Notes under the pieces: model-generated
What the model saw: the letters and a program-made list of their open reading frames with translations, nothing else
The model's database searches: none
Told to the model about the DNA's origin: nothing
DNA from: Candidatus Buchananbacteria bacterium
GTDB taxonomy: Bacteria > Patescibacteriota > Patescibacteriia > 2-01-FULL-39-33
DNA: 64,000 bases
Assembly: GCA_030650095.1 (NCBI GenBank)
Contig: JAUSEE010000002.1
Span: 6,711-70,710 of the forward strand
Reading direction: 5' to 3'
Shown here: positions 1 through 64,000 of the stretch, piece by piece
Numbering within the stretch: the stretch's first letter is position 1
Layout: every line of letters starts with the position of its first letter
Position numbers and translations under genes: made by a program

Positions 1-39
1 AATAAAATTGATGCCGCTCGGGTAATAACTGGGCGGTTT

Positions 40-75
40 TTTTATAATGTTGCTGCCCAATAGGCAGGCAATGGA
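40..75 (-). repeat. Partial copy of R2 repeat family (window edge)
   Basis: 'ttataatgttgctgccc' matches the terminal segment of R2 copies at 43067, 45968 and 48234; preceded by a GC hairpin plus T-run. Confidence 0.3.
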
Positions 76-91
76 TCCCTCGACTGCGCTC

Positions 92-196
92 GGGATGACA
101 ATGAAGAAGAACGTCATTGCGAGGCACGAAGCAATCCCATAGTTGTAGAGTACGAGGTTGCTTCCCCCGCATCAAGTGCGGGGTCGCAATGACAGG
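92..196 (+). repeat. Family-1 nested-palindrome element, copy 1
   Basis: gtcattgcgag...gaagcaatcc...gtacgag gttgcttc...ccccgcatcaagtgcgggg tcgcaatgac: outer 10-bp inverted repeat enclosing two inner hairpins. Confidence 0.7.
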
Positions 197-218
197 AATA
201 AAGAGTTTAGTTGGGATG

Positions 219-1052
219 TTAAACGGCGGCGTCTTTGAGCGAGGCTTTTTTGAGATCTTCGTAAATGCCGCCTTTAATGTTGATTCGGCCAAAAGCCAAA
301 AAGAATAAGCTCAAGGAAGCGTAAAAGAAAAAGTGACTCAAATACATCACCTGGTGAAGCGGAAAATTAAGATTGGACTCTAGAAACTCGTAAAAAATAT
401 ATGGCACAGTCGAGAGCATGATCATAATAATGGAAGCATGCAATAATCTGGTGAAGCCAGTTGAGATGGACACATGTTTGCCAATTCGGTTTATTTTCAT
501 CATGGCTATCAAACCTAGTAAAAAGATTATGGCTGTGTAGACATAAGGTGTTGGATTATCCAATTCCAGCGACATCAATTCTCTTTTGGTTGTTAAGACG
601 AAAATTAAGACAATCAAAGCGGCAATTAAGCCGATCAGAACATTAATCTGAATCAACGATCGTCTATCGTGAACTCTAAGGAAGGCATCAGCGCCGATTA
701 TTATCAGCATCAGGCTTATTAGATAGAAATTGGCGGTATTGATAAGGACAGAATCAGAATAATAGACAAAAGCACCCATGCTCATACTGAAATATTCAAC
801 AATATGCGAAAGGGCAAAAACAAACAGAGCGGCCAAACTGGCCATGAAGAATTTTTCTAGGATGGGATCAAAAGAATAATAGCGGACAAAAATCCTTATT
901 ATAGACAAGGCGATAAACAAAATAGCGATCATATGTATAATTCCGTACATAAAAAACAATTGACCGGTAAGCTCGGCTATGAGGATAACCGCTAAATTGA
1001 TGGCTATGAGTACCAAGGGACTAAAAATTTTTTCAATTTTTTCTTTGTTCAT
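219..1052 (-). CDS. Polytopic integral membrane protein, function unknown
   Basis: 277-aa ORF with ~8 hydrophobic helices; no recognisable catalytic motif. Confidence 0.45.
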   Translation of the reverse strand: MNKEKIEKIFSPLVLIAINLAVILIAELTGQLFFMYGIIHMIAILFIALSIIRIFVRYYSFDPILEKFFMASLAALFVFALSHIVEYFSMSMGAFVYYSDSVLINTANFYLISLMLIIIGADAFLRVHDRRSLIQINVLIGLIAALIVLIFVLTTKRELMSLELDNPTPYVYTAIIFLLGLIAMMKINRIGKHVSISTGFTRLLHASIIMIMLSTVPYIFYEFLESNLNFPLHQVMYLSHFFFYASLSLFFLAFGRINIKGGIYEDLKKASLKDAAV

Positions 1053-1146
1053 ATGATTTATTATTTAATGATTTATTAATTATACCATATTGTTTGGGCA
1101 TTTAAATGGGCTATCAACCAGGGATATTCTGCTGGTTTTTATTTTC

Positions 1147-1229
1147 GTCATTGCGAACGTAGTGAAGCAATCCCATGGCTATAGAATACGAGATTGCTTC
1201 CCCCGCATCAAATGCGGGGTCGCAATGAC
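1147..1229 (+). repeat. Family-1 nested-palindrome element, copy 2
   Basis: gtcattgcga acgtagt gaagcaatc ccatggctatagaatacgag attgcttc ccccgcatcaaatgcgggg tcgcaatgac; same architecture as copy 1. Confidence 0.75.
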
Positions 1230-1300
1230 AAGAATATAACACTTGACAGACATGTTAGAATAATATAACATTAAGATAGTTAGAAATAATTAACAAAAAC

Positions 1301-1687
1301 ATGACCCAAAAACAATACAAAATCTGCAGCTTGGCTATCGTTATAGCTCTAAGCTTTTCCGTCAGCCTTTCTGTCACTTTAAACAATTATTATCTGCCGG
1401 CAATTTTTATTTTGAGCGCAGTGGCGGGCATGTATTACTGTCGCAAACAGCTTAAAACCAATAATGTTTTGGCTGATGAGCGTGATTATCAAATATCCGG
1501 CCAAGCTGCTCGCTATAGCATTTACATCTACAGCTGGCTGGGCGCTATTGGCACATTGGCTTTGATGGCCATATCCGAGAAAGATGGCGTGTTGTATGTT
1601 TTAAGCCAATATTTGGCTTTCAGCGTTTGTTTTCTACTTTTAGTGAATGCTTTTTTGTTTAATTATTTAAGCAAACGAGGCAAGTAA
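1301..1687 (+). CDS. Small membrane protein (DUF2178-like partner of XRE regulator)
   Basis: 128 aa, 3-4 TM helices; its stop abuts the start of the downstream HTH gene (TAATATG), a conserved membrane-protein/XRE pairing. Confidence 0.45.
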
Positions 1688-1688
1688 T

Positions 1689-1877
1689 ATGAGAAACAAT
1701 ATAAAAGAATTTAGGCAGAAACTGAATCTAACCCAAGAGGAACTGGCTCGGCTAGCGGGGGTGCGTCGGGAAACCATTGTTTTTTTGGAACAGGATAAAT
1801 ATAATCCGTCTTTAAAATTAGCCTACAATGTCGCCAAAGCTTTGAAAACCAGCATAGAAGAAGTTTTTATTTTTTAA
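1689..1877 (+). CDS. XRE-family helix-turn-helix transcriptional regulator
   Basis: 62 aa; [41 protein letters not shown] is a classic Cro/C1 HTH. Confidence 0.7.
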
Positions 1878-2001
1878 ATATTTCAAAAAACTGTTACAAC
1901 TTGACATTTTTCTTTAAAAAGTGTAAAACATAGGGGCAGTATGAATGCTTTTCGAGTTTGATCTTTATAATATTTTACAAAAAACCACAAGGAGAGATGG
2001 A

Positions 2002-2529
2002 ATGAAGCTTTATGTTAATATTCTATTGGTTTTGGTAATAGCCATAGTTATTGTTAAGTTAATGGTTACACCTCAAACACTTTTTGTCGAAGAAGAAATC
2101 ACCCCGGCATTTGTTCAACAAATGGAGGATGGCTTTAAAAGAACCTATCCGAAGGCCATGGAAGTCGCTTGGGGGACATTGGAAGCTGATGGGCAAAAAA
2201 TTAACTGGTACTCTTATTGGATATCGGGCTACGACCAATTGCAGTTTTTTCTTGATAGTAAGCTCAGTTCAGAAACATGTGCCAAGTTGGAAAAGACAAT
2301 CCAGCGTATCCAACCTCCCTATGAGGAAGATCCTCGCGTCATGCAGTATCGCAGGAAGTCGGTTAACGGCGAGCTGTGGGTGGAATTAGAATCTCCGGCC
2401 ACTTACTTTTATTTTCGTTTCAGCAATCTTGATTTGTTTGATGCTCAGGCAAAACTGGCTTGGGTATTTTTAGAACTATCCAGAGACGGGGTTGTGGATG
2501 ATTACAGCATAGAGAAGCGGTATCTGTAA
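2002..2529 (+). CDS. Hypothetical membrane-anchored protein
   Basis: Start chosen at ATG 2002 (MKLYVNILLV..., preceded by AGGAG); single N-terminal TM, no known motif. Confidence 0.4.
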   Translation: MKLYVNILLVLVIAIVIVKLMVTPQTLFVEEEITPAFVQQMEDGFKRTYPKAMEVAWGTLEADGQKINWYSYWISGYDQLQFFLDSKLSSETCAKLEKTIQRIQPPYEEDPRVMQYRRKSVNGELWVELESPATYFYFRFSNLDLFDAQAKLAWVFLELSRDGVVDDYSIEKRYL

Positions 2530-2574
2530 ATGCCAGAGGTAATCTAAAACAGCCCGAAAAGGAAAGCCAAGATC

Positions 2575-3630
2575 ATGAAACAAAAGCCAGGCTTTACGCT
2601 AGTGGAACTGCTTGTAGTGATTGCCATCATCGGCATTTTGGCGGCGGTTCTCTTGCCGGCTCTGGCGCGAGCGCGTGAGGCGGCCAGGCGTGCCAGTTGC
2701 GCCAGCAATCTTAAGGAGTGGGGACAGATTTTTAAAATGTTTGCCAGCGAAGCGCCAAAAGGAGAACTGCCCAGTATTGGCGGAATTCTTTTTACAGCCT
2801 CGCCCAATGCTTTCCAACTCTACCCTGATTATTGGACGGATGAGAAAATTTTGGCTTGTCCATCGGATAGTTTTTCCTCTCGATTTTTTCATACGCCCGA
2901 TCCTTTGGGCGACATTAACCAAGTGAGGCAATATTGTCCGCCGGGTCCGGCTTTGCCATCAATTATGAGCGTGCCCATTTCCTACTGGTATAGCGGTTTT
3001 GTCATACCAAGCGTTTGGGATTTTATGGGTTATGGTTTGATTATCAGGGATTATATCAGCCGTTTGTCGCCAAGTTTGTTTACAACTTCCAGCGGAACGA
3101 TTGATTTTGTTTATTGTGATCCGGCTATGAGAACTAATTTTGGCAGTATGTGGATCTGGGCCTCAATCGGCATGGATTATGATTTATCCAAATCATCGGT
3201 AGAAGAAAAGGCGAATGGCTATTCGCGCGTGGACTGGGAAGAAGTGGATTACTGGTTGAGCCAAGGGGGCAAGTCCATTAATTCGTGGACATTACCTCGT
3301 TTGCGTGAAGGCATCGAGCGCTTCCTCATTACCGATATCAATAATCCGGCTGCCAGCTCACTGGCACAAAGTTCTATTGATGTTATGTGGGACATTTGGG
3401 GCGATACAGCCGGTTACAAAGAATTGGCGCCCACCGGTCAAAACTTAGGCGGATCTTTCAATCACGTTCCCAGTGGCAGTAATGTTCTTTATTTGGATAG
3501 CCATGTCGAGTACAAGAAATTCAAATCCGGCTACCCTCTGAGCGCCGGGAATATAAACCAAAACGGCACGCTACTGGAGCAAGCCAATTATCTTATGGGA
3601 TTTTACATCGCTACCAGCGCAGCTTGGTGA
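2575..3630 (+). CDS. Prepilin-type N-terminal cleavage/methylation domain protein of DUF1559 (H-X9-DG) type
   Basis: N-term [30 protein letters not shown] (class III signal, G-F-T-L-x-E) followed by [21 protein letters not shown]; C-terminal [11 protein letters not shown] region; GC-rich 5' third. Confidence 0.6.
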
Positions 3631-3685
3631 TCATTTAACTTTAAGTAATGATTAATCGCAAAAATAAATAATTTTTATCCACACC

Positions 3686-3716
3686 AGACAGAGTATAACT
3701 CTGTCTTTTTCAATTT
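3686..3716 (+). terminator. Rho-independent terminator after the DUF1559 gene
   Basis: agacagag tataa ctctgtct followed by ttttcaattttt. Confidence 0.55.
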
Positions 3717-3759
3717 TTGCCCGTATTTTGGGGCGATATTTTTTTATTTCCTACTTATT

Positions 3760-3789
3760 TTGCTGACACTTTTATTTTATGATATTATG
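3760..3789 (+). promoter_or_regulatory. Candidate sigma70 promoter of nrdJ
   Basis: TTGCTG - 17 nt - TATTAT about 35 nt upstream of the nrdJ start. Confidence 0.3.
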
Positions 3790-3821
3790 ATAGAACTTTA
3801 ATAAATAACTTTATAAATATT

Positions 3822-6185
3822 ATGGGGGATAATTCAAATAACTGGCTCGGTTCCGAGGCCAGTGTTTTAGAATCTAATAAAGTTGCCAAAATAAGGAAAA
3901 GAGACGGCCGAATTGTTGATTTTAATAAGGATAAGATAAAACAGGCCATTATTAAGGCCTTTACCGCCTCCAATAATTATGATTATGAACTGGTAGACAG
4001 GCTGGTTGTGAGTGTGGTTAACATTTTAAACAACCGCTACGGGCTAGAAAACATACCTTCTATCGAAGATATCCAGAATATCGTAGAAATCATCCTGATT
4101 CATAACGATCTGCCGGCGGTAGCCAAAAATTACATTATTTACCGTGAAGAAAGATCCAAATCGCGTGAAAGGCAAAAGGCTATTTTAGACGGTTTAACCA
4201 CCAGCTTGCCTTATTCTGATAACGCCCTGAAGGTTATGGCCAAAAGGTATTTAAAAAGGGATCAGGATGACAAAGTTATTGAAACTCCCGAGCAAATGAT
4301 GGAACGGGTATCCCTGGCTTTGGCGGAAGTGGAGAAGAAATACGGCAAAAATGACGAGCAAGTGGCGCGAGTGAAAGACAGTTTTTATGAGGTTTTAAGC
4401 AAATTTGAGTTTACCCCGGCCGGACGAACCCTAAACAACGCCGGCACCGATTTACCGGTGGTGGCCAATTGCATTGTCTTAAATATCCAAGATTCCATGG
4501 ACAGTATTTTTGATACCCTCAAAGACGCCGCTCTTTTACAGCAGTCCGGCTCCGGCTTGGGCTTTCCTTTCCACACCCTAAGGCCGGCCGGTTCTCGGGC
4601 CAAAAAATCACGCGGGGTGGCTTCCGGGCCGGTTTCTTTTCTGAAAGTCTATGATCGGGCCTTTGGCGTGATAAAACAGCAGAATCGCCACGGCGCCAAT
4701 ATGGCAGTGATGAATGTGGAGCATCCGGATATTTTGGAGTTTATCCATTGCAAAGCCCGGGAAGGCGAGATTAAGAATTTTAATATTTCTGTGGGCTTAA
4801 CCGATAGGTTTATGGAAGCGGTGGAAAAAAACGATCCCAACACTTGGGTGCCGCGCTTCAACGGCCAGGATCATTCCTTGCACAGAGTGGTACGCGATGA
4901 GCAGGACACTATTTTGGACATCGTGGAAGAAAAAATGACCGCTCGCGAGATTTTTCAAGAAATCATTTCGGCCGCTTGGTCCAACGGCGAGCCGGGCTGT
5001 GTTTTCTTGGACACGGTGAACAAGGTTAACCCTTTGCCGGGCTTGGGCCGGATAGAAGCCTGCAACCCCTGCGGTGAGCAATTCTTGCACGATGGCGATG
5101 TCTGTAATTTGGGTTCTATTAATTTGGAAAAATTTGCTAGTAGCGGCGAAGTGTTGTGGGACAGATTGAAAGAAGTTACCAAAATAGCCGTGCGCATGCT
5201 GGACAATGTCACCGATATCACTAAGTACCAATCAGAAAAAGTAAATCAGGTTTCCAAAGACAATCGGCGTATCGGCTTGGGCATCATGGGCTTTGCCGAC
5301 ATGCTTTATAAACTGGGCATTGGCTACAACACGCCCGAAGGCTTTGCTATGGGCGAAAAAATAATGAAAACCATCCAGGATTCCTCTCACCAGATGTCTC
5401 AAGAATTAGCCGACGAAAAAGGACTCTTTAAAAATTATAATCATTCCGTTTACCCAGGCAGGAATGTCAGAATGAGAAATGCCGCCCTCACCAATATCGC
5501 CCCGACCGGCACGATTTCCATGACCATGGATGTCTCGGGCGGAGTGGAGCCTTATTTTGCCTTGGCCTATTATTACAAACATGTTTTGGGAGGCGATGTG
5601 GAGCTTATTTATTTCAACAAGCATTTGGAAAAAACCTTAAAGGAACAAGGCTGTTGGTCGGAAACAGTTAAACAGCAAATAATCCAAAACGGCACCCTGC
5701 AGAATGTGGCCGGCATTCCGGAAAATATCAAAAAAATATTCGTTACTTCCATGGATATTTCCGCCTCCGATCATATTAAAATGCAATCGGCGTTCCAAAA
5801 ATATTGCGACAACGCTATTTCTAAAACTGTTAACTTCCCTTATTCGGCCAGCAAAAATGACGTGATGGAAGGCTACCTGATGGCTTGGAGAATGGGTTGC
5901 AAGGGCTGTACTGTTTATCGCGACGGCTCCAGGGACAAGCAAATACTCAATATCGCCAAAGACAAAGAAACCAGCGAACCCTTAAACCCCAACGCCGGTT
6001 TAACCGATGAAATGCCCATGGTTAATACCGGCAATGTGGTTACTTCCGGCTTTAGTCCTCTTAAGCCTAATGATAAAAATGGAGTCATAGCCGGCGGAAT
6101 TTGTCCGGAATGCGGGGGATCGCTTATGATTTTAGAAGGTTGTTATACTTGCTCCAGTTGCGGAGTTAGCGCCTGCTCTATTTAA
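3822..6185 (+). CDS. nrdJ: Adenosylcobalamin-dependent (class II) ribonucleotide reductase with N-terminal ATP-cone and C-terminal Zn-ribbon
   Basis: ATP-cone VAKIRKRDGRIVDFNKDKIKQAI; RNR core with active-site Cys in CNLGSINL and a second conserved Cys in EACNPCGEQ; C-terminal CPECGG...CYTCSSCG. Confidence 0.9.
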   Translation: MGDNSNNWLGSEASVLESNKVAKIRKRDGRIVDFNKDKIKQAIIKAFTASNNYDYELVDRLVVSVVNILNNRYGLENIPSIEDIQNIVEIILIHNDLPAVAKNYIIYREERSKSRERQKAILDGLTTSLPYSDNALKVMAKRYLKRDQDDKVIETPEQMMERVSLALAEVEKKYGKNDEQVARVKDSFYEVLSKFEFTPAGRTLNNAGTDLPVVANCIVLNIQDSMDSIFDTLKDAALLQQSGSGLGFPFHTLRPAGSRAKKSRGVASGPVSFLKVYDRAFGVIKQQNRHGANMAVMNVEHPDILEFIHCKAREGEIKNFNISVGLTDRFMEAVEKNDPNTWVPRFNGQDHSLHRVVRDEQDTILDIVEEKMTAREIFQEIISAAWSNGEPGCVFLDTVNKVNPLPGLGRIEACNPCGEQFLHDGDVCNLGSINLEKFASSGEVLWDRLKEVTKIAVRMLDNVTDITKYQSEKVNQVSKDNRRIGLGIMGFADMLYKLGIGYNTPEGFAMGEKIMKTIQDSSHQMSQELADEKGLFKNYNHSVYPGRNVRMRNAALTNIAPTGTISMTMDVSGGVEPYFALAYYYKHVLGGDVELIYFNKHLEKTLKEQGCWSETVKQQIIQNGTLQNVAGIPENIKKIFVTSMDISASDHIKMQSAFQKYCDNAISKTVNFPYSASKNDVMEGYLMAWRMGCKGCTVYRDGSRDKQILNIAKDKETSEPLNPNAGLTDEMPMVNTGNVVTSGFSPLKPNDKNGVIAGGICPECGGSLMILEGCYTCSSCGVSACSI

Positions 6186-6196
6186 GTGTCACTTTG

Positions 6197-6268
6197 ATCC
6201 GCCCTGGGCGGAGAAGCAATCTCGTGTTTGATATTTGTCATTCCGACCGCAGTGGAGGAATCCCTTGG
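6197..6268 (+). repeat. Family-1 element, degenerate copy 3
   Basis: gatccgccctgggcgga gaagcaatc ... tgtcattccgaccgcagtggaggaatccc; shares 'tccgccctgggcggagaagcaatc' with the copy at 10220. Confidence 0.45.
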
Positions 6269-6299
6269 TAAAATAAAATAAATCCAGTCTATTAAAATA

Positions 6300-6480
6300 A
6301 AACACCCTTTTCTTTTTCTAGGAAAAAGAAAAGCGGTGCCAAAAGAAAAAGTCGCGAGCTGGTTAAAAATTAAGGCAAAATTTCAGCTCGCTCACTAAAG
6401 CCAATAATCCAAATAGCAACATAATATTGGCTTTTTAACGCTCGCTAAACTGAAATTTTGACACTAAATTTTTAAAGGCT
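6300..6480 (+). repeat. Conserved ~170-nt module A (structured-RNA candidate) downstream of family-1 copy 3
   Basis: Perfect 12-bp hairpin cttttctttttc-tag-gaaaaagaaaag (6307-6333) then a block homologous to 35596-35760 (agctcgct..aaagcYaataatcMaaatagcaacaKaatattRgctTtttaacRctcgct...). Confidence 0.55.
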
Positions 6481-6510
6481 CGCATTATTTTATATTAGAT
6501 TATTAATACT

Positions 6511-7026
6511 ATGATCCAAGTTTATTATGGCGATGGTAAAGGCAAAACCACGGCGGCCCTGGGATTATCCATAAGAGCTTTAGGTAGCGGCCAGAAAGTA
6601 GCCATTATCTTTTTTGACAAAGGGGGCCAGAATTATAACGAAAGGAAGATATTGGATAATCTGGGCATCGCTTATTTTTCCTATGGCCGAGACAGGCGTC
6701 TGTCTAATAACCGGTTTGATTTTTCACTTAAAGACGAAGATTTGGCGATGGCGCAAAAATCCATGGCCCAGCTTCTTAAAATACACCATGATTACGACTT
6801 GATTGTTTTAGACGAAGTTTTAAACGCCATCAGGCTGAAGATGATGCCGCTTCAAGAATTGTTGGATTATTTGGACAATAAATTGCCGCCCAATTTAGAA
6901 CTGGTTTTAACCGGCCGCGGCTTGTGGCCGGAAATAAGTGAAAGGGCCGATTTGATTTCTGAAATGAAAATGATCAAGCATTATTTTCAAAAAAAATTGC
7001 CGGCCCGAGAGGGGATAGAATACTAA
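6511..7026 (+). CDS. cobO: Cob(I)alamin adenosyltransferase, CobA/CobO/BtuR family
   Basis: P-loop VYYGDGKGKTTAALGLSIRALG diagnostic of CobA_CobO_BtuR; 171 aa. Confidence 0.8.
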   Translation: MIQVYYGDGKGKTTAALGLSIRALGSGQKVAIIFFDKGGQNYNERKILDNLGIAYFSYGRDRRLSNNRFDFSLKDEDLAMAQKSMAQLLKIHHDYDLIVLDEVLNAIRLKMMPLQELLDYLDNKLPPNLELVLTGRGLWPEISERADLISEMKMIKHYFQKKLPAREGIEY

Positions 7027-7123
7027 TCAGCTAAAAACAGTCTGCCAGAAGCGGATTGTTTTTTATTATTGTGTGTTTTCTGGACAGGAGTATAATAACA
7101 GTAATAGTTTTCCTTAGTGTTAT

Positions 7124-9043
7124 ATGGCTGGAAAAGTATCTAAAAACAGGCACTTATCAAACAATCCTAACAAGGCCGAAGTTTTTAAGTTGATTGAAAA
7201 AGAAAGGGATCATGTTTTTAATTTGATCAGTGACATTATTATTGTCGCCGATGCCAAAACTGGCATGTTAGTGGACGCTAATTTGGCCGCTCAAAAATTT
7301 TTGGGCAAAACTCTAAGCCAAATAAGGAAAATGCACCAGTCTCAGCTTCATAATAGAGCAGACCGGGCTAAATATCGTGAATCATTCAGGCAAATTGTTA
7401 AAACAGGAGGTGTCCAGGAAGATGTTTATATCTTAAATAAAAACCGAGAGCCAGTTCCTACTGATGTCAGCGCCGGTTTCATTAAAACTGGCGGGCGTGA
7501 TTATATCCAAGGAGTTTTTAGGGATGTCAGCCGCCGGAAGAAAATAGAAGAAGAATTAATCGGGCAAAAGATTAAATTTGAAACCATCTTTGATCTGTCG
7601 CCCAATTTTATTATTTATAAAAGCCAGGATGACAAATTTTTGGAAGTCAATAAAGCCTTTGTTGATTTTATCGGCCTGCCCAAAGAAAAGATTATCGGCC
7701 AATCAACCTTTGATATGATTCTAGACCAAGAGGTGGCCCAAAAAACCAGACAAGACGATTTGGAAGTTATGAAAACGGGCCGGCCAAAATTTGGCGTGAT
7801 TAGGAAATTTACCAGCCCGTTTAGCCAAAAGAGCATCTGGGGCATGTATTCTAAAGAAGCGTTTTTAGATGCCGATGGCAAGGTAATAGGCATTTTATCG
7901 GTTACCGCTGATATTACCAAGATGGTAGAATCAGAAAAAGAAATTGAACTGCAAAAAGATTTGGCTTTTGAAAGATCAGAAAAGTTGCAGGCCATTTTAG
8001 AGAATATCGGTGACTTCGTTTTTGTGATTGATCACAATTATAAAATTACCATGGTTAATAAATCAGCCTGCCAACTAGTTGGTTGTTCCTATAATCAAGC
8101 TATAGGCAAATACTATGGCGATTTTTTTAAATTTGTCTATGAGAAAAATCAGCAAGTTAATGACCAGTTTATAAAAAATGCTTTAGAAAAAGGGGTAGTG
8201 GCATCAGTGGCCAACCACACCGTTTTAATTACCAAAGACAATAAAGCCATGCCGGTTGATTTTGTGGCTTCGCCTATTAAAGATGAAAATGGCCAAATAA
8301 CCGGCGCCGTGGTTGTTTTTAGGGATATAACCAGGGAAAGAAACATAGATAGAATGAAAACAGAATTCGTTTCCATTGCTTCCCACCAGCTTAGAACGCC
8401 CTTAACCGGCATCAAATGGTTTTTGGAATTGCTATTGGATCAAAAAATAGGCGCTTTAAATGAAAAACAACTGGATTTTCTAAACCAAGTGGCGCAAAGC
8501 AACGAAAGAATGATATCGCTCGTGAGTGATCTTTTAAGCGTGTCCAGGATTGAAACAGGAGGAAAAAAGTTTGAAATCGTCAAAAGAAATATCAATATTA
8601 TCCCGGTGATCAAGAGCATTATTATGGATAATATTGTTTTAACCAAAGAGAAAAATATAAAAATAACTGGTTGTATTTATAAATTGTCCAAAATAATGAT
8701 TTTTGCCGATCCCGAACATATCAGGCAAGCCTTTCAAAACTTAATCACCAATGCCATAAAATATTCCAATAATAATGGCGTCATTGAAATTAATTGCCAA
8801 TATAAGAATAAAGAAATAATATTTTTTATCAAAGATAAAGGCGTGGGCATACCGCCAGATCAGCAAAAAAGGGTTTTTGAAAAATTTTTCCGGGCGGACA
8901 ATATTATTACTAAAGAAACCAGCGGCACCGGTTTGGGCCTTTATATCGCTAAAGCCATAATTGACGGCCATGGCGGCCGGATTTGGTTTAAGTCTAAAGA
9001 AGGCAAGGGCACGACCTTTTATTTCTCTATTCCCAAGAAATGA
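7124..9043 (+). CDS. Cytoplasmic multi-PAS sensor histidine kinase
   Basis: PAS-like repeats, H-box SHQLRTPLTGIKWFLELL, C-terminal HATPase_c (GTGLGLYIAKAII). Confidence 0.85.
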   Translation: MAGKVSKNRHLSNNPNKAEVFKLIEKERDHVFNLISDIIIVADAKTGMLVDANLAAQKFLGKTLSQIRKMHQSQLHNRADRAKYRESFRQIVKTGGVQEDVYILNKNREPVPTDVSAGFIKTGGRDYIQGVFRDVSRRKKIEEELIGQKIKFETIFDLSPNFIIYKSQDDKFLEVNKAFVDFIGLPKEKIIGQSTFDMILDQEVAQKTRQDDLEVMKTGRPKFGVIRKFTSPFSQKSIWGMYSKEAFLDADGKVIGILSVTADITKMVESEKEIELQKDLAFERSEKLQAILENIGDFVFVIDHNYKITMVNKSACQLVGCSYNQAIGKYYGDFFKFVYEKNQQVNDQFIKNALEKGVVASVANHTVLITKDNKAMPVDFVASPIKDENGQITGAVVVFRDITRERNIDRMKTEFVSIASHQLRTPLTGIKWFLELLLDQKIGALNEKQLDFLNQVAQSNERMISLVSDLLSVSRIETGGKKFEIVKRNINIIPVIKSIIMDNIVLTKEKNIKITGCIYKLSKIMIFADPEHIRQAFQNLITNAIKYSNNNGVIEINCQYKNKEIIFFIKDKGVGIPPDQQKRVFEKFFRADNIITKETSGTGLGLYIAKAIIDGHGGRIWFKSKEGKGTTFYFSIPKK

Positions 9044-9072
9044 TATTTAGAATAGTTGTAGATAATAAAAAT

Positions 9073-9216
9073 GTCATTGCGAGCCTGCCTGTCGGTAGAC
9101 AGGCTTGCGAAGCAATCCCACGGCTGTAGGATACGAGATTGCTTCTCCGCCTTCGCGAGGACTCGCTTGAGCTTCCTCGCAATGACAAGAATAAAGAGCT
9201 CATTCACAATGACATT
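9073..9216 (+). repeat. Family-1 nested-palindrome element, copy 4 (extended)
   Basis: gtcattgcgag + extra hairpin cctgcctgtcggtagacaggc + gaagcaatcc..gatacgag attgcttc ... ctcgcaatgac, then a second ...caatgaca. Confidence 0.75.
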
Positions 9217-9224
9217 TAGAAAAT

Positions 9225-9524
9225 ATGACTAAATATTATTATATTTATATTCTAACCAATAAACATAATAGAGTATTATATATAGGTGTAACCAATAATT
9301 TAATCAAAAGAGTTTGGGAGCATAAAAATAAAATAAATAACAATTCATCTTTTACTAGAAGATATAATATTGATAAATTAGTCTATTATGAATAGAGTGA
9401 ATCAGTCCATAATGCTATTGCTAGAGAAAAACAGTTAAAAGGAGGATCTAGAAAACAAAAGGTAGATTTGATAAATACTTTAAATCCGGAGTGGAAAGAT
9501 CTTTATATAGAAATGACAAAATAG
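9225..9524 (+). pseudogene. Small GIY-YIG nuclease family gene with an in-frame TAG (nonsense-disrupted)
   Basis: Frame translation MTKYYYIYILTNKHNRVLYIGVTNNLIKRVWEHKNKINNNSSFTRRYNIDKLVYYE*SESVHNAIAREKQLKGGSRKQKVDLINTLNPEWKDLYIEMTK; GIY...YIG...R...E...N layout of the short COG2827-type proteins; TAG at 9393-9395. Confidence 0.7.
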
Positions 9525-9544
9525 TGCCATTATTAGGCCTTACT

Positions 9545-9643
9545 GTCATTGCGAGCCTGCCTGTCGGCAGACAGGCTTGTGAAGCAATCCTATGGTTGTA
9601 GGATACGAGATTGCTTCGGTCGCTGTGGCTCCCTCGCAATGAC
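9545..9643 (+). repeat. Family-1 nested-palindrome element, copy 5
   Basis: gtcattgcgag cctgcctgtcggcagacaggcttgt gaagcaatcc tatggttgtaggatacgag attgcttc ggtcgctgtggctcc ctcgcaatgac. Confidence 0.75.
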
Positions 9644-9672
9644 AAGTAGAATCACTATAAATAGCAAAAGTC

Positions 9673-9718
9673 GTCATTGCGAGCCTGCCTGTCGGCAGAC
9701 AGGCTTGTGAAGCAATCC
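9673..9718 (+). repeat. Family-1 element, 5' half only (copy 6)
   Basis: Identical to the first 46 nt of copy 5, truncated 27 nt before the receiver gene start. Confidence 0.65.
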
Positions 9719-9744
9719 ATATTTATTAATTAAAATATAACATC

Positions 9745-10113
9745 ATGAAGAAAAAGATATTAATAGTGGAAGATGACAATTTTTTACAAAAAGCCCTGGG
9801 GCATGCCTTGTTAGAGAATGATTTCGATATTATTTCGGCTGTAAGCGGCGAGCAAGCAGTTCCCTTGGCTAAAAACGCTAAACCGGATTTGATTCTACTG
9901 GATATAATTTTGCCCAAAAAAGACGGTTTCGTGATAATGGAGGAATTAAAAAATGATTCGGCCATAGCTTCCATACCGGTAATATTTATCACTAATCTGG
10001 GGCAGAAGGAGGATGTTAAAAAAGGCTTGGATTTGGGAGCAAAAGGTTATATTATCAAAGCTCATTTTAAGATAGCTGATATTATTGATAAGATAAATGA
10101 AGTTTTAAAATAA
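9745..10113 (+). CDS. Single-domain response regulator (receiver only, CheY-like)
   Basis: ILIVEDD...LILLDIILPKKDGF...KGYIIK; no output domain. Confidence 0.85.
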   Translation: MKKKILIVEDDNFLQKALGHALLENDFDIISAVSGEQAVPLAKNAKPDLILLDIILPKKDGFVIMEELKNDSAIASIPVIFITNLGQKEDVKKGLDLGAKGYIIKAHFKIADIIDKINEVLK

Positions 10114-10130
10114 TAATCACATAATCATAA

Positions 10131-10250
10131 AATACGAGATTGCTTCGTTGCACTTTGTTTCGCTCGCAATGACAAGGATATAGAACTCCCTCGCAATGAC
10201 AGGAAAGAACGTCATTGCGATCCGCCCTGGGCGGAGAAGCAATCCCATGG
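10131..10250 (+). repeat. Family-1 element fragments (3' half + 5' half, rearranged; copy 7)
   Basis: aatacgag attgcttc ... ctcgcaatgac ... ctcgcaatgac ... gtcattgcga tccgccctgggcgga gaagcaatccc. Confidence 0.6.
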
Positions 10251-10286
10251 TTATAAAGCACTTACTATTAATGCAATTATAAGTAT

Positions 10287-10661
10287 ATGAAAAAAATTTT
10301 AGTCATAGAAGACGACAATATACTGCAAAGCGCTATCTCTACTGCTCTAAAAGATGCCGGTTTTAGCACGGTTCAATCTTTTGACGGCGTAGACGGATTA
10401 AAAAAAGCCAAGAAAAACAATATCAATTTAATTTTATTGGATTTACTTATGCCCAAAAAAGACGGCTGGGAAGTTTTAAAAATGCTTAAAAAAGATAATA
10501 AAACCAAGAATATTCCGGTTTTTGTCTTAACAGTTTATGAGGGCGAGAACAGCATTTCTAAGTGTTTGTCTTTGGGCGCCAAAGGTTATTTTATCAAATC
10601 AAAATATTCGCTGGATGAAATAATAAAAAATATAAAAAATGAAATTGGCAAGGCTAAATAA
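10287..10661 (+). CDS. Single-domain response regulator (receiver only)
   Basis: ILVIEDDN...LILLDLLMPKKDGW...KGYFIK. Confidence 0.85.
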   Translation: MKKILVIEDDNILQSAISTALKDAGFSTVQSFDGVDGLKKAKKNNINLILLDLLMPKKDGWEVLKMLKKDNKTKNIPVFVLTVYEGENSISKCLSLGAKGYFIKSKYSLDEIIKNIKNEIGKAK

Positions 10662-10671
10662 ATAATCAGAT

Positions 10672-10706
10672 AATAAGACGGCTTAGACTAGCCGTCTTAT
10701 TTAATA
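10672..10706 (+). terminator. Rho-independent terminator
   Basis: taagacggct taga ctagccgtctta followed by tttaatatt. Confidence 0.55.
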
Positions 10707-10808
10707 TTAGCTGTTTGGTTTATTTTTTAAATAAGTGTTATAATAATAAAAGAACATAACAAAAATTGCATAATAAAAATTAGAAATTAATTAAATATTT
10801 GTTTTAAT

Positions 10809-11465
10809 TTGATAATTTTTATGTTTAGAAAATATTTCATTATTTTAACCGTTTATTTAATCGGTTTGGCTTCTTTGGCGATCATAGTGGCTTGGATTTT
10901 TGATATTACTGTGGTTTTATCTATTTTGCCTGGCTTTATCACTATAAAATTCAGTACCGCCTTAGCTTTCTTTTTAAGCTCGCTTATCTTGTATTTTGCT
11001 TATTATTCCCCTCAAGGCAGGTTTGCCAATCTGAATTTAATTATTGTTTCATTTTCCATCTTAATTATTTGGATTATGATGATAACAATTTTAGTTTCTA
11101 TTATTTTTGGTTTCAAAAGCGGTATAGAAAATTTGTTTATTATTGATACAACCATAGCTACTAACCCCTATGTACCCGGGAGACCATCACTAGGCACTAT
11201 AGTCGCTTTTTTACTCATTACCATTTTAGGCCTTAATATTTTTTACGAAGGAAAGTGGAAAAATCAGCTATTTTTATTTCTTGGATCTTTAGTGTTTCTA
11301 ATCGGAGCAGTGTCTAAGATCGGCCTAATATTGGCCGTGCCTGTTTTGTATTATGACGTTCCTTCTATTAGCAATGCTATTTCCATACCGGCCAGCATTC
11401 TTTTTATGTTTATCGGGCTGGCCTTTTCTCTGCTTTATAAAATAAATCCCAAACGCCAAGCATGA
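10809..11465 (+). CDS. Polytopic membrane protein translationally coupled to the downstream histidine kinase
   Basis: 218 aa, ~6 TM helices; its stop overlaps the HK start (ATGA at 11462-11465). Confidence 0.5.
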   Translation: MIIFMFRKYFIILTVYLIGLASLAIIVAWIFDITVVLSILPGFITIKFSTALAFFLSSLILYFAYYSPQGRFANLNLIIVSFSILIIWIMMITILVSIIFGFKSGIENLFIIDTTIATNPYVPGRPSLGTIVAFLLITILGLNIFYEGKWKNQLFLFLGSLVFLIGAVSKIGLILAVPVLYYDVPSISNAISIPASILFMFIGLAFSLLYKINPKRQA

Positions 11466-13684
11466 AATTATTCACTCAATTAGTTACATTATTCATAGGC
11501 TTAACCCTTATTCCTTTAATATTTGTCGGCTTGCTTACTTATGCCAATACCAAAGGCGTTATTACTGATCAGATAATGGCTCAGTTGGTTTCTATTGCTG
11601 ATATTAAGAAAAATCAGATGAACCAGGTTATTGATGCTTATCTGGCAGATGTGGAAGAGTTAGCTTTACGAAATTATTTGCGCCTTAATTTAGAGGAGTA
11701 TAATCAAAATCCCACCATCGAACTGGCCTCGTCTATTGAAGCTAATATTTTCGATAGCTTGATATCTTCCCCTGAAATTGTTTCTATTGCCATTAAAGAT
11801 TCAAAAGGAAAAACAGTAGCTTCTGTGGGGGATGATTATGTGGAGCCGTTAGTAAACACAAAACAGTCGCCGGCTATAGAGAATATTTTTATGAATAGCC
11901 AAGGCATTCCTCGCGTTTTGCTTAGAAGTCCTATTATTGTAAATAATTCTACTATCGGATCCGTTGAGGTAGTAAGCAAAATTGATCCCTTTCGTATAAT
12001 AGCCGGTGATTATTCGGGCTTAGGCCAGTCGGGCGAGGTTTTAATAGCCAAGAAAAACGAAGCTGGTGATGCTCTTTTTTTAACGCCCATACGCTTTGAT
12101 CAAGGTGCCGCTCTAAAGCGGATTGTTAAAAAAGACAGAACCGATGTACCCTCTACCCATGCTGTTTCCGGCGAAGAAGCCTTTTTTCTGTCTGGCATGG
12201 TTGATTATCGCGGGGTTCCTGTTTTGGCGGTTACCAGGTTTATTGACAGACAAGGTTGGGGTATTGTGGTTAAAATAGATCGTGATGAAGTTTTTCAGCC
12301 ACTTACCAGCATATTGTTAACCTTTATTGTCATTATCACTACCACCCTTTTAGCGGTTGTTTTAGTAGCGGTTTTTGTGGCGCGCGCCATAACCAAGCCA
12401 ATCAGTCAATTATCCCAGGCGGCTGGAAAATTATCCCAAGGCAATTTTACCGCGGCTATAGAAATCATAAGTTATTATCCCAGCAATGAAATAGGCGTAA
12501 TGGCTAAGGCTTTTACTAAAATGGCATCCCAACTCAAAGAATTATACAGAAATTTAGAGGCCAAAGTGAAAGAGAGGACGCATGATTTAGAAAAATTCGA
12601 ATTGGCTGTGGATAGCGCCTATGATCAAATAGTTATTACTAATCCCGATGGCTTGATCTTGCATGCCAACAAATCCATAGAAAGGATTACCGGTTTTAAA
12701 TTAAAAGAGGTTTTAGGCCGGAAAGTCGGATCAAGGGAATTGTGGGGTGGACAAATGGGACCGGATTTTTATAAAAAATTATGGAAAACAATCAAAATAG
12801 ATAAAAAAACTTTTTCCGGAGAATTAATAAACCATCGCAAGAACGGTGATAATTATAATGTGCTGGTTAGGATTTCGCCGGTTTTGGATGATAAAAACCG
12901 GGTTGTTTATTTTGTGGGCATTGAAAGGGATATTACCAAGGAAAAAGAAGTGGATAAAATGAAAACCGAATTTGTCTCGGTGGCTTCGCATCAGCTTAGA
13001 ACGCCACTCACTGCCATTAGGTGGTATGTCGAGGAAGTTTACAACGGTGAACTGGGCAAGTTAAATAAAAATCAAAAAGATTATCTTAAACAGATACTGG
13101 AATCAAATGAGAGGATGATCAGGCTGGTTAATGATCTCTTGAATGTTTCCAGATTGGAAAGCGGTCGGGTAACTGTTGAACCTGTTTTAACTGATTTAGT
13201 TGAATTGATTGGCACCGTAGTTAACGAATGCGGTATATTAGCTAAGGCTAAAAATTGCCAATTGAATTTTATCAAACCAAAAAGCAAGATATCCAAAATA
13301 AAAATAGACCCAGTTTTAATCGCGCAAGTTATAAATAATTTGGTTTCCAATTCCCTTAAATATTCCAAGTCCAGCGGTGAAAAATGTTCAGTGGTAATTG
13401 ATTTGTCTAAAAAAGACCCAAATGTTATCATTAGCGTAAAAGATAACGGCATTGGCATACCTTCTGGTCTTCAGAATCGTGTTTTTGATAAGTTTTTTAG
13501 GGCCGACAATGCCATTAAATCAGAAACCGAGGGCACCGGCCTGGGTCTTTACATTTCCAAGATGGTGGTGGAAGCATCGGGTGGAAAAATCTGGTTTGAA
13601 TCCAGCGAAGATGGAACAACTTTCACTTTTACCTTGCCGCTCTCTGGCAGTCCGGCGCGCAAAGGTGAAAAAGGCTTATCTTAA
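11462..13684 (+). CDS. Membrane sensor histidine kinase (extracytoplasmic sensor domain, HAMP, PAS, HisKA, HATPase_c)
   Basis: N-terminal TM + ~280-aa periplasmic-like domain + second TM; SHQLRTPLTAIRWYVEEV H-box; GTGLGLYISKMVV G2 box. Confidence 0.85.
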   Translation: MKLFTQLVTLFIGLTLIPLIFVGLLTYANTKGVITDQIMAQLVSIADIKKNQMNQVIDAYLADVEELALRNYLRLNLEEYNQNPTIELASSIEANIFDSLISSPEIVSIAIKDSKGKTVASVGDDYVEPLVNTKQSPAIENIFMNSQGIPRVLLRSPIIVNNSTIGSVEVVSKIDPFRIIAGDYSGLGQSGEVLIAKKNEAGDALFLTPIRFDQGAALKRIVKKDRTDVPSTHAVSGEEAFFLSGMVDYRGVPVLAVTRFIDRQGWGIVVKIDRDEVFQPLTSILLTFIVIITTTLLAVVLVAVFVARAITKPISQLSQAAGKLSQGNFTAAIEIISYYPSNEIGVMAKAFTKMASQLKELYRNLEAKVKERTHDLEKFELAVDSAYDQIVITNPDGLILHANKSIERITGFKLKEVLGRKVGSRELWGGQMGPDFYKKLWKTIKIDKKTFSGELINHRKNGDNYNVLVRISPVLDDKNRVVYFVGIERDITKEKEVDKMKTEFVSVASHQLRTPLTAIRWYVEEVYNGELGKLNKNQKDYLKQILESNERMIRLVNDLLNVSRLESGRVTVEPVLTDLVELIGTVVNECGILAKAKNCQLNFIKPKSKISKIKIDPVLIAQVINNLVSNSLKYSKSSGEKCSVVIDLSKKDPNVIISVKDNGIGIPSGLQNRVFDKFFRADNAIKSETEGTGLGLYISKMVVEASGGKIWFESSEDGTTFTFTLPLSGSPARKGEKGLS

Positions 13685-13711
13685 AATAAAATACAAAATA
13701 ATAACAAGTTT

Positions 13712-14092
13712 ATGGCCAAGAAAAAATCATACAAAATCCTGGTAGTGGAAGATGAACCGGCTCTCCAGCAAACATTGGGGGATAAAATCAAACGCGAGGG
13801 TTGGGAGTATATCCCATCTTTAAACGGCGAAGAGGGCTTAAGGACGATTAAGAAATCACAGCCTGATTTGATTATTTTGGATTTGCTTATGCCCAAAATG
13901 AGCGGATTGGAGATGTTAAAAGAAGTGCGAAAAATTTATGATAAGCAGGATTTGCCGGTGATAATTTTGACTAATTACAGCGAAGGCCAGAATGTCAGCG
14001 AAGCCATAGCTTTGGGAGCTGATATTTTCCTAGTTAAAGCCAATTATTCCCTGGAAGAAATTATTGAAAAGATAAGAGAGGTTTTGGATTAA
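13712..14092 (+). CDS. Single-domain response regulator (receiver only)
   Basis: ILVVEDEPAL...LIILDLLMPKMSGLE. Confidence 0.85.
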   Translation: MAKKKSYKILVVEDEPALQQTLGDKIKREGWEYIPSLNGEEGLRTIKKSQPDLIILDLLMPKMSGLEMLKEVRKIYDKQDLPVIILTNYSEGQNVSEAIALGADIFLVKANYSLEEIIEKIREVLD

Positions 14093-14113
14093 ATAATAAT
14101 ATCTACATCAGAA

Positions 14114-14506
14114 GTGATGATAGCAGAGAACAAAATAAAACCGGATTGTAAGATTTTATTAGCCGAAGGCGACAGATTCTTATCGAAAGTTATCAGCAAT
14201 AAGCTGCTGCGGCGCGGTTTCTGCCTGTCTTTGGCTAATGACGGCTTGGAAGCTATGGCTAAAATAAAGACCGAACAGTTTGATTTGGTTTTACTGGATT
14301 TAACTTTAAGCAAGAAAAACGGCTTGGAAGTTTTGGCCGAATTAAAGAAAGATAAGAAATTAAAAATAAAAATCGTGGTTTTGTTAAGCTTAAGCAAAAC
14401 CAGCGACATAGAAAAAATAAAAAAATTAGGCATTACCGATTATATTATTAAAAGTGATTTGTCTATAAATACGCTGGCGGATAAAGTGGGAGAATTGATC
14501 AAATAA
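14114..14506 (+). CDS. Single-domain response regulator (receiver only, divergent)
   Basis: KILLAEGD...LVLLDLTLSKKNGLE...DYIIKS. Confidence 0.8.
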   Translation: MMIAENKIKPDCKILLAEGDRFLSKVISNKLLRRGFCLSLANDGLEAMAKIKTEQFDLVLLDLTLSKKNGLEVLAELKKDKKLKIKIVVLLSLSKTSDIEKIKKLGITDYIIKSDLSINTLADKVGELIK

Positions 14507-14603
14507 CAAAAAAGAAGGGGGGATAGCGCTGGTAGCTATTTTTATGTTATAATTAAAAAGCATATTTGTATGCTTAATTTTAGAAAGTAAATAAAAATAG
14601 ATT

Positions 14604-14999
14604 ATGCTGGGCCTAAAAAAACAAACAGCTAACAAGAAAGTCTTGCTGGTAGAGGATGATTCCCTTCTGGCTAACATATTAATGGATTCACTGGTTCGCG
14701 AAAAGTTTGACGCCGTTAACATAAAAGACGGCTTAGGGGTAATGGAGGCGGCTCAAAAGTTTAAGCCCGATATTGTTTTATTGGATTTGATTTTGCCGGG
14801 CCTGGACGGCTTTGAAGTCCTGAGGCAACTGAAAGCTGACAGCAAATTGAAAAGCGTGCCGGTTTTTATAATCTCTAATTTAGACAGCATTTCTGAGGTT
14901 AAATCGGCCAAAGCTTTGGGGGCGGAAGATTATTTTATCAAAGCCAATACCGATATAGAAAAAATCATAAAAGTAGTCAAAAAACGAATTAATAAGTAA
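14604..14999 (+). CDS. Single-domain response regulator (receiver only)
   Basis: VLLVEDDS...IVLLDLILPGLDGFE...DYFIKA. Confidence 0.85.
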   Translation: MLGLKKQTANKKVLLVEDDSLLANILMDSLVREKFDAVNIKDGLGVMEAAQKFKPDIVLLDLILPGLDGFEVLRQLKADSKLKSVPVFIISNLDSISEVKSAKALGAEDYFIKANTDIEKIIKVVKKRINK

Positions 15000-15058
15000 T
15001 ACCTATGCCACTAAGCGCGGATAAGGAGGAAAAAAAGCCCAGCGTAAAAGGAAACAAG

Positions 15059-15415
15059 ATGATTCTGATAGTGGAAGACGATCAGGTTCTTTTGAGGGTG
15101 ATGTATCTGTTTTTAAAGAGAAGATCCGGTTTTGCCATAGCTACCGCCAGCGATGGCGATACGGCCTTGAAAATGGCCCAAAGGCTTAAACCGAATGTTA
15201 TTTTATTAGATCTGATTCTGCCAAAAATGGATGGTTTTTCGGTCTTAAAATCACTTAAATCCGATCCGATGATGAAAGACATACCAGTGATAGTTTTATC
15301 CAATTTGGGGGATACCGGCGACATTGATAAAGCCAAAGATCTGGGCGCGGCTGATTATTTTGTCAAAGCCAATACCGATTTAGCCGTTATTTTGGAAAAA
15401 ATAAAAAATTATTAA
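15059..15415 (+). CDS. Single-domain response regulator (receiver only)
   Basis: Start moved to ATG 15059 (MILIVEDDQ, AAGGA 8 nt upstream); VILLDLILPKMDGFS...DYFVKA. Confidence 0.8.
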   Translation: MILIVEDDQVLLRVMYLFLKRRSGFAIATASDGDTALKMAQRLKPNVILLDLILPKMDGFSVLKSLKSDPMMKDIPVIVLSNLGDTGDIDKAKDLGAADYFVKANTDLAVILEKIKNY

Positions 15416-15424
15416 TTTAACCAT

Positions 15425-16249
15425 ATGCTCCAAACTCGTTGGTTGAATCTGGTGCTTCTGCTGACCAACAGGATTTATGAGCAAAAACAACAAGTTATCA
15501 GGAGGTCTGGCCTAAGTGCCATACTTAATGTTTTCAATTTGGTTTTACTAGAGCTTTTCTTGGGTCTAATTTCCTTCCCGCTTTATCTGGGCATGAGAGC
15601 CGGAAAAGTCTCTACTTTTTTGGAGGATAAAAGCGGTTATGAAAAAATAACTTTTGATTATAACTTACGCCGCGTCCTGACTTTAACCAGCGCGAGCGTT
15701 ATTTTTTTTATTTGGCTGGTTAAGCTTTCGGTGATTGTCTTGGCGCCCACTTTTTTCGGGCCGATACAGCTTTATTCGGTTTCTGATTTGAGGCCGGTGG
15801 ACCTCTTGGAAAAAGAAATAATCGTGGCCGAAACTCGTATTCAGACAGCCCGGGTTTTGGATCAAATGACTGTGCCCGAGCTTAAAAAAGTGGATAAATT
15901 AAGAGGCGGCAATTATCGTTTTTACGGCACCGGCCAGCCCCAAACCAAGGTAGTTTTACTGGTGGCTGATACTCAAACGCTTATTTTAATCGGCGATACT
16001 GACGATAAAGGCAATTGGCAGGTGGATTTAATTAGAAGTGAATTCAAATTAAGCGCAGGCAACCATTCCGTTTTGGTTTTTAATTTTGATGAAGCTAAAG
16101 AGGTTCGTAGCCAAGTATCATACAAGCAATATTTTAAATCAAAAGATACTCTAATTGATCAATTGGTAAAGAACACTGATATTTTTATCAATTCATCAAT
16201 AATAATCGTTATAATCTTGGGCATTCTCTTAACTGTCTTAACTCTTTAA
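15425..16249 (+). CDS. Membrane protein whose N-terminal ~60 aa are paralogous to the N-terminus of the downstream giant protein
   Basis: MLQTRWLNLVLLLTNRIYEQKQQV...LELFLGLISFPLYLGM versus MSERWLNLFLKLSGFIFNTKQKV...FELGFAIISLPMYLIV in the 16254 ORF; C-terminal TM. Confidence 0.5.
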   Translation: MLQTRWLNLVLLLTNRIYEQKQQVIRRSGLSAILNVFNLVLLELFLGLISFPLYLGMRAGKVSTFLEDKSGYEKITFDYNLRRVLTLTSASVIFFIWLVKLSVIVLAPTFFGPIQLYSVSDLRPVDLLEKEIIVAETRIQTARVLDQMTVPELKKVDKLRGGNYRFYGTGQPQTKVVLLVADTQTLILIGDTDDKGNWQVDLIRSEFKLSAGNHSVLVFNFDEAKEVRSQVSYKQYFKSKDTLIDQLVKNTDIFINSSIIIVIILGILLTVLTL

Positions 16250-16253
16250 ACAT

Positions 16254-19200
16254 ATGTCTGAAAGATGGCTCAATTTATTTTTAAAGCTCTCCGGTTTCAT
16301 CTTTAATACCAAACAGAAAGTGGTGAAGGCTGATAATTGGGTGATGGTTATTCCTCATGTTTTGGTTATTATAGTTTTTGAGCTGGGTTTTGCCATTATT
16401 TCTTTGCCCATGTATCTGATTGTTTCTCCTAAGGCAGTCCAGGAAAGAGGCTTTATTTTTCCCATGGGGGAAGGGGAAAAAAGCGACAAAAAAGATGTGA
16501 TTCGCGTTTATACTGCCAGAAGGAGAATCAGCCTAACTACCGGGGCTGGCGCCGGCACATTTTTTGTTTTAAAAATTTTGCTTATTGTTTTTACTTCGCT
16601 TTATCTTTTGGGCGCTCAAAAACTGTTGGCTGCTACCCAGGATTGGACTTTTGACACGGCCGGCGATTACACCTATGACAGCGCCAAAATAGAGGTGACT
16701 GGCGGCGTAGGACGGTTAAAAAATATCGGCAGCGCTACTTCCGGCTCTACCACCAATTCTGCTTTTACCAGTGACGCTACCGATTGGACTTATGCCGATT
16801 GGCTTAATAACGCTGGCGCTAGCGGGGCTTATTCTTCCACTGGCGGCAATACCGGAGGCAATGTGCAAATTACTTTAAGTTCGGCAAAAAATAAAACCAC
16901 TGCCGGTTTGTATAGGCAGTCATTTACGACAACTGTTGATTCTCCGGATACAGCCACTTTGAATTTGGATTGGTCATCAATCAGCTATTCGGTGCCGGCC
17001 CCCTTTGATACTTACCAGCTTTACGCTTTTATTGATACGGCCAGTGGCGATCCGACATTGGGACAGCAGGTCTGGAGCAGCGGTGAAATTACCGGCACGA
17101 CCGCTTGGGCGAGCAGCGCCACCATTGATATTACCAGTAAGGTTCCAACTGCTGACACTTATTACTTAAAAATCGTCGCTTATCATGATACGCCCGGCAC
17201 TACTGGCACATACACTACTGTAGCCGGTTTTGATAATGTGGTTGTTAATTGGTCTAAAACCACCGTGCTTTATGCTTCTGATAGGCCAACTATTAATCCA
17301 ACCACTTCCTTGAGTAATGAATTTGTAACTACTTGGGATTCCTTTACTGAAACAGCCACCAAAAACGGCGGTGAAATCTATTATCAATTATCCAATGATG
17401 ACGGCGCAACTTGGCAATATTGGAACGGCAGCGCCTGGGCGACAGCCGGAGCCAGCAATTACAACACCGGCTCGGTTATAAATACCAATATAAGCACTTT
17501 CGGCGTTACCAACCATAAAATAAGGTGGAAAGCATATTTAGAAAGCAACGGCAGCCAACAGGTCATACTTGATAATGTCAATATCGGTTATACCGAAAAC
17601 GATCCGACTCATGTCCAAAACTTATCCCCAGCGCAAAACACCACTTCCGGCTTAATGCATGTTAATTATGAATTAAAGGATGATCAAAGCGATCCGGCTT
17701 CGCTGGTGGTTTACGAATATTCTTTAACCGGCGCCTTTAGTGGTGAACAAACAACTATGACTGCTTCCACTACTGATGCCAGCCATAATGGCGTGTCCGG
17801 ACTCTCCAGTTCGCCGACCGGTGTGGCTCATACCTTTGTCTGGGACGCTCAAACTCAAATCGGCGCTATTTATGATGCATCTGTTTATGTTCGGTTGCGG
17901 GGTAGTGACGGCATCAATGTCGGTGATCATACCACTTCTACCGCTTTCGCCGTGGATTATGTGGTGCCGGTAGTTACAAATGTCAGCGCTTCTCAAGTGT
18001 CTGGTTCTACTAATGTCACTATAACTTATGATTTAGCCGATGATACTTCGGATAATTTGTTGGTGGAATTAGGTATTTCCAATGATGGCGGTAGCACCTG
18101 GGTAGTGCCGACAGTTACTGCTTCCGGACATGTCGGTTCCGGAGTGACAGCCGGCACCGGCAAATCCATTACTTGGAATGCCGGCACTGATTATGATGAG
18201 CACCAGCAGAGCACTATGCAAGTTAGAGTGAGAGCTAAAGATAAATATCAAAACCAAGGTTCTTATGCTTCTTCGGCTAATTTCACTTTAGACACTTTAA
18301 ACCCGGTTACCAATGCCACCTCTAATTTACAGGCCCAGCCTAATGCCGGAGATACCACGGTTTCCATTAGCGGTTCCTTTACCGAAGCTAATCCTAATAC
18401 TAATGATTTTTATGCGGCTCTAAATGGCGGAGCTTACTCTTCGGCTACAGCCGGCGCATCTGATACGGTAACGCCCGGCACTCAATCAACAGCGGTGGGC
18501 GTCACTTTGGACGGCAATGATTATATCTCCGGCGTCAAAATCACCCACACTGATGATTTCGGCCAAGCGACTGATAACGAAAACACTTCTCCTAATACGG
18601 CTTACAAATACGTTAAGCCTTACACTCCGCAAGCTCCGACCTTGGATAATCCGGTAACCACCAGATTGGACTTAACTATTAATCCGCATGCTTCAGAAAC
18701 TAGTGGTTTAGATTATTTAATTCAAGAAACCACCAGCGGCAATTATGTCCAGGCTGACGGCACTTTGGGCGCCAGCGAGGTTTGGCAGGTAATGGGCACC
18801 GGCAGCGGACAGTGGGGCAATAACACCAGCGTTAGCGGCAAAGTAAGAATTACTGGTTTAAGCTCACCGGTGGCTAATTATATTTTTAAAGTCAAATCAA
18901 GAAATAATAGTGATACTGCTCATGCCGCATCTTCTGAATCAGCTTTCTCCTCTACCGCTCAAATTACCAATACCGCGCCTTCCATCGCCTTGGGCAGCGT
19001 GGCGCAAACCACCGATGGCACGCGTTATGTGCCTGTAAATTATACCGGCACAGACGGCCAAGGTGATTTAAATGATATAACCGTTTATGAATATTCCACT
19101 GATAATTCCGCTTGGAACACGATGACGGAAAAGAGCGGTGTCGGTTCTGAGGGCTTGGCTGATTTGGTTTTCTTATCCGGCGGCAGCGCTCATAATTTTG

Positions 19201-22200
19201 TCTGGGATTCCGGCACGGATTTGCCCAGTGTGGAAGATGACACGGTTTATGTGAGGTTAAGATCAACCGATACTTTAACTAACAGCGCTCTGTCGGCTTC
19301 CTCGGCTTTTGTTATTGATAATGTCAATCCGGTAGTTTCCAGCGTAACAGCTTCGCAAGATGCCAGCGCCAGGACTGTGACCATCGGCTATACTTTAACC
19401 GATCATAATAATTCCACAGTGGAATTGGATATTTCCGAAGACGGCGGTAGTACTTGGACTGTTACCGACAGTAGTGTAACCGGCGATGTGGGAGCTGGCA
19501 TAACTCCGGGAGCCGGTAAGTCAATCACTTGGAATGCCGGCACTGATTTTGACGATCAGTATCAAACCGATTTACAAGTTAGGATTAGGGCTACCGATAC
19601 CAAAGGCAATGTTAGCGACTGGGCCCAATCGGCTAATTTTACTCTAGACACCAAAGATCCGGTAGTCTCCAGTGTAACGGCCTCACAAGATAGCGGAGCC
19701 AAAACATTTGTTTTCCATTATGATGTTTCCGAAGATTTGGGCAATGTGACTGTAGTTTTGGCCATTTCCAGTAACAGCGGCAGTACTTATGTTGTGCCAA
19801 TTACTTCGGCTAGCGGAGATACGGGAGCTGGCATAACTTCCGGCACGGGCAAAACTATAACTTGGGATGCCGGCGCTGATTACGACGGTTTTGAAGAAAC
19901 CGACATGAAGATTAAAATAACCGCTACTGATCAATTTACCAATAGCAGCAATAACACCTCGGCTGATTTTTCACTTGATAGTTTAGCCCCCAGAGTTACC
20001 AGCGTTAGCGCCACGCAAAACAGCGGCGCCACCACAGTGGCTATAACCTATACTTTAGCCGATCAAAATAATTCAAATATTGAAATAGATATTTCCGAAG
20101 ATGGCGGCAGCACCTGGGCGGTAACCGACACCAGCGTAACCGGCGATGTGGGAGCCGGTGTGGGAGCCGGCAGTAAGACCATCACTTGGAATGCCGGCGC
20201 TGATTTTGACGAACAACAACAAAGCGATATTAGGGTGCGGGTGAGGGGAACAGATATTTATGCCAATGCCAGCGCCAATATGAGCTCATCTAATTTTTCT
20301 TTGGATACTAAAAACCCGGCAGTTAACGTGGCGGTTGATCTTTTGGCCCAGCCTAATGCCGGCGACAGCACGGTTTTAATCGGCGGTTCGTTTACTGAGG
20401 CCAATCCTAATACCAATAATTTTTATGTGGCTATAAATGGCACATTTTACGGCTCAGCCACAGCCGGCACTTCTAATACTGCCAGCCCCTCAAATCAGGC
20501 TACAGACGTGGGGACAACTTTAGACGGCAGTGATTATATCTCTCAAGTAAAAATCACTCATACCGATGATTTTGGCCAAACAGTTGATAATGAAGACACT
20601 AGTCCTAATTCAGCCTATGTTTATGTCAAACCATATACTCCTCAAGTTCCGACAGTTAATAATCCCACTGTTGGCACAGTTGATGTTTTAATCAACCCCC
20701 ATGCTTCAGAAGTATCCGGTTTGCAATACGCTATTTATGAAACATCCCAAGGCAAATATGTCCAAGCTGATGGCACTTTGGGCGCCTCGGCTGTTTGGCA
20801 GATAATGGGTACGGCTAGTGGCCAGTGGGGCAATAACACCAGTGTCAGCGGCAAAGTCAGGGTAAACGGCTTAACCGTTGATTCTTATCTTTACGCTTTC
20901 CAGGTAAAATCCAGAAATTCTTCCGATGATCTTCATGCTACTGCCAGTGAAAGCGCTTTCTCGTCTTCCGCTTCCTCTGTCAATCAATCGCCGTCAATCA
21001 GCATTACCTCTGTTTCTCAAACAACCGACGGCACCAAATATGTCACTATCAATTACACCGGCACTGATTTAGAGGGTGAAGCCAGCAGTTTAATTTCCTA
21101 CCAATATTCAACCAATAATAGCACTTGGTTTACCATGACCGAAAAAGCCGGTGTTGGCTCTGATGGCACCAGCGCTTTAACTTTCTCTTCTTCCGGCACC
21201 ACTCATGATTTTATGTGGGACGTGGGAGCTGATTTGGATAACACCGAAGACACCACGGTCTATGTGAGGTTAAGGGCCAATGATGGCACTTCCAGCGGCA
21301 ATATTGAAACTTCCAGCGCTTTTACTGTTGATACCAAAAATCCGGTTATATCTTCGGCTACCGGCACGCAGGTTGCCAGCTCTAATAATGTCACCTTAGG
21401 CTACACTTTAACTGATTTGTCCAGCGCTAATATAGAAATTGATATTTCCGAAGATGGCGGATCAAATTGGACAGTTACCGATACCAGCGTGACCGGCGAT
21501 ATCGGCTCGGGTATAACACCGGGCTCGGGCAAAGCGATTACCTGGAATGCCGGCGCTGATTTTGACGGCCAGGAACAAAGCGATATTAGATTCCGAGCCA
21601 GAGGCACGGATACTTATGGCAATCAAGGTTCTTATGCTTCCTCGGCTAATTTTTCCTTAGATACCAAAGATCCGGCAGTTTCTAATGTGAGCGCGTCTCA
21701 AAACTCCGGCGCTTCTACTATTGCTATAACTTACGATTTATCAGATGCTAATAATTCAACTGTAGAAATTGATATATCTTCAGATGGCGGCAGCACTTGG
21801 ACGGTAGGCGACAGTAGCGTGACCGGTGATGTGGGAGCAGGCGTAACTCCGGGAGCCGGCCAAACAATCACCTGGGATGCCGGCACTGATTTCTCCAGTC
21901 AAGATCAGACCGATATCAGGGTGAGAGTAAGAGCCACTGATATTTACAGCAATGCCAGCTCCAATGTGGAATCAGCTAATTTTTCTCTGGATACTTTGGG
22001 ACCTAGTATTTCCAGCGTGACGGCCAGCCAAACCAGCGGAGGCGATAATGTGGTTATAAATTATAATTTAACTGATAACAGCGCCGTTAATGTGGCCATA
22101 GATATTTCCGAAGACGGCGGATCAACCTGGACAGTAACCGATACCAGCGTGACCGGCGATGTGGGAGCAGGCGTTTCCCAAGGTTCCGGCAAAGCTATCA

Positions 22201-25200
22201 CTTGGAATGCCGGCGCTGATTTTGACAACCAAGATCAATCTGATCTAAGAGTCAGGGTTAGGGGAACTGATGCTTATACTAATTCCAGCGGTAATATAGA
22301 ATCGGCTAATTTCTCTTTGGATACCAAAGATCCGGCTACTAACTCTACAGCTAATTTAATCTCTCAACCAAACGCCGGTGATACTACTGTTTCTGTCGGC
22401 GGTTCATTTACAGAAACTAGTCCTAATACCAATGATTTCTATATGGCTCTAAATGGCGGAGCTTATGGCGCCTCAACTGCCGGCACTTCCAATAGCGCCT
22501 CGCCAACCAATCAAGCTACGGCTGCTGGCGCTACCCTAGACGGCAATGATTATGTTTCCAAAGTTAAAATTACCCATACTGATGATTTCGGCCATATTTT
22601 TGACAATGAAAATACCAGCCCGAATACATCTTACAAATATGTTAAGCCTTACACCCCACCGACACCGACAGTTAATAATCCTCAAAATACTTCAGCTGAT
22701 GTGACAATTGATAAAAATGCCTCGGAAACCAGCGGTTTGGAATATGCTATTTATGAAAATTCCACCGGACAATATGTCCAGGCTAATGGCACTTTAGGCG
22801 CTTCCGCTGTCTGGAGGCAAATTGGTACTGGTGCGGGAGAGTGGGGCGTATCTTCCGGCGTGAGCGGCAAAATAACAGTTAGCGGACTAACTTCACCGGT
22901 GGCCCAATATAATTTCCAGGTCAAATCCAGAAATACTTCTGACACATTAAACGCTTCTTCCAGCGAAAGCAGTTTGTCGGCCAGCGCCAGCATCACCAAC
23001 ACCTCGCCGGTTGTAGCTATCTCCAGTGTTGCCCAACAAACGGGCGGAGTTAATTATGTGAGCATAGATTATACCGGCACCGATGCTCAAAACGATACCA
23101 ACGATTTAAATATTTTTGAATATTCAACCGATAATTCCACTTGGTCTTCTATGACAGAAAAAGCCGGCGTCGGCTCGGACGGCACCAGTGATTTAATCTT
23201 TACTTCAGCCGGAGCCAGCTTTAATTTTGCCTGGGATTCGGCCGCTGATTTGCCCAACACGGAAGATTCAACTGTTTATATTAGACTACGTTCCACCGAC
23301 AGTTTAGCCAACAGCAATTTGGCCGCGTCCTCGGCTTTTGATATTGATAATTTAGGGCCGATAATTTCCAATGTTTCCGTTAGTCAGACGCCCAGCACCG
23401 GCAATATAGTTATAAACTATGACTTAAATGATAATACTACGGCCAATAATGCCATCACCATAGACATTTCCGAAGATGGCGGCAGCACTTGGACGGTAAC
23501 CGATACCAGCGTAACCGGTAGTGTGGGAGCCAGTATTTCTGCCGGTAGTGGAAAATCTATCACTTGGAATGCCGGCGCTGATTTTGACAATGAAGAGCAA
23601 AGCGATATGAAGGTTAGAATAAGAGGCACTGATTCTTACGGCAATGTGGGCAGTTATCAGCCGTCGTCAGACTTTTCTTTAGATACTAACAATCCGGTTG
23701 TTTCGGCAGTTAGCGCTTCACAAGGCGTTGGCAGTTCTGATGTGACGATAAATTATACTTTAACTGATGGTACGAGCGCCGGTCATTTGGTAGAAATAGG
23801 CTTATCCAGTGATGGCGGAGTCAATTGGAATGTCGCCACTTCCAGCGTTAGCGGCCATGTCGGCTCGGGCCAAACAACCGGTTCTAAATCGTTCACTTGG
23901 GAGGCGGGCACCGATTTTAGCAGTGAAGAGCAATCAGATATGAGGGTTAGGATTAGATCAACGGATTATTATGGCAATGTCAGCAGTTATGCCAGTTCGG
24001 CTAATTTCTCTTTAGATACAGCTAGTCCGACTATTTCCAATTTAGCCGCCAGCCAAACGGCCGGTGGCAGTAATGTCGCTATTGATTATGATTTGGCTGA
24101 TACCAGCGCCTCTAATTTAACTCTGGAAATTGATATCTCCGATAATGGCGGCAGCACCTGGACAGTTACCGACACCAGCTCCACCGGTAATATCGGCGCC
24201 AGCCAAACAACCGGCTTAAATAAAGCTATCACTTGGGCAGCCGGCACTGATTTAACCAATCAGGAGCAAAACGATATCAGAGTGCGACTGCGAGCCACAG
24301 ATACCTATGGCAATATCAGCAGCTACTTTGAATCATCTGATTTTGCGGTTGATACGGCCGGCCCGATAGGTCTTAGCGCTTTGTCTAAATTCTCTTCTAC
24401 TGATACCACCATTACTTTAAACTGGTCGTCAGCTGTAACTGATGCCAACTTTGACCATTATGAAATCTGGCATGGCTCAAACGCCAGTGATGTTGATGGC
24501 AGATCGGGCACGGCTGCTAATTGGGATCAAACAGATGATGCCAATTTAACTAATATTAATACGATTTCTACGGTTGTTACCGGTCTTAATGTAACTGGTA
24601 ATTATTATATGAAGATTTGGGCTGTTGATGATTATGGCAATGAAGTAACTATAGCTGCCATTAATGTCTTTGAAGCTCCGGCAACTCCAGAAGCTACAGT
24701 CACGCCAACCGGCGGAGGAGCCCCGGCAGAAATATTAACTCCGGATTTAGTGCCTCCGGCTTCACCTATTTTAAGCTCGGTTAATAGTCCGACCAATTCT
24801 ACTAATATTAGTATATCCGGCTTGGCTGAACCTCGATCCGTTGTGGACTTATACGATAATAATCAATTAATCGGACGCTTAATTTCGTTAACCAGTGGCA
24901 ATGGGCAATTTGAACAGAATTTCGCCTTTACTGAGGGCTCGCACGTCTTGACCGCCCGAGCTACTGATGCCGCCGGCAATGCCAGCGCCTTATCGGATCA
25001 ATTGATTTTAATAATTGATCAAACTCCGCCGGCTGCTCCGATTGTCTTGGTGCCTGATAATAATTCGGAAGTGAGTGACGCCACGCCTCAAATTATCGGC
25101 GTCAGTGAACCGCTAGCTGCTATTACCGTTTTAATTGATAATACCACCTCGCTTACTACCTTGGCCGATAATAACGGCGCTTGGAATTTGATTTTGCCCT

Positions 25201-25826
25201 CTGCTTCCGCCTTAACTGATGGCAGCCATAGCTTTGCTATCACTGCTACCGATTCTGCTGGCAATCTGGGTCCATCAACCGCGCTAGCGGTTACTAAAAT
25301 ATTTTCTCCTGTGACTGTTGAGGAAATTACGCCTCCTGTTGCCCCCTCAATACCGCTACCTTCTGGAGCCGGCATTACCGAAATAATTGAATCAACAGAA
25401 CTTCCAGGTATTCAAGTGCCGGAAGTTGTCCAGACAGCTGCCGTGGCCACCGAAAATAATATCCTCGCTTTTAGCGGAAAATCATTGCCTAACAAAGATG
25501 TAGTTGTTTATATCCATAGCGCTCAAGCTTTGATTTATCAAACCAGAACAGACAAAAATGGCAATTGGACCATAAATCATTCCCAAGATATTATAGAATT
25601 AACTCCCGGCCAGCATTCAATTTTTGCGGTAACCGTTGATCCAGTGGCTAAGGTTAAAAGTTTCCCCAGTGAAGTTAAATTATTTGAAGTCAAAAGAAAC
25701 TTTTTTGCCCTGCTCTTCAATTTGCTTAATATCCAAACCACCGCTTTAGTTTTGGGCATCACCCTAGTGGTTATCTTCTGGCTCTACCGCATAAGAAAGA
25801 AAAACTTAGCCTTAGCTGAGGCTTAA
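16254..25826 (+). CDS. Giant (3190 aa) repeat-rich cell-surface protein with ~17 Asp-box (S-x-D-G-G-S-T-W) Ig/FN3-like domains, N- and C-terminal membrane anchors
   Basis: Recurring ~100-aa unit ...DISEDGGSTWTVTDTSVTGDVGAG.T.G.GK.ITWNAGADFD...D.RVRVRGTD.YGN....SANFSLDTK.P; C-terminal TM LVLGITLVVIFWLYRIRKKN; Thr/Ser/Gly-rich. Confidence 0.8.
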   Translation: MSERWLNLFLKLSGFIFNTKQKVVKADNWVMVIPHVLVIIVFELGFAIISLPMYLIVSPKAVQERGFIFPMGEGEKSDKKDVIRVYTARRRISLTTGAGAGTFFVLKILLIVFTSLYLLGAQKLLAATQDWTFDTAGDYTYDSAKIEVTGGVGRLKNIGSATSGSTTNSAFTSDATDWTYADWLNNAGASGAYSSTGGNTGGNVQITLSSAKNKTTAGLYRQSFTTTVDSPDTATLNLDWSSISYSVPAPFDTYQLYAFIDTASGDPTLGQQVWSSGEITGTTAWASSATIDITSKVPTADTYYLKIVAYHDTPGTTGTYTTVAGFDNVVVNWSKTTVLYASDRPTINPTTSLSNEFVTTWDSFTETATKNGGEIYYQLSNDDGATWQYWNGSAWATAGASNYNTGSVINTNISTFGVTNHKIRWKAYLESNGSQQVILDNVNIGYTENDPTHVQNLSPAQNTTSGLMHVNYELKDDQSDPASLVVYEYSLTGAFSGEQTTMTASTTDASHNGVSGLSSSPTGVAHTFVWDAQTQIGAIYDASVYVRLRGSDGINVGDHTTSTAFAVDYVVPVVTNVSASQVSGSTNVTITYDLADDTSDNLLVELGISNDGGSTWVVPTVTASGHVGSGVTAGTGKSITWNAGTDYDEHQQSTMQVRVRAKDKYQNQGSYASSANFTLDTLNPVTNATSNLQAQPNAGDTTVSISGSFTEANPNTNDFYAALNGGAYSSATAGASDTVTPGTQSTAVGVTLDGNDYISGVKITHTDDFGQATDNENTSPNTAYKYVKPYTPQAPTLDNPVTTRLDLTINPHASETSGLDYLIQETTSGNYVQADGTLGASEVWQVMGTGSGQWGNNTSVSGKVRITGLSSPVANYIFKVKSRNNSDTAHAASSESAFSSTAQITNTAPSIALGSVAQTTDGTRYVPVNYTGTDGQGDLNDITVYEYSTDNSAWNTMTEKSGVGSEGLADLVFLSGGSAHNFVWDSGTDLPSVEDDTVYVRLRSTDTLTNSALSASSAFVIDNVNPVVSSVTASQDASARTVTIGYTLTDHNNSTVELDISEDGGSTWTVTDSSVTGDVGAGITPGAGKSITWNAGTDFDDQYQTDLQVRIRATDTKGNVSDWAQSANFTLDTKDPVVSSVTASQDSGAKTFVFHYDVSEDLGNVTVVLAISSNSGSTYVVPITSASGDTGAGITSGTGKTITWDAGADYDGFEETDMKIKITATDQFTNSSNNTSADFSLDSLAPRVTSVSATQNSGATTVAITYTLADQNNSNIEIDISEDGGSTWAVTDTSVTGDVGAGVGAGSKTITWNAGADFDEQQQSDIRVRVRGTDIYANASANMSSSNFSLDTKNPAVNVAVDLLAQPNAGDSTVLIGGSFTEANPNTNNFYVAINGTFYGSATAGTSNTASPSNQATDVGTTLDGSDYISQVKITHTDDFGQTVDNEDTSPNSAYVYVKPYTPQVPTVNNPTVGTVDVLINPHASEVSGLQYAIYETSQGKYVQADGTLGASAVWQIMGTASGQWGNNTSVSGKVRVNGLTVDSYLYAFQVKSRNSSDDLHATASESAFSSSASSVNQSPSISITSVSQTTDGTKYVTINYTGTDLEGEASSLISYQYSTNNSTWFTMTEKAGVGSDGTSALTFSSSGTTHDFMWDVGADLDNTEDTTVYVRLRANDGTSSGNIETSSAFTVDTKNPVISSATGTQVASSNNVTLGYTLTDLSSANIEIDISEDGGSNWTVTDTSVTGDIGSGITPGSGKAITWNAGADFDGQEQSDIRFRARGTDTYGNQGSYASSANFSLDTKDPAVSNVSASQNSGASTIAITYDLSDANNSTVEIDISSDGGSTWTVGDSSVTGDVGAGVTPGAGQTITWDAGTDFSSQDQTDIRVRVRATDIYSNASSNVESANFSLDTLGPSISSVTASQTSGGDNVVINYNLTDNSAVNVAIDISEDGGSTWTVTDTSVTGDVGAGVSQGSGKAITWNAGADFDNQDQSDLRVRVRGTDAYTNSSGNIESANFSLDTKDPATNSTANLISQPNAGDTTVSVGGSFTETSPNTNDFYMALNGGAYGASTAGTSNSASPTNQATAAGATLDGNDYVSKVKITHTDDFGHIFDNENTSPNTSYKYVKPYTPPTPTVNNPQNTSADVTIDKNASETSGLEYAIYENSTGQYVQANGTLGASAVWRQIGTGAGEWGVSSGVSGKITVSGLTSPVAQYNFQVKSRNTSDTLNASSSESSLSASASITNTSPVVAISSVAQQTGGVNYVSIDYTGTDAQNDTNDLNIFEYSTDNSTWSSMTEKAGVGSDGTSDLIFTSAGASFNFAWDSAADLPNTEDSTVYIRLRSTDSLANSNLAASSAFDIDNLGPIISNVSVSQTPSTGNIVINYDLNDNTTANNAITIDISEDGGSTWTVTDTSVTGSVGASISAGSGKSITWNAGADFDNEEQSDMKVRIRGTDSYGNVGSYQPSSDFSLDTNNPVVSAVSASQGVGSSDVTINYTLTDGTSAGHLVEIGLSSDGGVNWNVATSSVSGHVGSGQTTGSKSFTWEAGTDFSSEEQSDMRVRIRSTDYYGNVSSYASSANFSLDTASPTISNLAASQTAGGSNVAIDYDLADTSASNLTLEIDISDNGGSTWTVTDTSSTGNIGASQTTGLNKAITWAAGTDLTNQEQNDIRVRLRATDTYGNISSYFESSDFAVDTAGPIGLSALSKFSSTDTTITLNWSSAVTDANFDHYEIWHGSNASDVDGRSGTAANWDQTDDANLTNINTISTVVTGLNVTGNYYMKIWAVDDYGNEVTIAAINVFEAPATPEATVTPTGGGAPAEILTPDLVPPASPILSSVNSPTNSTNISISGLAEPRSVVDLYDNNQLIGRLISLTSGNGQFEQNFAFTEGSHVLTARATDAAGNASALSDQLILIIDQTPPAAPIVLVPDNNSEVSDATPQIIGVSEPLAAITVLIDNTTSLTTLADNNGAWNLILPSASALTDGSHSFAITATDSAGNLGPSTALAVTKIFSPVTVEEITPPVAPSIPLPSGAGITEIIESTELPGIQVPEVVQTAAVATENNILAFSGKSLPNKDVVVYIHSAQALIYQTRTDKNGNWTINHSQDIIELTPGQHSIFAVTVDPVAKVKSFPSEVKLFEVKRNFFALLFNLLNIQTTALVLGITLVVIFWLYRIRKKNLALAEA
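18293..24350 (+). repeat. Three tandem ~2.0-kb (~670-aa) super-repeats inside the giant gene
   Basis: Units begin near 18293, 20305 and 22321, each starting LDT(L/K)(N/D)P..N.....L.(A/S)QPNAGD(T/S)TV...SFTE(A/T)(N/S)PNTN(D/N)FY. Confidence 0.7.
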
Positions 25827-25942
25827 AATTTAATTCGAAATTAAACTAAACCCATCTTGGCATAAAAAGATGGGTTGAGTTGTAAAATTGCGCCTTTTTT
25901 GTTAAAATATGTCATATATTCATAATCACAATTTAATAAAAT

Positions 25943-26692
25943 ATGAGTTTACTTTTATGGATTTTGGCTAGCACTGTAGCAGTTAGTTTAATATCACTAC
26001 TGGGAGTTTTAGTCCTGGTTTTCAAAGACGACATTTTAAAAAAAATAGTTTTGTGGCTGGTGGCTTTTTCGGCCGGCTCTCTTATTGGTGGAGCTTTTTT
26101 ACACATGATTCCGGAAGCCATAGATAAGTTTAAGGGCAACTCCATTATTTTCGTTTGGGTCATAATCGGCTTTTCCATTTTTTTCTTTTTAGAACAATTT
26201 ATTCATTGGCATCATTGCCATAATTTGCAGTGCCAACATCAAGAATACACCAAGCCCACGGCTTACTTGATACTTGTAGCTGATGGTTTGCATAATTTTA
26301 TAGACGGTTTGGCTATTGCCGGCGCTTTTATCGTTGATGTAAGATTGGGCCTTATAACGTCTATAGTTGTCGCCACGCATGAAATTCCCCAGGAATTGGG
26401 CGATTTTGGCGTTCTCATACACAGCGGTTGGAAAAAAAGCCGAGCTTTGTTGTTTAATCTTATTTCCGGATTGACCGCCGTACTAGGCGGTTTGGTCGCC
26501 TTTTTTCTGGCTCAGACTATTAATGTTGATTTTTTATTGCCCCTGGCTGCTGGCGGCTTTATTTACATCGCTTCCTCTGACCTGATACCGGAAGTAAAGC
26601 ATAATGAAAAAATCAGCACCAGTATAATCCATCTGGCTGCCTTTGTTTTAGGTATACTGTTAATTGCCGTTGTCGGTTTACTAGAAAAATAA
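25943..26692 (+). CDS. zupT: ZIP-family divalent metal (Zn/Fe) transporter
   Basis: HNFIDGLAIAGAF and HEIPQELGDFGVL motifs, 8 TM. Confidence 0.75.
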   Translation: MSLLLWILASTVAVSLISLLGVLVLVFKDDILKKIVLWLVAFSAGSLIGGAFLHMIPEAIDKFKGNSIIFVWVIIGFSIFFFLEQFIHWHHCHNLQCQHQEYTKPTAYLILVADGLHNFIDGLAIAGAFIVDVRLGLITSIVVATHEIPQELGDFGVLIHSGWKKSRALLFNLISGLTAVLGGLVAFFLAQTINVDFLLPLAAGGFIYIASSDLIPEVKHNEKISTSIIHLAAFVLGILLIAVVGLLEK

Positions 26693-26697
26693 ACAAC

Positions 26698-26964
26698 ATG
26701 AAAATATTAAAAATCGGCGCCGATTGGTGTCCCGAATGCATTATCATGAGGCTGCGTTTCACTGAAATTGAAAAAGATATGCCGGATTTACAAACTGAAT
26801 TCATTGATATAGACAAAAATCCAGAAATAAAAAAAGCCAGGAACATAGAAGATATTCCCACTTTTATTTTTTTGGATAAAAACGGACAGGAAATCTTAAG
26901 ATTACAAAAATTAATTGAAAAAGAAGATCTGATTAAAATAATAAAAGAAAATTATGATAAATAA
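26698..26964 (+). CDS. Small thioredoxin-fold protein (WCPEC active site)
   Basis: 88 aa, ADWCPECIIM CxxC motif, IPTFIF cis-Pro region. Confidence 0.6.
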   Translation: MKILKIGADWCPECIIMRLRFTEIEKDMPDLQTEFIDIDKNPEIKKARNIEDIPTFIFLDKNGQEILRLQKLIEKEDLIKIIKENYDK

Positions 26965-28183
26965 AATATTGGCTAAGATAGTTATTTTAAGCTTTTTAGG
27001 CTTGTCTTTTTTGGCAGCGTCTTTTCCGGCGAAGGCGGCGGAAAAAATAGAAATTAATTTTTTTCATAGCAAAACCTGCCCCGTTTGCATCCAAGAGGGC
27101 CAGTTTTTGAACCAGTTGTCAGTAGATTTTCCTGATGTGATTATTAACCGTTACGACGTGGCCGAAACAGCCACCATCTCTAAAATAGAAGATTTTTATA
27201 AAAATTATAATGTGCCCCAAGAGAATTGGGGATTAGTACCAGCCACCTTTATCGGCCAGCAGGCTTATTTGGGGTTTAGCGAAAAAACCGGCATTATCAT
27301 GAGGGAGCAGATAAGCAAATTAGCCAAAGGTGAAAATGGCGGTTCGGGCACCGAACTTTCCAATACTACCTTTGAACAACAAATAACTGATCAATTAGAT
27401 GTCCTAAAGCAAAGAAAGATTAAGATTCCGTTTTTAGGCGAATTGCAAATAGCCGGATTGTCTCCTTTTAATCTTAGTTTAATGGTTGGGGTATTAGACG
27501 GATTCAACGCTTGCGCCATGGTGGCGCTGGGAATACTTATGGCCATTTTAATTTCTACCGGCAATAGGAAAAGAGTGATACTGATAGGTGGCACGTTTAT
27601 TTTGGTGTCCGGTTTGGTTTATTATATTTTTATTGCGGCCTGGCTTAATGTTTTCCTTTTCTTGGGTTATATCAAAATAATAACTTACATTATTTCCGCT
27701 TTTATAATTTTATTCTCTTTTTTCCTGTTAAAAGATTATTTCAATAATATTATCTGCAAGATATGCAATGTAAAAAACGATCGGCCGGATGGATTTTTAA
27801 CCAAATTTCAGAAATATTTATTTGCTAAGGCTAACAAGACGGTTTCATCGGATATGCCCCTCGTCCTTATGCTACTGGGGGTAGCGGTCGTGGCTGCGGG
27901 CATAAATATTATTGAATTGTTCTGTTCTTTAGGCTTTCCTTTGGCTTACACCAAAATATTAGCTTCCCATAATTTGCCAACCTATCAATACTATCTGTCC
28001 CTCTTAGTATACATATTCTTTTACATGCTGGATGATCTGCTTATTTTCCTGATCGCCGTTGTTACTTTAAGGGTAACAAAAGTTTCCGAGAAGTATTTAA
28101 AATTCATTAAATTAATCAGCGGAGTTGTTTTATTAATCTTAGGTTTTATCATGTTGTTTAAGCCGGAAATCCTGACTTTTTAA
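26954..28183 (+). CDS. Secreted thioredoxin/DsbA-like domain (CPVC) fused to a polytopic membrane domain; thiol-disulfide relay candidate
   Basis: Signal peptide, FFHSKTCPVCIQEG, VPATFIG cis-Pro; C-terminal ~6 TM with Cys-containing segments (NACAMV, CKICN). Confidence 0.45.
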   Translation: MINKILAKIVILSFLGLSFLAASFPAKAAEKIEINFFHSKTCPVCIQEGQFLNQLSVDFPDVIINRYDVAETATISKIEDFYKNYNVPQENWGLVPATFIGQQAYLGFSEKTGIIMREQISKLAKGENGGSGTELSNTTFEQQITDQLDVLKQRKIKIPFLGELQIAGLSPFNLSLMVGVLDGFNACAMVALGILMAILISTGNRKRVILIGGTFILVSGLVYYIFIAAWLNVFLFLGYIKIITYIISAFIILFSFFLLKDYFNNIICKICNVKNDRPDGFLTKFQKYLFAKANKTVSSDMPLVLMLLGVAVVAAGINIIELFCSLGFPLAYTKILASHNLPTYQYYLSLLVYIFFYMLDDLLIFLIAVVTLRVTKVSEKYLKFIKLISGVVLLILGFIMLFKPEILTF

Positions 28184-28254
28184 TATGATTGCGTTTTTTC
28201 CGTCTTAGGAGTAAAATTATATATATTTAAAAACTGATAAATAACTAATAATTT

Positions 28255-29148
28255 ATGTTTAAATTATTCAAAAGAAACGAGAACGAGGAGGAGAATCAGA
28301 AGTCTAATCTTATTCGCGGATTGGTCTATGGCTTGGGCGGCGCTTTGATTATTGCCATCATTATTTTACTTATTATTTTCGGAGGAAAAATAACCGATAA
28401 GATAGGCGGTAAAAATAATAATACCAATACTAATAACGCAGCTGGTGTTGATGCGCCTAAATTAAGAATCACAGTGGTGACCTCTAAAAATTGCGAAGGA
28501 AAATGCTTTGATATCAATCTTTTCCTGGATGCTCTTAGGCAAAACGGTATTCAAGAAGTGGGATTGGAAACAGTTAATATAGAAGACAGCCAAGGCAAAG
28601 ATTTGGTTGATAAATATAAAATCGAAAAAGTTCCGACAGTCTTGATCTCCGGCGAATTGGATAAAAATGCTCAATTAGCCCAGGCTTGGACAGCTTTAGG
28701 CGAGATAATTGATAATGTCTTCGTTTTCAGAAAATTAATACCTCCTTATATGGAAGTCGCCACCGGCAATGTAAGGGGTAATTTCTCCTTGGTTTATCTA
28801 ACTGATCAATCTTGCACCGGTTGCTATGATGTCAAACTTCATGACACGGCTTTGGGTAATTTGGGCCTAGCCACTAAAGATGGCAAATTAGTTGACGTCA
28901 GTTCAGATGAGGGCAAAGAATTAGTTAAGAAATACTCTATTTTATCTGTGCCGACAATATTAATTAGCGGTGATTTAGCCGAATATGCCGGTTTGCAGCA
29001 AATTTGGCCTCAAGTGGGTGAAATAACCGATGATGGGACTTATATTTTTACCAAAATGGATGAAATGGGCAGTTACATGGATTTGAAAACAGGCAAATTA
29101 GTAGAAGTTGCTCCGCCAGCAGCCCCAGCCACAACGCCAACTCCATAA
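28255..29148 (+). CDS. Membrane-anchored protein with two tandem thioredoxin-fold repeats (CEGKC / CTGC)
   Basis: Internal duplication ...NCEGKCFD...KVPTVLISGEL... and ...SCTGCYD...SVPTILISGDL...; N-terminal TM; Pro/Ala/Thr C-tail. Confidence 0.45.
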   Translation: MFKLFKRNENEEENQKSNLIRGLVYGLGGALIIAIIILLIIFGGKITDKIGGKNNNTNTNNAAGVDAPKLRITVVTSKNCEGKCFDINLFLDALRQNGIQEVGLETVNIEDSQGKDLVDKYKIEKVPTVLISGELDKNAQLAQAWTALGEIIDNVFVFRKLIPPYMEVATGNVRGNFSLVYLTDQSCTGCYDVKLHDTALGNLGLATKDGKLVDVSSDEGKELVKKYSILSVPTILISGDLAEYAGLQQIWPQVGEITDDGTYIFTKMDEMGSYMDLKTGKLVEVAPPAAPATTPTP

Positions 29149-29250
29149 ATCATTCGAATATTTTATTTATCTCTAGTTATAATAAAAGGCGGTTAAACCC
29201 GTCTTTTATGTTTTTTAAACATTGATTTGCCTGGCCAATAATGATATTAT

Positions 29251-29937
29251 ATGGATATTATGAGTAAATTATACATAGTGGCTACGCCCATAGGGAATTT
29301 GGCTGATATCACCTTAAGAGCGATTGAAATCTTGAAAGGTGTTGATTTAATTCTCTGCGAGGATACCAGGGTTTCCAGGACATTGCTTGATCATTACGGC
29401 ATTACTACCAAAGTAATTTCTTATCATCAGCATAGCGGGCCAAGTAAAATTAATTTATTGCTGGAGAAAATAAAATCCGGCATTGACGTGGCTTTAATCA
29501 CCGATGCCGGCACGCCCGGCATTTCCGATCCGGGCAATAAATTAATAGCGGACATAATAAAAAATACCGGCCAGAGTTGCCAGATGATTCCCATACCCGG
29601 GCCATCAGCGGTTATTTCTGCTTTGTCTATTTCCGGAGTTCCTACTGATAGATTTTTGTTTTTAGGCTTTATACCCCACAAAAAGGGACGGGAAACTTTG
29701 TTTAAGAGAATAGAAGCCAGCTTGGAAACCGTGGTTTTTTATGAATCAACCCATAGAATAATTAAAACCCTGGAGAGCCTAAACGGACTACTGGGCCTAG
29801 ACAGGGAAGTGGTGGTTTGCCGGGAGTTAACCAAAAAATTCGAAACTGTTTATCGAGGCAATATAAAAGAAGTTTTAGATACAATAAAACCCGGCGTTAC
29901 CAAAGGCGAGTTTGTAGTGGTGGTAGCCGGAAAATAA
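29251..29937 (+). CDS. rsmI: 16S rRNA (cytidine1402-2'-O)-methyltransferase
   Basis: LYIVATPIGNLADITLRAIEILKGVDLILCEDTRVSRTLLDHYGI (tetrapyrrole-methylase fold, RsmI signature). Confidence 0.8.
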   Translation: MDIMSKLYIVATPIGNLADITLRAIEILKGVDLILCEDTRVSRTLLDHYGITTKVISYHQHSGPSKINLLLEKIKSGIDVALITDAGTPGISDPGNKLIADIIKNTGQSCQMIPIPGPSAVISALSISGVPTDRFLFLGFIPHKKGRETLFKRIEASLETVVFYESTHRIIKTLESLNGLLGLDREVVVCRELTKKFETVYRGNIKEVLDTIKPGVTKGEFVVVVAGK

Positions 29938-29956
29938 ATTAAAATAACCATAAATT

Positions 29957-31459
29957 ATGAAAAAATTTTATATCACTACCCCGATTTATTATGTCAACGA
30001 TAAGCCCCATATCGGCCATGCTTACACCACCATTGCCGCTGATGTTCTGGCCAGGTACCACCGCTTAAAAGGCGATGAAGTATTTTTTTTAACCGGCACC
30101 GATGAACATGGTTCCAAAGTGGCGGAGAGCGCTCAAGCAGCCAACAAATCTCCTCAAGAATTCTGTGATGAAAACAGCGCTAAATTCCAGATGGTTTGGG
30201 ACAGGCTGAATATATCCCATAATAATTTTCTTCGCACCACTTCTTTGCAGCACAAGCAGGGGGTAGAAAAATTTTTGAATAAATTAAAAGAATCAGGCTC
30301 TATTTACGAGAGCGATTATCAGGGTCTTTATTGCACCGGTTGCGAGAGATTTATTACCGAGAAAGAGCTACTTGACGGTTTATGTCCCGATCATAAGAAA
30401 GCGCCGGAAGTTTTGAAAGAAAAAAATTATTTTTTTAAGCTTAAAGATTATTTGCCCCAGATAGCCAAACTGATAAATAGCGGCGAATTGATGATTTTGC
30501 CGGAAAATAAGAAAAATGAAGTTTTGGGTTTGATCAAACAGGGTTTGGATGATTTTTCCATTTCCAGAGAAAGTGTCAAATGGGGCATTAAAATACCTTT
30601 TAATGACAGCCAAATAACTTATGTTTGGGTGGAAGCCCTGCAGAATTATATCACCGGCATCGGCTATGGCGCCGATGAGGAAAATTTTAATAAATTCTGG
30701 CCGGCCGATATCCATTTGATGGCCAAGGATATTATCAAATTCCATGCTCTTTATTGGCCGGCCATGCTCCTGGCGGCCGGTTTGCCTCTGCCCAAGGTTA
30801 TTTTTGCCCATGGATTTTTTACCATTGATGGCGAGAAAATGAGCAAGACTTTGGGCAATGTGATTGATCCGGAAGCTTTAGTGGATGAATTCGGCTCTGA
30901 TGCTGTTAGGTATCTTCTTTTATCCCAATTTCCTTTTGGCGCCGACGGCGATGTTAAGGCGGGTAATTTTGTCATCCAATATAATTCTGATCTGGCCAAT
31001 GGCTTGGGCAACTTAACTTCCAGAGTCTTGTCTATGGCCGAAAAATATTTCGACGGCGTTGTGCCGGAAAAAGATTTTGAATTTTCTGATGAGACAGCCG
31101 GCATTTGGCATCAGTATGAAGATGCTATGAAAATCTTTAAAATAGATGAGGTGATTGAAATAATCAGAAAATTCAATTCTTTCGCCGATGGTTATGTTGA
31201 AAGGCAAAAGCCTTGGCAGTTAGCTAAAGAGGACAAGGAGCAATTAGCCAAAGTTATTTATAATCTGCTGGAATCAATCAGGCATTTGGCTTTAATGGTT
31301 TATCCGATTATGCCCGATGTAGCCGAACAGATTTTTAAATATCTTAACCAGGCTGATTGGAAAAGCCATAATTTTAAGGAACTGATTGATTGGGGCGTAC
31401 TTGAGCCGGCAGCAAAAGTTGAAAAAGCCAAAGCCTTGTTTCCTAGGTTAGAAAAATAA
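29957..31459 (+). CDS. metG: Methionyl-tRNA synthetase (minimal form)
   Basis: HIGH motif PHIGHAYT, KMSKS motif KMSKTLGN, Zn knuckle CTGCERF...CPDH. Confidence 0.9.
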   Translation: MKKFYITTPIYYVNDKPHIGHAYTTIAADVLARYHRLKGDEVFFLTGTDEHGSKVAESAQAANKSPQEFCDENSAKFQMVWDRLNISHNNFLRTTSLQHKQGVEKFLNKLKESGSIYESDYQGLYCTGCERFITEKELLDGLCPDHKKAPEVLKEKNYFFKLKDYLPQIAKLINSGELMILPENKKNEVLGLIKQGLDDFSISRESVKWGIKIPFNDSQITYVWVEALQNYITGIGYGADEENFNKFWPADIHLMAKDIIKFHALYWPAMLLAAGLPLPKVIFAHGFFTIDGEKMSKTLGNVIDPEALVDEFGSDAVRYLLLSQFPFGADGDVKAGNFVIQYNSDLANGLGNLTSRVLSMAEKYFDGVVPEKDFEFSDETAGIWHQYEDAMKIFKIDEVIEIIRKFNSFADGYVERQKPWQLAKEDKEQLAKVIYNLLESIRHLALMVYPIMPDVAEQIFKYLNQADWKSHNFKELIDWGVLEPAAKVEKAKALFPRLEK

Positions 31460-31574
31460 TACTATTTTTTCTTGTTATTTCTCTTTCCCAACGATGCTTG
31501 TTAAAGGCCCAAGTTCACTGCTAATTTTATTATCAACTTTTTAGAGTTACATGATTATTTTATAAAATAAAAAT

Positions 31575-32066
31575 ATGTTTTTTACTTTAGTGGATGTAAT
31601 TTTAATTGTGGCTGTCGCTGGTTTTGTGATGCTGGGGTTTTTTATGGGATTGATATCGGTTATCGGATCGCTCTTTGGGATAGTTTTTGGAACTTGGGCG
31701 GCCAGCAGTTATTTTATGCCGGTGGCCGATTTTATTTCACCTTATATATTGGGGCATGACGGCTTAGCTAAAACCTTGGCTTTTTTAGCCATATTTTTTA
31801 TCGTTAACAGAGCAGTGTCTTTAATCTTTTGGCTGATTAATAAATCTTTCAATCTTGTTTCCATAATTCCATTTTTAAAATCCATAAATCGCTTAGCCGG
31901 AGCAATCCTGGGCTTATTTGAAGGCGTGGTTATAATCGGCCTGGCTGTTTTTATCATGTCCAAGTTCATTACCAATGTTTCTTGGATTTCTCAGTCGCTC
32001 AATAATTCAAAGATAGCGCACTTGTTGGTTTTAATAACTCAATTTTTAAGCAATTTTATTCCTTAG
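31575..32066 (+). CDS. CvpA-family membrane protein
   Basis: 163 aa, 4 TM, N-terminal pattern VDVILIVAVAGFVMLGFFMGLISVIGSLFG. Confidence 0.45.
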   Translation: MFFTLVDVILIVAVAGFVMLGFFMGLISVIGSLFGIVFGTWAASSYFMPVADFISPYILGHDGLAKTLAFLAIFFIVNRAVSLIFWLINKSFNLVSIIPFLKSINRLAGAILGLFEGVVIIGLAVFIMSKFITNVSWISQSLNNSKIAHLLVLITQFLSNFIP

Positions 32067-32067
32067 T

Positions 32068-32931
32068 ATGCTGATTGATTCACATTGCCATGTAAATTTT
32101 AATGCCTATAACAAAGATGACCGCGAGATTATTGATCGGTCTTTGGCTGAAGATATTTGGCTGATTAATATCGGCTCAGAATATGAGACATCAAGAAGAA
32201 GCATTGGGATAGCGGAAAATTATCAGCAAGGGGTTTATGCGGTCGTTGGCCTCCATCCTATTCATGTGACTGGCGATGTCACAGAAAGTGTCATAACTAA
32301 TGGCCAGACGCAAGAAGTGACAACGCGGCGGGAAGAATTTGATTATAATAAGTACAAGGAACTGGCTAAATCATCAAAAAAGGTGGTCGGTTTGGGGGAG
32401 GTGGGGTTGGATTATTTTTATTTTGATAGAAATGAGGCTGATGCCAAGGCTAAAAAGAATTTACAAAAAGAATATTTTAATCAATTTATAAATTTAGCTA
32501 GTGAACTTAATTTGCCGCTGGTAGTGCATTGTCGGGGGCATAAAGACAACCCCTACGAAGTTTATGATGATATTTTAGAAATAATACAAGGCAGTGATAA
32601 AAAAATAAGAGGGGTTATACATTGTTTTGGCGGTAATTCCTCTCAAGCCCAAAAGTTTATTAATCTGGGGTTTTATATTGGCTTTACCGGCATAATAACT
32701 TTTAAGAAAAAAGCCGAAGAACTCCAGCAGATAGCCAAGGAAATTCCTTTGGAAAAAATATTAATTGAAACTGATGCGCCATATCTAGCTCCGGAACCGC
32801 ACCGAGGACAGAGGAATGAGCCGTCCTACGTTAAGTTTGTGGCGCAAAAAATAGCTCAATTAAAAGGTTTAAATTTAGAAGAAGTGGCTAATACTACCAC
32901 AGCCAATGCCAGGAATTTGTTTAATATTTAA
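32068..32931 (+). CDS. tatD: TatD-family metal-dependent DNase/hydrolase
   Basis: MLIDSHCHVNF start and ETDAPYL region typical of TatD. Confidence 0.85.
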   Translation: MLIDSHCHVNFNAYNKDDREIIDRSLAEDIWLINIGSEYETSRRSIGIAENYQQGVYAVVGLHPIHVTGDVTESVITNGQTQEVTTRREEFDYNKYKELAKSSKKVVGLGEVGLDYFYFDRNEADAKAKKNLQKEYFNQFINLASELNLPLVVHCRGHKDNPYEVYDDILEIIQGSDKKIRGVIHCFGGNSSQAQKFINLGFYIGFTGIITFKKKAEELQQIAKEIPLEKILIETDAPYLAPEPHRGQRNEPSYVKFVAQKIAQLKGLNLEEVANTTTANARNLFNI

Positions 32932-32933
32932 AT

Positions 32934-35021
32934 ATGGTAAACCTAGTTATTTTAATCATTAATTTAATCTCCACCGCCTTTGTTTATTTTGGCCTGCAGC
33001 TTGGTTGGTTGATTAGTTTTAATATTATTTTTTTCTTAGCCTGGCTTTTTTCTTTGAATATTTTTTCGGCTTTGATTTTATCAAAAATTTTTTCTTTACC
33101 AAAAATTTATTTAAAAATATTAAGCCTTTTTTTAGATATCGTACTTCTTGGTTTCATAGCCAATATCTCTACCAGTTGGCTGGTCTTTAATAATCTGTCA
33201 TTTCTAATTTCACTGATGGCAACCAGCCTGATTTTATTCCTCTGGTCTTACGGCTTAAGGAATATAAAACCACTGCCTCAAACTTATTTAGGCAAAAACG
33301 AAGGCTTATGGGATTTTAAGAGCTGGCTTCTTATTGTATTTTCAGTTTTGACTAGTGCTGGTTTTATCGTAATATTTTTAGTTCAAACTAGTGCCTATCT
33401 TTCGAGTCCTTGGCAGGTTTTGCCTTTTTGGTATGCCCTTATAATTTTAATTTTGTTACTTTTTGTTTTTTCTTTGGTTTTTTCCAAAAAAAAGGTTTGG
33501 TTGATCTTGACTTCAATTATTATCATCTCCTTCCTAATGCATTCGTATTTATTGGTTTATAGCCAAGGCTTTGGTGGTGATAAATGGAGGCACTTGGGCT
33601 CGGAAAACAGGATACTTTCGGAACTTGCTTATCAACCCACTCTCTTGGCCAATGATATTTGGTACAAGAATATCGGCGGTCTAAATTTGCCCCAAGCTTT
33701 GATAGCCGGTCCCAAAATTTCTTATGGCTTTGAGTGGTCTTTGGCCGTTACTATAGCCAAAATATTTCAAATTGATATTTTCATTTTAGACAAGTATCTT
33801 ATATTAATATTATGGTCTTTATTTTTGCCGCTGATGGCTTTTATTCTAGCTCTTCAGTTAAAAGTTAAAAATAGATACGCCCTTTTGGCTTCGGCTTTGA
33901 CTTTGATTTTTTATATCTTGCAATATTATGGCAGTCAAACACTCCCTATAAGCTTTTCCGCTTTGTATTTTTTATTTTTAATCAGTTGTTTTTTGTCTTA
34001 TGTGAATAATAAGCAAAGCGGTATTTTGTTATTTTTAATATTTTTGACCGCCCTGTCTTATTTTGGCTATTCCTTGGCTTTTATTATTTTGATTTTGTCT
34101 TTGATTTGGTCTCTAGCTGTCAGCTTAAAGCCGCTTAAAAAATACCTTATTTTTTTTGCCTCCAGCCTGTCTATTTTTATAATTGAGCTAGTGTCTGACT
34201 TCTCTAGCTTAAAGAGCCAATTTTCTCTAAGAGAAATTATCGGTGCCGCCTTGGTAAGGGGCAACTTTTTATTTTTTGAAAAAGGGCAATTTTTACCCCT
34301 GGCTTTAAAATATTGGCCGATTTTATCTCTGATTATCAGTTTACTTTTGGGCGGTGTTTTAATAGCTTCAATTTTAAAAATGTTAAAAGAAAAAAAACCG
34401 ACCCACTTGTTTTTGGTGGGTTTGGGTTTTATTTTGATTATAAATTATTTGTGTTCTTGGATTTTTTTAGACGGCCTTCATACTTTAGCCAGGAGAATGA
34501 ACGTCTTTATAGTCTTGGTTTTTATTTTTGTATTAGCTTATGGCTTATCTTGTTTTGTAAGTCATAAGAATAAAGCTGTCTTGGCGGTTTTAATATTAAG
34601 TCTGGTTGGTTTTTTGACTTATTCCTCCGGCCCGATTTTGGAAGCGGCTGTAAGCGGTGACGACACTTTGTCCATGAAATATGTTTGGAGCCAAGTTTAT
34701 GGTGAGCCGAAGAAATATTGCGTTTTAGCCAATAGCTGGCCGCTTCTGGCCTTGGAATCTTATTCTGCCAAAGAAATAATAGCCGGAAATTTTCCGAGTG
34801 ATTTTAATTATAGCCAGCCGGAGCGGGTTAATTTGCTAGCCGATTTCATTAAAAAACCGTCGCTGAGCCTACTGGACGAAGCCATGATTGTTACTGGCAC
34901 AAGTTCATGCTTTATAGTTATTAACTATAATTCGTTAAATGATGTGATGATTTATCAAATTAATAATCTACTGGGACAACCAAAAATATTCGGTCAAAAT
35001 TTAGTTTGGCGATATAAATAA
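32934..35021 (+). CDS. Large polytopic membrane protein (possible glycosyl/oligosaccharyl-transferase-like), function unknown
   Basis: 695 aa with >12 hydrophobic helices; no catalytic motif recognised. Confidence 0.4.
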   Translation: MVNLVILIINLISTAFVYFGLQLGWLISFNIIFFLAWLFSLNIFSALILSKIFSLPKIYLKILSLFLDIVLLGFIANISTSWLVFNNLSFLISLMATSLILFLWSYGLRNIKPLPQTYLGKNEGLWDFKSWLLIVFSVLTSAGFIVIFLVQTSAYLSSPWQVLPFWYALIILILLLFVFSLVFSKKKVWLILTSIIIISFLMHSYLLVYSQGFGGDKWRHLGSENRILSELAYQPTLLANDIWYKNIGGLNLPQALIAGPKISYGFEWSLAVTIAKIFQIDIFILDKYLILILWSLFLPLMAFILALQLKVKNRYALLASALTLIFYILQYYGSQTLPISFSALYFLFLISCFLSYVNNKQSGILLFLIFLTALSYFGYSLAFIILILSLIWSLAVSLKPLKKYLIFFASSLSIFIIELVSDFSSLKSQFSLREIIGAALVRGNFLFFEKGQFLPLALKYWPILSLIISLLLGGVLIASILKMLKEKKPTHLFLVGLGFILIINYLCSWIFLDGLHTLARRMNVFIVLVFIFVLAYGLSCFVSHKNKAVLAVLILSLVGFLTYSSGPILEAAVSGDDTLSMKYVWSQVYGEPKKYCVLANSWPLLALESYSAKEIIAGNFPSDFNYSQPERVNLLADFIKKPSLSLLDEAMIVTGTSSCFIVINYNSLNDVMIYQINNLLGQPKIFGQNLVWRYK

Positions 35022-35034
35022 TAAATATAATAAT

Positions 35035-35442
35035 ATGGATGATTGTATTTTTTGCAAGATTATAAAAGGGGAGATACCAAGTTATAAAGTTTACGAAAAC
35101 GGAGATGTCTTGGCTTTTTTGGATATTACGCCGGTTAATTCCGGCCACACTTTGGTTATTTCTAAAAACCATTATGATAACCTTATTGATTTGCCGGAAG
35201 AGGAGGCTGGTAAGTTGATCAATGTTATCAAAAAAATAACTCCGGCGATAGTAAAGGCTACCGAAGCTGATGGCTTTAATTTGAATCTTAATAATGGTTC
35301 GGCGGCCGGACAGGTTATAAATCATGTGCATTTCCATATCGTGCCCAGGAAAAATAATGATGGTTACAAGCTTTGGCCCGGCCATGTTTACCCAGCCGGT
35401 GAAGCCGAGATTGTTTTAGAAAAAATCAAGAGTAATTTGTAG
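35035..35442 (+). CDS. HIT-family (histidine triad) nucleotide hydrolase
   Basis: HVHFHIVPR histidine triad; ends with a TAG stop. Confidence 0.8.
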   Translation: MDDCIFCKIIKGEIPSYKVYENGDVLAFLDITPVNSGHTLVISKNHYDNLIDLPEEEAGKLINVIKKITPAIVKATEADGFNLNLNNGSAAGQVINHVHFHIVPRKNNDGYKLWPGHVYPAGEAEIVLEKIKSNL

Positions 35443-35468
35443 TTTGTTTTTAAATTATTTTTATTTTT

Positions 35469-35535
35469 GTCATTGCGAGGGACGAAGCAATCCCAGGCGA
35501 TATAAACATAAGATTGCTTCGTACCTCGCAATGAC
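35469..35535 (+). repeat. Family-1 nested-palindrome element, minimal copy 8
   Basis: gtcattgcgag ggac gaagcaatcc caggcgatataaacataag attgcttc gta cctcgcaatgac. Confidence 0.7.
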
Positions 35536-35559
35536 ATTTTAAAATCTTTTGACCACAAA

Positions 35560-35760
35560 ACATTCCTCTTGTTACTTTTGGTCCGCCAAAAGTAACCAAA
35601 AACTCGCGAACGTAAAAAATCATGGCCAATTATTACATAAGCTCGCTAAAGCTAATAATCAAAATAGCAACAGAATATTAGCTTCTTAACACTCGCTTTA
35701 TGTAAAATTGGCACAATATTTTTTAATGTTCGCCTTATTTTATTAAAAATCTATAAATAA
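35560..35760 (+). repeat. Conserved ~170-nt module B (structured-RNA candidate) downstream of family-1 copy 8
   Basis: 10-bp hairpin ttacttttgg-tccg-ccaaaagtaa (35572-35595) then a block homologous to 6340-6480, including hairpin agctaata..tattagct versus agccaata..tattggct in module A. Confidence 0.55.
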
Positions 35761-35793
35761 AATAGCGCGGCAATTTGCCGCGCTTTATTTTTA
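35761..35793. terminator. Bidirectional rho-independent terminator
   Basis: agcgcggcaatttgccgcgct flanked by A-run and T-run; sits between module B (+) and the dCMP deaminase gene (-). Confidence 0.5.
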
Positions 35794-36297
35794 ACCAATT
35801 ATTTCTCCTCGATTGAATTTAACTATAGGTACTAATTCCCCCTCCCAGAATTTAAGATCAACACCAGCCTCGGTAAATAGCTGCTTAGTCCTTCGAGCAT
35901 GATCTTGCCACTCGGGGGGATTTTGGTCGTCCCAGAATTTATCTATAGTCACGGTTTTTATGCCGCTTTGAATGATGGCCAGAGCGCAATTCATGCAAGG
36001 TATGCCACTGGTGTACATAATACAATCATTCAAAGACACTCCTATAAGCGCAGCATTGCAAACAGCATTGAATTCCGCATGGGCAAACCAAAAATATTTT
36101 TCCGGCCTAGCTTGCCGCTCTGCTAAATTATCATTTATCCCGCGAGGGAAACTGTTGTAGCCGGTGGAACGTATTTCTTTCTTTTGACGTCCAACGACTA
36201 CTGCGCCGATGTGAGTGCTTTGATCCTTGCTCTTGGAGGCTATTAAATAGGCCATAGTCATAAACCAACTGTCCCAATCCGGTAATAAAGGTGTCAT
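35791..36297 (-). CDS. dCMP deaminase / ComEB-type cytidine-deoxycytidylate deaminase
   Basis: HAEFNAV...PCMNCA zinc-binding deaminase motifs. Confidence 0.8.
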   Translation of the reverse strand: MTPLLPDWDSWFMTMAYLIASKSKDQSTHIGAVVVGRQKKEIRSTGYNSFPRGINDNLAERQARPEKYFWFAHAEFNAVCNAALIGVSLNDCIMYTSGIPCMNCALAIIQSGIKTVTIDKFWDDQNPPEWQDHARRTKQLFTEAGVDLKFWEGELVPIVKFNRGEIIG

Positions 36298-36366
36298 AAC
36301 TATTAATTCTCCTTTGGTTGGTGTTTAAAAGGTGCTGGATCTCTTGGCTCTTAAATTAACATAATC

Positions 36367-37722
36367 CTATTCAATATTCAATTCCATAACATTTTCTTTA
36401 TCGGATATGATAAAACTGAAATAAATATTATCGCCCCTGTCGTTAATGGACAAGTTATTTATCTGCCGGCCGGAAAACAATTCAATCATATTTCTTAACT
36501 CTCTGTTGTCCAATTCAATTATTTTTATTTTATCATCGCTAGTGAAGATTATATGCCGGCCCTCGGGGTGCCACAGGGCTTCGCCAATTCCGGCTCCGAT
36601 GCGGGTGATTAATTCCGGCTCTTTTTTAGCTGATTCATAAATCCATATCTCCCAGTTGTTGTAAAAAAGCAAAGTGTCCTGATTCAGCCAAGAAATATCC
36701 TCAGCTTCTTTTTTGACGGTTTTATTTTTTAATTCCGGATCAATAATGAATAATTCTTGCGATTCTTGGTTCATTAAAATCAATTTAGAAAAAATATAAT
36801 TGGAAAAAACACAGCCTTGGCACTTTACTCCGTCGATAATTTCTGGATTTTTGCTTTCAACCAATTTTTGCCTGTAGATGATATCCTTATAAAAATAATA
36901 TATGGTGTCATTATTAAGGATAAAATCATCTACAGCCTTATCAAAAACCAATTTCTTGGCCCTGGTAAATAAGTCAATTTTCCAAATGCCCGAATTATTT
37001 AAGCCGTAAAGCAAATTGTCGTTATTCTGGTCCCATTTTATCAACTTATAATCATTGTCGCTTATGATGGTGGGCTTTATATAGTATCTTTCAGCTTCAA
37101 TTATCAGGTATTCGTTGTTTGATTTTATTAATATCTTTTTGCCGTTATTGGACCAGCTTAATATTTTTGGATTGGCATATTGCCCAGCTTGATAGATATC
37201 ATTGAATTCTTTGGTATCAATGTCTAAGGAAATAACTTTTCTGTCTTCGGTTATAAAAACAATTTTTTTATTGTCAGGCGCCGGCAGCCAATCAATTATC
37301 TGGCGGGCGGCTAATTGAATAGGCAAATTATTTTTCCAAAGTATCACATCCTCGGCAAAAGTGGTGGAGTTTTCTGATATTTGCAATTTTTTGGTCCAAT
37401 CATGGTAGCCTTCTTTTGATAACTTTATTTCATAATCAGCTGGTAAGAGTTTTTCTATTCTGGTTGGTGTCTGATCATTTTCAATTATTTTTCCGTTCAA
37501 ATAAATGTCAGCTTTCTTTGGTATGGAACTGACAATCAAGATGCCGGTTTTTTGGACCTTGCCTCTTTTAAAATTGTAACGGTAGCCCTGGGTGTACAAG
37601 ATTATTAGGGGAGTAACAATTAAAAATATTGTAATAAAAAACAAATAAATCAGCCTTCTAAAGCCCAAATTTTTAGTAGTGATTAATTTTATATTTTTGT
37701 ATTGGCTTTCTTTTTCTTTCAT
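36367..37722 (-). CDS. Membrane-anchored PEGA-domain protein with C-terminal beta-propeller-like region
   Basis: N-terminal TM; GILIVSSIPKKADIYLNGKIIENDQTPTRIEKLLPADYEIKLSKEGYHDW matches the PEGA domain; ends with a TAG stop. Confidence 0.5.
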   Translation of the reverse strand: MKEKESQYKNIKLITTKNLGFRRLIYLFFITIFLIVTPLIILYTQGYRYNFKRGKVQKTGILIVSSIPKKADIYLNGKIIENDQTPTRIEKLLPADYEIKLSKEGYHDWTKKLQISENSTTFAEDVILWKNNLPIQLAARQIIDWLPAPDNKKIVFITEDRKVISLDIDTKEFNDIYQAGQYANPKILSWSNNGKKILIKSNNEYLIIEAERYYIKPTIISDNDYKLIKWDQNNDNLLYGLNNSGIWKIDLFTRAKKLVFDKAVDDFILNNDTIYYFYKDIIYRQKLVESKNPEIIDGVKCQGCVFSNYIFSKLILMNQESQELFIIDPELKNKTVKKEAEDISWLNQDTLLFYNNWEIWIYESAKKEPELITRIGAGIGEALWHPEGRHIIFTSDDKIKIIELDNRELRNMIELFSGRQINNLSINDRGDNIYFSFIISDKENVMELNIE

Positions 37723-37723
37723 T

Positions 37724-38977
37724 TTAATCTTTTATTTTTTCAATTTTAGCGCCTATGGCCCTAAGTCGCGGGACTATATTTTCATAGCCGCGTTCTATTT
37801 GATAAATATTGTCTATGGTGGTTTCCCCTTCAGCGCAGAGGCCGGCAATAATTAGAGCCATGCCGGCTCTAAGATCGGGACTTTCTAATTTTTTACCGTT
37901 AAGCTTGGTTTTGCCGCTTACAATTACTCGATGCGGGTCGCACATGATTATATCGGCGCCCATAGCGTTTAATTTATCGGTATAAAAAAGACGGCCGTCA
38001 AAGATGGTTTCATGAATTAAGCTGCGGCCATTGGCTTGAGTCATTAAAACAGTAAAAGGAGCTTGCAAGTCGGTGGGAAATCCAGGGTATTCATGGGTTT
38101 GTATTTCTGTGCCGCGCAGGTAACTGGTTTTAGTAGTTATATAATCCGGTCCAATCTCCAAATCAGCGCCGGCATTTTTTAAGATAGCCAAAACTGTTTC
38201 CAAATGTTCCGGGCGGCAATCGGTCACTTTTATTTTACTGCCAGTTGCCAGACCCATCATTACAAAAGAACAGGCCTCTATCCTATCAGGCATAAGTTCG
38301 TATATTCCAGCTGATAATCCATCAACTCCTTCAATTATAATTTGCGGTGTTCCGGCTCCGGTTATTTTGGCTCCGCATTTATTTAGATACTGGGCTAAAG
38401 CCGGTATTTCCGGTTCCATGGCGGAGTTGATTATGGTAGTAGTGCCTTGCGCCAAACAAGCGGTCATCATCAAGCTCTCGGTGACAGTTACAGAAACTTT
38501 AGGCAAGACTATCTTAGCGCCGGTTAATTTTTTAGCTTTCAGAGTGAAAGATTCTCCATGATCAAATATTTCCGCTCCCAATGCTTTAAATCCGGACAGG
38601 AATAAATCAATAGGCCTTTTGCCGATTATACAGCCGCCAGGGTGGCTCATAGTGACTTCACCAAATCTGGCTAACAGGGGACCGGCTAACACGATGGAAG
38701 ATCTTAGTTTTTTAATCAGTTGCTGGTCGGGAATTGATTTGGTGATGCCACTCGGATCAATTGTCAAAGTTGAATCATGCCACAATAACTTGGCTCCCAA
38801 ACTCTCTAGTATTTCTGTCATTCTTTTAATATCTTCTATTTGCGGAATATTATTGATTTGGCAGGTGTCCTTAGATAAAACAGAGGCCGCCAGTATTTTA
38901 AGAGCGGCATTTTTAGCGCCAGAAACTTTTATTTCTCCGGACAGGGGATGACTGCCGATTATTTTGTATTTTTCCAT
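37724..38977 (-). CDS. murA: UDP-N-acetylglucosamine 1-carboxyvinyltransferase
   Basis: GAKNAALKILAAS N-terminal signature, 417 aa, EPSP-synthase fold. Confidence 0.9.
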   Translation of the reverse strand: MEKYKIIGSHPLSGEIKVSGAKNAALKILAASVLSKDTCQINNIPQIEDIKRMTEILESLGAKLLWHDSTLTIDPSGITKSIPDQQLIKKLRSSIVLAGPLLARFGEVTMSHPGGCIIGKRPIDLFLSGFKALGAEIFDHGESFTLKAKKLTGAKIVLPKVSVTVTESLMMTACLAQGTTTIINSAMEPEIPALAQYLNKCGAKITGAGTPQIIIEGVDGLSAGIYELMPDRIEACSFVMMGLATGSKIKVTDCRPEHLETVLAILKNAGADLEIGPDYITTKTSYLRGTEIQTHEYPGFPTDLQAPFTVLMTQANGRSLIHETIFDGRLFYTDKLNAMGADIIMCDPHRVIVSGKTKLNGKKLESPDLRAGMALIIAGLCAEGETTIDNIYQIERGYENIVPRLRAIGAKIEKIKD

Positions 38978-39152
38978 TACTACTTAGTAATTTTAAGATT
39001 TATTTTAATATATTATTACATATTTATTAATATTTTAATAGTTGACAGGAATATCAAAATATGACGACTTTATGTTTATTACTTAATATCGCCTTTGTTT
39101 TATCAGCTCTTTTTTGATACAATTATTTGATATGAAATAACATTAATATTAC

Positions 39153-40439
39153 ATGATAAATTTTAAAATTCCTCTGGGTAAGATCAATTCAAAAAACGTG
39201 CCATTTTGGCTTTCTTTTATTTTTGTGCTTGTGTCTTTTACCTTAGGCCTCTTGTTGGGCGGCAATATTTCTCTTCAGAAAGGCAAAGAGATAATAAAAG
39301 GACTGGGTCCTAACGCTACCAGCACTTCATCCGGCATTGTTAAAGATAAGGATGGGGATATACCCGATTATCTTAAAAAAGACGTTGACTTTAATTTGTT
39401 TTGGGATGTCTGGAATATTGTTAAACAAGAAGCTTATGATAAAGATTTGCCGGATACCCAGCTCTTTTATGGAGCCCTGTCGGGCATCGTAGCTTCTCTG
39501 GATGATCCGCATTCTGTTTTTTTTACTCCGGATAACACCAACGACTTTAACGAAGAATTGGATGGAAAATTTGAAGGCATTGGCACGGAGATAGGCATGA
39601 GGAATAATATTTTAACGGTTATAGCTCCACTGGATAATTCACCGGCCTTGCGAGCCGGCTTGCGCCCCAAGGATTTGATTTTGGAAATTGATGGCAATAA
39701 AACAGACAATATGAGCCTTAACAAGGCTGTCAGCCTAATACGCGGCCAGAGCGGCAGCGAAGTGGTTTTGACTGTTTATCGCGACGGCTTTAAAGAGCCC
39801 AAAAAAATCTCGGTTATACGGGAAGCGATAAAAGTAAAAAGCCTGGAGTTTGAATTTAAAAATGACAATATCGCTTACATCAAAATCAGGCAATTCAATT
39901 CCGAAACTGTGCCACTCTTTAATGATGCGGTCATGGAAATACTCAAAAGGCCAAATATTGCCGGCATAATTTTAGATATGCGCTATAATCCAGGCGGTTA
40001 TTTGCAATCAGCCATAGATGTCGCCGGCGAATGGGTTGATGGCGACATAGTTGTCAGGGAAAAAGTGAGAGATGGCGAGGAAATAATACACCGATCTAAC
40101 AAATCAGCTAAGTTGGGCAAATTCAAGACAGTAGTTTTGGTTAATGCCGGCAGCGCTTCCGGTTCGGAAATTGTGGCCGGAGCTCTTCAGGATTTGGATA
40201 AGGCGATTATTTTAGGCACCCAGACATTCGGCAAAGGATCTGTCCAAAAGCTAATCAACTTAAAAGACGGTTCGTCCATTAAACTGACTATCGCCAAATG
40301 GTTTACACCCAGCGGCAATTCCATAGAAGGAGATGGCATTACGCCCGATATTAAGGTAGAAATAACCGACGATGATTACAACACCTACAAAGACCCGCAA
40401 CTTGACAAAGCTATCAGTATAATAACCGGCCAAGAGTAA
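39153..40439 (+). CDS. ctpA: Carboxyl-terminal processing protease (S41) with PDZ domain
   Basis: N-terminal TM, PDZ region, catalytic region VLVNAGSASGSEIVAGALQD...GKGSVQ. Confidence 0.85.
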   Translation: MINFKIPLGKINSKNVPFWLSFIFVLVSFTLGLLLGGNISLQKGKEIIKGLGPNATSTSSGIVKDKDGDIPDYLKKDVDFNLFWDVWNIVKQEAYDKDLPDTQLFYGALSGIVASLDDPHSVFFTPDNTNDFNEELDGKFEGIGTEIGMRNNILTVIAPLDNSPALRAGLRPKDLILEIDGNKTDNMSLNKAVSLIRGQSGSEVVLTVYRDGFKEPKKISVIREAIKVKSLEFEFKNDNIAYIKIRQFNSETVPLFNDAVMEILKRPNIAGIILDMRYNPGGYLQSAIDVAGEWVDGDIVVREKVRDGEEIIHRSNKSAKLGKFKTVVLVNAGSASGSEIVAGALQDLDKAIILGTQTFGKGSVQKLINLKDGSSIKLTIAKWFTPSGNSIEGDGITPDIKVEITDDDYNTYKDPQLDKAISIITGQE

Positions 40440-40504
40440 TTGTATTAATTACTTGGCAAGTGTTATAATGGGAGCAAATTTAATTAAATTGCCTTAGTAA
40501 TTTT

Positions 40505-40945
40505 GTGAAAGTCATATTGCTTAAGAGAATTAAGAGAATCGGCGACATTGGAGATATTAAGGAAGTGGCCGACGGCCATGCCCTTAATTTTCTCATTCCT
40601 CAAAAAATGGCCGAACCGGCAACAGCGGAAAATATCAGCAAGCTTAAAAATCATAAAGAAGAAGCCACCAAAAAAGCGGAAGAGGATTTGATTTTAGCCC
40701 AAAAAAATGCCAAAAAACTCCAGGGGACAGTTATGGAAATAAAAGGCAAGCCCAACAGTGAGGGCCGTCTCTACTCCTCGATTTCCGCTTCGACCATAGT
40801 TGACAAGTTAAAAGAGATGGGAATAAGCATTACCAAAAAACAAGTCAATCTACTAGAGCCCATCAAGGAACTGGGCGAGCATTCGGTATTTATAGTTTTG
40901 GATCATGGCCTGGAAGCCGAAATAAATATTATTGTTAGCGAATGA
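40505..40945 (+). CDS. rplI: 50S ribosomal protein L9
   Basis: GTG start; VKVILLKRIKRIGDIGDIKEVADGHALNFLIPQKMA matches the L9 N-domain. Confidence 0.8.
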   Translation: MKVILLKRIKRIGDIGDIKEVADGHALNFLIPQKMAEPATAENISKLKNHKEEATKKAEEDLILAQKNAKKLQGTVMEIKGKPNSEGRLYSSISASTIVDKLKEMGISITKKQVNLLEPIKELGEHSVFIVLDHGLEAEINIIVSE

Positions 40946-41036
40946 TGATTTAGCACTCTAAAATCCGGTTTTTCAAAATAGGGGCTTCGCCCTCTATTTT
41001 TTTGTTTTTAATGGTTAATAATAAATTAAAATAATT

Positions 41037-42677
41037 ATGGCGGATAGAAAATATATTTTTGTCATTGGCGGGGTAATGTCCGGCGTGGGTAAGGGCATTG
41101 CCAGCGCTTCCATCGGGCTGATACTTCAGGCCAGGGGATTGAAAGTGACGGCGGTAAAAATTGATCCTTATATCAATGTCGATGCCGGAACGATGAATCC
41201 AACCGAACACGGCGAAGTTTATGTTACCAGCGATGGCGATGAAACCGATCAGGATATCGGCAATTATGAAAGATTTTTAAATATCGATATTTACCGCGAT
41301 AATTATATGACTACCGGACGGGTTTATCGTTCTGTCATTGAAAGAGAAAGGAACTTAGAATATGGTGGCAAATGCGTGGAAGTGGTGCCTCACATACCGT
41401 TGGAAGTAATAGGGCGGATAAAGGGCGCCGCCGAAAAAGCCGACGCCGATGTAACTATTGTGGAGGTGGGCGGAACAGTGGGCGAGTACCAAAATATTTT
41501 GTTTTTAGAAGCGGCTAGAATGATGAAATTGAATAACACCGACGATGTCATATCTATCCTGGTTTCCTATTTGCCGGTGCCTTCTAAAATCGGTGAAATG
41601 AAAACCAAACCGACTCAAACGGCGGCTAAGATGCTTAATTCAGCCGGCATTCAGCCTGATTTTATTTTATGCCGGGCCGATCAGCCCATTGATGATCCTA
41701 GAAAAGAAAAAATAGCCATGTTTTGCAATGTCCATAAAGAGGAGATAATCTCTGCTCCTGATGCCGATATTGTTTATGATATACCGCTTAATTTTGAAAA
41801 AGAAAACTTATCCGAAAAGATATTAAAAAAACTTCATTTAGAAATTACTCCGCTAGATTTAAGCCCTTGGCAGAGTTTGATAGAAAAAATAAAAAATACT
41901 AGCGGGAGCATTAAAATAGGTATTATCGGCAAATATTTTGAGACCGGTGATTTCATTTTGTCCGATGCTTATATTTCGGTTATTGAAAGCTTAAAGTACG
42001 CCGCTTGGCATAACGGCTTAAAGCCGGAAATACATTGGCTAAATTCCGATATTTATGATGGCCATGGAGAAAAATTAGAAGAATTAAAAAACTATAATTG
42101 TCTGGTGGTGCCGGGGGGCTTCGGCTCGCGCGGAGTTGAAGGGAAAATCGCGGCTATCAAATATGCCCGAGAAAATAAAATACCGTTTTTAGGCTTATGC
42201 TATGGCATGCAACTCGCTTCCCTAGAATTTGCCCGGCATGTTTGCGGACTAAACGAAGCTCATACCACCGAAATAAATCAGGAAACAACCAACCCGATTA
42301 TCCATATCATGCCAGAGCAAGCCGAAAAATTAGCTAAAAAGCAATACGGCAATACGATGAGATTGGGAAACTACCCTTGTGTTTTAAAGCCTGGATCATT
42401 GGCCGCTAAATTGTATGACAAACTGGAAGTCAACGAAAGGCATCGCCATCGTTATGAATTTAATAATGATTATCGGGATATGATGGAAGAAGCCGGGTTT
42501 ATTGTTTCCGGTACTTCGCCGGACAATCAACTGGTGGAGATTATCGAACTCTCTGAGAATATCCATCCGTTTTTTGTCGCCACACAATTCCATCCCGAAT
42601 TCAAATCCAGGCCGCTTGATCCCCATCCTTTATTTTTAGGCTTGATTAAAGCTGGTTTGAATAGGTTAAGAGCTTAA
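41037..42677 (+). CDS. pyrG: CTP synthase
   Basis: KYIFVIGGVMSGVGKGI N-terminus; glutamine amidotransferase triad region GLCYGMQ. Confidence 0.9.
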   Translation: MADRKYIFVIGGVMSGVGKGIASASIGLILQARGLKVTAVKIDPYINVDAGTMNPTEHGEVYVTSDGDETDQDIGNYERFLNIDIYRDNYMTTGRVYRSVIERERNLEYGGKCVEVVPHIPLEVIGRIKGAAEKADADVTIVEVGGTVGEYQNILFLEAARMMKLNNTDDVISILVSYLPVPSKIGEMKTKPTQTAAKMLNSAGIQPDFILCRADQPIDDPRKEKIAMFCNVHKEEIISAPDADIVYDIPLNFEKENLSEKILKKLHLEITPLDLSPWQSLIEKIKNTSGSIKIGIIGKYFETGDFILSDAYISVIESLKYAAWHNGLKPEIHWLNSDIYDGHGEKLEELKNYNCLVVPGGFGSRGVEGKIAAIKYARENKIPFLGLCYGMQLASLEFARHVCGLNEAHTTEINQETTNPIIHIMPEQAEKLAKKQYGNTMRLGNYPCVLKPGSLAAKLYDKLEVNERHRHRYEFNNDYRDMMEEAGFIVSGTSPDNQLVEIIELSENIHPFFVATQFHPEFKSRPLDPHPLFLGLIKAGLNRLRA

Positions 42678-42678
42678 T

Positions 42679-42722
42679 TTTTCTAAAATAAAAAGACTCC
42701 CTATTGGGAGCCTTTTTATTTT
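42679..42722. terminator. Imperfect bidirectional terminator between pyrG and rpmA
   Basis: aaaagactccctattgggagcctttttatttt. Confidence 0.4.
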
Positions 42723-42725
42723 AGA

Positions 42726-42998
42726 TTATTCAACGCTCACCATTTGAACATTTTCCAACTTGCCGTTGAATTTTTTTACTTTTTTTCTGGTGTATTTTAC
42801 TAAACCATGGCCGGTGGCGAAAATAGAATCATCTTTAGCGATCCTGGTGTTTTTGCCAGGCCTATATCTACTGCCTCTTTGTCTTACGACGATAGCTCCT
42901 GTTTTGGCGCTTTCACCGCCGTATAATTTTATTCCCAGTCTTTGGGAGTTGGAATCTCGGCCCAGCCTAGTACTGCCGCCAGCTTTCTTAGTTGACAT
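42726..42998 (-). CDS. rpmA: 50S ribosomal protein L27
   Basis: MSTKKAGGSTRLGRDSNSQRLGIKLYGGE... typical L27. Confidence 0.8.
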   Translation of the reverse strand: MSTKKAGGSTRLGRDSNSQRLGIKLYGGESAKTGAIVVRQRGSRYRPGKNTRIAKDDSIFATGHGLVKYTRKKVKKFNGKLENVQMVSVE

Positions 42999-43035
42999 AT
43001 TTAACCCTTTTATTTGTTATAAAATTAACAATCAT

Positions 43036-43064
43036 CATTTTAACTTATTTTTAAACAAAAGTCA
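43036..43064 (-). promoter_or_regulatory. Candidate sigma70 promoter of rpmA (TTGACT-17-TAAAAT), -35 overlapping the end of the R2 repeat
   Basis: minus strand reads cTTGACTtttgtttaaaaataagtTAAAATgatg about 30 nt upstream of the rpmA start. Confidence 0.45.
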
Positions 43065-43066
43065 AG

Positions 43067-43206
43067 TTTTATAATGTTGCTGCCCGAATACCACTGGCTT
43101 TTAAGCCAGGGGATGAAGGGCAGTGTGAGTAAAAATACGTCGGCGGAGCCGACACCATCCATTTGAAACCGCCCAGATACCCCGCTCTTTAGAGCGGGGT
43201 CGGGTT
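43067..43206 (-). repeat. R2 structured repeat, minus-orientation copy
   Basis: Reverse complement of copies at 45829 and 47995; contains hairpins ccccgctctttagagcgggg and gtcggcggagccgac. Confidence 0.7.
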
Positions 43207-43251
43207 CATCAGTTATATATAAAAATAAGGCCAACTTGTTAAGTTGACCTT

Positions 43252-43929
43252 TTAATTTGGCCATTCTTGCAGGATGCCATCGGCAAACCCCCAATCAATA
43301 GCTTGCTCAGGAGTAAGAAAGACATCACTTTTCTTTTCCATTTCCCTATTAATCAGAGCGCGTATTTTTTCTTGGCTCCAGCCTTTGAATTTTGGACCAC
43401 CTCTGGCTTTTTCGACGTAAATATCAACCATTGTTTTGGCGCCAAGTTTGATGAAATCGATATTACTTTGAACTGTTCTCAGTTCGCCGCCAAGTTCCAA
43501 TGTTCCCAAATGGAACATAAAATAAGAATTGGGCATCATCAGCCTAATATCTCCGGCTTGGAAAATAATGGAAGACATGCTGCGGGCGTGGGTGTAGGAG
43601 ATTATAGTGACTTGATAAGGCATGGATTTTATGGTATCATAGATAGCCATGCCTTCCTCGTAGATTCCACCGCAAGTATGCAGATGGATTGTTACCGGCT
43701 CGGCAGCTGATTGCCTTCTTAAAATGTGAAGATTTTTAATGACTTTATTAGCCATCATAAATTCTACGCCCGGCTCTATGCCCTGGTAGCTATCGGTATT
43801 CATATCAACACCATGTATCCAAATATCACGATTAACTACATCAATCCAGTGGTTATGAACCTTCTCGACGAAATAAGCGGTTGAAATCGGCACACCAATG
43901 CGATTCCTGCCTTGCCCCATTTCTTTCAC
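43252..43929 (-). CDS. ClpP-family (S14) serine peptidase-like protein
   Basis: GGIYEEGMAIYDTIKSMPYQVTIISYTHARSMSSIIFQAGD resembles the ClpP core around the catalytic Ser. Confidence 0.5.
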   Translation of the reverse strand: MKEMGQGRNRIGVPISTAYFVEKVHNHWIDVVNRDIWIHGVDMNTDSYQGIEPGVEFMMANKVIKNLHILRRQSAAEPVTIHLHTCGGIYEEGMAIYDTIKSMPYQVTIISYTHARSMSSIIFQAGDIRLMMPNSYFMFHLGTLELGGELRTVQSNIDFIKLGAKTMVDIYVEKARGGPKFKGWSQEKIRALINREMEKKSDVFLTPEQAIDWGFADGILQEWPN

Positions 43930-44062
43930 CTCCTCGTTGGTTTTTTAATGTGCGTTAGCCTTAGTAGATTAATTTTATTATATTTTAAGGCATTAATCAA
44001 TATCTACCAATATCTCGCCAATTTGTTATAATTTATCTATTAAATAGTAAGATACAAAAACT

Positions 44063-44869
44063 ATGCTTGGAAAAGTAGTCATGATTTTAACTTTAGCGGT
44101 TTTTTTAACCGGCTGCGGCAGACAGTCGACTTTTGTCAATGTTAATTTACCACTGGAAGACATCAAGCCGTCTGTAAATGGCGTAACGTCAACCGGTGCC
44201 GGTGGAAATAATGTTACCAACACTAATACTAATATTAACAAGAATACCAATGTATCCGCTCCTGTGCCAACTAAGGTAGAAATTCCGGCTAAACTAGAAT
44301 TGAAAGTGGCTTTCGCGCCTCAAGCGCCTTTCGGCAATTGGAACGAATTACATGAAGAGGCCTGCGAGGAAGCTTCCATGATAACAGCGGCTAAATATTT
44401 TTTAAGCCAGCCCTTAACTGAAGCAATAATGGAAGAAGAAATAGCTAAATTGGATGCTTGGGAAAAAAGTAACGGCTATAAGATTGATTTGAGCGCTTCT
44501 CAAACGGCTGCTGTGTTGGAAGCCTATTTTAAGGTGCAGGCCGAAGTGAGTGATGATGTCAGCGTGGACCGGATTAAGTATGAATTAAGCCGCGGCAATT
44601 TAATAATAGTGCCGGCTGCCGGCCGGGAATTGGACAATCCTTATTTTAGAAGTCCAGGACCGATTTATCATATGTTGGTTATCAGAGGATACAATAGCAG
44701 TGAATTTATTGTTAATGAAGTCGGCACAAAAAGAGGCGATGGCTTTAAATATAAGTATCAAACTTTGATCAGCGCTGTTCATGATTGGGATCCTGCTTGG
44801 TCTCATTATGAAGTTATAGGTAGCCAAATGAGCGCCCAACCCAAAAGAATGGTCATAGTTAGTAAGTAG
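44063..44869 (+). CDS. Lipoprotein with C39-like (YvpB-type) cysteine peptidase domain
   Basis: Lipobox LTGC; QAPFGNWNELHEEACEEASMITAAKYF resembles the C39_2 catalytic Cys region. Confidence 0.4.
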   Translation: MLGKVVMILTLAVFLTGCGRQSTFVNVNLPLEDIKPSVNGVTSTGAGGNNVTNTNTNINKNTNVSAPVPTKVEIPAKLELKVAFAPQAPFGNWNELHEEACEEASMITAAKYFLSQPLTEAIMEEEIAKLDAWEKSNGYKIDLSASQTAAVLEAYFKVQAEVSDDVSVDRIKYELSRGNLIIVPAAGRELDNPYFRSPGPIYHMLVIRGYNSSEFIVNEVGTKRGDGFKYKYQTLISAVHDWDPAWSHYEVIGSQMSAQPKRMVIVSK

Positions 44870-45003
44870 CAATATTGGACTTTTAACTTTGACAGCTCAA
44901 GCTTATTTTGCTATGGTATAAATACCAACTAATTTAGTAGGAATTAAATGGAATGTCTTTCTGACTATTTCCAAGTTGCCGGTTTTATCAATAATTTAAT
45001 TTT

Positions 45004-45846
45004 ATGATACCAAGCTTAATCATTGCCCTAAGAGAAACTCTGGAAGCCGCCCTTATTATTGGCATCATCATAGGCTATTTAAATAAAACCGGACAACAAA
45101 AATACAAAAAAATTGTTGCTTTGGCTGTTATTTTAGCGGTTATAGCCAGTGTTATTGGAGCTTTTTTGTTTAATACACTAGCGGGCGGGTTTGAAGGCAG
45201 GGCCGAACAGATATTTGAGGGTATCACTATGGCGATTGGAGCTATCATGCTTACCACTATGATCTTATGGATGATCGGCCATAAAAAAACGGGCCAGGGC
45301 TTAAAAGATCATTTGGCCAGTGGAGCAGTGAATCAGCGCGCAGTAGGATTATTTTTTTTAGTTTTTATTTCAATTTTAAGAGAGGGCATAGAATTAGTTC
45401 TTTTTTTGGGTGTAGCCAGTTTCGTCTCTGGTGGCAATAATCTGCTTGGCGCATTGGCCGGCATAATTTTAGCTGTTATTTTCGGCTACACCATATTTGC
45501 CGGCTTGATGCAAATTGACATTAAAAAGTTTTTTAACATAACCAGCATCTTGCTTGTATTATTCGCCGCCGGTCTGGTAGCTCACGGTATCCATGAGTTT
45601 GAAGAAGCTGGAATTATACCGATTGTTATTGAGCATATTTGGGATATAAATCCGGCTGTAAATGCCGATGGCAGTTATCCGGCTCTTCATGAAGACGGCT
45701 GGCTAGGTGGTATTATGAAAGGGTTATTCGGCTATAATGGCAATCCATCACTTTTGGAATTAATCGGTTATGTCTTATACTTATTAATTATTACCCTAGT
45801 CGGTAAAAAAAATAATCCGGTTTCAATAAACCCGACCCCGCTCTAA
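45004..45846 (+). CDS. FTR1/EfeU-family high-affinity iron permease; C-terminus supplied by R2 repeat
   Basis: Two RExxE motifs (RETLEAAL, REGIELVL), 7 TM; last residues NPTPL-stop lie inside the repeat. Confidence 0.65.
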   Translation: MIPSLIIALRETLEAALIIGIIIGYLNKTGQQKYKKIVALAVILAVIASVIGAFLFNTLAGGFEGRAEQIFEGITMAIGAIMLTTMILWMIGHKKTGQGLKDHLASGAVNQRAVGLFFLVFISILREGIELVLFLGVASFVSGGNNLLGALAGIILAVIFGYTIFAGLMQIDIKKFFNITSILLVLFAAGLVAHGIHEFEEAGIIPIVIEHIWDINPAVNADGSYPALHEDGWLGGIMKGLFGYNGNPSLLELIGYVLYLLIITLVGKKNNPVSINPTPL

Positions 45847-45968
45847 AGAGCGGGGTATCCGGGCGGTTTCAAATGGAGGGTGTCGGCTCCGCCGACGTAT
45901 TTTTCCTCACACTGCCCCCCGTCCCCTGGCTTAAAAGCCAGTGGTATTCGGGCAGCAACATTATAAAA
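45829..45968 (+). repeat. R2 structured repeat, plus-orientation copy
   Basis: aacccgaccccgctctaaagagcggggtatccgggcggtttcaaatggagggtgtcggctccgccgac...ggcttaaaagccag...cagcaacattataaaa. Confidence 0.7.
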
Positions 45969-46039
45969 ACACCTTTATGATTTATGGGCTGAAAAATTGC
46001 CGGCTTAATACGGTGAATAAAAAATTATATTAATAATAT

Positions 46040-46573
46040 ATGATCGAACTAACGCAAGTATTATCAGATGAACACCAAAATATTTTGAAAGTTATCGGAG
46101 CGCTTAAAAAAGAGTGCCAAGCCATAGAAAACGGCCGGCCGGTGGACCAGGAATTTTTTGCCACCGCCATTGATTTTATCAGGAACTACGCTGACAAGTT
46201 TCATCATGCCAAAGAAGAGGACATTTTATTTAAGGCCATGTGCCAAGATGATGTGGCTATGCATTGCAACCCGGTAGATCAAATGTTGCATGAGCATGAT
46301 TTGGGGCGCAATTATGTTAAAAATTTAGAAGAAGGCTTGAATCAAAACAATATTAATGATATTTTAATGAACGCCAGAGGCTACGCCTATTTACTGGAGG
46401 ATCATATTTCCAAAGAGGACAATATTTTATATCCCATGGCCGACCAGGTTTTATCATTGGAAAAACAGCAAGCCATAAAGCGTGATTTTGAAACAGCTGA
46501 AAGTGTTAAATTCGGCCCGGAAGTGAAAGAAAAATATTTGAGCCTAGTTAAGATTTTTGAAGAGAGAATATAA
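46040..46573 (+). CDS. Hemerythrin-like (HHE cation-binding) di-iron protein
   Basis: H-x3-E / HHAKEED / HEHD / HISKED spacing typical of hemerythrin-like domains. Confidence 0.6.
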   Translation: MIELTQVLSDEHQNILKVIGALKKECQAIENGRPVDQEFFATAIDFIRNYADKFHHAKEEDILFKAMCQDDVAMHCNPVDQMLHEHDLGRNYVKNLEEGLNQNNINDILMNARGYAYLLEDHISKEDNILYPMADQVLSLEKQQAIKRDFETAESVKFGPEVKEKYLSLVKIFEERI

Positions 46574-46585
46574 AATCAATGAACC

Positions 46586-46810
46586 ATGATACGTAAAATA
46601 AAAAAACAATTAAACAAGATACGTCCCTACATCCAAATGGATGGCGGCGATGTTGAATTTATTTCTTTTGATGATAAATCCGGCGCTTTGACTATCAGAT
46701 TGCAAGGAGCTTGCGTAGGCTGTCCTATGTCGCAAATCACTTTGCAAGAAGGGATAGGCAAGACTATCAAACAAGAAATACCGGAAGTCAGGGAAGTCAT
46801 AGCTATTTAA
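46586..46810 (+). CDS. NifU-like (Nfu C-terminal domain) Fe-S cluster scaffold protein
   Basis: 74 aa, IRPYIQMDGGDVEF...CVGCPMS. Confidence 0.65.
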   Translation: MIRKIKKQLNKIRPYIQMDGGDVEFISFDDKSGALTIRLQGACVGCPMSQITLQEGIGKTIKQEIPEVREVIAI

Positions 46811-46812
46811 AT

Positions 46813-48012
46813 ATGAAACATAATATTTATTTTGACAATGCCGCCACCACTAAAGTCGATCCAGCAGTTTTAAGTGCCATGCTGCCTTATTTTAGCGATG
46901 AGTATGGCAATGCTTCCTCCCTTCATTATGCCGGCTTGAACAACCGGGTAGTTGTGGATCGTTCACAGGCTAAAATAGCCGATTTTTTGGGTTGCGATAA
47001 ATCGGAGGTATATTTCACGTCCGGAGCTACGGAAAGCGATAATATGGCCATTTTAGGCGTTACAGAGGCCATAAACAATGGCTCAAATAAGGCTAAAAGG
47101 CATGTTATTACCACTAAGATAGAACATGATGCTATTTTAGAGCCTTGCCGTGAATTGGAAAAAATGGGCGTTAAAGTAACTTATCTTACTCCCAATCAAG
47201 ACGGCCTTGTTACTGCCGAAAAAGTGAAGGCAGCCATTGAGCCGGAAACTGTTCTGGTTTCCATAATGTATGTTAATAATGAAATAGGGACAATTTTGCC
47301 GATTGGGGAAATCGGCCGGATGATTACCCAGTTAAACAGCCAAAGAGAGAATAAGATATATTTTCATACTGATGCCACTCAAGCCTTGAATTTTTTGGAT
47401 TGCAATGTGGAGGCTCTAAAAGTAGATTTATTATCTCTTTCCGGCCATAAAATTTACGGCCCCAAGGGCATCGGCGCAATTTATATCAGACGAGGCACGC
47501 CCTTCAAGCCTATTACCTTCGGCGGGCATCAGCAGGCTGGCGTTAGGCCGGGAACTTATAACGTGCCAGCCGTAGCGGGTTTAGCCGAGGCGGTAAATTC
47601 TTTAAGCGATAAAAAAACAATTGACCAGCAAAATGATAAAATTAAAGAATTAAGAGATTATATTATTAAGCAAGTGCTCCTAAGAATAACCGGATCAATT
47701 GTTACCGGTACCAAAGAGGAGAGATCTCCCAATAATGCCAGCTTTGTTTTTGAAGGCGTTAAAGGCGAGGATATCGTTTTGAGCTTGTCCGAAAAAGGCC
47801 TAGCTGTTTCTACCGGTTCGGCTTGTTCCTCCGGTTCGCTAGATCCGTCTCATGTGCTCTTGGCTTTGGGCTTAAAACCGGAATTGGCTCATGGCAGCTT
47901 AAGAGTCAGCTTGAGCAAGTATAATACCGAAAATGAAGCCAAGGTATTTGTAGAAGAGCTTGAGGAAACCGTTTCCCAGCTTAGAAAAATAATGAACCCG
48001 ACCCCGCTCTAA
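46813..48012 (+). CDS. iscS: Cysteine desulfurase (IscS/NifS class); C-terminus supplied by R2 repeat
   Basis: Start set at ATG 46813 (MKHNIYFDNAATTKVDPAV); PLP lysine region SLSGHKIYGPKGIGA; SSGSACSS active Cys; ends NPTPL-stop inside the repeat. Confidence 0.85.
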   Translation: MKHNIYFDNAATTKVDPAVLSAMLPYFSDEYGNASSLHYAGLNNRVVVDRSQAKIADFLGCDKSEVYFTSGATESDNMAILGVTEAINNGSNKAKRHVITTKIEHDAILEPCRELEKMGVKVTYLTPNQDGLVTAEKVKAAIEPETVLVSIMYVNNEIGTILPIGEIGRMITQLNSQRENKIYFHTDATQALNFLDCNVEALKVDLLSLSGHKIYGPKGIGAIYIRRGTPFKPITFGGHQQAGVRPGTYNVPAVAGLAEAVNSLSDKKTIDQQNDKIKELRDYIIKQVLLRITGSIVTGTKEERSPNNASFVFEGVKGEDIVLSLSEKGLAVSTGSACSSGSLDPSHVLLALGLKPELAHGSLRVSLSKYNTENEAKVFVEELEETVSQLRKIMNPTPL

Positions 48013-48234
48013 AGAGCGGGGTACCCGTCTGCCTACGCCTACCTTAATTTATTGATTAAGGCATTGGGTTTGCGTAAAAATAATTTGTTTTTAAGAAAAA
48101 ATAAGGACGGCAATGGCGGGCAGGTCAGGGCGGTTGAAAATGGAAGGTGTCGGCTCCGCCGACGTATTTTTCCTCACACTGCCCTTCATCCCCTGGCTTA
48201 AAAGCCAGGGGTATTCGGGCAGCAACATTATAAA
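47995..48234 (+). repeat. R2 structured repeat, plus-orientation copy with ~100-nt internal insertion
   Basis: Same ends as 45829-45968; insertion carries hairpin ccttaat-ttattg-attaagg. Confidence 0.7.
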
Positions 48235-48242
48235 ATACTCAA

Positions 48243-48272
48243 GAAAAAACCGCCGTGAGGGCGGTTTTTTTA
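48243..48272. terminator. Strong bidirectional rho-independent terminator between iscS (+) and the pilus operon (-)
   Basis: aaaaaaccgccgtgagggcggttttttt: 7-bp GC stem flanked by A-run and T-run. Confidence 0.65.
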
Positions 48273-48590
48273 AGGCTTGGGCTGCTCGGGAGGTGGGAGG
48301 GTTAAGTTTTGGAAAGGATCCTTTATTTGCTCGGTATTGATCTGTTCTGTTTGGATTTTAGATTCAACATTGCTTATAATCTGGTTAAACTTATCCCTTT
48401 CCAAGCTTTGGTCGGATATTTCTTTTCTGAGATCGGTAATAAGCTCGGCTTGAATTATAGTTTGATAAACATTGTTGTATAAAAATCTGGTTAAGATAAT
48501 CAGGGTAATAACAATCACAATTATAGTGGCCGGGTAAAGATAGCGGACTATCAGAAAAAAATTGATTTTTTTAATATTTGGGCGTTTCAT
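48270..48590 (-). CDS. Small membrane protein at the end of the pilus operon
   Basis: 106 aa, one TM, overlaps pilO stop; no motif. Confidence 0.3.
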   Translation of the reverse strand: MKRPNIKKINFFLIVRYLYPATIIVIVITLIILTRFLYNNVYQTIIQAELITDLRKEISDQSLERDKFNQIISNVESKIQTEQINTEQIKDPFQNLTLPPPEQPKP

Positions 48591-49132
48591 TTTTTAAAAT
48601 AAGTATTAACAATTAATTGGGCCACTATAGTATTGGAATTATCAGCTTTTTTATTCTTAGTGAAGGAAATTAATTTTAGATTGAAATATTTTTCCTGTTT
48701 TTCTAATTCACTCATAAAGCCCAATATTTGCTTGTAGTCGCCGGTGATGATAGCTTGTATTTCCACTTGATCAATATTAGAGCCTATGTCTTGGCCGGTA
48801 AAATCGGAATTAATGGTTATGACCAGGCCGTATTTATTAGCGATGGTTTCTAGGCTGCTGATTAAATTCAGTTCGTTGCCTTTCGCAAAAAAGACGTTAT
48901 CCAGGGTTTTAGCCGGCTCCTCTATTTCTTCCAGATCTCTTACTATTTTTTTCATATTAAGTCCCATAGCCAGCTTTTTTTCTAATTTTATCCTCTCATT
49001 GGTTATTTCCTGATTAACCCTGGATATTTCTTTTAAGGCCGGATAAATGATGAAAATTGTTATGGCGGCAAAGAATAGGAGTACTATTCCTATATTAATA
49101 TAAAATTTATTCTTGTAATAATTTAGAAACAT
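48587..49132 (-). CDS. pilO: Type IV pilus assembly protein PilO-like
   Basis: N-terminal TM + coiled coil + alpha/beta domain, position after pilN. Confidence 0.5.
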   Translation of the reverse strand: MFLNYYKNKFYINIGIVLLFFAAITIFIIYPALKEISRVNQEITNERIKLEKKLAMGLNMKKIVRDLEEIEEPAKTLDNVFFAKGNELNLISSLETIANKYGLVITINSDFTGQDIGSNIDQVEIQAIITGDYKQILGFMSELEKQEKYFNLKLISFTKNKKADNSNTIVAQLIVNTYFKK

Positions 49133-49134
49133 AG

Positions 49135-49671
49135 TTATTTTATTTTGGCCGGAATCATTTTAGCCGTAATGGTAAAATTATTATTCTCTTTAGACAGTAA
49201 ATCTTTGAGCGGCAGATTAACTGTCTCAAAAATATTTGAATCGGTTAAGCTGTTCTTTAGTTTGGTTAGGTCGTTTCTGGTTTTGGCCACTCCCGTCAAC
49301 TCCAAGGAGGTGTCATCATATTTTATCTTGATGGAGTTATAGGAAATATTATCCGGAGTAAGATTGGTTAGGGTTACTAAAAAATCGGACCATCTTTTAA
49401 AGTCAGTTTGTATTTTACTTACCGTGCTTATTTTGTCATTAAGCATATTTATCCTATTGACAATATCTCTGTTTTCTGAAATAACATAAGCATTTCTTTC
49501 AATTAATTTGGCCAAGCTGTTGTCTAGGATATACTTGGAAATTAAAAGCATGATGGCGATAATCAAAGTAAAAAGCAGAATTAAAATAACCAGCTCTTTG
49601 ATGGCTACGTAAACTCTTTTAATTTTCAACTCCCTTTTTTGATTGGGAGAAAGCAGGTTTATGATTATCAT
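49135..49671 (-). CDS. pilN: Type IV pilus assembly protein PilN-like
   Basis: MIIINLLSPNQKRE start (INLLP motif), TM, follows pilM. Confidence 0.6.
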   Translation of the reverse strand: MIIINLLSPNQKRELKIKRVYVAIKELVILILLFTLIIAIMLLISKYILDNSLAKLIERNAYVISENRDIVNRINMLNDKISTVSKIQTDFKRWSDFLVTLTNLTPDNISYNSIKIKYDDTSLELTGVAKTRNDLTKLKNSLTDSNIFETVNLPLKDLLSKENNNFTITAKMIPAKIK

Positions 49672-50726
49672 AGGAATGTCTCTGGTTTTAATCCCCTTAA
49701 AGCCAACCCCAAAGCCGTGACAAAGGATTGCGATCTTTGGCTGTTAAAAAATGATTTATCAGGATTGGCTATTACTTGCCAGGGGTTGCTTATGATTACT
49801 GGTATTTTTAATTTTTCTTGTAAAACAGAAGCAATGTCGATAAAATTCGAGCCGCCGCCACAGAGCAGTATCCTTTCAATATTCTTGGCCTCGGGAAAAT
49901 TATAATAATAAAAATTTATCGCCTTGGTTATGCGGTCGCTTAATTCATTTATGACATCAGAAAATATTTCCAGCAGGGCTCCGTGGCATTTGGTTTTATC
50001 CAGGCCGCAAACTATCTTGGCTTTTTCCGCCTCATCCCATTTCATTTCCAGAGTGTCAACTATGTGCCGAGTTATGTTATTGCCTGATATCGGCAGGCTG
50101 ACGGTGAATTTTATGGTTTTATCATAAAGAAACAGGCCTGTTCTTTGGGCGCCGATATCTATTATGATCTGCGGTTTTTGATCATTGGCCTCTTCTAAAA
50201 GAAGCCGGGAAATGGGCGCTGATTCTATTTCTAGGACAGTCGGTATCAGATTGGCTTTAGCTAATATATCCACATAAGATTCTATGATATTTTTAGGCGA
50301 AACGCCCACCAGTATCATCAGCCCCTGATCATTCTTTTCTATGATTTGATGATCCATATAAATATCATCAAAGTTAACCGGTATGTCTTGAGGCAGTATC
50401 TCTTTTATTTTTGCCACGATTTCCTCGTCGGGGATGAGCGGCATGTTTAATATTTTAAAGAAAGTTTTTTCCTCGGGCAGGACGCTTATAACTTCATCGC
50501 TTAATTTGCCATGGCCGATTTTGGTTTTTATCATTTTACTGAGCGCATCTAAAAAGACCTTCGGTTGTTTTATTTCCCCGCTGGAAATGCAATCCGGTGG
50601 TAATTTTATTTCATTATATATTTGAACCTTGGCTTTTTTCGAGCTTCTTTCCAGTTGTACCATGCGCAGGTTGCGGTCTGATATGTCCAGGCCGAAAGCT
50701 ACCTCGGTTGTATTAAAAAAAGACAT
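49668..50726 (-). CDS. pilM: Type IV pilus assembly ATPase-fold protein PilM
   Basis: FGLDISDRNLRMVQL actin-like N-terminus; CGGGS region. Confidence 0.8.
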   Translation of the reverse strand: MSFFNTTEVAFGLDISDRNLRMVQLERSSKKAKVQIYNEIKLPPDCISSGEIKQPKVFLDALSKMIKTKIGHGKLSDEVISVLPEEKTFFKILNMPLIPDEEIVAKIKEILPQDIPVNFDDIYMDHQIIEKNDQGLMILVGVSPKNIIESYVDILAKANLIPTVLEIESAPISRLLLEEANDQKPQIIIDIGAQRTGLFLYDKTIKFTVSLPISGNNITRHIVDTLEMKWDEAEKAKIVCGLDKTKCHGALLEIFSDVINELSDRITKAINFYYYNFPEAKNIERILLCGGGSNFIDIASVLQEKLKIPVIISNPWQVIANPDKSFFNSQRSQSFVTALGLALRGLKPETFL

Positions 50727-50797
50727 TTTTTATTTTGTCTGTTTAATTATAACAGATATTACTACAAAATATAATTTATTTTACAAATTTTATAAAC

Positions 50798-52024
50798 TTA
50801 ATATTGTTCCTCCCAGTGATCAATTTGGATAACTGGAGGGTTGGCGTTGTTGGCCGGGTCTATGACTTTTTCAAAGTTTTCCGGAGTATGATTAAGGGTT
50901 ATGGCTCCGCCGCTAGCCGTTACTTTGGCGTCAAAACCGGTCATACCGCCATTGATTACAAAAGTCGTTCCAGAACTTATGATTTCCAAATCATCGCCAG
51001 CATAAATCAAACCGTTAACCGTTACCGATCCGCCGGAAGTAGTGATGTCAATATCTCCTTCCGCCAGCAAACCCCCGCCGTAAGTGGCATCAGCGTTAAC
51101 CGTGAAGGTTTGGCCGGAATTGGTGATTTCAATTTCTTCCTCTGCTACCAAAACGCCGTTGATAGTCATATTTTTGCCTATTACCTCGGCATCGCCGGTA
51201 ACGTAAATAATGCCGTTTAAAACAGTGTTATTGGCCAAATTTTTAAATTGAGTTTTAGTGTAAATAGTGGTAGCTCTGTTTTTCCAAGAATTTGGATCAG
51301 CCGAATTAAAATCAATCGGCAGGGCATCTATGGTGGTAGTGGGCGAACTTTGGTAACTATTGTTTAAAGTTAGTTGTCCGCCGCCAACTGTCAGGATGTT
51401 GTTACTGGCCGAAACAACACCGTCGTTAATTCTTACTTCAGCACCTTGAACCTTAAGAGTTTGATTAGCATGAACCCGTCCGCCATTAGAAATTAAAACC
51501 AAGCCGGAACCGGTAAAAGTGAAATTGCCATTTTGCTGTGAACCGCGTCCGCCGGCAAAAATAGTATATTCCCAGCTTTCTCCGCTGCCTGTGGCTTGGC
51601 TAATATAATATTTAACCACTCTTCGGGAAGTTTTTCCGGCAATTTGATAGGTGGAGGTGGCAATAATCCAGGCTTCGGCTGGCACGGTATTTATGGCCGA
51701 AGCATGATAGGCAGCATTGGTGTCGCCAAAAACATCACTTCTTATAATATCATTGGAGGAGTTAAGAGTGCCGTTTAAAAAAGCTTGGCCGGTAGCTGAA
51801 TCATTTTGAATTTTCCAAATAAGCTCGTTAACACCGGCTTCAGCTAAATAATAAGTTTTGGCTGCTACTGCTTGGCTGGTTGATATTTTTATTTCAGTGA
51901 GAGTGAAATTGACCACATAAATAGATGTTAAAAGCATCAAAGACATCACTAGTATTGATGTGACTAAAATAAAACCTTTCTTATTTTTAAAATCAAGATT
52001 TATTTTTTTAGAGATTTCGTCCAT
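50798..52024 (-). CDS. Large pilin-like protein with parallel beta-helix repeats (pilus-associated adhesin candidate)
   Basis: Hydrophobic pilin-like N-terminus KKGFILVTSILVMSLML; repeated ...TNSGQTFTVNADATYGGG.../...TTSGGSVTVNGLIYAGDD... strands. Confidence 0.4.
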   Translation of the reverse strand: MDEISKKINLDFKNKKGFILVTSILVMSLMLLTSIYVVNFTLTEIKISTSQAVAAKTYYLAEAGVNELIWKIQNDSATGQAFLNGTLNSSNDIIRSDVFGDTNAAYHASAINTVPAEAWIIATSTYQIAGKTSRRVVKYYISQATGSGESWEYTIFAGGRGSQQNGNFTFTGSGLVLISNGGRVHANQTLKVQGAEVRINDGVVSASNNILTVGGGQLTLNNSYQSSPTTTIDALPIDFNSADPNSWKNRATTIYTKTQFKNLANNTVLNGIIYVTGDAEVIGKNMTINGVLVAEEEIEITNSGQTFTVNADATYGGGLLAEGDIDITTSGGSVTVNGLIYAGDDLEIISSGTTFVINGGMTGFDAKVTASGGAITLNHTPENFEKVIDPANNANPPVIQIDHWEEQY

Positions 52025-52646
52025 AAATTGATGTGCTTATATTTATATTTTCCGAACCCTTGATTAAATAAAGATTAATAGTTATCAAGTTATTGCCCCA
52101 AAATTCCAAGTCGCTGGCATATTCGCCAATTATTTTATCTTCGATTATTTCGGCAACGGGCGGGTTGCCGAATTGATCGGTGTCATAGATATAAACATCG
52201 GTTGATTGATCACCGGCAAAATAATATCTGGAATATTCTCTTTTAATGTCTTGGCCGTCTAAGTAATACCTAATGTAGGCGATATTAGAAGTATTATGCC
52301 CGTCTAAAAATTTTATTTCTGCCGGCAGCGAATCAGGATCAGAATTATCGGCCGGTAAAATCGTAATCACGCTTTGGGCTTGACGCAGTTCCCTGATCAT
52401 TCTGTCTAAAATAACTCGGCCATTTTGGGTTATTTCGGCTCGAGTGTCGGTTTTATTATAAGTGGTTTGACTGATGTAGTAGACCATGGACATTATCAGG
52501 AAAAGTATGAGAGATATACTTATAACTATGATTATTTCTACCAAAGAAAAACCGCTGTTTTTTTGTTCTGTCTGTTTAATCATTTTTGGCTTATTAAAGA
52601 TATTATCTGGGTGCTTTTTTCTATATTCAGGGCTGGGCTGTTCCAA
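52008..52646 (-). CDS. Minor pilin / pseudopilin with prepilin N-terminal methylation domain
   Basis: KNSGFSLVEIIIVISISLILF. Confidence 0.55.
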   Translation of the reverse strand: MEQPSPEYRKKHPDNIFNKPKMIKQTEQKNSGFSLVEIIIVISISLILFLIMSMVYYISQTTYNKTDTRAEITQNGRVILDRMIRELRQAQSVITILPADNSDPDSLPAEIKFLDGHNTSNIAYIRYYLDGQDIKREYSRYYFAGDQSTDVYIYDTDQFGNPPVAEIIEDKIIGEYASDLEFWGNNLITINLYLIKGSENINISTSIYGRNL

Positions 52647-53002
52647 TAAATGTTAACTGTTATTTTTTTTAATCCAGTTTCAGTGACTGATGTTTGTAAA
52701 TTGCTGTCAACATATTCCACTAAAACCTCCCTTTGGTAATTGTATAATCGGTTGTTAGGGTCTTCAGACAGGCGATGCTTGGCTTCTAAAGTGCCGACTA
52801 AAACATTGTCATAATTTAAGTAAAACAAATTTTCCACTTCTGCTTGGGCCAGGTTGGCGGCAACTGTGGCTTGTTCCGCGGATTTGTCTATTTTAAAAGC
52901 AATAGGGAATATTTTAGCTACAGAAAAAATACCTATTAAGATAACCAAAATAGTTATCATAGCCTCTATGAGAGTTATGCCTTTATTGTTCAATTTTAAC
53001 AT
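52580..53002 (-). CDS. Minor pilin with prepilin N-terminal methylation domain
   Basis: NNKGITLIEAMITILVILIGIFS. Confidence 0.6.
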   Translation of the reverse strand: MLKLNNKGITLIEAMITILVILIGIFSVAKIFPIAFKIDKSAEQATVAANLAQAEVENLFYLNYDNVLVGTLEAKHRLSEDPNNRLYNYQREVLVEYVDSNLQTSVTETGLKKITVNIYWNSPALNIEKSTQIISLISQK

Positions 53003-53441
53003 AGCCTGATGGTTTTATTGATATTATACTGGTTAAATTCTCGGCATTAACTAGGGTAATTGAGCCGCTTTCCAAAGCCGCGCCGGTTACGTTAAAGGTA
53101 ACGGTATCTGATGTTAAGTCGGCGATTGATTGGATGGAAATTGCCTGATTGATATCTTTATTTTTAACTGTTTGGCCAGTGGCAGTATTAACAATAGCAT
53201 AATTATTCTGGGCTTGATTAAAAACAACTGAATAATTAACTTGTTCGGTAACTGATGATTGCTGGGCATACCTTAGATCAGAGGCTATATCCCTAGTTTC
53301 GGCGTTTAAGCTTAATCTGGGCTTTATACTGTTGTAAACCGGCAAACTAACCAAGGCGATAATGCCCGCAATAACAATCACAGCCAATAGTTCTATCAAA
53401 GTAAAGCCTGATTTTTTTGATCTTGGTTTTATAGCTGTCAT
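52983..53441 (-). CDS. Type IV pilin / pseudopilin
   Basis: SKKSGFTLIELLAVIVIAGIIALVSLP class III signal with Glu+5. Confidence 0.65.
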   Translation of the reverse strand: MTAIKPRSKKSGFTLIELLAVIVIAGIIALVSLPVYNSIKPRLSLNAETRDIASDLRYAQQSSVTEQVNYSVVFNQAQNNYAIVNTATGQTVKNKDINQAISIQSIADLTSDTVTFNVTGAALESGSITLVNAENLTSIISIKPSGYVKIEQ

Positions 53442-54496
53442 CAGATAGTCTGGGTTAGGGTTTGCATAGGCAGCATGATAGCTAAGGCGATGCCAGCCAC
53501 GCCGGCGCCTATTAGTAACATCAAAACCGGCTCGATTATTACCGGCAGATTCTCCATGGTATTATAAACTTCTTCTTCGTAAAAAACGGCTAAATTTTCT
53601 AAAACCTCATCCAATGAGCCAGTTTCTTCGCCTACGGAAACCATTTGTATGATGTTAGGCGGAAAAATATGAGGGTAGTTTTTAAAGACGTCAGCCATTT
53701 TATTGCCCTTTTTAACCTGTTCGGCCGATTCCATTAAAGCTTTTTTGTAGAATGAATTGCCTAAAATTCTGGAAGTGATTTGCAATGTCTCAATTATAGT
53801 GATATCGGTTTTAATGAGCGAACTCAAACTGCGCGAAGCCCGCGCCAGATTTATTTTTTTTATTATGCCTGATACTATCGGTATTTTAAGAAGAACAGCG
53901 TCTAAAGCGTATTTGCCTTTGTTGGTTTTTACGCCTCTCGTGAATATAAATACCAGCAAAATAACAGCCACCACAATCCAGAGGCCATAAGCTTGGGTAA
54001 AATTACTAACACCAATAAGTATGCGGGTTGGCAGTGGCAACTCTACCTCCAATTCGGTGAAGAGATTGGTAATATTGGGCAGGACAAAAATCATCATAAA
54101 GGTGCCTATGCCCAGCATGGCTATGATTATTATGACCGGGTAGGTTAGGGCGTTTCTCACCTTCATCATTAATTGGTGGTCTTTGTTTGTTTGCTGGTGC
54201 AGTTCTTTTATAACACTGTCCAATTGTCCTGATGTTTCACCGGCTCTGATCATGTTGACGAATAATTCGCCGAAATTTTCCTGATAAGGCTCCAGACTTT
54301 CGCTGAAATTCTTGCCTTCTTTTATTTTATTTTGTATATCAAGAAGTATGTTTTTTAGTTTTTTGTTTTTGGTCTGCTGGGCCAAAGTGTTTAAGGCGTC
54401 AGCCAGGGGCACGCCGGCTTTTATCATAACCGAAAGATTCTGCAACAAAAATATCTTGTTGGTTGGTGATATTTTTTTGAATAATTTTATTTTCAT
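53441..54496 (-). CDS. pilC: Type IV pilus platform protein PilC (GspF family)
   Basis: Two GspF repeats, 3 TM, 351 aa. Confidence 0.85.
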   Translation of the reverse strand: MKIKLFKKISPTNKIFLLQNLSVMIKAGVPLADALNTLAQQTKNKKLKNILLDIQNKIKEGKNFSESLEPYQENFGELFVNMIRAGETSGQLDSVIKELHQQTNKDHQLMMKVRNALTYPVIIIIAMLGIGTFMMIFVLPNITNLFTELEVELPLPTRILIGVSNFTQAYGLWIVVAVILLVFIFTRGVKTNKGKYALDAVLLKIPIVSGIIKKINLARASRSLSSLIKTDITIIETLQITSRILGNSFYKKALMESAEQVKKGNKMADVFKNYPHIFPPNIIQMVSVGEETGSLDEVLENLAVFYEEEVYNTMENLPVIIEPVLMLLIGAGVAGIALAIMLPMQTLTQTI

Positions 54497-54639
54497 AAAA
54501 ATTTATTAAGATGGATTTGTCTGCCAGGTCTGTGGTAGACAATATCGATAGGCAGATATAAATCCGCCAGATCCCTCGGTTTCGGCTTCGCCTTCACTCA
54601 GGATGACATTTTTATTGATGCGGATATAAATCCGCTTTG

Positions 54640-56367
54640 TTATTCTTGAGTAACTCTTAAAACTTCTTCCAGACTGGTTAAGCCGTTTTTAGATTTTACA
54701 AAGCCGTCTTGAAGCAGGGTCATCATGCCTTGTTCGACAGCCAATTTTTGCAGCTCATCGCGCGAAGCTTTTTTAAGTATCAGTTCCGACATGGCTTCGC
54801 TGACTTCTAACACTTCGTAAATACCCAAGCGTCCCTTGTAGCCGCTATTATCGCACTGATTGCAGCCTTTGCCGCGGTAAAAAAGCATGGAGCTGATATT
54901 TTGTTTTTTGGTCATGTGGCCATGTTCCATCAAATATTTTTCTAATTTTTCCAAATCAAACTGTTGCTTTAATTGTTCTAAGAGCGCTTTATCCAGAGTG
55001 TAACTTTCAATGCAATTTTTACATATTTTTCTCACCAGTCTCTGGGCGATTATAATGTTAATGGTTGAGGCGATTAGAAAAGTTGGTATTTTCATATCCA
55101 TGAAACGTGGGATGGCTGTAACCGCATCATTGGTATGGAGGGTGGATAAAACCAAATGGCCGGTCATAGCGGCGTTGATGGCTATGTCAGCTGTTTCGGT
55201 ATCACGGATTTCTCCTACCATAATAATATCAGGATCTTGGCGCAAAAAAGCGCGCAGTCCTGTGGCAAAAGTAAAGCCGATTTTGGGTTGGATTTGACTT
55301 TGGTTGATGCCTTTCATTTTATACTCAATCGGATCTTCAATGGTAGAAATATTAACTTCGGGCTTGTTGAGCTCGCCTAAAATAGTGTAAAGCGTAGTGG
55401 TTTTACCACTGCCGGTCGGGCCGGTTACCAGGATCATACCATGGGGTTTTTCTACGTTTTTTCTGACTAATTTAAGCGCTTCCGGATTAAAGCCCAGTTG
55501 TTCCATGGTTAATTGCTGAGACTCATCGGGTAAAAGACGCATAACGACTTTTTCGCCGTCGAAAGTTGGTATGATGGAAACACGAAATGAGACTTTATAT
55601 TCTTTGGTTTTGATTTTAAACCGGCCATCTTGGGGCAGTCTGTGCTCGTCTAATTTTAAATTAGATAATATTTTAAGCCTGGCGACTACGCCGGCGTGAG
55701 TGGATTTTGGCAGAGTCATCACTTTGCGCAGAATACCGTCAACACGATAGCGAACGCCGACTTCTTTTTCAGATGGTTCGATATGGATATCAGAAGCTTT
55801 TTCCAAAATAGCGTATTCTAAAAGAGTGTCTACCACTCTGACAATAGGCAAGTCCTGGGCTAAATGTTTGAGTTCATCCGGTTTGCCTTCTTTGCCTTTT
55901 TCTTCTTCTTCACCTAATTCTTTTATTTCTGCGCTTAGTCCTTTGTGGTATATTTTTAGGATTTCTTTAATGTCATCGGGAGTAGTGAGGTTGAGTTTTA
56001 TATTCAGCTGGGTTTTTTTAGACAAAAAATCAAAAAGCTCTATGTTGGATATGTCTAGAGTGGCGACGTTTAAATCGGTATTGGTTTTGTCAAAAGCCAC
56101 TGTTTGGTGCGATCGGGCGGTGATTTCCGGAATTAAAAACAAGATATCCTTGCGGATAGTCTTGTCTTTCAGATGAATGAATGGCAACTTATAAAATTTA
56201 GCGGCCAATTCATACAATAAAGCCGGCGATATTATTTTTTCTTCAACTATCAAGTCTTCCAAAGTATCGGATGATTTTCTAACCTTGTCGCTGTATTTTT
56301 TTAGTTGTTTTTCATCCAGAATTTTGTTCTGAAGAAGAATTTCTTCCAAATCTTTTTGGTTGATCAT
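54640..56367 (-). CDS. pilB: Type IV pilus assembly ATPase PilB (GspE family)
   Basis: Walker A GPTGSGKTTTLY, Asp box, His box, tetracysteine CKNC...CNQC. Confidence 0.9.
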   Translation of the reverse strand: MINQKDLEEILLQNKILDEKQLKKYSDKVRKSSDTLEDLIVEEKIISPALLYELAAKFYKLPFIHLKDKTIRKDILFLIPEITARSHQTVAFDKTNTDLNVATLDISNIELFDFLSKKTQLNIKLNLTTPDDIKEILKIYHKGLSAEIKELGEEEEKGKEGKPDELKHLAQDLPIVRVVDTLLEYAILEKASDIHIEPSEKEVGVRYRVDGILRKVMTLPKSTHAGVVARLKILSNLKLDEHRLPQDGRFKIKTKEYKVSFRVSIIPTFDGEKVVMRLLPDESQQLTMEQLGFNPEALKLVRKNVEKPHGMILVTGPTGSGKTTTLYTILGELNKPEVNISTIEDPIEYKMKGINQSQIQPKIGFTFATGLRAFLRQDPDIIMVGEIRDTETADIAINAAMTGHLVLSTLHTNDAVTAIPRFMDMKIPTFLIASTINIIIAQRLVRKICKNCIESYTLDKALLEQLKQQFDLEKLEKYLMEHGHMTKKQNISSMLFYRGKGCNQCDNSGYKGRLGIYEVLEVSEAMSELILKKASRDELQKLAVEQGMMTLLQDGFVKSKNGLTSLEEVLRVTQE

Positions 56368-56495
56368 CTTAGCATGGGAATTATTTGCCCAAAGGCAGGC
56401 AATTGATAATTAATTATAACACAAATAAGCTTTTAGCCACAAGAGTTAAGGGCAAAATAAAAACCGCCACAATAAATTGTAGCGGTCCCATTAAA

Positions 56496-57341
56496 TTAAA
56501 AGATGTAGCGAACTCCTTGCTCTGCCCAACCGGCAAAACCAGTTATATCTTGTTCTGGCCAGGTATCAGCATAATGCATTAAATACATTTTGGCTTTAAT
56601 TTTGTCTGGCAAGGTTTTTAAATCATTCAAGGGAGCGTGGACGGCGCCTGGAAAAAATTGCACATCATGGAACATCACTTCTGATCTGTCGCCATAGAGA
56701 TCAATCAGTTCCGGATCAAATTGCGTATCGCCGGAAATAAATACATTATCGTCGATAAATAAGCCAAAGCTGACAAAGGCAGTTTGCCAGTCATGGGATT
56801 GGGCCGGGTAGTGATTGGTGCGGAAAATCTCTAAATGTATGCCCTTAAAATCCAGTTCAAATATTTCCCGTGGCTGGAAGGTTTTCCAGACAGGCCTGGT
56901 GACATCGAAATAATCGCCGAAAACCAGATTTTTACCGCCTTCTTCCTCGTTGTATTCCATGCCTCCTCTAAGAGTGTAGTCCCACAAAATACGCTGGTAT
57001 TCTTCGCCGATAATCATCTTGATTATCGGCTTTTTAAGAAAAGGGATGCCAAGGTAGCGATTTTTTAGGCCCAAACATTCTATGCCGCCGACATGGTCGG
57101 CATGGGAATGGGTGGGCAGAACCACTTCGACGTCTTCGGGCAAATGCTGGGCTGTCTGAAGTAGCGCCGCCGGGCCGGTCATGCCGAAATCAACCATAAT
57201 ATGAGTGTCGCCTTTGATGATTAGAAAATTAGTCTGATGTAAGGTGGTGGCAAAGGCTGCGCCTACGCCGATAAAAAATACTTCCAATTGTCCGTCATTT
57301 CTAAGGCTTAGTGGTTTATCTCCTAAAGTCTTGATTTGCAT
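56496..57341 (-). CDS. MBL-fold metallo-hydrolase
   Basis: HSHADHVGG metal-binding motif. Confidence 0.7.
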   Translation of the reverse strand: MQIKTLGDKPLSLRNDGQLEVFFIGVGAAFATTLHQTNFLIIKGDTHIMVDFGMTGPAALLQTAQHLPEDVEVVLPTHSHADHVGGIECLGLKNRYLGIPFLKKPIIKMIIGEEYQRILWDYTLRGGMEYNEEEGGKNLVFGDYFDVTRPVWKTFQPREIFELDFKGIHLEIFRTNHYPAQSHDWQTAFVSFGLFIDDNVFISGDTQFDPELIDLYGDRSEVMFHDVQFFPGAVHAPLNDLKTLPDKIKAKMYLMHYADTWPEQDITGFAGWAEQGVRYIF

Positions 57342-57427
57342 TTTTCTTCTCCTTGTTGTTAATGTTCAAACTAGGAATTCATACTATTTCCCATTATCAA
57401 ATAAAGCAGCCATGTTTAGTGGTTGCT

Positions 57428-58576
57428 TTATTCAATGTCAGCTTTTGCTAATTTCTGATGAAATATCGATCTAAACGGCTGCTTGTACAAGCCGACTGTT
57501 TGATTGATAATATTATTCCAATCATATTCCTTGTCTATAATTTTCTTAGCCAGTAAAGCGTTGTTTTTTATCTCGCTACCATTGCTTAGGGCGAATTCTA
57601 ACTTCTTGGCTAAATCCGACACGCTTTTATTCTTGAAATTTATAGTTAAATCGCTGGCTACTTCCATATTTTCTTCAATATTGCTGATAATCGTGGGCAG
57701 GCCGTAAGATATGGATTCCAAGAGAGCAATAGATAACCCCTCCGCTTCTGACGGCTGAACAAATAAATAAGCATTTTCAAACAAAGCTTTTAAACTGCCG
57801 CCAGTTTGTTCGCCTACAAAAATTATATTTTTGTTACCGGCTGCCAGTTGGCGCAATTCTTTGACATAATCATAAGTGTTAGAGCCTTCTCCGGCGATAA
57901 CTAATTTCTGGCTGGTTTTTATTTTATTGTAGGCCTTGATTAGAGTATGTATGCCTTTGTGCTTAACCAGCCGGCTAGCGGTAAAAATATAATTATCTTT
58001 GGATAAATTATATTCCTTAAGAATATCAGTATTAGACTTATTTTCACCTAAACTCACACCATTGGGAATATAAGAGGTTGATTTATCAAACCTGTATTCG
58101 CAGTATTTTTTCAGTGTTTTGGAAACGGTGATTGTTTGGTGCGGAAATTTACAGGCAGCTCTTTCACCTAAAGCTAACATTAGCTTGGCAAACCAATTCC
58201 ATTTTTGGTGTTTTCTGTCCAAGCAGTGGAAGGTGGCAACTACTTTTGTTTTTGGCTTTAAGATCCGAGGTATCCAAGATAAAAGAGTTGGGCCGACTCC
58301 ATGGTAATGGATGATATCGTAATTTTGGAATAAAGCATGGATAGTGGAGAGAAAAGTATGGCTGATAGCATCAAGATTTTTGGTATTCAGAGACGGCAAA
58401 TTTATCAGCTTAACGCCTTTATATTTTTTGATATTTTGGTTCAAATAATGAGGTCGGCTGTAAACTGACACGTCAAAACCGGCTTCAGCTAATCTAATGC
58501 TAAGTTCTTCAACGTGTCTTTCGATACCGCCCTGCTTGGCTGGTATGCCTTTTTGTCCAATTAAAGCTATTTTCAT
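57428..58576 (-). CDS. Glycosyltransferase family 4 (GT-B)
   Basis: MKIALIGQKGIPAKQGGIERHVEELS N-terminus; EGLSIALLESISYGLP E-x7-E region. Confidence 0.8.
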   Translation of the reverse strand: MKIALIGQKGIPAKQGGIERHVEELSIRLAEAGFDVSVYSRPHYLNQNIKKYKGVKLINLPSLNTKNLDAISHTFLSTIHALFQNYDIIHYHGVGPTLLSWIPRILKPKTKVVATFHCLDRKHQKWNWFAKLMLALGERAACKFPHQTITVSKTLKKYCEYRFDKSTSYIPNGVSLGENKSNTDILKEYNLSKDNYIFTASRLVKHKGIHTLIKAYNKIKTSQKLVIAGEGSNTYDYVKELRQLAAGNKNIIFVGEQTGGSLKALFENAYLFVQPSEAEGLSIALLESISYGLPTIISNIEENMEVASDLTINFKNKSVSDLAKKLEFALSNGSEIKNNALLAKKIIDKEYDWNNIINQTVGLYKQPFRSIFHQKLAKADIE

Positions 58577-58720
58577 ATTTTCATTTAACAGCTCATCTTA
58601 CCAAAAAATAGGTAATTTGTCAATAGGTCTGGTTTGTGTTTTTTTCTGCCTATTTTAAACAAAAAAAGAGCGGAAGCTTATGCCAGCTGCCGCTCGTGAA
58701 TTTACTAAATAACAATGATA

Positions 58721-60388
58721 TTAAAGGGTGGTGGAGACGTCTACTTGGAAAGCGCCATCTACCAGGGTAACTGTTTGGCCGTTAATCTTAACGGTCATGA
58801 GTTCCAGTGGAATATAACCTCCGCTGGTCGCGTCAGAAACCACTCCAAAACGCAGAATATTGGGACGGAATTTACTCACTGTTCCGGAAGCATTACCACT
58901 GGTAACAGCAAAAGTTTGCCGTTCGATCCAGGGGTTGCCGCCGGTCTGGTGGTACAACTCCAAGCCAATGACACCAGGGTTGCCGCCGGTAGCCGAGAAG
59001 TTCAGCACGCTACCGTTCCAAGTTAGATTGATGTTAATCAATCCACCCGGGTTGCTTTCGCTGGCAAACACAGCCGTCACGGAGACATCGCTGTCCATCG
59101 TGACCATACCCGGGTTGTTAAAAGCATCGGTGCCATTAACGATCCACTTACTGAATGTCCATCCTGTTGCCGCCGTGGCCGAGATAGTCACTTGCGTGCC
59201 AGCAGCATAGCTACCAGCTCCAGTGACAGTACCCTGGCCCTGAACGGTAATAGAGAGAACGTGGTTGGTGGGTTGCTGTATTATATTGGACACATCAACC
59301 TGGTAGGCTGTATTTCCGTCTACATTAACCAGTGGAACATTTATGCCGTTAATTCTAACAGACGCCGATTCAAATGGCACATATCCGCCACTTACCGCGC
59401 TTGAAACAACTCCGAAGCGTAGAATGTTGGGACGGAATTTATTCACCGTTCCGGAAGCGTTACCACTGGTAACAGCAAAAGTCTGCCGTTCGATCCAGGG
59501 GTTGCCGCCGGTCTGGTGGTACAACTCCAAGCCAATAACACCAGGGTTGGCGCCAGTAGCCGAGAAGTTCAGCACACTGCCATCCCAAGTGAGATCAACA
59601 CTAATAGGACCGCCGGGATTTCCATTACTGGTAAACACAGCCGTCACGGAGACATCGCTGTCCATCGTGATCGTGCCGGGATTGTTGTAGGCCAAAGTGC
59701 CGTTGACAATCCAGTGGTCAAAACTCCAACCATTTTCTGGTGTAGCTGTGATAATCACATCCGTACCGGCTGGGTAAGTCCCCGCGCCGGTCGTCGTGCC
59801 CTGTCCTTGGGTGGTAATATTTAGATCGAAAAATTCTCCGCCCTCTCTGGTAAAAGAGGTGGCGAAACCGGTTCCGTTATTGGCTGTGGCGGTAACAATC
59901 AACGATTTTACGCTTCCACTCATGTAGAAGTCAAAGGTATTGAAAGCCACGCCATTTTCTACGCCGCCGCTCAAATGCAAATCATCAATAGAGGCGATAA
60001 TTCCCAAAGCAATCAAATAGCCCCAGAGGTCTTCAGGCTCATAAGTTTTATAAAGCCCATCCTCATCATTCGCCAGGGAAATATTTTTATGACCGTCGGC
60101 GTTGTTATAAACGCTGACGCTGATGGCCTCGCTTAGGCCATCAATGGAAAAAGTAGCCTGGACTTTTGACATAGGTACGCCGTCATAGCGTACGCTGCCG
60201 AAAACCGGGCCTGTGTTAGAGGGAATAATAATGTTGTCATAATTTTCTAATGTGTCAGAAAATAATTCCTGTCCATTCTGATTTTCCAATTGAGCAGTCA
60301 CCACCAGCGTCGCCGGTGGCGGGCAACCCAAAAAGATAATGGAAATAAAACAAAAAACCGCAATTACCGAGATCAACTTTGTCATCAT
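58721..60388 (-). CDS. Secreted protein with two near-identical InlB-B-repeat-like modules
   Basis: Signal peptide; twice ...GQGT(V/T)TGAG(S/T)Y.AGT.V.I.AT...GW(T/S)F..WIVNGT.A(F/Y)NNPG..TMDSDVSVTAVF... Confidence 0.5.
   Translation of the reverse strand: MMTKLISVIAVFCFISIIFLGCPPPATLVVTAQLENQNGQELFSDTLENYDNIIIPSNTGPVFGSVRYDGVPMSKVQATFSIDGLSEAISVSVYNNADGHKNISLANDEDGLYKTYEPEDLWGYLIALGIIASIDDLHLSGGVENGVAFNTFDFYMSGSVKSLIVTATANNGTGFATSFTREGGEFFDLNITTQGQGTTTGAGTYPAGTDVIITATPENGWSFDHWIVNGTLAYNNPGTITMDSDVSVTAVFTSNGNPGGPISVDLTWDGSVLNFSATGANPGVIGLELYHQTGGNPWIERQTFAVTSGNASGTVNKFRPNILRFGVVSSAVSGGYVPFESASVRINGINVPLVNVDGNTAYQVDVSNIIQQPTNHVLSITVQGQGTVTGAGSYAAGTQVTISATAATGWTFSKWIVNGTDAFNNPGMVTMDSDVSVTAVFASESNPGGLININLTWNGSVLNFSATGGNPGVIGLELYHQTGGNPWIERQTFAVTSGNASGTVSKFRPNILRFGVVSDATSGGYIPLELMTVKINGQTVTLVDGAFQVDVSTTL
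58740..59860. repeat. Tandem ~560-bp duplication (about 95% identical) within a GC-rich gene
   Basis: Segment gggacggaatttaYtcacYgttccggaagcRttaccactggtaacagcaaaagtYtgccgttcgatccaggggttgccgccggtctggtggtacaactccaagccaat occurs at ~58861 and ~59421. Confidence 0.7.
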
Positions 60389-60497
60389 TCGTCCTCCATT
60401 GGTGTTCTGATGATCTTAAATTGTAGCGGTAATTTATCTAAATCACCGGCTACTTCTTTGTCAAGGAACAAGCAGGAACAGTCCTACTCAACAAATC

Positions 60498-60526
60498 ATA
60501 TTATCACATATCACAGTAAATGTCAA
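60498..60526 (-). promoter_or_regulatory. Candidate sigma70 promoter (TTGACA-17-TAATAT) for the 58721-60388 gene
   Basis: minus strand reads cTTGACAtttactgtgatatgtgaTAATATg; GGAGG RBS 5 nt before the start at 60388. Confidence 0.45.
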
Positions 60527-60530
60527 GAAC

Positions 60531-60560
60531 AAAAAATACCCCAATTGAGGTATTTTTTTA
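60531..60560. terminator. Rho-independent terminator after the 60577-61332 gene
   Basis: aaaaatacc ccaattga ggtattttttt. Confidence 0.45.
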
Positions 60561-60576
60561 GCTTATTTTAGACAAT

Positions 60577-61332
60577 TTATTTAATAACTACGATCCCGTC
60601 AGAATTGGCTATTTTATCATTTATTAAATTAGTGGTTATACCGGTATTGGTTTTAATTATAATTTTTTGGCTGATTGAGTCTAAAGCGGTAACTTTTATG
60701 CCATTTAATAATTCGGCAACCGATCCGGCTTGATTAGCGCTAGGCGTTAGGGCGACTTCAAAAGCCAGACCAATAGGCTGGTTGGCATCAGTTAAAAGTA
60801 ATCTATCTAAAGCCCAATTAATTTGTCTGGAATTGTTATTAAAATACATATTTTCTCCATGAGTAACGATTGATTTGCCGGTTAAAGAAACATTTTCCGG
60901 CAACTGGGCTGACACTAAAACATTTTTCAAATCATGAGTAAACTCGTCTAAACTGATGAATATCCAGTATTTGGTAATGGCACCGATTTTTGGCGGCAGC
61001 GGCCCCAGGCCTAATTGCTCGCCTTCGGCCGTGTAATATCTGGCCAGTGATTGCAGTTTTATGTCAGTTGATTTTATAATCACCGGCTCGTTTTCTTCAA
61101 CTTGGTTGTCAGTGTTGGTATCAGTATTTATATTTTGGTTGCTGTTTTGATTGTTAGCATTACTGTCAATTCCCAGCACCGCGCCGTAATTGCCGGTTGA
61201 CAAATAAGCGTTAATAATTATTAAAGCCAAGATAAAAACAGACAAAAGGCCATCTATGGTTAAATGCCAATATCTATTTTTATTGTCTTTATGATAATGC
61301 TTGTTCCAGCGTTTTTTAAAAAAGTTTTCCAT
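60577..61332 (-). CDS. Hypothetical secreted/membrane-anchored protein
   Basis: 251 aa, N-terminal TM, Asn/Gln-rich linker; no motif. Confidence 0.35.
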   Translation of the reverse strand: MENFFKKRWNKHYHKDNKNRYWHLTIDGLLSVFILALIIINAYLSTGNYGAVLGIDSNANNQNSNQNINTDTNTDNQVEENEPVIIKSTDIKLQSLARYYTAEGEQLGLGPLPPKIGAITKYWIFISLDEFTHDLKNVLVSAQLPENVSLTGKSIVTHGENMYFNNNSRQINWALDRLLLTDANQPIGLAFEVALTPSANQAGSVAELLNGIKVTALDSISQKIIIKTNTGITTNLINDKIANSDGIVVIK

Positions 61333-61348
61333 ATATTTTAATAATTAT

Positions 61349-63475
61349 TTAATTACTTATTTCATCTAGAGTGGAGCTTAAAGTAAAAACATCGGTTGTG
61401 AGGGTTATTATTTCTTTATTGCCATCACTGTCTATATCGGTTACAGCCACTCTGGTGCCGTCTTTCTTTTTACTGTCATAAGGCAACCAAGCCTTAACTA
61501 GAACGCCGCTAGAATTAAAAATTTTAACTTCCGGTTCTCCGCCCTGGCCTATGCCAGTGATGATTTCTGCCACGCCGTCACCGTTTATGTCTCCGCTTGC
61601 CACATAAGTTCCGCCTCTAAAATTTTTGTTGTAAGCAAAAAATTCACTGATTAATGTCCGGCCTGTTTTGTCAAATACTTTAACATGCGGACCGCCTTTG
61701 TAACCGGCTCCGGCAATTATTTCTATCTCGCCATCGCCATTGATATCGCCGGCGGCTAAGTTAACGCCCAAATCAGACGCTGTTTTTTTATAAGCATACC
61801 AGCTGTTTATCAAAACCCCAGCGCTGTTAAAAACTTTTATTTCGTTGGCGCCGCCATTTTCCGGGCCGGTGATTATTTCCATTTTACCGTCTTTATCCAA
61901 ATCGGCAAAAGCCAAAGACAAACCGCCGTTGTATTTATAGCCGTAAGGCGTAATTTGGGTTTTTGTAAAACCGCTATCGCTTAATATGGTAATAGTTGAT
62001 TTGTCGCTAATTATAGTTTCTTCATGATCATCTCCGTCAATATTCAATTTAGCTATTTTAAGGCCGCCGCGGAATTTTTGGTTATAAGCAAAAAAGCCGG
62101 ATCTGATGCTTTCTCCGTTTTGATTGAATATTCTGGCAAAAGATCCGTTGGTAAAAACAGCCTCTTTCATTTCCTCTATTGGCCTTAAAAGTATAGTGCC
62201 ATCTTCCGGACTTAAAGTTAAGCTGTCGATTTTACCGCCGTTACTAATGTCGTAATTTTGAGTGCTTTTTATTTTTTCATATTCACGGTCAAAATTAATG
62301 GTCTGGTTTTTGTCGGTGGAATTAACTATAGCCAAGCCGTTTTCAAAATCCCTTTTCCAAACGCCTTCTTTTATCCGTCCATTTTTTTGATCCAGCAAGT
62401 TTATCGGTTTTGATTTGGGCTGGCCTAAATTAATATCAAACTCGTCATACCACCAAAAGTCTTCGCGTTTTTCTGTGCCCCAATCAAAGCTATAATAGCC
62501 GTCATAAAGCAAAGTGCTGGTTAAGCCATAACGCATCCGGCTGGAATTGGTGTATTGGCCAGTATTATCAGAATCAGCATTAATTATATTTATCCTGGGC
62601 TGATAACCTTTGGCATTAACGATAAAATATCTTTCCATTGATCCCACCCAGCCGCCTTCCCAGAATTCCGGAAAGCCTTCAAACATGCGTCCATTGGTGT
62701 ATTCGCTGTAGGATCCTTCGCCGTTGCCTAAGATTAGGTATTTATCACCTAGTCTATCCCTGAGGTTTTTGAAAAAAATTCTGTTGCCCACTTGCCACAA
62801 TTGGTTTATTTTATTTTCACTGTCTTTTTGGCCGTCGCCGTCCATGTCCATATCCGGATTTACCCAGGCGGCCGTGTTCCAAATATTATCAAATAAAAGC
62901 CCGTCCCATAAATTGGTAGACAAGACTTTGTTGGTATAAAAATTAATCAAGTAATCATTATAAAAATTTCCCGATCTGTCGCTGACATATTGGTTCATGG
63001 ATAAATTGCCCGGCCAATAGCTTATGTTTTCTCCCTGGTAAGTTTTTAGATACCACTCCGGGCTGATGCCTGAAATTAAATCATGCCATAAGCCGGTTCC
63101 GCCGGGTTCCATTATTTGTAATCTTTCGCGCGGCACTTCATTGGCGGTGGTGTAAGCCAAAATAATAATATCCGGGTTTAATTCCCTGATTTTTAAAATG
63201 GCTTCAGCGCTGTCTACTTGGGCTTTCATATCCAAGGCCAACATGTCCCACTTAGCTAAAAGAGGAACCTCTTCCATGGTAATGGGCGTTTTCCAATATA
63301 AATTTACAGCTTTGGGGTATTGGTTATCGGGCAAATTATAAGCTAGCCCGACAGAGGGGACTAGCAAGATGATTGAGGCGATAGTTAAAATTATTCTTTT
63401 TACCCCGTTAAATTTTATTGGAACGCTAAAACCCGTTTTAATTTGTAGAGATTTATTTTTATTAATTTTATTCAT
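61349..63475 (-). CDS. Secreted protein with N-terminal putative glycoside-hydrolase-like TIM-barrel domain and C-terminal FG-GAP/VCBS-like repeats
   Basis: Repeats DLDKDGKMEIITG, GDINGDGEIEIIAGAG, GDINGDGVAEIITGIG, TDIDSDGNKEIITL (FG-GAP-like Ca-binding loops); N-terminal signal anchor. Confidence 0.5.
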   Translation of the reverse strand: MNKINKNKSLQIKTGFSVPIKFNGVKRIILTIASIILLVPSVGLAYNLPDNQYPKAVNLYWKTPITMEEVPLLAKWDMLALDMKAQVDSAEAILKIRELNPDIIILAYTTANEVPRERLQIMEPGGTGLWHDLISGISPEWYLKTYQGENISYWPGNLSMNQYVSDRSGNFYNDYLINFYTNKVLSTNLWDGLLFDNIWNTAAWVNPDMDMDGDGQKDSENKINQLWQVGNRIFFKNLRDRLGDKYLILGNGEGSYSEYTNGRMFEGFPEFWEGGWVGSMERYFIVNAKGYQPRINIINADSDNTGQYTNSSRMRYGLTSTLLYDGYYSFDWGTEKREDFWWYDEFDINLGQPKSKPINLLDQKNGRIKEGVWKRDFENGLAIVNSTDKNQTINFDREYEKIKSTQNYDISNGGKIDSLTLSPEDGTILLRPIEEMKEAVFTNGSFARIFNQNGESIRSGFFAYNQKFRGGLKIAKLNIDGDDHEETIISDKSTITILSDSGFTKTQITPYGYKYNGGLSLAFADLDKDGKMEIITGPENGGANEIKVFNSAGVLINSWYAYKKTASDLGVNLAAGDINGDGEIEIIAGAGYKGGPHVKVFDKTGRTLISEFFAYNKNFRGGTYVASGDINGDGVAEIITGIGQGGEPEVKIFNSSGVLVKAWLPYDSKKKDGTRVAVTDIDSDGNKEIITLTTDVFTLSSTLDEISN

Positions 63476-63503
63476 AATAATTAATTATTTAACCGGGTGA
63501 ATA

Positions 63504-63992
63504 TTATTTCTGGGCTATGATAATAGTGGGAAACATGACTGCGATTAAAGCCTTGGTTAATTTTCTATTTAGTTTTAGCACACTTTTGAATATTTTAAAA
63601 TCAAACATTTTTTCCAGCAGTAATGATCTTTTCAGCCATAACATTCTGGGCTGGGCGGCTATTTTAAACTTTTCCATTATCCGGGGATTAAACAAATAAC
63701 CCGATACCTTGCTGTAACCGCTTTCTTTCATTTGTCTAACCAGTTCTCTTAAATTAAATTCCTTCAAATGCAGGCCTTGCGCCCGGCTGCCCAGTTTTAA
63801 GAAATGTCCGCTGATATCGTGAGGCCCGGAAAAGCGGTGCGGGGTGATAACCAGCAACCGGCCCTTGTCTGTTAAAATATTTTTCAATTTAAGCAAGGTG
63901 GCTTTCATTTCATCCGGAGCAATATGCTCTATGACATTATCCATAACAATCAAATCATATTTATCTTGGATTTGGTTTAAATCGCCGCTCAT
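63504..63992 (-). CDS. Class I SAM-dependent methyltransferase (C-terminal part; ORF may be truncated at the window edge)
   Basis: YDLIVMDNVIEHIAPDEM post-motif-II region of methyltransferase type 11/12; SAM-binding motif I would lie beyond position 64000. Confidence 0.5.
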   Translation of the reverse strand: MSGDLNQIQDKYDLIVMDNVIEHIAPDEMKATLLKLKNILTDKGRLLVITPHRFSGPHDISGHFLKLGSRAQGLHLKEFNLRELVRQMKESGYSKVSGYLFNPRIMEKFKIAAQPRMLWLKRSLLLEKMFDFKIFKSVLKLNRKLTKALIAVMFPTIIIAQK

Positions 63993-64000
63993 AAATCTAG

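Follow-up and report, generated by a model that had tools for sequence, protein, structure and literature searches.

Nested palindromes in a Candidatus Buchananbacteria genome are probable Ssn-type hairpin repeats accompanying a GIY-YIG nuclease pseudogene

The nested palindromes dispersed through a 64,000-nucleotide stretch (the window) of a Candidatus Buchananbacteria metagenome-assembled genome (Patescibacteria, CPR) are very probably Ssn-related motifs (SRMs), oriented hairpin repeats that serve as recognition sites for a small GIY-YIG nuclease with one domain. Ssn is a family of small single-stranded-DNA nucleases described in 2025, of which Neisseria SsnA has been examined both in vitro and in vivo (Chenal et al., Nat Commun, PMC11893778).

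Results

A dispersed family built from oriented hairpin units

The copies are a real, structured, dispersed family. A preliminary description of this DNA listed copies at eight positions, and the described sequences are present at all eight. Allowing up to one mismatch, GTCATTGCGA occurs 16 times on the two strands of the window against 3.2 expected, a count that none of 100 shuffled windows reached. Every unit and remnant is intergenic, as had been stated.

The basic element is half of a palindrome, a single hairpin unit comprising: a YGTC head; a closing stem ATTGC/GCAAT that encloses GAG, a variable apex and GAA; a C; and a tail. A full nested palindrome consists of two units in inverted order with their tails inward and abutting. 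Each outer arm is therefore a head together with half of a closing stem, each inner arm is the other half of that stem, and the loop is formed by both tails. DNA folding gives hairpins closed by ATTGC/GCAAT with a variable apex, which in the wider family is most commonly a GCGNAGC mini-hairpin. The variable apex agrees with the published tolerance of Ssn repeats to loop changes and extensions (PMC11893778). Taken alone, the short-insert units 113-136, 1147-1172 and 35469-35492 fold at the shuffled level (z about -0.1 to -0.3).

The presumed cargo hairpins are no passengers; they are the variable apical part of each unit's own hairpin. Half-copies had been taken for products of cleavage and recombination; the half is itself the basic unit, while 9673-9717 and 10211-10244 do represent truncated pairs. 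The window holds five full nested palindromes (pairs 1, 2, 4, 5 and 8) besides single units, degenerate units and head-only remnants:

90-99, minus strand: degenerate head remnant GTCATCCCGA, two mismatches to GTCATTGCGA; 13 nt from the head of the next unit, a head-to-head junction like that at 10191-10220
113-193, both strands: full inverted pair 1; plus unit 113-136 with tail CCCATAG, minus unit 156-193 with apical hairpin CCCCGCATCAAGTGCGGGG and tail CTCGTAC (TACGAG on the plus strand); DNA fold -23.7 kcal/mol, z = -6.4
1147-1229, both strands: full inverted pair 2; plus unit 1147-1172, minus unit 1192-1229 with tail CTCGTATTC; families D19 and D20; in a divergent promoter region
6188-6226, plus strand: degenerate unit with head GTCACTTTGA, apical hairpin TCCGCCCTGGGCGGA (that of unit 10211-10244), GAAGCAATC and tail TCGTG; begins 3 nt past the ribonucleotide reductase stop codon
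6237-6262, plus strand: second-type degenerate unit with closing stem ATTCC/GGAAT instead of ATTGC/GCAAT, changed on both sides with pairing kept; an independent Logan contig starts exactly at 6237
9073-9186, both strands: full inverted pair 4 (family D17); plus unit 9073-9117 with apical hairpin CCTGCCTGTCGGTAGACAGG, minus unit 9137-9186; DNA fold -30.8 kcal/mol, z = -5.2 (left unit alone, z = -3.2)
9204-9213, minus strand: degenerate remnant of a head alone, GTCATTGTGA; the ssn start codon follows 11 nt downstream
9225-9524, plus strand: ssn pseudogene, single-domain GIY-YIG nuclease, 99 codons (Pfam PF01541, E = 6e-15)
9545-9643, both strands: full inverted pair 5; plus unit 9545-9589, minus unit 9609-9643
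9673-9717, plus strand: single left-type unit identical to the left unit of pair 5 (family D17); its tail ends after CC, followed by RR1; a Logan contig starts inside it, at 9689
9745-10113, plus strand: response-regulator gene RR1 (Pfam PF00072)
10138-10173, minus strand: single right-type unit (family D20), 10124-10173 with its tail and part of the former loop; TACGAG at 10133-10138 on the plus strand; starts directly past the RR1 stop codon
10191-10200, minus strand: head-only copy, 27 nt from the preceding head and 10 nt from the next plus-strand head
10211-10244, plus strand: single left-type unit with apical hairpin TCCGCCCTGGGCGGA; keeps most of a loop (CCCATGGTTATAAAG), without a partner unit; DNA fold -9.4 kcal/mol, z = -2.1
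35469-35535, both strands: full inverted pair 8, close to symmetric; inserts short (GGAC, GTAC), TACGAG tail absent; its 25-nt arms (inverted repeat I20) are 96% complementary; a Logan contig ends inside it, at 35485

Units also enclose RR1, the plus unit 9673-9717 on one side and the minus unit 10138-10173 on the other, which gives a repeat-gene-repeat arrangement. RR1 adjoins the repeat family without belonging to it, and at only 36-45% identity to its five paralogues it is no recent duplicate.

The (g/a)TACGAG motif is present in five copies, as first described, and is absent from 35469-35535; it corresponds to the 3' tail of the minus-strand unit. Its conservation stands, but the accompanying view that the rest of the loop varies does not: across the four full TACGAG copies, 32 nt including the loop (family D20) are about 85-90% identical. 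Similarly, the statement that all copies lie on the plus strand applies to pair polarity only, as each full copy has one unit per strand. All five TACGAG copies carry the CCYAYRG-tailed unit on the plus strand and the CTCGTAT-tailed unit on the minus strand, although this shared polarity has little statistical weight because three of the five lie in one 1.2-kb cluster. Orientation relative to transcription, previously described as uniform, is not, since copy 113-193 is downstream of and antisense to the minus-strand gene 219-1052.

These placements bear on a role at the RNA level in the two-component gene cluster. Processing sites or small RNAs had initially been considered equally possible, and terminators or elements that stabilise the mRNA are further conceivable forms of such a role. 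The pairs would give very stable transcript stems, copies lie between co-oriented genes at 9-10.3 kb, and in other bacteria REP-type hairpins are known to make the mRNA upstream of them more stable (background in PMC12306157). Against this, the elements match no Rfam family, either at gathering thresholds or at E<=1, and no T-run was seen after the stems. Units occur on both strands; one pair is antisense to its nearest gene and another occupies a divergent promoter region. Further, the same arms adjoin unrelated genes in more than 10 phyla and in viral contigs, and SsnA shows no binding to its repeat in RNA form (PMC11893778). An RNA-level role is accordingly very improbable, though a side effect of the repeats on transcripts may still occur.

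A GIY-YIG gene accompanies the repeats

The ssn gene is situated between pairs 9073-9186 and 9545-9643, that is, between the heads of two inverted pairs. Its product shares 41% identity with the SsnA homologue of N. gonorrhoeae (E = 1e-24), and Y, Y and E are conserved at the positions of Nm Y6, Y17 and E64. The gene is interrupted at 9393-9395 by an in-frame TAG, at a position occupied by Tyr in the closest homologues; an independent Logan contig has the same TAG. The product is 80% identical to the intact homologue P0001. With this pseudogene and several truncated or degenerate units, the Ssn system in the window appears to be decaying. An intact ssn copy may exist elsewhere in the genome. 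The preliminary description had missed this gene, which is key to the repeat family.

Homologues of the window protein (53-80% identity) occur in more than 10 phyla. In 80 genome loci selected solely by the GIY-YIG protein, the outer motif lies within 300 nt upstream of the gene in 72 and within 300 nt downstream in 72. Motif density is 10.6/kb within 100 nt of the gene, compared with 0.23-0.31/kb beyond 1 kb and 0.06/kb by chance. In some homologues the repeat is translated within over-called N- or C-termini. The gene-repeat association thus holds across phyla.

Repeat type and nuclease orthologue also change in concert. The ATTGCGAG...GAAGCAAT repeat type goes with proteins that share at least 53% identity with that of the window, and the N. 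gonorrhoeae, A. lipoferum, S. meliloti and N. aromaticivorans homologues are flanked by their own species' CGTC-type hairpin. Among repeat-bearing viral contigs, only 1 of 120 has the gene; repeats therefore persist widely without a nearby nuclease.

Discussion

Proposed mechanism

The mechanism proposed here is transferred from the homologous Neisseria SsnA (Chenal et al. 2025). In DNA that is single-stranded during replication, repair or uptake, the strand with the forward unit would fold into a hairpin, which the nuclease would bind sequence-specifically. The C directly after the stem would be critical for binding and the GTC directly before it for cutting, which is expected to fall a few nucleotides from the head on its 5' side. 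The enzyme would act neither on double-stranded DNA or RNA nor on the reverse strand. The cognate gene would be 9225-9524, which in this window is inactivated by its nonsense codon.

Across 632 units, the G, T and C before the stem have conservation values of 0.9-1.0 and the C after it about 0.9; these best-conserved positions are those that SsnA requires. In Ssn/NTS, the bases flanking the palindrome decide binding and cutting, and keeping the hairpin while changing its sequence abolishes activity (PMC11893778). These results, from a homologous system, bear out the suggestion that TACGAG pointed to sequence-specific recognition. By analogy, this nuclease clade probably cuts this repeat variant.

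Origin and spread of the copies

Unit lengths are bimodal: solo pairs span 60-140 nt and gene-bearing units 360-560 nt. Near P0001, the closest intact gene, the loop of the solo pairs reads as two pieces of the gene-bearing copy joined together: the first bases following its upstream unit and the 8 bases that precede its downstream unit. This suggests that solo pairs arise from gene-bearing units by internal deletion. The earlier label MITE-like is apt insofar as solo palindromes look like gene-less derivatives of a ~0.4-kb nuclease-gene unit. No target-site duplication of 2-8 nt, at any offset, was found in 159 pairs; the palindrome ends one base outside GTC.

Copies could in principle be classical MITEs, moved by a DDE transposase in trans, or REP/REPINs that depend on a RAYT tyrosine transposase. 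Such elements would fit the small size, the terminal inverted repeats and the clustered intergenic placement, and REPINs are also inverted REP pairs. The duplication result argues against them, as do a YGTC rather than GTAG head, the absence of transposase family matches in the 18 window ORFs scanned, and a tightly linked gene that encodes a GIY-YIG nuclease. Di Nocera et al. (PMC3733652) found no transposase gene flanked by CGTC repeats. Neither a classical MITE nor a RAYT-type REP is supported, and such an origin is barely credible. Copies presumably multiply by a single-stranded-DNA-based route, IS200/IS605-like, or by recombination.

In A. lipoferum 4B, a repeat-gene-repeat block lies between sufB and sufC. 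It is absent from four other inspected Azospirillum replicons, and alignment spans suggest its absence from seven more; the block was gained in one Azospirillum lineage. Such an insertion would also be expected if repeat-ssn-repeat were an autonomous selfish mobile element, with the nuclease as transposase, solo pairs as non-autonomous copies and no host function such as transformation control. This is possible, though we consider it the less probable account. Chenal et al. remarked on the IS-like architecture (PMC11893778), and the compact 360-560 nt units have inverted ends. The protein's spread over many phyla at 53-80% identity, mostly on very short contigs, the solo loops resembling deletion junctions, and the pseudogene and decayed units of the window point the same way. 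The heads of adjacent pairs face each other across 7-12 nt, with no closer spacing seen; insertion of new copies at a set distance from a head already present would give this pattern. However, GIY-YIG domains are not known to carry out strand transfer, cutting is the only activity demonstrated for SsnA, and comparison of the Azospirillum replicons yielded no clean empty site whose boundaries were exact. In the window and in 17 of the 80 loci the gene is placed between heads, where predicted cuts would bracket the gene alone. The Neisseria system, moreover, has a measured host-level effect on transformation (PMC11893778). The selfish-element proposal concerns the purpose and spread of the system, not its identity.

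Relation to known systems

The assignment to Ssn/SRM rests on shared features (PMC11893778): a GIY-YIG protein consisting of one domain, ~95 aa long, whose catalytic residues agree; oriented hairpin repeats on both gene flanks; GTC directly before an AT-first stem and C directly after it; a freely variable loop or apex; and many intergenic, clustered repeats able to surround host genes. The window differs in its Patescibacteria (CPR) host, in having a pseudogene, and in a protein that shares only 41% identity with the Neisseria homologue of the enzyme assayed. In its units a 5-bp stem (ATTGC/GCAAT) leads into GAG/GAA and then a variable apex, 4 to ~60 nt long, whereas the published SRM form has a continuous 8-9-bp stem and a 4-5-nt loop.

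The copies had also been described as not REP. As characterised by Di Nocera, De Gregorio and Rocco (BMC Genomics 2013, PMC3733652), however, CGTC-tagged REPs, which comprise four families in that paper and include Neisseria dRS3 and Rickettsia RPE-4 and RPE-6, share with our units an unpaired CGTC/TGTC head, an AT-first stem, a short C-rich tail, intergenic placement, a habit of forming mostly inverted pairs able to fold into a larger hairpin, and the absence of an associated transposase gene. The window copies differ in the dimensions of stem and loop. Di Nocera et al. concluded that there is no dedicated enzyme; in the present case, as in Chenal et al., a GIY-YIG nuclease is that enzyme.

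Other systems are more distant. REP/REPIN-RAYT systems (REPtrons) and IS200/IS605 share hairpin repeats recognised as single-stranded DNA, inverted pairs, an enzyme gene flanked by its own repeats and no target-site duplication. They differ in using an HUH/Y1 transposase rather than a GIY-YIG nuclease and a GTAG rather than YGTC head. Bacterial MITEs are likewise short, gene-less inverted-repeat copies more numerous than their gene-bearing parent; here there is no target-site duplication and, among the 18 ORFs scanned, no DDE transposase, and the arms are themselves hairpin units. Integron attC sites are imperfect nested palindromes recognised as folded single strands, and genes may lie between them. 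The window elements, in contrast, lack R''/L''-type core sites, no integrase is present among the 18 ORFs scanned, and the repeat sequence is conserved across phyla, whereas in attC only structure is conserved.

The published pattern HGTCWYN(0-2)YYVSBRHN(0-5)WNVSBRGN(0-2)RNCYNB matches no unit in the window and, near the homologues, none of the 80 loci; by the operational definition of Chenal et al., these repeats are not SRMs. The window locus is nonetheless a further example of the known Ssn/SRM system, and it adds a repeat variant that escapes the published SRM search pattern.

Units and pairs in the window

Every full copy of the palindrome in the window is composed of two units in inverted order: oriented hairpins whose tails point inward. 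Read 5' to 3', each unit comprises: a YGTC head; ATTGC; GA(G); a variable insert; GAA; GCAAT; a C; and a tail. The sequences claimed for eight positions in the preliminary description are present there when read directly from the window, and all copies are intergenic, as it had stated. Searching both strands of the window with up to one mismatch located the 10-mer GTCATTGCGA 16 times against 3.2 expected, a count reached in no shuffle; the inner 9-mer GAAGCAATC was found, exact, together with it.

Repeat units and remnants in the window
113-136, plus strand, unit
1147-1172, plus strand, unit
9073-9117, plus strand, unit
9545-9589, plus strand, unit
9673-9717, plus strand, unit
10211-10244, plus strand, unit
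35469-35492, plus strand, unit
156-193, minus strand, unit
1192-1229, minus strand, unit
9137-9186, minus strand, unit
9609-9643, minus strand, unit
10138-10173, minus strand, unit
35512-35535, minus strand, unit
6188-6226, degenerate unit
6237-6262, unit with an ATTCC/GGAAT stem, both sides changed
90-99, head-only remnant
9204-9213, head-only remnant
10191-10200, head-only remnant

In DNA folds, an ATTGC/GCAAT closing stem encloses an apical hairpin in each unit whose insert is long (z -2 to -4). Units whose insert is short fold weakly when taken singly; the stability of entire pairs is very high (z -5 to -6). Because the folds show these closing stems around the apical hairpin, the "cargo hairpins" previously placed between the stems each belong to a unit's own hairpin, of which they form the apical part. 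The apparent loop of a pair is the meeting of two 3' tails: the plus-strand unit contributes CCYAYRG and the minus-strand unit CTCGTAT, which on the plus strand is read as TACGAG.

An independent assembly of run SRR13727527 contains three contigs identical to the window, and these end at or within units (6237, 9574, 9689 and 35485). For genome annotation, the point to retain is that units of this repeat break short-read assemblies.

The inverted order and irregular spacing of the units bear out the earlier statement that they are not CRISPR; an array of that kind requires direct repeats with spacers of constant length. An RNA-level role had also been proposed, from an apparent single orientation of the copies. 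This is not supported: units occur on both strands, at non-uniform positions relative to genes; Rfam gave no match at the elements, either at gathering thresholds or at E<=1; and RNA is not bound by the enzyme family discussed below (PMC11893778).

A disrupted ssn gene lies between two pairs

A plus-strand ORF (9225-9524; 99 codons, with one in-frame TAG at 9393-9395) lies between the copies at 9073-9216 and 9545-9643. Its sole match is to PF01541 (residues 4-79, E = 6e-15), which gives it a single GIY-YIG domain; no NCBIfam model scored above cut-off for the protein. The Ssn (ssDNA nuclease) family is the cd10448 clade of GIY-YIG, and its defining protein has ~94 aa and one domain. A BLASTP alignment of the window protein with the N. 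gonorrhoeae homologue covers 91 aa at 41% identity (E = 1e-24); the homology threshold used for Ssn by Chenal et al. was tblastn E<1e-10 (PMC11893778). Y6, Y17 and E64, the mutagenised catalytic residues of Neisseria SsnA, correspond in the alignment to Y8, Y19 and E68 of the window protein. The window gene, with its in-frame TAG, is not the intact, expressed gene expected of the Ssn family. The same TAG is present in the SRR13727527 assembly, and the two closest homologues retrieved carry Tyr at its position.

A database search returned 5185 homologues of the window protein at E<=1e-5, from many phyla. Most have 94-103 aa, and many lie on very short contigs. Some are over-called, with N- or C-terminal extensions that are translated repeat (e.g. 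MSLRGAQRRSNP...RDCF...SRSRND). Such spurious extensions recur in gene calls and constitute an annotation pitfall. The fold of the family is already documented, the nearest solved relative by sequence being 1ZG2.

The biochemistry of the family comes from Chenal et al. (Nat Commun 2025; PMC11893778). SsnA of N. meningitidis, a 94-aa single-domain GIY-YIG protein, binds NTS (CGTCATTCCCGCGMAVGCGGGAATCYRG), its hairpin repeat, solely in single-stranded DNA form and cuts a few nucleotides 5' of it; the enzyme is inactive on dsDNA, RNA and the reverse strand. Within NTS, the three bases before the stem control cutting, the C after the stem controls binding, and the loop is dispensable in its identity and tolerates extension. 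SsnA homologues of three other species cleave their own repeats; site-specific cleavage restricted to ssDNA is thus demonstrated for four homologues, all outside the clade of the window protein. In the same study, Ssn-related motifs (SRMs, the repeats of the family) were found near 71% of homologue genes, the system lowered transformation of Neisseria by repeat-carrying DNA, and the repeat-gene-repeat architecture was likened to an insertion sequence.

The positions important to SsnA are the most conserved ones among 632 units: G, T and C before the stem stand at 0.9-1.0 each, and the C after GCAAT at ~0.9. Of 415 distinct units, 203 have T and 177 have C directly before GTC, and the window copies have one or the other. 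The stem begins with AT and has 5 canonical base pairs only, followed in the modal form by GAG/GAA and a GC-GNA-GC apex. This GCGNAGC mini-hairpin is near the GCGMAVGC of NTS; the apical hairpins in the window are longer. The natural variability of the apex agrees with the published loop tolerance of SsnA. Tails differ among the 415 distinct units (CCAG in 73, CCCC in 49, CCCA in 29, and others), CTCG, the TACGAG type, being a minority in the wider family (16/415). The TACGAG tail nonetheless recurs on 73 metagenome contigs of varied composition, and left arms reading GAAGCAATCTCGT were seen in several phyla. TACGAG therefore belongs to the unit, which it extends, and is no independent motif of the loop.

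Gene and repeat are associated across phyla

The association was measured in 80 loci, one genome per species, picked by protein alone at 53-66% identity to the window protein. These came from Chloroflexota, Cyanobacteria, Patescibacteria, Bacteroidota, Ignavibacteria, Proteobacteria, Elusimicrobiota, Nitrospirota, WOR-3 and others. The outer motif occurs <=300 nt upstream of the gene in 72/80 loci, and <=300 nt downstream in 72/80. Motif density is 10.6 per kb <=100 nt from the gene, 0.23-0.31 per kb >1 kb away, and 0.06 per kb by chance.

Two layouts predominate. The commonest, at 36 loci, has the gene inside one pair, between its tails. Spacing in these is tight: the upstream unit is typically ~40 nt or less from the start codon, and the stop codon precedes the downstream unit by 0-25 nt, sometimes touching it. 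The second layout, at 17 loci, has a complete pair on either side of the gene, which is bounded by their heads; the window gene, flanked on both sides (repeats at 9073-9213 upstream and 9545-9643 downstream), is of this kind. The distribution of pair lengths is bimodal, with 60-140 nt for pairs lacking a gene and 360-560 nt for those with one, and by geometry there are 126 adjacent left-unit/right-unit pairs with a gap <=60 nt.

Among 120 viral contigs selected by the repeat, the gene is found on one only, and non-adjacent; all that this sample shows is the persistence of repeats where no gene is close by. One 10-kb viral contig (L071; IMG/VR IMGVR_UViG_3300035498_002011) carries seven single units at 2397-10279, all on one strand and each followed by a CCCCCTCAATGTAAGTACGGAG-like conserved stretch; there is no nuclease gene on this contig.

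Relationship to described repeats

The feature is a member of the Ssn/SRM system already described. The likeness lies in the GTC before the stem and the C after it, which orient the repeat, and in the placement of repeats on both sides of the ssn gene. Three elements set it apart from the published description: the host, a Candidatus Buchananbacteria (Patescibacteria) MAG, recognised through exact matches of its proteins, and hence a genome of the Candidate Phyla Radiation; the state of ssn, here a pseudogene; and a widespread repeat variant outside the published motif. The SRM search pattern, HGTCWYN(0-2)YYVSBRHN(0-5)WNVSBRGN(0-2)RNCYNB, was derived from 29 genomes of 4 phyla (PMC11893778). 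It has 0 matches in the window and matched 0/80 loci <=300 nt from the gene; Neisseria and Azospirillum loci, the positive control, were matched. The pattern misses window-type units because the stems differ: continuous over 8-9 bp in the SRM of Chenal et al., and here 5 canonical pairs, GAG/GAA, and an apex of 4 to ~60 nt. As the variant is invisible to the published pattern, pattern-based surveys undercount the family.

The preliminary description had also set the elements apart from REPs. This part did not hold: the units have the head of CGTC-tagged REPs, an AT-first stem, a C-rich tail and the habit of forming inverted pairs. In Di Nocera et al. 2013 (PMC3733652), such REPs are defined by an unpaired CGTC (or TGTC/CCTC) head, an 8-9-bp stem starting with AT, a 4-5-nt loop, a short tail of consensus CCA and units mostly in inverted pairs; the window copies differ in stem and loop dimensions. 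That study treats Neisseria dRS3 as well as Rickettsia RPE-4 and RPE-6 as such REPs, and states that they "apparently lack a dedicated transposase". A tblastn search of plasmid records with a homologue gave matches in several of the host taxa named by Di Nocera et al., and the hairpins around the gene were inspected in four species.

Hairpins flanking ssn homologues in four species
N. gonorrhoeae: CGTCATTCCCGCGCAGGCGGGAATCTAG, on both sides of the gene
A. lipoferum 4B: CGTCATCCCCGCGAAGGCGGGGATCCAG, in pairs on both sides of the gene
S. meliloti: CCTCATCCCTGTGCTCGTCACAGGGATCCAG, in pairs on both sides of the gene
N. aromaticivorans: CCGTCGCCCCGTGCTTGACACGGGGCTTGG, then the gene, then an inverted copy; gene inside one pair

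Each inspected species has its own CGTC-type hairpin at its ssn, and the repeat type therefore changes with the nuclease orthologue. The N. gonorrhoeae record (L202, NZ_CP119140.1; 2.17 Mb) is tagged as a plasmid in PLSDB and is evidently a chromosome; its ssn homologue is unannotated. Literature searches with the literal arm sequences returned unrelated primers only, and those tying GIY-YIG to palindromic repeats, MITEs or RAYT returned nothing relevant apart from the dRS3 link.

From the earlier interpretation, sequence-specific recognition and a MITE-like character are retained. A classical MITE of a DDE transposon, or a RAYT-type REP/REPIN, is not supported. Among 159 pairs, target-site duplications of 2-8 nt at offsets 0-3 were none of them clearly above the random rate; the head is YGTC, not the GTAG of RAYT-type REPs; and no transposase or integrase family was matched by Pfam among the 18 window ORFs scanned.

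Repeats around RR1

Through the CC after the stem, the 9673-9717 plus-strand unit has exactly the sequence of the left unit in the 9545-9643 pair; RR1, a response-regulator gene (9745-10113), follows it. After RR1 come the right part of a loop and then a minus-strand unit (10124-10173). This arrangement matches the "repeat-gene-repeat" configuration of Neisseria (PMC11893778). Among all loci, 32 enclosed segments of 150-3000 nt were found; ~27 are the nuclease gene, and RR1 is the only clean small non-nuclease gene. RR1 is 36-45% identical to its five paralogues, marking it as an old paralogue, and a recent capture or duplication is therefore not indicated. The surrounding cluster (9745-15415, plus strand) comprises six single-domain response-regulator genes around two PAS histidine-kinase genes; the six regulators are 29-45% identical to one another, and palindromic units flank the first two only.

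Origin and spread of the copies

It is possible, if on balance doubtful, that repeat-ssn-repeat units (ATTGCGAG...GAAGCAAT type) are autonomous mobile elements of ~0.4 kb that use an ssDNA route, a 95-aa GIY-YIG nuclease replacing the transposase. Such a mechanism would involve: deletion derivatives of these units, which would be the solo pairs (pairs without a gene inside); arrival of new copies at a set distance, of a few nucleotides, from a head already in place, which would generate clusters; and enclosure of host genes by pairs, RR1 being a candidate case.

Several arrangements bear on this proposal. At the closest intact homologue of the window gene (P0001, 80% identical), the gene lies between the tails of one pair, with solo pairs around it. 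In the gene-bearing copy, the opening bases past the upstream unit and the final eight ahead of the downstream unit, run together, give CCCATGGAAAATACACGAG, the loop of the solo pairs. Since this loop is the two ends of the gene-bearing copy joined, we infer that solo pairs look like internal-deletion derivatives. In A. lipoferum 4B, a ~520-nt block (pair, gene, pair) sits between sufB and sufC and is absent from four other Azospirillum replicons inspected by sequence; alignment spans suggest its absence from seven more. The exact boundaries of the block are blurred, the intergenic flanks having diverged.

Adjacent pairs, over all loci, have heads that face each other, separated by a spacer that is never <7 nt and is 7-12 nt in 53 of ~110. 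In the window, head-to-head junctions occur at 90-122 and 10191-10220, with a head also at 184-193. Periods of 27-29 nt are among those at which head-only copies are repeated. The palindrome itself extends one base beyond GTC. We infer only that the spacer and period patterns would be compatible with copies being inserted or rejoined at a constant, short interval from the head, the location at which SsnA cuts. The minimum head-to-head spacing may reflect the cut position of the nuclease. The pseudogene and decayed units in the window lean towards a selfish rather than a domesticated system.

Other features of the window

A terminator-like hairpin with a T-run (14-45, plus strand; GCCGCTCGGGTAATAACTGGGCGGTTTTTTT) lies directly 5' of the first palindrome; no T-runs follow the palindromes themselves in the window copies. 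A second repeat family (6290-6420 and 35545-35671, plus strand) lies directly downstream of two palindromes. Its hairpins are perfect but differ between copies (CTTTTCTTTTTC..GAAAAAGAAAAG versus GTTACTTTTGG..CCAAAAGTAAC) and are followed by an A-rich stretch, STCGCGA and a conserved 26-mer, CTAAAGCYAATAATCMAAATAGCAAC (two window copies, 0 expected). This family has no Rfam match and no exact match among the viral contigs. A third repeat, of ~110-143 nt with GC-rich hairpins (TACCCCGCTCTTTAGAGCGGGGT), has three copies: 43067-43209, which is inverted relative to the others and 95% complementary to each; 45826-45968; and 48125-48235. These bracket peptidase, FTR1 iron permease, hemerythrin and aminotransferase genes, and no transposase was associated with them among the ORFs scanned. 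Finally, one 3190-aa ORF (16254-25826, plus strand) contains many diverged ~330-nt modules within ~2013-nt blocks, with 60-80% identity between copies at the DNA level.

Implications

To our knowledge, Ssn members are the only known site-specific nucleases exclusive to single-stranded DNA, and each nuclease-repeat pair might give ssDNA tools a new specificity. Homologues of the nuclease described here number in the thousands and span >10 phyla, making this pair very widespread; it is also present in the Candidate Phyla Radiation, for whose lifestyle DNA uptake is considered central.

The findings also bear on a question that Chenal et al. left: whether the system is domesticated or still mobile. 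The relevant anatomy is: a gene inside or between pairs; solo pairs with the look of deletions; no target duplications; and a minimum spacing of 7 nt. If repeat-ssn-repeat units are mobile elements, they would constitute a new class of bacterial transposable element, and their nuclease would supply the "missing enzyme" of CGTC-type REPs.

Follow-up and report, generated by a model that had tools for sequence, protein, structure and literature searches.

A divergent DUF1559-like prepilin gene of most likely foreign origin upstream of nrdJ in a Candidatus Buchananbacteria genome

Introduction

How did a prepilin-like gene with a GC-rich 5' end come to lie in the genome of a CPR bacterium, from which protein family does it derive, and what could its product do there? 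The gene is located in a 64-kb stretch of DNA, referred to here as the window, from a metagenome-assembled genome (MAG) of Candidatus Buchananbacteria. The original prediction, made from the DNA alone, regarded it as a horizontally acquired gene of the Planctomycete-type DUF1559 family. DUF1559 / H-X9-DG prepilin-like proteins constitute the largest paralogous family in Planctomycetes, with 68-74 copies per genome (68 in Planctopirus limnophila and 74 in Rhodopirellula baltica), and some of the copies are essential (PMC10632474, PMC2754498). No function is given for DUF1559 in the papers found to mention it, and nothing relevant was found in the literature under 'H-X9-DG'.

Results and Discussion

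Gene, leader and predicted structure

The following features define the gene and its product.

2575..3630, + strand: gene of the 351-aa prepilin-like protein, of a divergent DUF1559-like / H-X9-DG-like subfamily (ORF, identical record and homology)
2557..2565, + strand: putative Shine-Dalgarno-like site AAAGGAAAG (suggested by the sequence)
2575..2592, + strand: leader peptide MKQKPG, a class III signal (PF07963 and TIGR02532)
2593..2751, + strand: pilin helix alpha-1, residues 7-59, with the AREAARRxSC block including C42 (AlphaFold and PDB matches)
2752..3627, + strand: globular domain, residues 60-351, subfamily-specific (alignments, AlphaFold model and domain search)

The ORF is real and its leader is canonical; the N-terminus and a 21-letter stretch following it were found as originally quoted, and the protein is identical to a 351-aa product on record from a Candidatus Buchananbacteria MAG, labelled 'type II secretion system protein'. 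The putative ribosome binding site AAAGGAAAG ends 9 nt 5' of the ATG, with its AGGA core 11 nt 5' of it. The N-terminus, MKQKPG followed by FTLVELL, combines a short basic leader with Gly at -1, Phe at +1 and Glu at +5. A check for the N_methyl domain confirmed the class III prepilin leader, as PF07963 (35.2 bits, cut-off 21.2) and TIGR02532 (32.5 bits, cut-off 16.3) were both passed. Cleavage by a prepilin peptidase is predicted between G6 and F7, and G6, F7 and E11 are without variation in the alignment of 118 homologues.

The AlphaFold model (overall pLDDT 85.7, pTM 0.86) contains a helix over residues 9-59 with pLDDT >90. By its leader motif and this predicted long alpha-1 helix, the protein is type IV pilin-like. 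A profile search of PDB sequences matched only the N-terminal (alpha-1) helices of pilins and GspG. The globular domain carries a conserved 18-letter block and a C-terminal helix; Foldseek searches of both models against the PDB gave no match, and residues 60-351 searched alone recovered one 54% fragment, all other matches being at most 38% identical.

The label of the public record implies a bona fide major pseudopilin GspG of a type II secretion system (T2SS). A weak match to TIGR01710 (36.7 bits, residues 6-105) and the match of structure 5wda to the N-terminal helix agree with this identity. However, the score is far under the cut-off of 88.85 and covers the N-terminal ~100 residues only, and the protein, at 351 aa, is about 2.5 times the size of GspG. 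Scores against the equivalog pilin and pseudopilin models were all far under their cut-offs. The window's annotated ORFs include no T2SS-specific gene (secretin GspD, GspK or GspL), and a classical T2SS is unexpected because CPR bacteria are generally regarded as being without an outer membrane. A true GspG is thus extremely improbable.

Relationship to the DUF1559 and H-X9-DG families

About 118 proteins are homologous over their full length (E 1e-67 to 1e-54, coverage 89-100%), and nearly all of them have a precomputed PF07596 annotation. The 351-aa protein itself scores 17.5 bits against PF07596 (DUF1559, SBP_bac_10), compared with a gathering threshold of 23.3, and only its residues 32-48 are aligned, to profile positions 2-18. 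Its homologues reach 30-49 bits, yet they cover only positions 2-39 of a model with 268 positions. The name 'DUF1559' therefore holds only loosely for the protein: full-length homology to PF07596-bearing proteins speaks for it and the score under the threshold speaks against it. The H-X9-DG model TIGR04294 (cut-off 19 bits) gave no match in the protein at E <= 1 and passed in all five homologues tested (P0002, P0004, P0013, P0016 and P0241, 22-27.5 bits).

Alignment with the homologues identified a degenerate form of the C-terminal motif.

3460..3501, + strand: degenerate H-X9-DG-type motif N296 H297 ... D308 S309 (H-X10-DS)

This motif aligns with FNHVPGGSNVLYMDGHVEF in the homologues. The 11-letter C-terminal segment taken for H-X9-DG in the original prediction is not the motif, and the homologous one is H297-X10-D308-S309, in which H297 and D308 are invariant in the family and the X10 spacing is found throughout the subfamily. 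G300 and G309 of this most conserved motif, which 90% or more of the members retain, are each replaced by Ser in the Buchananbacteria protein, and this could reflect an altered or decaying function. Across the 91 columns conserved in at least 90% of members, the protein deviates at eight (median 1 and maximum 6 in the 117 others) and is the most divergent of the 118 members at these columns. The other 83 columns are kept, and no invariant Cys, Pro, His or Asp is lost. The 64 kb contain two copies of the GFTL(I/V)EL-coding motif, one in this gene and the other in the gene for a GspH-like pilin; the DUF1559-like gene is thus single-copy in the window, with no paralogue expansion there.

Phylogenetic analysis

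From a search space of 5.8 billion proteins, the best full-length relatives show 41-44% identity, 44% being the top value, with E 1e-67. The sole closer sequence is P0241, a 55% fragment on a contig of 1.2 kb from JGI sample 3300042731, which lacks a taxonomic label and gene context and could come from a CPR organism. A scan of metagenome contigs with an alignment of the 351-aa protein and P0241 yielded no more close relatives and one N-terminal match only. All named members of the subfamily are from Hydrogenedentota or Nitrospirales/Nitrospiraceae MAGs, and most matches are without an organism name.

A neighbour-joining tree was constructed from simple distances, and its resolution inside the clade of the query is poor. 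The Buchananbacteria protein pairs with P0241 at 100% bootstrap. The clade around them, at 99% bootstrap, contains Hydrogenedentota, Nitrospirales-MAG and unnamed sequences and no Planctomycetota, Verrucomicrobiota or Lentisphaerota. The suggested phylogeny therefore places the protein outside the Planctomycetota and Verrucomicrobiota sequences. Together with the PF07596 and TIGR04294 scores under threshold and an alignment to canonical Planctomycete proteins limited to residues 3-72, this speaks against the 'Planctomycete-type DUF1559' assignment.

Base composition and codon usage

2608..2727, + strand: GC-rich segment, codons 12-51, GC 0.62-0.63 and GC3 0.68 (composition)

The reported GC richness of the first ~200 nt is evident in codons 12-51, against a GC of 0.40 for the window. 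Under host codon usage, the amino acids of this segment would give a GC of 0.53 and a GC3 of 0.47. The equivalent segment in homologues from low-GC genomes has a GC of 0.42-0.45 and a GC3 of 0.33, and because these homologues manage with such a GC3, the protein sequence does not demand the value of 0.68. A donor-like codon table beats the host table for codons 12-51 by +0.21 per codon, and the difference in GC3 between the segment and the rest of the gene is modestly significant (Fisher p = 0.028). The gene body, with a GC3 of 0.49, lies between the host mean of 0.41 and the GC-rich homologues at 0.6-0.9. Over the whole gene, the GC is 0.477, compared with 0.458 expected from the amino acids. 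The proposed check of local codon usage revealed an atypical synonymous codon choice, second in rank among 52 ORFs (z = -4.4, or -4.1 when a giant ORF is left out of the background).

Two other accounts of the 5' end were considered. A GC content intrinsic to the family or forced by Ala/Arg is ruled out by the low-GC homologues, and recent gene conversion is ruled out by a DNA identity to homologues of only 70-78% over about 150 nt.

Genomic context

1068..3738, no strand: variable slot, with unrelated DNA in the closest relative (blastn)
3686..3716, + strand: terminator-like hairpin and T-run (hairpin 3686-3706, 9-bp stem, 3-nt loop)
3717..3746, + strand: second, weaker terminator-like hairpin and T-run (hairpin 3717-3736, hairpin scan)
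3763..3791, + strand: promoter-like site of nrdJ, CTGACA-17-TATGAT, within the stretch shared with relatives (from 3739)
3822..6185: nrdJ, downstream of the 351-aa gene

The gene had been described as sitting alone with its own terminator. The terminator is supported by the two hairpins, the first of which lies in a 120-nt region folding with z = -3.5, and nrdJ follows downstream. On the 5' side the description holds only in part, as the gene starts 45 nt 3' of a same-strand hypothetical ORF and no promoter or terminator is predicted in this gap.

By blastn, window 250-1067 corresponds to 7650-8472 and window 3739-6185 to 9919-12361 of the closest relative, L085, and the segments between them are unrelated. 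The slot of 2.7 kb encodes a DUF2178 gene, an HTH gene, a 194-aa hypothetical gene and the prepilin-like gene with its terminators, in place of which L085 has a different 1.45-kb segment. Gene content 5' of nrdJ differs in every Buchananbacteria relative compared, although their nrdJ orthologues are 82-86% identical to that of the window, and tblastn detected no relative of the 351-aa gene at these nrdJ loci (five contexts). A test of co-transfer was negative, since none of the loci compared had homologues of the DUF2178, HTH or 194-aa genes beside a DUF1559-like gene. A palindromic repeat was observed at the left edge of the slot only. Rfam and tRNA scans of the 64-kb window returned nothing.

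Origin of the gene

The absence from related nrdJ loci, the atypical codons and the nesting in a clade free of PVC sequences (Planctomycetota, Verrucomicrobiota and allies) make horizontal acquisition from an unrelated phylum the most likely origin, and this part of the original prediction is well supported. Vertical inheritance would require that an ancestral gene was lost from the sampled relatives and that the composition reflects amino-acid content. Loss would be easy since the region 5' of nrdJ turns over fast in all relatives, the amino acids do dictate part of the GC excess in codons 12-51 and in the whole gene, and the closest sequence, P0241, carries no taxon. However, neither the database searches nor the genome scan found a CPR-labelled homologue among the matches listed; as the genome scan was limited to 600 pattern matches and the database matches are mostly unnamed, the absence is strong but not exhaustive. 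In addition, the query is enclosed by a Hydrogenedentota-dominated clade, its codons are atypical at the synonymous level, where amino-acid content plays no part, and the same 5' segment is encoded with low GC3 elsewhere. We consider vertical inheritance quite unlikely.

An error of assembly or binning that attached a foreign fragment to a CPR contig could also give a gene with a composition unlike its neighbours, and the source is indeed a metagenome-assembled genome. Against such an artefact, the gene sits within a 115-kb contig between genuine Buchananbacteria genes, on the left within 1.5 kb (72% amino-acid identity to the gene of a relative) and on the right nrdJ at 0.2 kb. Both junctions recur in a Logan contig that was assembled separately (run SRR13727527) and is 100% identical over window 1-6263. 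The composition of the gene body is near that of the host, whereas a fresh contaminant from a ~60% GC genome would differ. An artefact is thus very improbable.

The donor, probably of higher GC, would be an organism in which the DUF1559 / H-X9-DG prepilin superfamily is represented by its Hydrogenedentota-type branch. The transferred DNA may have arrived as a single gene with its own terminator, in a hotspot of gene turnover just upstream of nrdJ, and would since have diverged unusually far while its composition shifted partly toward that of the host.

Proposed processing and function

48587..56367, - strand: type IV pilus gene cluster, candidate assembly machinery (Pfam)

The distant type IV pilus machinery noted before is present and encodes PilO, PilN, PilM, a PilX-like protein, three N_methyl pilins, PilC and PilB. 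A Pfam scan of ~30 of the 52 window ORFs of at least 120 aa detected no prepilin peptidase (Peptidase_A24). Processing and export of the 351-aa protein by this machinery is only plausible. In the proposed sequence of events, the hydrophobic N-terminal helix would put the pre-protein into the membrane, where a prepilin peptidase encoded elsewhere in the genome would cut after G6 and methylate F7. The mature protein may then stay membrane-anchored with its globular domain of ~290 residues outside the cell; alternatively, PilB, PilC, PilM, PilN and PilO may load it into the pilus as a minor subunit. Displayed in either way, it would act as a binding module.

A carbohydrate is the most plausible ligand, given that the closest full-length homologues are encoded in loci for carbohydrate utilization under sugar-responsive regulation. 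These homologues adjoin a regulator with GntR and periplasmic-binding domains, and their other neighbours encode GH172, FGGY kinase, GH38, a sulfatase, an MFS transporter and arabinofuranosidase. This association comes from about two independent contexts and was not detected by BLAST and neighbour inspection at 11 named genome loci, where several naive ORFs were spurious in GC-rich DNA. No such neighbours are found beside the Buchananbacteria gene.

Alternatively, the transferred gene may be purposeless in its new host and drifting toward loss. Its product is the most deviant of the 118 at conserved columns, with two Gly-to-Ser changes in the hallmark motif and failure of both family models, and the gene is a singleton in the window that arrived without the regulator and carbohydrate-active-enzyme neighbours of its homologues. 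However, the 351-codon ORF is intact, its leader is canonical, an RBS-like site and a terminator flank it, most conserved columns are kept with all their invariant residues, and the confident fold prediction speaks against random drift. Small CPR genomes also tend to purge useless DNA. Decay is a minor possibility, and the protein is likely a peptidase-processed binding protein displayed on the membrane or a pilus. Taken together, we assign a probability of about 60% to the reading that a pilin-like gene was captured singly from a Hydrogenedentota-type branch and that its product is displayed via the membrane or a pilus as a binding module.

Significance

The gene is a solitary and recent capture in a minimal CPR genome. 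It indicates that the DUF1559 / H-X9-DG module can move between phyla as a single gene, and that a prepilin peptidase or type IV pilus apparatus of the generic kind presumably suffices to make it useful. For CPR biology, it exemplifies how capturing a gene, here at a defined hotspot 5' of nrdJ, may alter the surface or pilus repertoire. A passage of PMC12102498, citing Xie et al. 2022, states that episymbiotic CPR bacteria adhere to their hosts by means of type IV pili. A long shot that goes further is that the protein is a carbohydrate-binding pseudopilin which a CPR episymbiont took over from a Hydrogenedentota-like bacterium, perhaps a close neighbour or its own host, and now displays on or through the type IV pilus as a new adhesin for a surface glycan. 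If so, the phylogenetic origin of the gene would point to the host of the Buchananbacteria lineage, and the gene would offer a natural single-copy model for the function of a massively expanded family. The transfer itself is a well-supported and fairly ordinary case. It is of modest practical use, as the gene already figures in the public record as secretion-system/pilin-like and no new mechanism is revealed.

Comparison with known systems

The protein shares with type IV pilins and T2SS pseudopilins (PilA, GspG, GspH and ComGC) the class III signal with G-1/F+1/E+5, the long hydrophobic alpha-1 helix and a presumed dependence on prepilin peptidase. Its globular domain is 2-3 times larger than theirs, and neither sequence comparison nor Foldseek detects any similarity to solved pilins.

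Proteins from Planctomycetota, Verrucomicrobiota and Lentisphaerota have in common with it only the first 70-100 residues. Canonical Planctomycete DUF1559 proteins possess the prepilin leader, the helix extension AREAARRxxCxNNLKQ and, in the wider superfamily, a C-terminal H-X9-DG-type motif; the best hhalign profile-profile alignment spans residues 3-72 of the query, and tblastn with the 351-aa protein matches Planctomycetota loci at residues 1-80 only. The TIGR04294-bearing proteins of Verrucomicrobiota and Lentisphaerota align over residues 1-103, including the LYPxY...CPSD block, and have the same leader and kind of C-terminal motif. At about 240-280 aa they are shorter, with an unalignable central domain, and they lie outside the 99% clade.

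The closest counterparts are the Hydrogenedentota-type proteins that combine prepilin-type N-terminal cleavage/methylation with H-X9-DG (for example P0002-P0120, loci L001-L016) and are annotated as 'DUF1559 domain-containing'. Unlike them, the Buchananbacteria protein is encoded in a CPR genome as a single copy in the window, has DG changed to DS, fails PF07596 and TIGR04294, and lacks the GntR regulator and carbohydrate-active-enzyme neighbours of its closest homologues. Both are collinear over their full length (coverage 91-100%, identity 41-44%). Common to them are the leader, the AREAARRxSCxxNLK helix, the LYPxYWTD...CPSD block, the 18-letter block, the C-terminal NHVPxGSNVLYxD(G/S)HVE motif and the invariant C42 and C95.

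Gene, leader and host genome

As originally predicted, an intact ORF at 2575-3630 (+) encodes a protein of 351 aa with the expected N-terminus. The class III prepilin leader was recognized by both N_methyl models above threshold, PF07963 in Pfam (35.2 bits, cut-off 21.2) and TIGR02532 in NCBIfam (32.5 bits, cut-off 16.3), and residues G6, F7 and E11 are invariant across 118 homologues. Assignment to GspG was ruled out by its score (36.7 vs 88.85 bits). An RBS-like AAAGGAAAG ends 9 nt ahead of the ATG; a good terminator lies 3' of the gene, where two terminator-like hairpins precede position 3739. An identical protein, annotated as 'type II secretion system protein', is recorded on a 115-kb contig of a Candidatus Buchananbacteria MAG, and the neighbouring nrdJ is also 100% identical to a Buchananbacteria record. 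The window therefore comes from a CPR/Parcubacteria genome; its GC content is 40%.

Probable horizontal acquisition into a variable slot

The proposed horizontal acquisition of the prepilin-like gene is well documented by four independent lines: distribution, synteny, codon choice and a GC-rich 5' end. The region concerned contains the following features.

1068-3738, variable slot upstream of nrdJ
1945-2529 (+), hypothetical gene of 194 aa with one predicted transmembrane segment
2575-3630 (+), prepilin-like gene
3822-6185, nrdJ

Related Buchananbacteria contigs carry orthologues of nrdJ, which lies 192 nt downstream of the prepilin-like gene, at 82-86% identity; a 710-kb contig has one at 72%, and identity falls to 66% further out. 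The best matches of the prepilin-like protein anywhere have 44-55% identity, and tblastn found no relative of it in those Buchananbacteria nrdJ loci. A BtuR/CobA-like gene, followed by PAS-histidine kinases and response regulators, is kept downstream of nrdJ in all relatives; upstream, gene content differs in every genome compared. DNA homology to the closest relative (L085/L086) spans 250-1067, a minus-strand membrane-protein gene, and picks up again at 3739, 83 nt ahead of nrdJ and just past both hairpins. Between these points the window holds a 2.7-kb block of a DUF2178 gene, an HTH gene, the 194-aa hypothetical gene, the prepilin-like gene and the terminators, and its counterpart in the relative is an unrelated 1.45-kb block of a 94-aa ORF and a short-chain dehydrogenase gene. 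It is unlikely that a chimeric assembly accounts for this placement, as genuine Buchananbacteria genes are close by on both flanks and the junctions are identical in a separately assembled Logan contig.

Comparison of window 1-3738 with loci L082-L088 reveals a turnover hotspot upstream of nrdJ, which reaches back to dnaG-rpoD in three relatives. Its cargo varies by relative (glycosyltransferases; NYN and short-chain dehydrogenase; patatin, HTH and thioredoxins; MarR, LUD and ABC transporters), unlike everything downstream of nrdJ, which is conserved among related Buchananbacteria contigs. The 194-aa gene is on the same strand as the prepilin-like gene with a 45-nt gap, has no Pfam match, and gave no homologue in the loci examined. 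Because it occupies the same slot, the two genes may have come in together or share a transcript.

Codon choice and the GC-rich 5' end

A likelihood test of synonymous codon use, independent of amino-acid content, was applied to 52 ORFs. The prepilin-like gene ranks as the second most atypical (z = -4.4, or -4.1 without the 3,190-aa ORF in the background), and the 194-aa gene of the same slot is third (z = -3.1). The claim of a GC-rich first ~200 nt also holds, with GC 0.62-0.63 against 40% in the window, and GC3 0.68, for codons 12-51. The values expected from the amino acids at host codon usage are GC 0.53 and GC3 0.47, and homologues from low-GC genomes (L004, L006) have GC 0.42-0.45 and GC3 0.33 in the same conserved segment, so the richness is not imposed by the protein and is no general trait of the family. 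Homologues from GC-rich genomes have GC3 of 0.7-0.95 there, and in codon style the segment resembles a GC-richer source. A donor-like codon table beats the host table by +0.21 per codon in codons 12-51. The gene body agrees with the host table (-0.235), though not as well as the median host gene does (-0.44), and the contrast between 5' end and body is statistically modest (p = 0.028). Partial amelioration is suggested by the body GC3 of 0.49, between the host mean (0.41 +/- 0.04) and the GC-rich homologues. Recent gene conversion of the 5' end is argued against by the 70-78% DNA identity to homologues over the first ~150 nt.

Relatives and phylogeny

Exhaustive HMMER scanning covered 1.84 billion representatives and found 821 cluster representatives at E <= 1e-30; with the globular domain alone as query, 3,605 proteins were found at E <= 1e-10. 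Among the matches listed in a scan of species-representative genomes, at least 17 loci match most or all of the protein: 12 from Hydrogenedentota, three from Nitrospirales/Nitrospiraceae-labelled MAGs and two from 'uncultured bacterium'. Matches at loci of Planctomycetota, Verrucomicrobiota and Lentisphaerota are confined to roughly the first 50-100 residues. The named matches of the protein searches are all from Hydrogenedentes or Nitrospiraceae, with no CPR homologue among them.

In a neighbour-joining tree (100 bootstraps), the protein pairs with fragment P0241 at 100% within a 57-sequence clade supported at 99%, inside which resolution is poor. All sequences from Hydrogenedentota and Nitrospirales MAGs and all unnamed ones fall in this clade, and the 16 from Planctomycetota, Verrucomicrobiota and allies all fall outside it; the nesting within Planctomycetes/Verrucomicrobia for which a phylogeny was to look is not seen in this tree. 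P0241 (281 aa, from a 1.2-kb contig) shares 55% identity across residues 73-351 and is the sole sequence above 46%; a targeted metagenome scan gave no further close relative.

Structure, pilus machinery and proposed role

The AlphaFold model built on the 118-sequence alignment is confident (pLDDT 85.7, pTM 0.86; pLDDT 69.3 with an earlier 23-sequence alignment). It displays a type IV pilin-like alpha-1 helix of 50 residues (9-59), a mixed globular domain whose small C-terminal sheet (269-273, 301-306, 311-315) bears the H...D(G/S)H motif, and a C-terminal helix (333-350).

The type IV pilus machinery expected 45 kb away is present.

48.6-56.4 kb, type IV pilus genes: PilB, PilC, PilM, PilN, PilO, PilX-like and three small N_methyl pilins

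Only the prepilin-like gene and one pilin of this cluster carry the GFTL(I/V)EL-coding motif in the window, and no prepilin peptidase was found among the window ORFs scanned. In the best-supported mechanism, the pre-protein would insert into the membrane, a PilD encoded elsewhere would cleave and methylate it, and the product would stay as an anchored ectodomain or become a minor subunit of the type IV pilus. In a more distant Buchananbacteria genome (L087 13176-22382, on the 710-kb contig), PilB, PilC, pilins and PilM lie directly 3' of nrdJ-btuR, unlike the window cluster, which is 45 kb from nrdJ on the opposite strand; this indicates genome rearrangement between the two lineages.

Among the closest full-length homologues on long contigs, all three examined adjoin a GntR + periplasmic-binding-domain regulator and lie in carbohydrate-utilization sets (GH172, FGGY kinase, GH38, sulfatase, MFS-transporter, arabinofuranosidase).

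L090 8001-10120, tandem pair of paralogues
L091 8001-8999, homologue
L092 8001-9065, homologue

Two of these three contexts are from related organisms, and 11 named genome loci did not show the pattern. It suggests, as a lead only, a carbohydrate-related binding role, in agreement with the Pfam name 'SBP_bac_10' and the solute-binding description of the family (PMC2754498). An adhesin role is conceivable, since type IV pili mediate host adhesion of episymbiotic CPR bacteria according to a statement in PMC12102498 citing Xie et al. 2022. DUF1559 is the largest paralogue family of Planctomycetes, and P. limnophila has two essential copies (PMC10632474).

Other features of the window

104-200, 1137-1239, 6188-6233, 9064-9214, 9540-9663, 9672-9720, 10115-10252 and 35469-35535, composite palindromic intergenic repeats
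9745-10661 and 13712-15415 (+), six small stand-alone response-regulator-like ORFs (122-136 aa)
11462-13684, dCache/HAMP/PAS histidine kinase surrounded by these six ORFs
15425-16249, 274-aa ORF with an N-terminus similar to that of the giant ORF it precedes
16254-25826 (+), giant 3,190-aa ORF carrying a transmembrane segment at its N-terminus and, close to the C-terminus, Big_13 Ig-like domains
56496-57341 (-), 281-aa metallo-beta-lactamase-fold protein adjoining the pilus cluster
58721-60388 (-), 555-aa ORF with InlB B-repeat (Flg_new_2) domains

In the repeats, a GC-rich hairpin is enclosed by inner units GAAGCAATC...GATTGCTTC and outer inverted units GTCATTGCGA / TCGCAATGAC; chance predicts 0.07 occurrences of their 10-mer core, and 14 are present. 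Two copies, one at the left edge of the variable slot, flank a 277-aa membrane-protein gene; others separate some of the response-regulator-like ORFs, which were named from N-terminal sequences and orthologous Response_reg genes in relatives. A related element follows nrdJ in a relative (L085 12668-12703). The repeat has no Rfam match and resembles a REP- or MITE-like element belonging to this lineage. The giant ORF probably encodes a huge surface protein. The ORF at 58721-60388 (GC 0.49, GC3 0.52) has the most atypical codon usage in the window (z = -6.3; -5.9 with the giant ORF left out) and is a further candidate for a horizontally acquired surface protein. The protein at 56496-57341 matches the Anti-Pycsar Apyc1 family (98.7 bits, cut-off 50) and may be a cellular cyclic-nucleotide phosphodiesterase homologue.

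Family membership and comparison with DUF1559

The predicted DUF1559 label holds loosely, through full-length homology: the protein is collinear with hundreds of PF07596 carriers (E 1e-67 to 1e-54, 41-44% identity, 89-100% coverage), in which that model itself matches only its first 20-40 of 268 positions. The profiles do not bear it out: PF07596 scores 17.5 bits (gathering score 23.3) over residues 32-48 only and TIGR04294 (H-X9-DG) gives no match at E <= 1; the latter passes in all five homologues tested, the closest one included. The C-terminal segment first quoted as the motif proved to be the wrong one. The homologous motif is N296-H297...D308-S309, aligning with FNHVPGGSNVLYMDGHVEF of the family, and its His-to-Asp spacing is ten residues, not nine, throughout the subfamily.

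Both models fail because of deviations at conserved positions. Among 91 columns conserved at >=90%, the protein deviates at eight (V10, V25, S44, E48, F56, S300, S309, A350), against a median of one and a maximum of six in the 117 other members. The near-invariant Gly300 and Gly309 are replaced by Ser; P0241 keeps both glycines, so these changes are specific to the lineage of the protein.

By their own thresholds the protein falls outside both PF07596 and TIGR04294; it is not 'Planctomycete-type', and it is a DUF1559 / H-X9-DG protein in a loose sense only. Overall, the finding is a clean and well-documented example of a CPR genome gaining a single gene at a turnover hotspot rather than a new kind of system, and the protein is a divergent new member of the known prepilin-type DUF1559 / H-X9-DG-like superfamily, whose host phylum here is unusual. 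In profile-profile comparison, residues 3-72 are the only part of the subfamily that aligns with canonical Planctomycete DUF1559; with Verrucomicrobiota/Lentisphaerota proteins the alignment spans residues 1-103. Thus the helix extension and the C-terminal motif are common to the subfamily and DUF1559, but the subfamily has a central domain of its own, marked by an LYPxYWTD...CPSD block and a second conserved block of 18 residues.

Follow-up and report, generated by a model that had tools for sequence, protein, structure and literature searches.

The DNA analysed, referred to throughout as the window, is a 64-kb stretch from a Candidatus Buchananbacteria MAG, a member of the CPR. Two of its gene spacers carry a copy of a non-coding module of about 190 nt. 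Module A separates nrdJ, encoding a B12-dependent ribonucleotide reductase, from cobO, encoding a corrinoid adenosyltransferase; the gene pair spans positions 3822-7026, and 17 nt separate the end of the module from the cobO start codon. Module B is flanked by a HIT gene and an intrinsic terminator, with a convergent dCMP-deaminase gene beyond. The unit is built from four parts, namely a small hairpin (hairpin-1), an A-rich linker, a GC-clamped extended hairpin of about 130 nt and a U-rich tail. These parts and the features adjoining them are as follows.

6197-6265, a divergent or rearranged variant of the family-1 repeat, neighbour of module A and outside it
6307-6493, module A, in the spacer between nrdJ and cobO
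6307-6333, plus strand, hairpin-1 of module A, 12 bp, CTTTTCTTTTTC-TAG-GAAAAAGAAAAG, loop TAG
6334-6353, plus strand, A-rich linker of module A, CGGTGCCAAAAGAAAAAGTC, a U-tract when read on the opposite strand
6354-6483, plus strand, extended hairpin of module A, comprising P1 (GCGAGC/GCTCGC), an A/T-rich P2, P3, an internal loop, P4 and an apical loop
6484-6493, plus strand, U-rich tail of module A, ATTATTTTAT
35469-35535, a family-1 palindromic repeat, upstream neighbour of module B and outside it
35572-35743, module B, in the spacer between the HIT gene and the terminator
35572-35595, plus strand, hairpin-1 of module B, 10 bp, TTACTTTTGG-TCCG-CCAAAAGTAA, loop TCCG
35596-35605, plus strand, A-rich linker of module B
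35606-35733, plus strand, extended hairpin of module B, with P1 GCGAAC/GTTCGC and TCGCT on both sides of the internal loop
35734-35743, plus strand, U-rich tail of module B, CTTATTTTAT
35764-35793, bidirectional intrinsic terminator, common to the HIT gene (plus strand) and the dCMP-deaminase gene (minus strand), outside module B

In module A the internal loop likewise has TCGCT on both sides, at 6388-6392 and 6442-6446, and P4 (6397-6406/6426-6435) leads into the apical loop. The extended hairpin has the ends GCGAGC...GCTCGC-ATTATTTT. In both copies hairpin-1 stands outside the inverted repeat and on one side only, so the element is asymmetric.

Elsewhere the window holds a giant ORF of 3190 residues (16254-25826, plus strand), whose orthologue in a relative, of 3179 residues, matches Big_13. 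A metallo-beta-lactamase-fold protein of 281 residues (56496-57341, minus strand) matches PF23023, the Anti-Pycsar protein Apyc1, with 98.7 bits against a cut-off of 50; this Apyc1-like gene has a chromosomal context, beside a type IV pilus cluster at 48.5-56.4 kb.

The family-1 repeats are palindromic, of the form GTCATTGCGAG...CGAAGCAATCC...CTCGCAATGAC, and are far commoner than the module. In the window they occupy about 113-193, 1136-1236, 6197-6265, 9073-9186, 9545-9643, 9673 to about 9760, 10130-10250 and 35469-35535. Among the loci collected from related genomes, which carry L numbers, they occur in L010 (9750-9960), L014 (9812-9915), L021, L024 (1-70) and L026 (9800-9985), and their copy numbers in the same spacers differ between related genomes. 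The region 9043-10809, 1.7 kb with no ORF of at least 130 residues and with at least four family-1 copies, looks like a hotspot for repeat insertion, and short-read (Logan) assemblies break exactly at family-1 repeats.

A sequence-only reading of the window had placed a family-1 element upstream of each module. This is correct for module B. The neighbour of module A at 6197-6265 is only a divergent or rearranged variant, sharing 26 nt with 10219-10244 together with short pieces of other family-1 copies. A 5' fragment of the module proposed at 285-330 is a 12-nt A-rich exact match with an E value of 1.6 inside an ORF (219-1052, minus strand), and we attribute it to chance.

The same reading described a module of about 170 nt in two copies, one after nrdJ and one after the HIT gene, and their homology is confirmed: blastn aligns 6338-6493 of A with 35585-35743 of B at 75.3% identity over 162 nt (E 2e-24). 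Overall divergence is 24-25%, with 37 substitutions in 153 aligned positions, and the flanks share no homology outside the element. No third copy was found by blastn in the 64-kb window; a weak match at 61130-61162 falls inside an Asn-rich, low-complexity ORF and was set aside as chance. An 8-bp stem with a C:G to T:A double change, reported at the outset, is real (alignment columns 66/93) and constitutes the tip of the extended hairpin. Folding of the whole module gives z-scores of -6.9 for A and -9.7 for B, and RNAalifold identifies four compensatory pairs even on an A/B alignment made from sequence only.

Could the pair be a plain segmental duplication decaying neutrally, its hairpin the remnant of an ancestral palindrome? 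Two copies only in the window, at this overall divergence, would fit. When one copy is randomly mutated to the observed divergence the expected MFE is -20 to -22 ± 5 kcal/mol, a loss of half the fold energy. Against this stand observed values of -40 and -42 kcal/mol, and the value of the other copy was reached in one of 500 and none of 500 simulations, a p of about 0.002 or less. The observed MFE is far below the expectation for a mutated copy; the structure is therefore maintained and not decaying. The flanks without homology beyond the element, two-sided changes far above the shuffled expectation and further copies at other sites in other genomes also count against neutral duplication, which we regard as very improbable. 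The recent segmental duplication that the sequence-only reading had named as its own counter-case is rejected on three grounds, simulation, covariation and further copies, and its view that this is no passively decaying duplicate is upheld by the agreement of the simulation with two-sided changes at 17 of 31 pairs over four copies.

The further copies came from a covariance model. A first version, built from A and B only with 31 pairs, searched the window together with 16 loci (294 kb) and retrieved copy C; a model that included C then retrieved copy D.

L018 7943-7782, copy C, 49.9 bits, E 1e-7, with the model built from A and B only
L028 3958-4109, copy D, 74.2 bits, E 5e-13
L028 about 4160-4120, fragment E, the 3' end of a C-type copy, CCAAATTTTTCATATGCTCGATTTTATTTTAT

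The family thus totals four full copies and one fragment in three genomes, two of the copies and the fragment being in two related Ca. Buchananbacteria. Copy C is located between a gene of 714 residues and the HIT gene, a spacer of only 13 nt in the window. Copy D occupies the same convergent spacer as B in the opposite orientation; it is identical in L029 and L031 and is severed by the contig end in L030. Fragment E and copy D are arranged tail to tail, and a family-1-like end (gatcgcaatgac) immediately adjoins the fragment, an arrangement that suggests nested or competing insertions. A four-sequence model gave no further copies in 309 kb of Buchananbacteria DNA. Two scans of viral sequence with arm patterns common to B and D yielded 26 loci (225 kb) and no covariance-model match among them, and BLAST against plasmid and phage collections gave no match to the module. 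The A/B loop pattern TAATCNAAATAGCAACANAATA had one match in genome, six in metagenome and none in viral contigs, all lacking flanking similarity and all judged to be chance; the pattern is a poor search anchor because the loop is conserved in neither C nor D. Copy number is low: the 64 kb contain two, and about 40 kb from the genome of one relative (L013 and L023) contain none.

Copies C and D fold into the same architecture as A and B, with z-scores of -5.3 and -6.8. The A-rich linker is present in all four copies, as is the U-rich tail (ATTATTTTAT, CTTATTTTAT, AATTATTTTGT and ATTATTTATTAT), and A, B and D all keep a TCGCT to either side of the internal loop. In copy D hairpin-1 reads CCCTTTCTTTTC-TAG-GAAAAGAAAGGG and is clearly homologous to that of A, and hairpin-1 of B resembles that of C (CCTTTTGG..CAAAAGG). 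Hairpin-1 is therefore part of the element of about 190 nt. The hairpins upstream of A and B had been described as unrelated in sequence; they exist, and they are homologous element parts, that of A being like that of D.

The additional copies bear directly on the fold, since substitutions breaking the stems at random had been named as the observation that would count against it. The stems are not so broken: 98.3% of cells in the four-copy alignment pair and 17 of the 31 pairs have changed on both sides, with the caveat that these covariation counts come from an alignment fitted to the model and that several are A:U to U:A flips in low-complexity A/T runs. None of 500 shuffles reached this number of two-sided changes, and slid controls pair at 37-50%. 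The level of pairing together with the two-sided changes leads us to conclude that the hairpin is under constraint. Alignments based on the covariance model were used because a four-way alignment of the arms with MAFFT was disturbed by indels. G-U pairs occupy only 2 of 121 cells, and roughly half of the double changes are transversion-type, neither of which is specifically indicative of RNA.

Relationships among the copies are mosaic. Identity in the arms is 73% between A and B and 80-85% between B and D; in the centre it is 80% between A and B and 51% between B and D; similarity in hairpin-1 groups A with D. Exchange between copies of a repeat family would explain the pattern. The apical loop, which in A and B is more conserved than the stems (80% as against 73%), is replaced in C by a CCGCCCTGGG-type mini-palindrome and is different again in D; copy exchange can account, without selection, for its conservation in A and B. 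The mini-palindrome of C (L018 about 7880-7855) is GC-rich, CCCACCCAGGGCGGG, the reverse complement of CCCGCCCTGGGTGGG, and is nearly identical to the CCGCCCTGGGCGG motif in family-1 variants at 6199-6211 and 10219-10244 of the window. The TCGCT direct repeats were also considered as a helically phased DNA-binding signal, a proposal rejected because their spacing of 54, 50 and 47 nt is not constant.

Both gene pairs flanking A and B are syntenic in relatives, which allows comparison of the orthologous spacers. The pairing of nrdJ with cobO is kept in all relatives examined, and the spacer between them varies from 3 to 355 nt with the repeats inserted. It lacks the module in four other lineages (L010-12, L013, L014-17 and L026-27). 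Identities below are those of cobO to the window.

L010-12, 85%, spacer with two family-1 repeats
L013, 81%, spacer of 3 nt
L014-17, 78%, spacer with one family-1 repeat
L024, 86%, contig beginning inside the spacer, the 121 nt upstream of cobO having a family-1 repeat and no module
L026-27, 82%, spacer of 355 nt with other repeats

The spacer between the HIT and deaminase genes contains the bidirectional terminator alone in L018-20 and L023, and family-1 with other sequence in L021-22; the L025 contig stops 48 nt past the deaminase stop codon and so gives little information. In L021 a tandem-like short run, gtgctttagtgttttcagtgttttagtgctttggcgtttt, lies between the family-1 copy and the terminator (about 10560-10620, minus strand). 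L018, L023 and L028 have the orthologous terminator and no module B, which makes the terminator ancestral to the spacer and not a part of module B. The terminator after module B (35764-35793), pointed out in the sequence-only reading, is genuine.

No direct repeat of the kind expected for a target-site duplication flanks A, B, C or D, and comparison of filled with empty sites gave no sharp insertion boundary. The "empty" spacer upstream of HIT in L021 (11173-11227, minus strand) has ATTATTTTAT followed by AT-rich sequence like the tail and right flank of C; the likeness may mark a footprint or a preferred target, or be due to chance in low-complexity sequence.

The position of module A, ending just upstream of cobO and between two cobalamin-related genes, raises the thought of a B12-related cis-regulatory leader, a riboswitch or attenuator controlling the ATP:corrinoid adenosyltransferase. 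The genes beside copies B, C and D are unrelated (HIT, dCMP deaminase), no relative examined has the module in this spacer, which in one of them is only 3 nt long, and a search of the window and L028 with Rfam 15 gave no gathering-level match to the cobalamin riboswitch or any other family. With the orthologous sites empty and the other copies in unrelated surroundings, the proposal is effectively refuted, and we hold it to be scarcely credible.

Is the module instead an independently transcribed, structured sRNA, a family whose paralogous genes relocate or duplicate between spacers and whose hairpin and UCGCU motifs are bound by protein? In favour are the strong covariation with few broken pairs, fold z-scores of -5 to -10, the apical loops of A and B that exceed the stems in conservation, and the TCGCT pair at the internal loop of A, B and D. 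The strand opposite to that on which the module was first described folds better by 4-12 kcal/mol, with more G-U pairs, in all four copies, which hints at a preferred RNA strand. Against this, the apical loop is replaced in C and different in D, and its similarity in A and B is explicable by copy exchange given the mosaic pattern. G-U cells are the mere 2 of 121 noted above, the orthologous sites in the relatives examined lack the module, and in A and B the two DNA strands are about equal in folding and form very few G-U pairs.

Searches for the attributes of an RNA gene were also negative. No sigma-70-like promoter flanks either end of A or B. No terminator of its own is conserved across the copies, the one extra terminator-like site being on the minus strand after A. 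Extending the Rfam search to an E value of 10 gave sub-threshold matches only, mostly of miRNA-precursor models to hairpins, and none to 6S RNA. No ORF is common to the four copies on either strand. A sigma-54 promoter was rejected on reading the sequence, TGGCAC in B and D being TGACAC in A. An attC site was similarly dismissed, as the hairpin bases (GCGAGC-TGGTTAAAAATT... and GCGAAC-GTAAAAAAT...) read without conserved, properly oriented AAC/GTT boxes of the R''(RYYYAAC) and R'(GTTRRRY) type and the module copies are not in a cassette array.

Compensatory change had been taken to argue for RNA in the sequence-only reading. Mobile REPIN hairpins are documented to undergo such changes commonly (PMC3116915), and because mobile DNA hairpins show the same signature, compensatory changes between two copies alone do not prove an RNA gene. 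With no promoter, own terminator, synteny or Rfam match, and with both strands folding, the one opposite to that assumed being the better in all four copies, the dedicated sRNA gene that it had offered as one option is not supported, and we consider an independently transcribed sRNA family unlikely.

A different proposal is that the module is a cis-acting mRNA element of benefit to the host, whether as a terminator or insulator working in both directions or as a hairpin for RNase III processing or stabilization, kept for tuning its neighbouring genes, as it might by separating the expression of cobO from that of nrdJ, or of HIT from that of the gene upstream. The layout of A-tract, GC-rich stem base and U-tract is found on both strands in all four copies, on a stem of about 60 bp with internal loops, for which reason a terminator consensus scanner does not call it. 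The reverse strand reads GAC-UUUUU-C-UUUU or similar. Copies B and D share with SPRITE elements (PMC3184786) a location between convergent genes, A and C have the same orientation as the operons that they interrupt, and the duplexes are long enough for RNase III, as are those of Correia elements (PMC2649163). Several observations weigh on the other side. Copies B and D adjoin a perfectly good canonical terminator and would therefore be redundant as terminators, the sense-strand U-tract is interrupted (AUUAUUUU), and relatives manage these operons without the element, with only 3-13 nt between the genes. Such a beneficial role appears decidedly unlikely to us.

The explanation that we consider probable is that the module is a low-copy, dispersed, non-coding mobile palindromic repeat of the MITE, REPIN or SPRITE kind, with a terminator-like layout, in the Buchananbacteria clade. 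The family has spread among the gene spacers of a few related groundwater CPR bacteria. The copies are non-syntenic, the orthologous sites are empty, both orientations occur within one spacer, one copy is truncated, the relationships are mosaic and the copies co-localize with other repeats in variable spacers of fast turnover; together these fit such a repeat. The sequence-only reading had offered a structured RNA or part of a mobile element, and it is the mobile half that is better supported, given the differing spacers and orientations in related genomes and the empty orthologous sites. The module is neither a syntenically conserved sRNA gene nor a regulator of nrdJ or cobO.

The composite with family-1 that had been envisaged is not supported, given that C and D lack an upstream family-1 element and that family-1 occurs in the same spacers of relatives free of the module. 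Only two of the four copies follow family-1, and since C and D do not, the link is not obligatory.

Why would a mobile repeat keep its hairpin? The element may have to fold when single-stranded, the ssDNA form being recognized by a mobilizing enzyme supplied in trans; alternatively it may fold as RNA when co-transcribed with its neighbours. Among the window ORFs of at least 130 residues, 30 of about 50 were searched with Pfam and none is a transposase, RAYT or IS200-like gene. The A-tract, GC clamp and U-tract on both strands suggest, from the sequence, that the effect on the host may be that of a bidirectional terminator-like or transcript-end hairpin, and RNase III might use the long duplex as a substrate in whichever 3'UTR or intercistronic RNA the element has entered.

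Mobility of this kind is not supported by every observation. Neither a target-site duplication nor a sharp boundary was found, the scanned ORFs include no mobilizing gene, copy number is low and the one-sided hairpin-1 is unlike a MITE bounded by TIRs. The conserved TCGCT pair and the A/B apical loop could reflect sequence-specific recognition of a functional RNA, and a genuine structured RNA function is in our estimation rather unlikely. Distinctly speculative is the idea of a new class of CPR mobile structured RNA, a self-propagating module of about 190 nt under selection at the RNA level, its paired UCGCU bound by a dimeric protein encoded by host or element, and perhaps functioning either in trans, as an RNA made from the better-folding strand, or as a bidirectional, portable signal for termination or processing. 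A true portable terminator or protein-bound RNA would be of moderate interest for gene regulation in the CPR.

Small mobile palindromic repeats are hardly described in the reduced genomes of CPR bacteria, and our search of the literature on CPR MITEs and on the family-1 core sequence found nothing relevant. The module and family-1 indicate that Buchananbacteria spacers turn over fast, that hairpin insertion repeatedly splits operons, nrdJ-cobO among them, and that short-read assemblies break at these repeats.

Several known systems invite comparison. With 6S and other rod-like sRNAs the module shares an extended rod, a large internal loop and the possibility of two paralogous copies per genome. 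It is shorter (about 130 nt), has no Rfam match to 6S even at the E value of 10, and lacks synteny and its own promoter or terminator, being absent from these sites in close relatives. As in the terminal inverted repeats of a classical MITE, the two arms of every copy are complementary, starting at P1 and proceeding inward, and the copies are dispersed and variable in presence, at four combinations of spacer position and orientation in three genomes; the module differs in having no target-site duplication that could be found and in placing hairpin-1 outside the inverted repeat.

ERIC and Correia elements are imperfect palindromes of about 104-157 bp, a similar size class, and are also intergenic with a presence that varies between related genomes. 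Co-transcribed with their neighbours, they fold into RNA hairpins that influence how RNase E or RNase III processes the mRNA (PMC3184786, PMC2649163). They differ in having defined TIRs, TA target duplications and high copy number, and the module carries the extra 5' hairpin outside the inverted repeat. [quoted passage not shown] The module hairpin is several times longer than a terminator stem, two of its copies interrupt operons and there is no sequence relationship.

REPINs consist of two GC-rich REP sequences of about 20-25 nt, each with a small palindrome, and occur in tens to hundreds of copies, flanking a RAYT gene. The module differs in its A/T-rich arms with a GC clamp of only 6 bp, its low copy number and the lack of RAYT in the scanned ORFs; inspection of the arms by eye showed neither REP-like sub-palindromes nor a GTAG/CGTC tag. 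The likeness lies elsewhere. Both are non-coding, extragenic, asymmetric and dispersed, both fold into one long hairpin in ssDNA or mRNA, and in both the spacer sequence is free to vary provided that pairing is kept.
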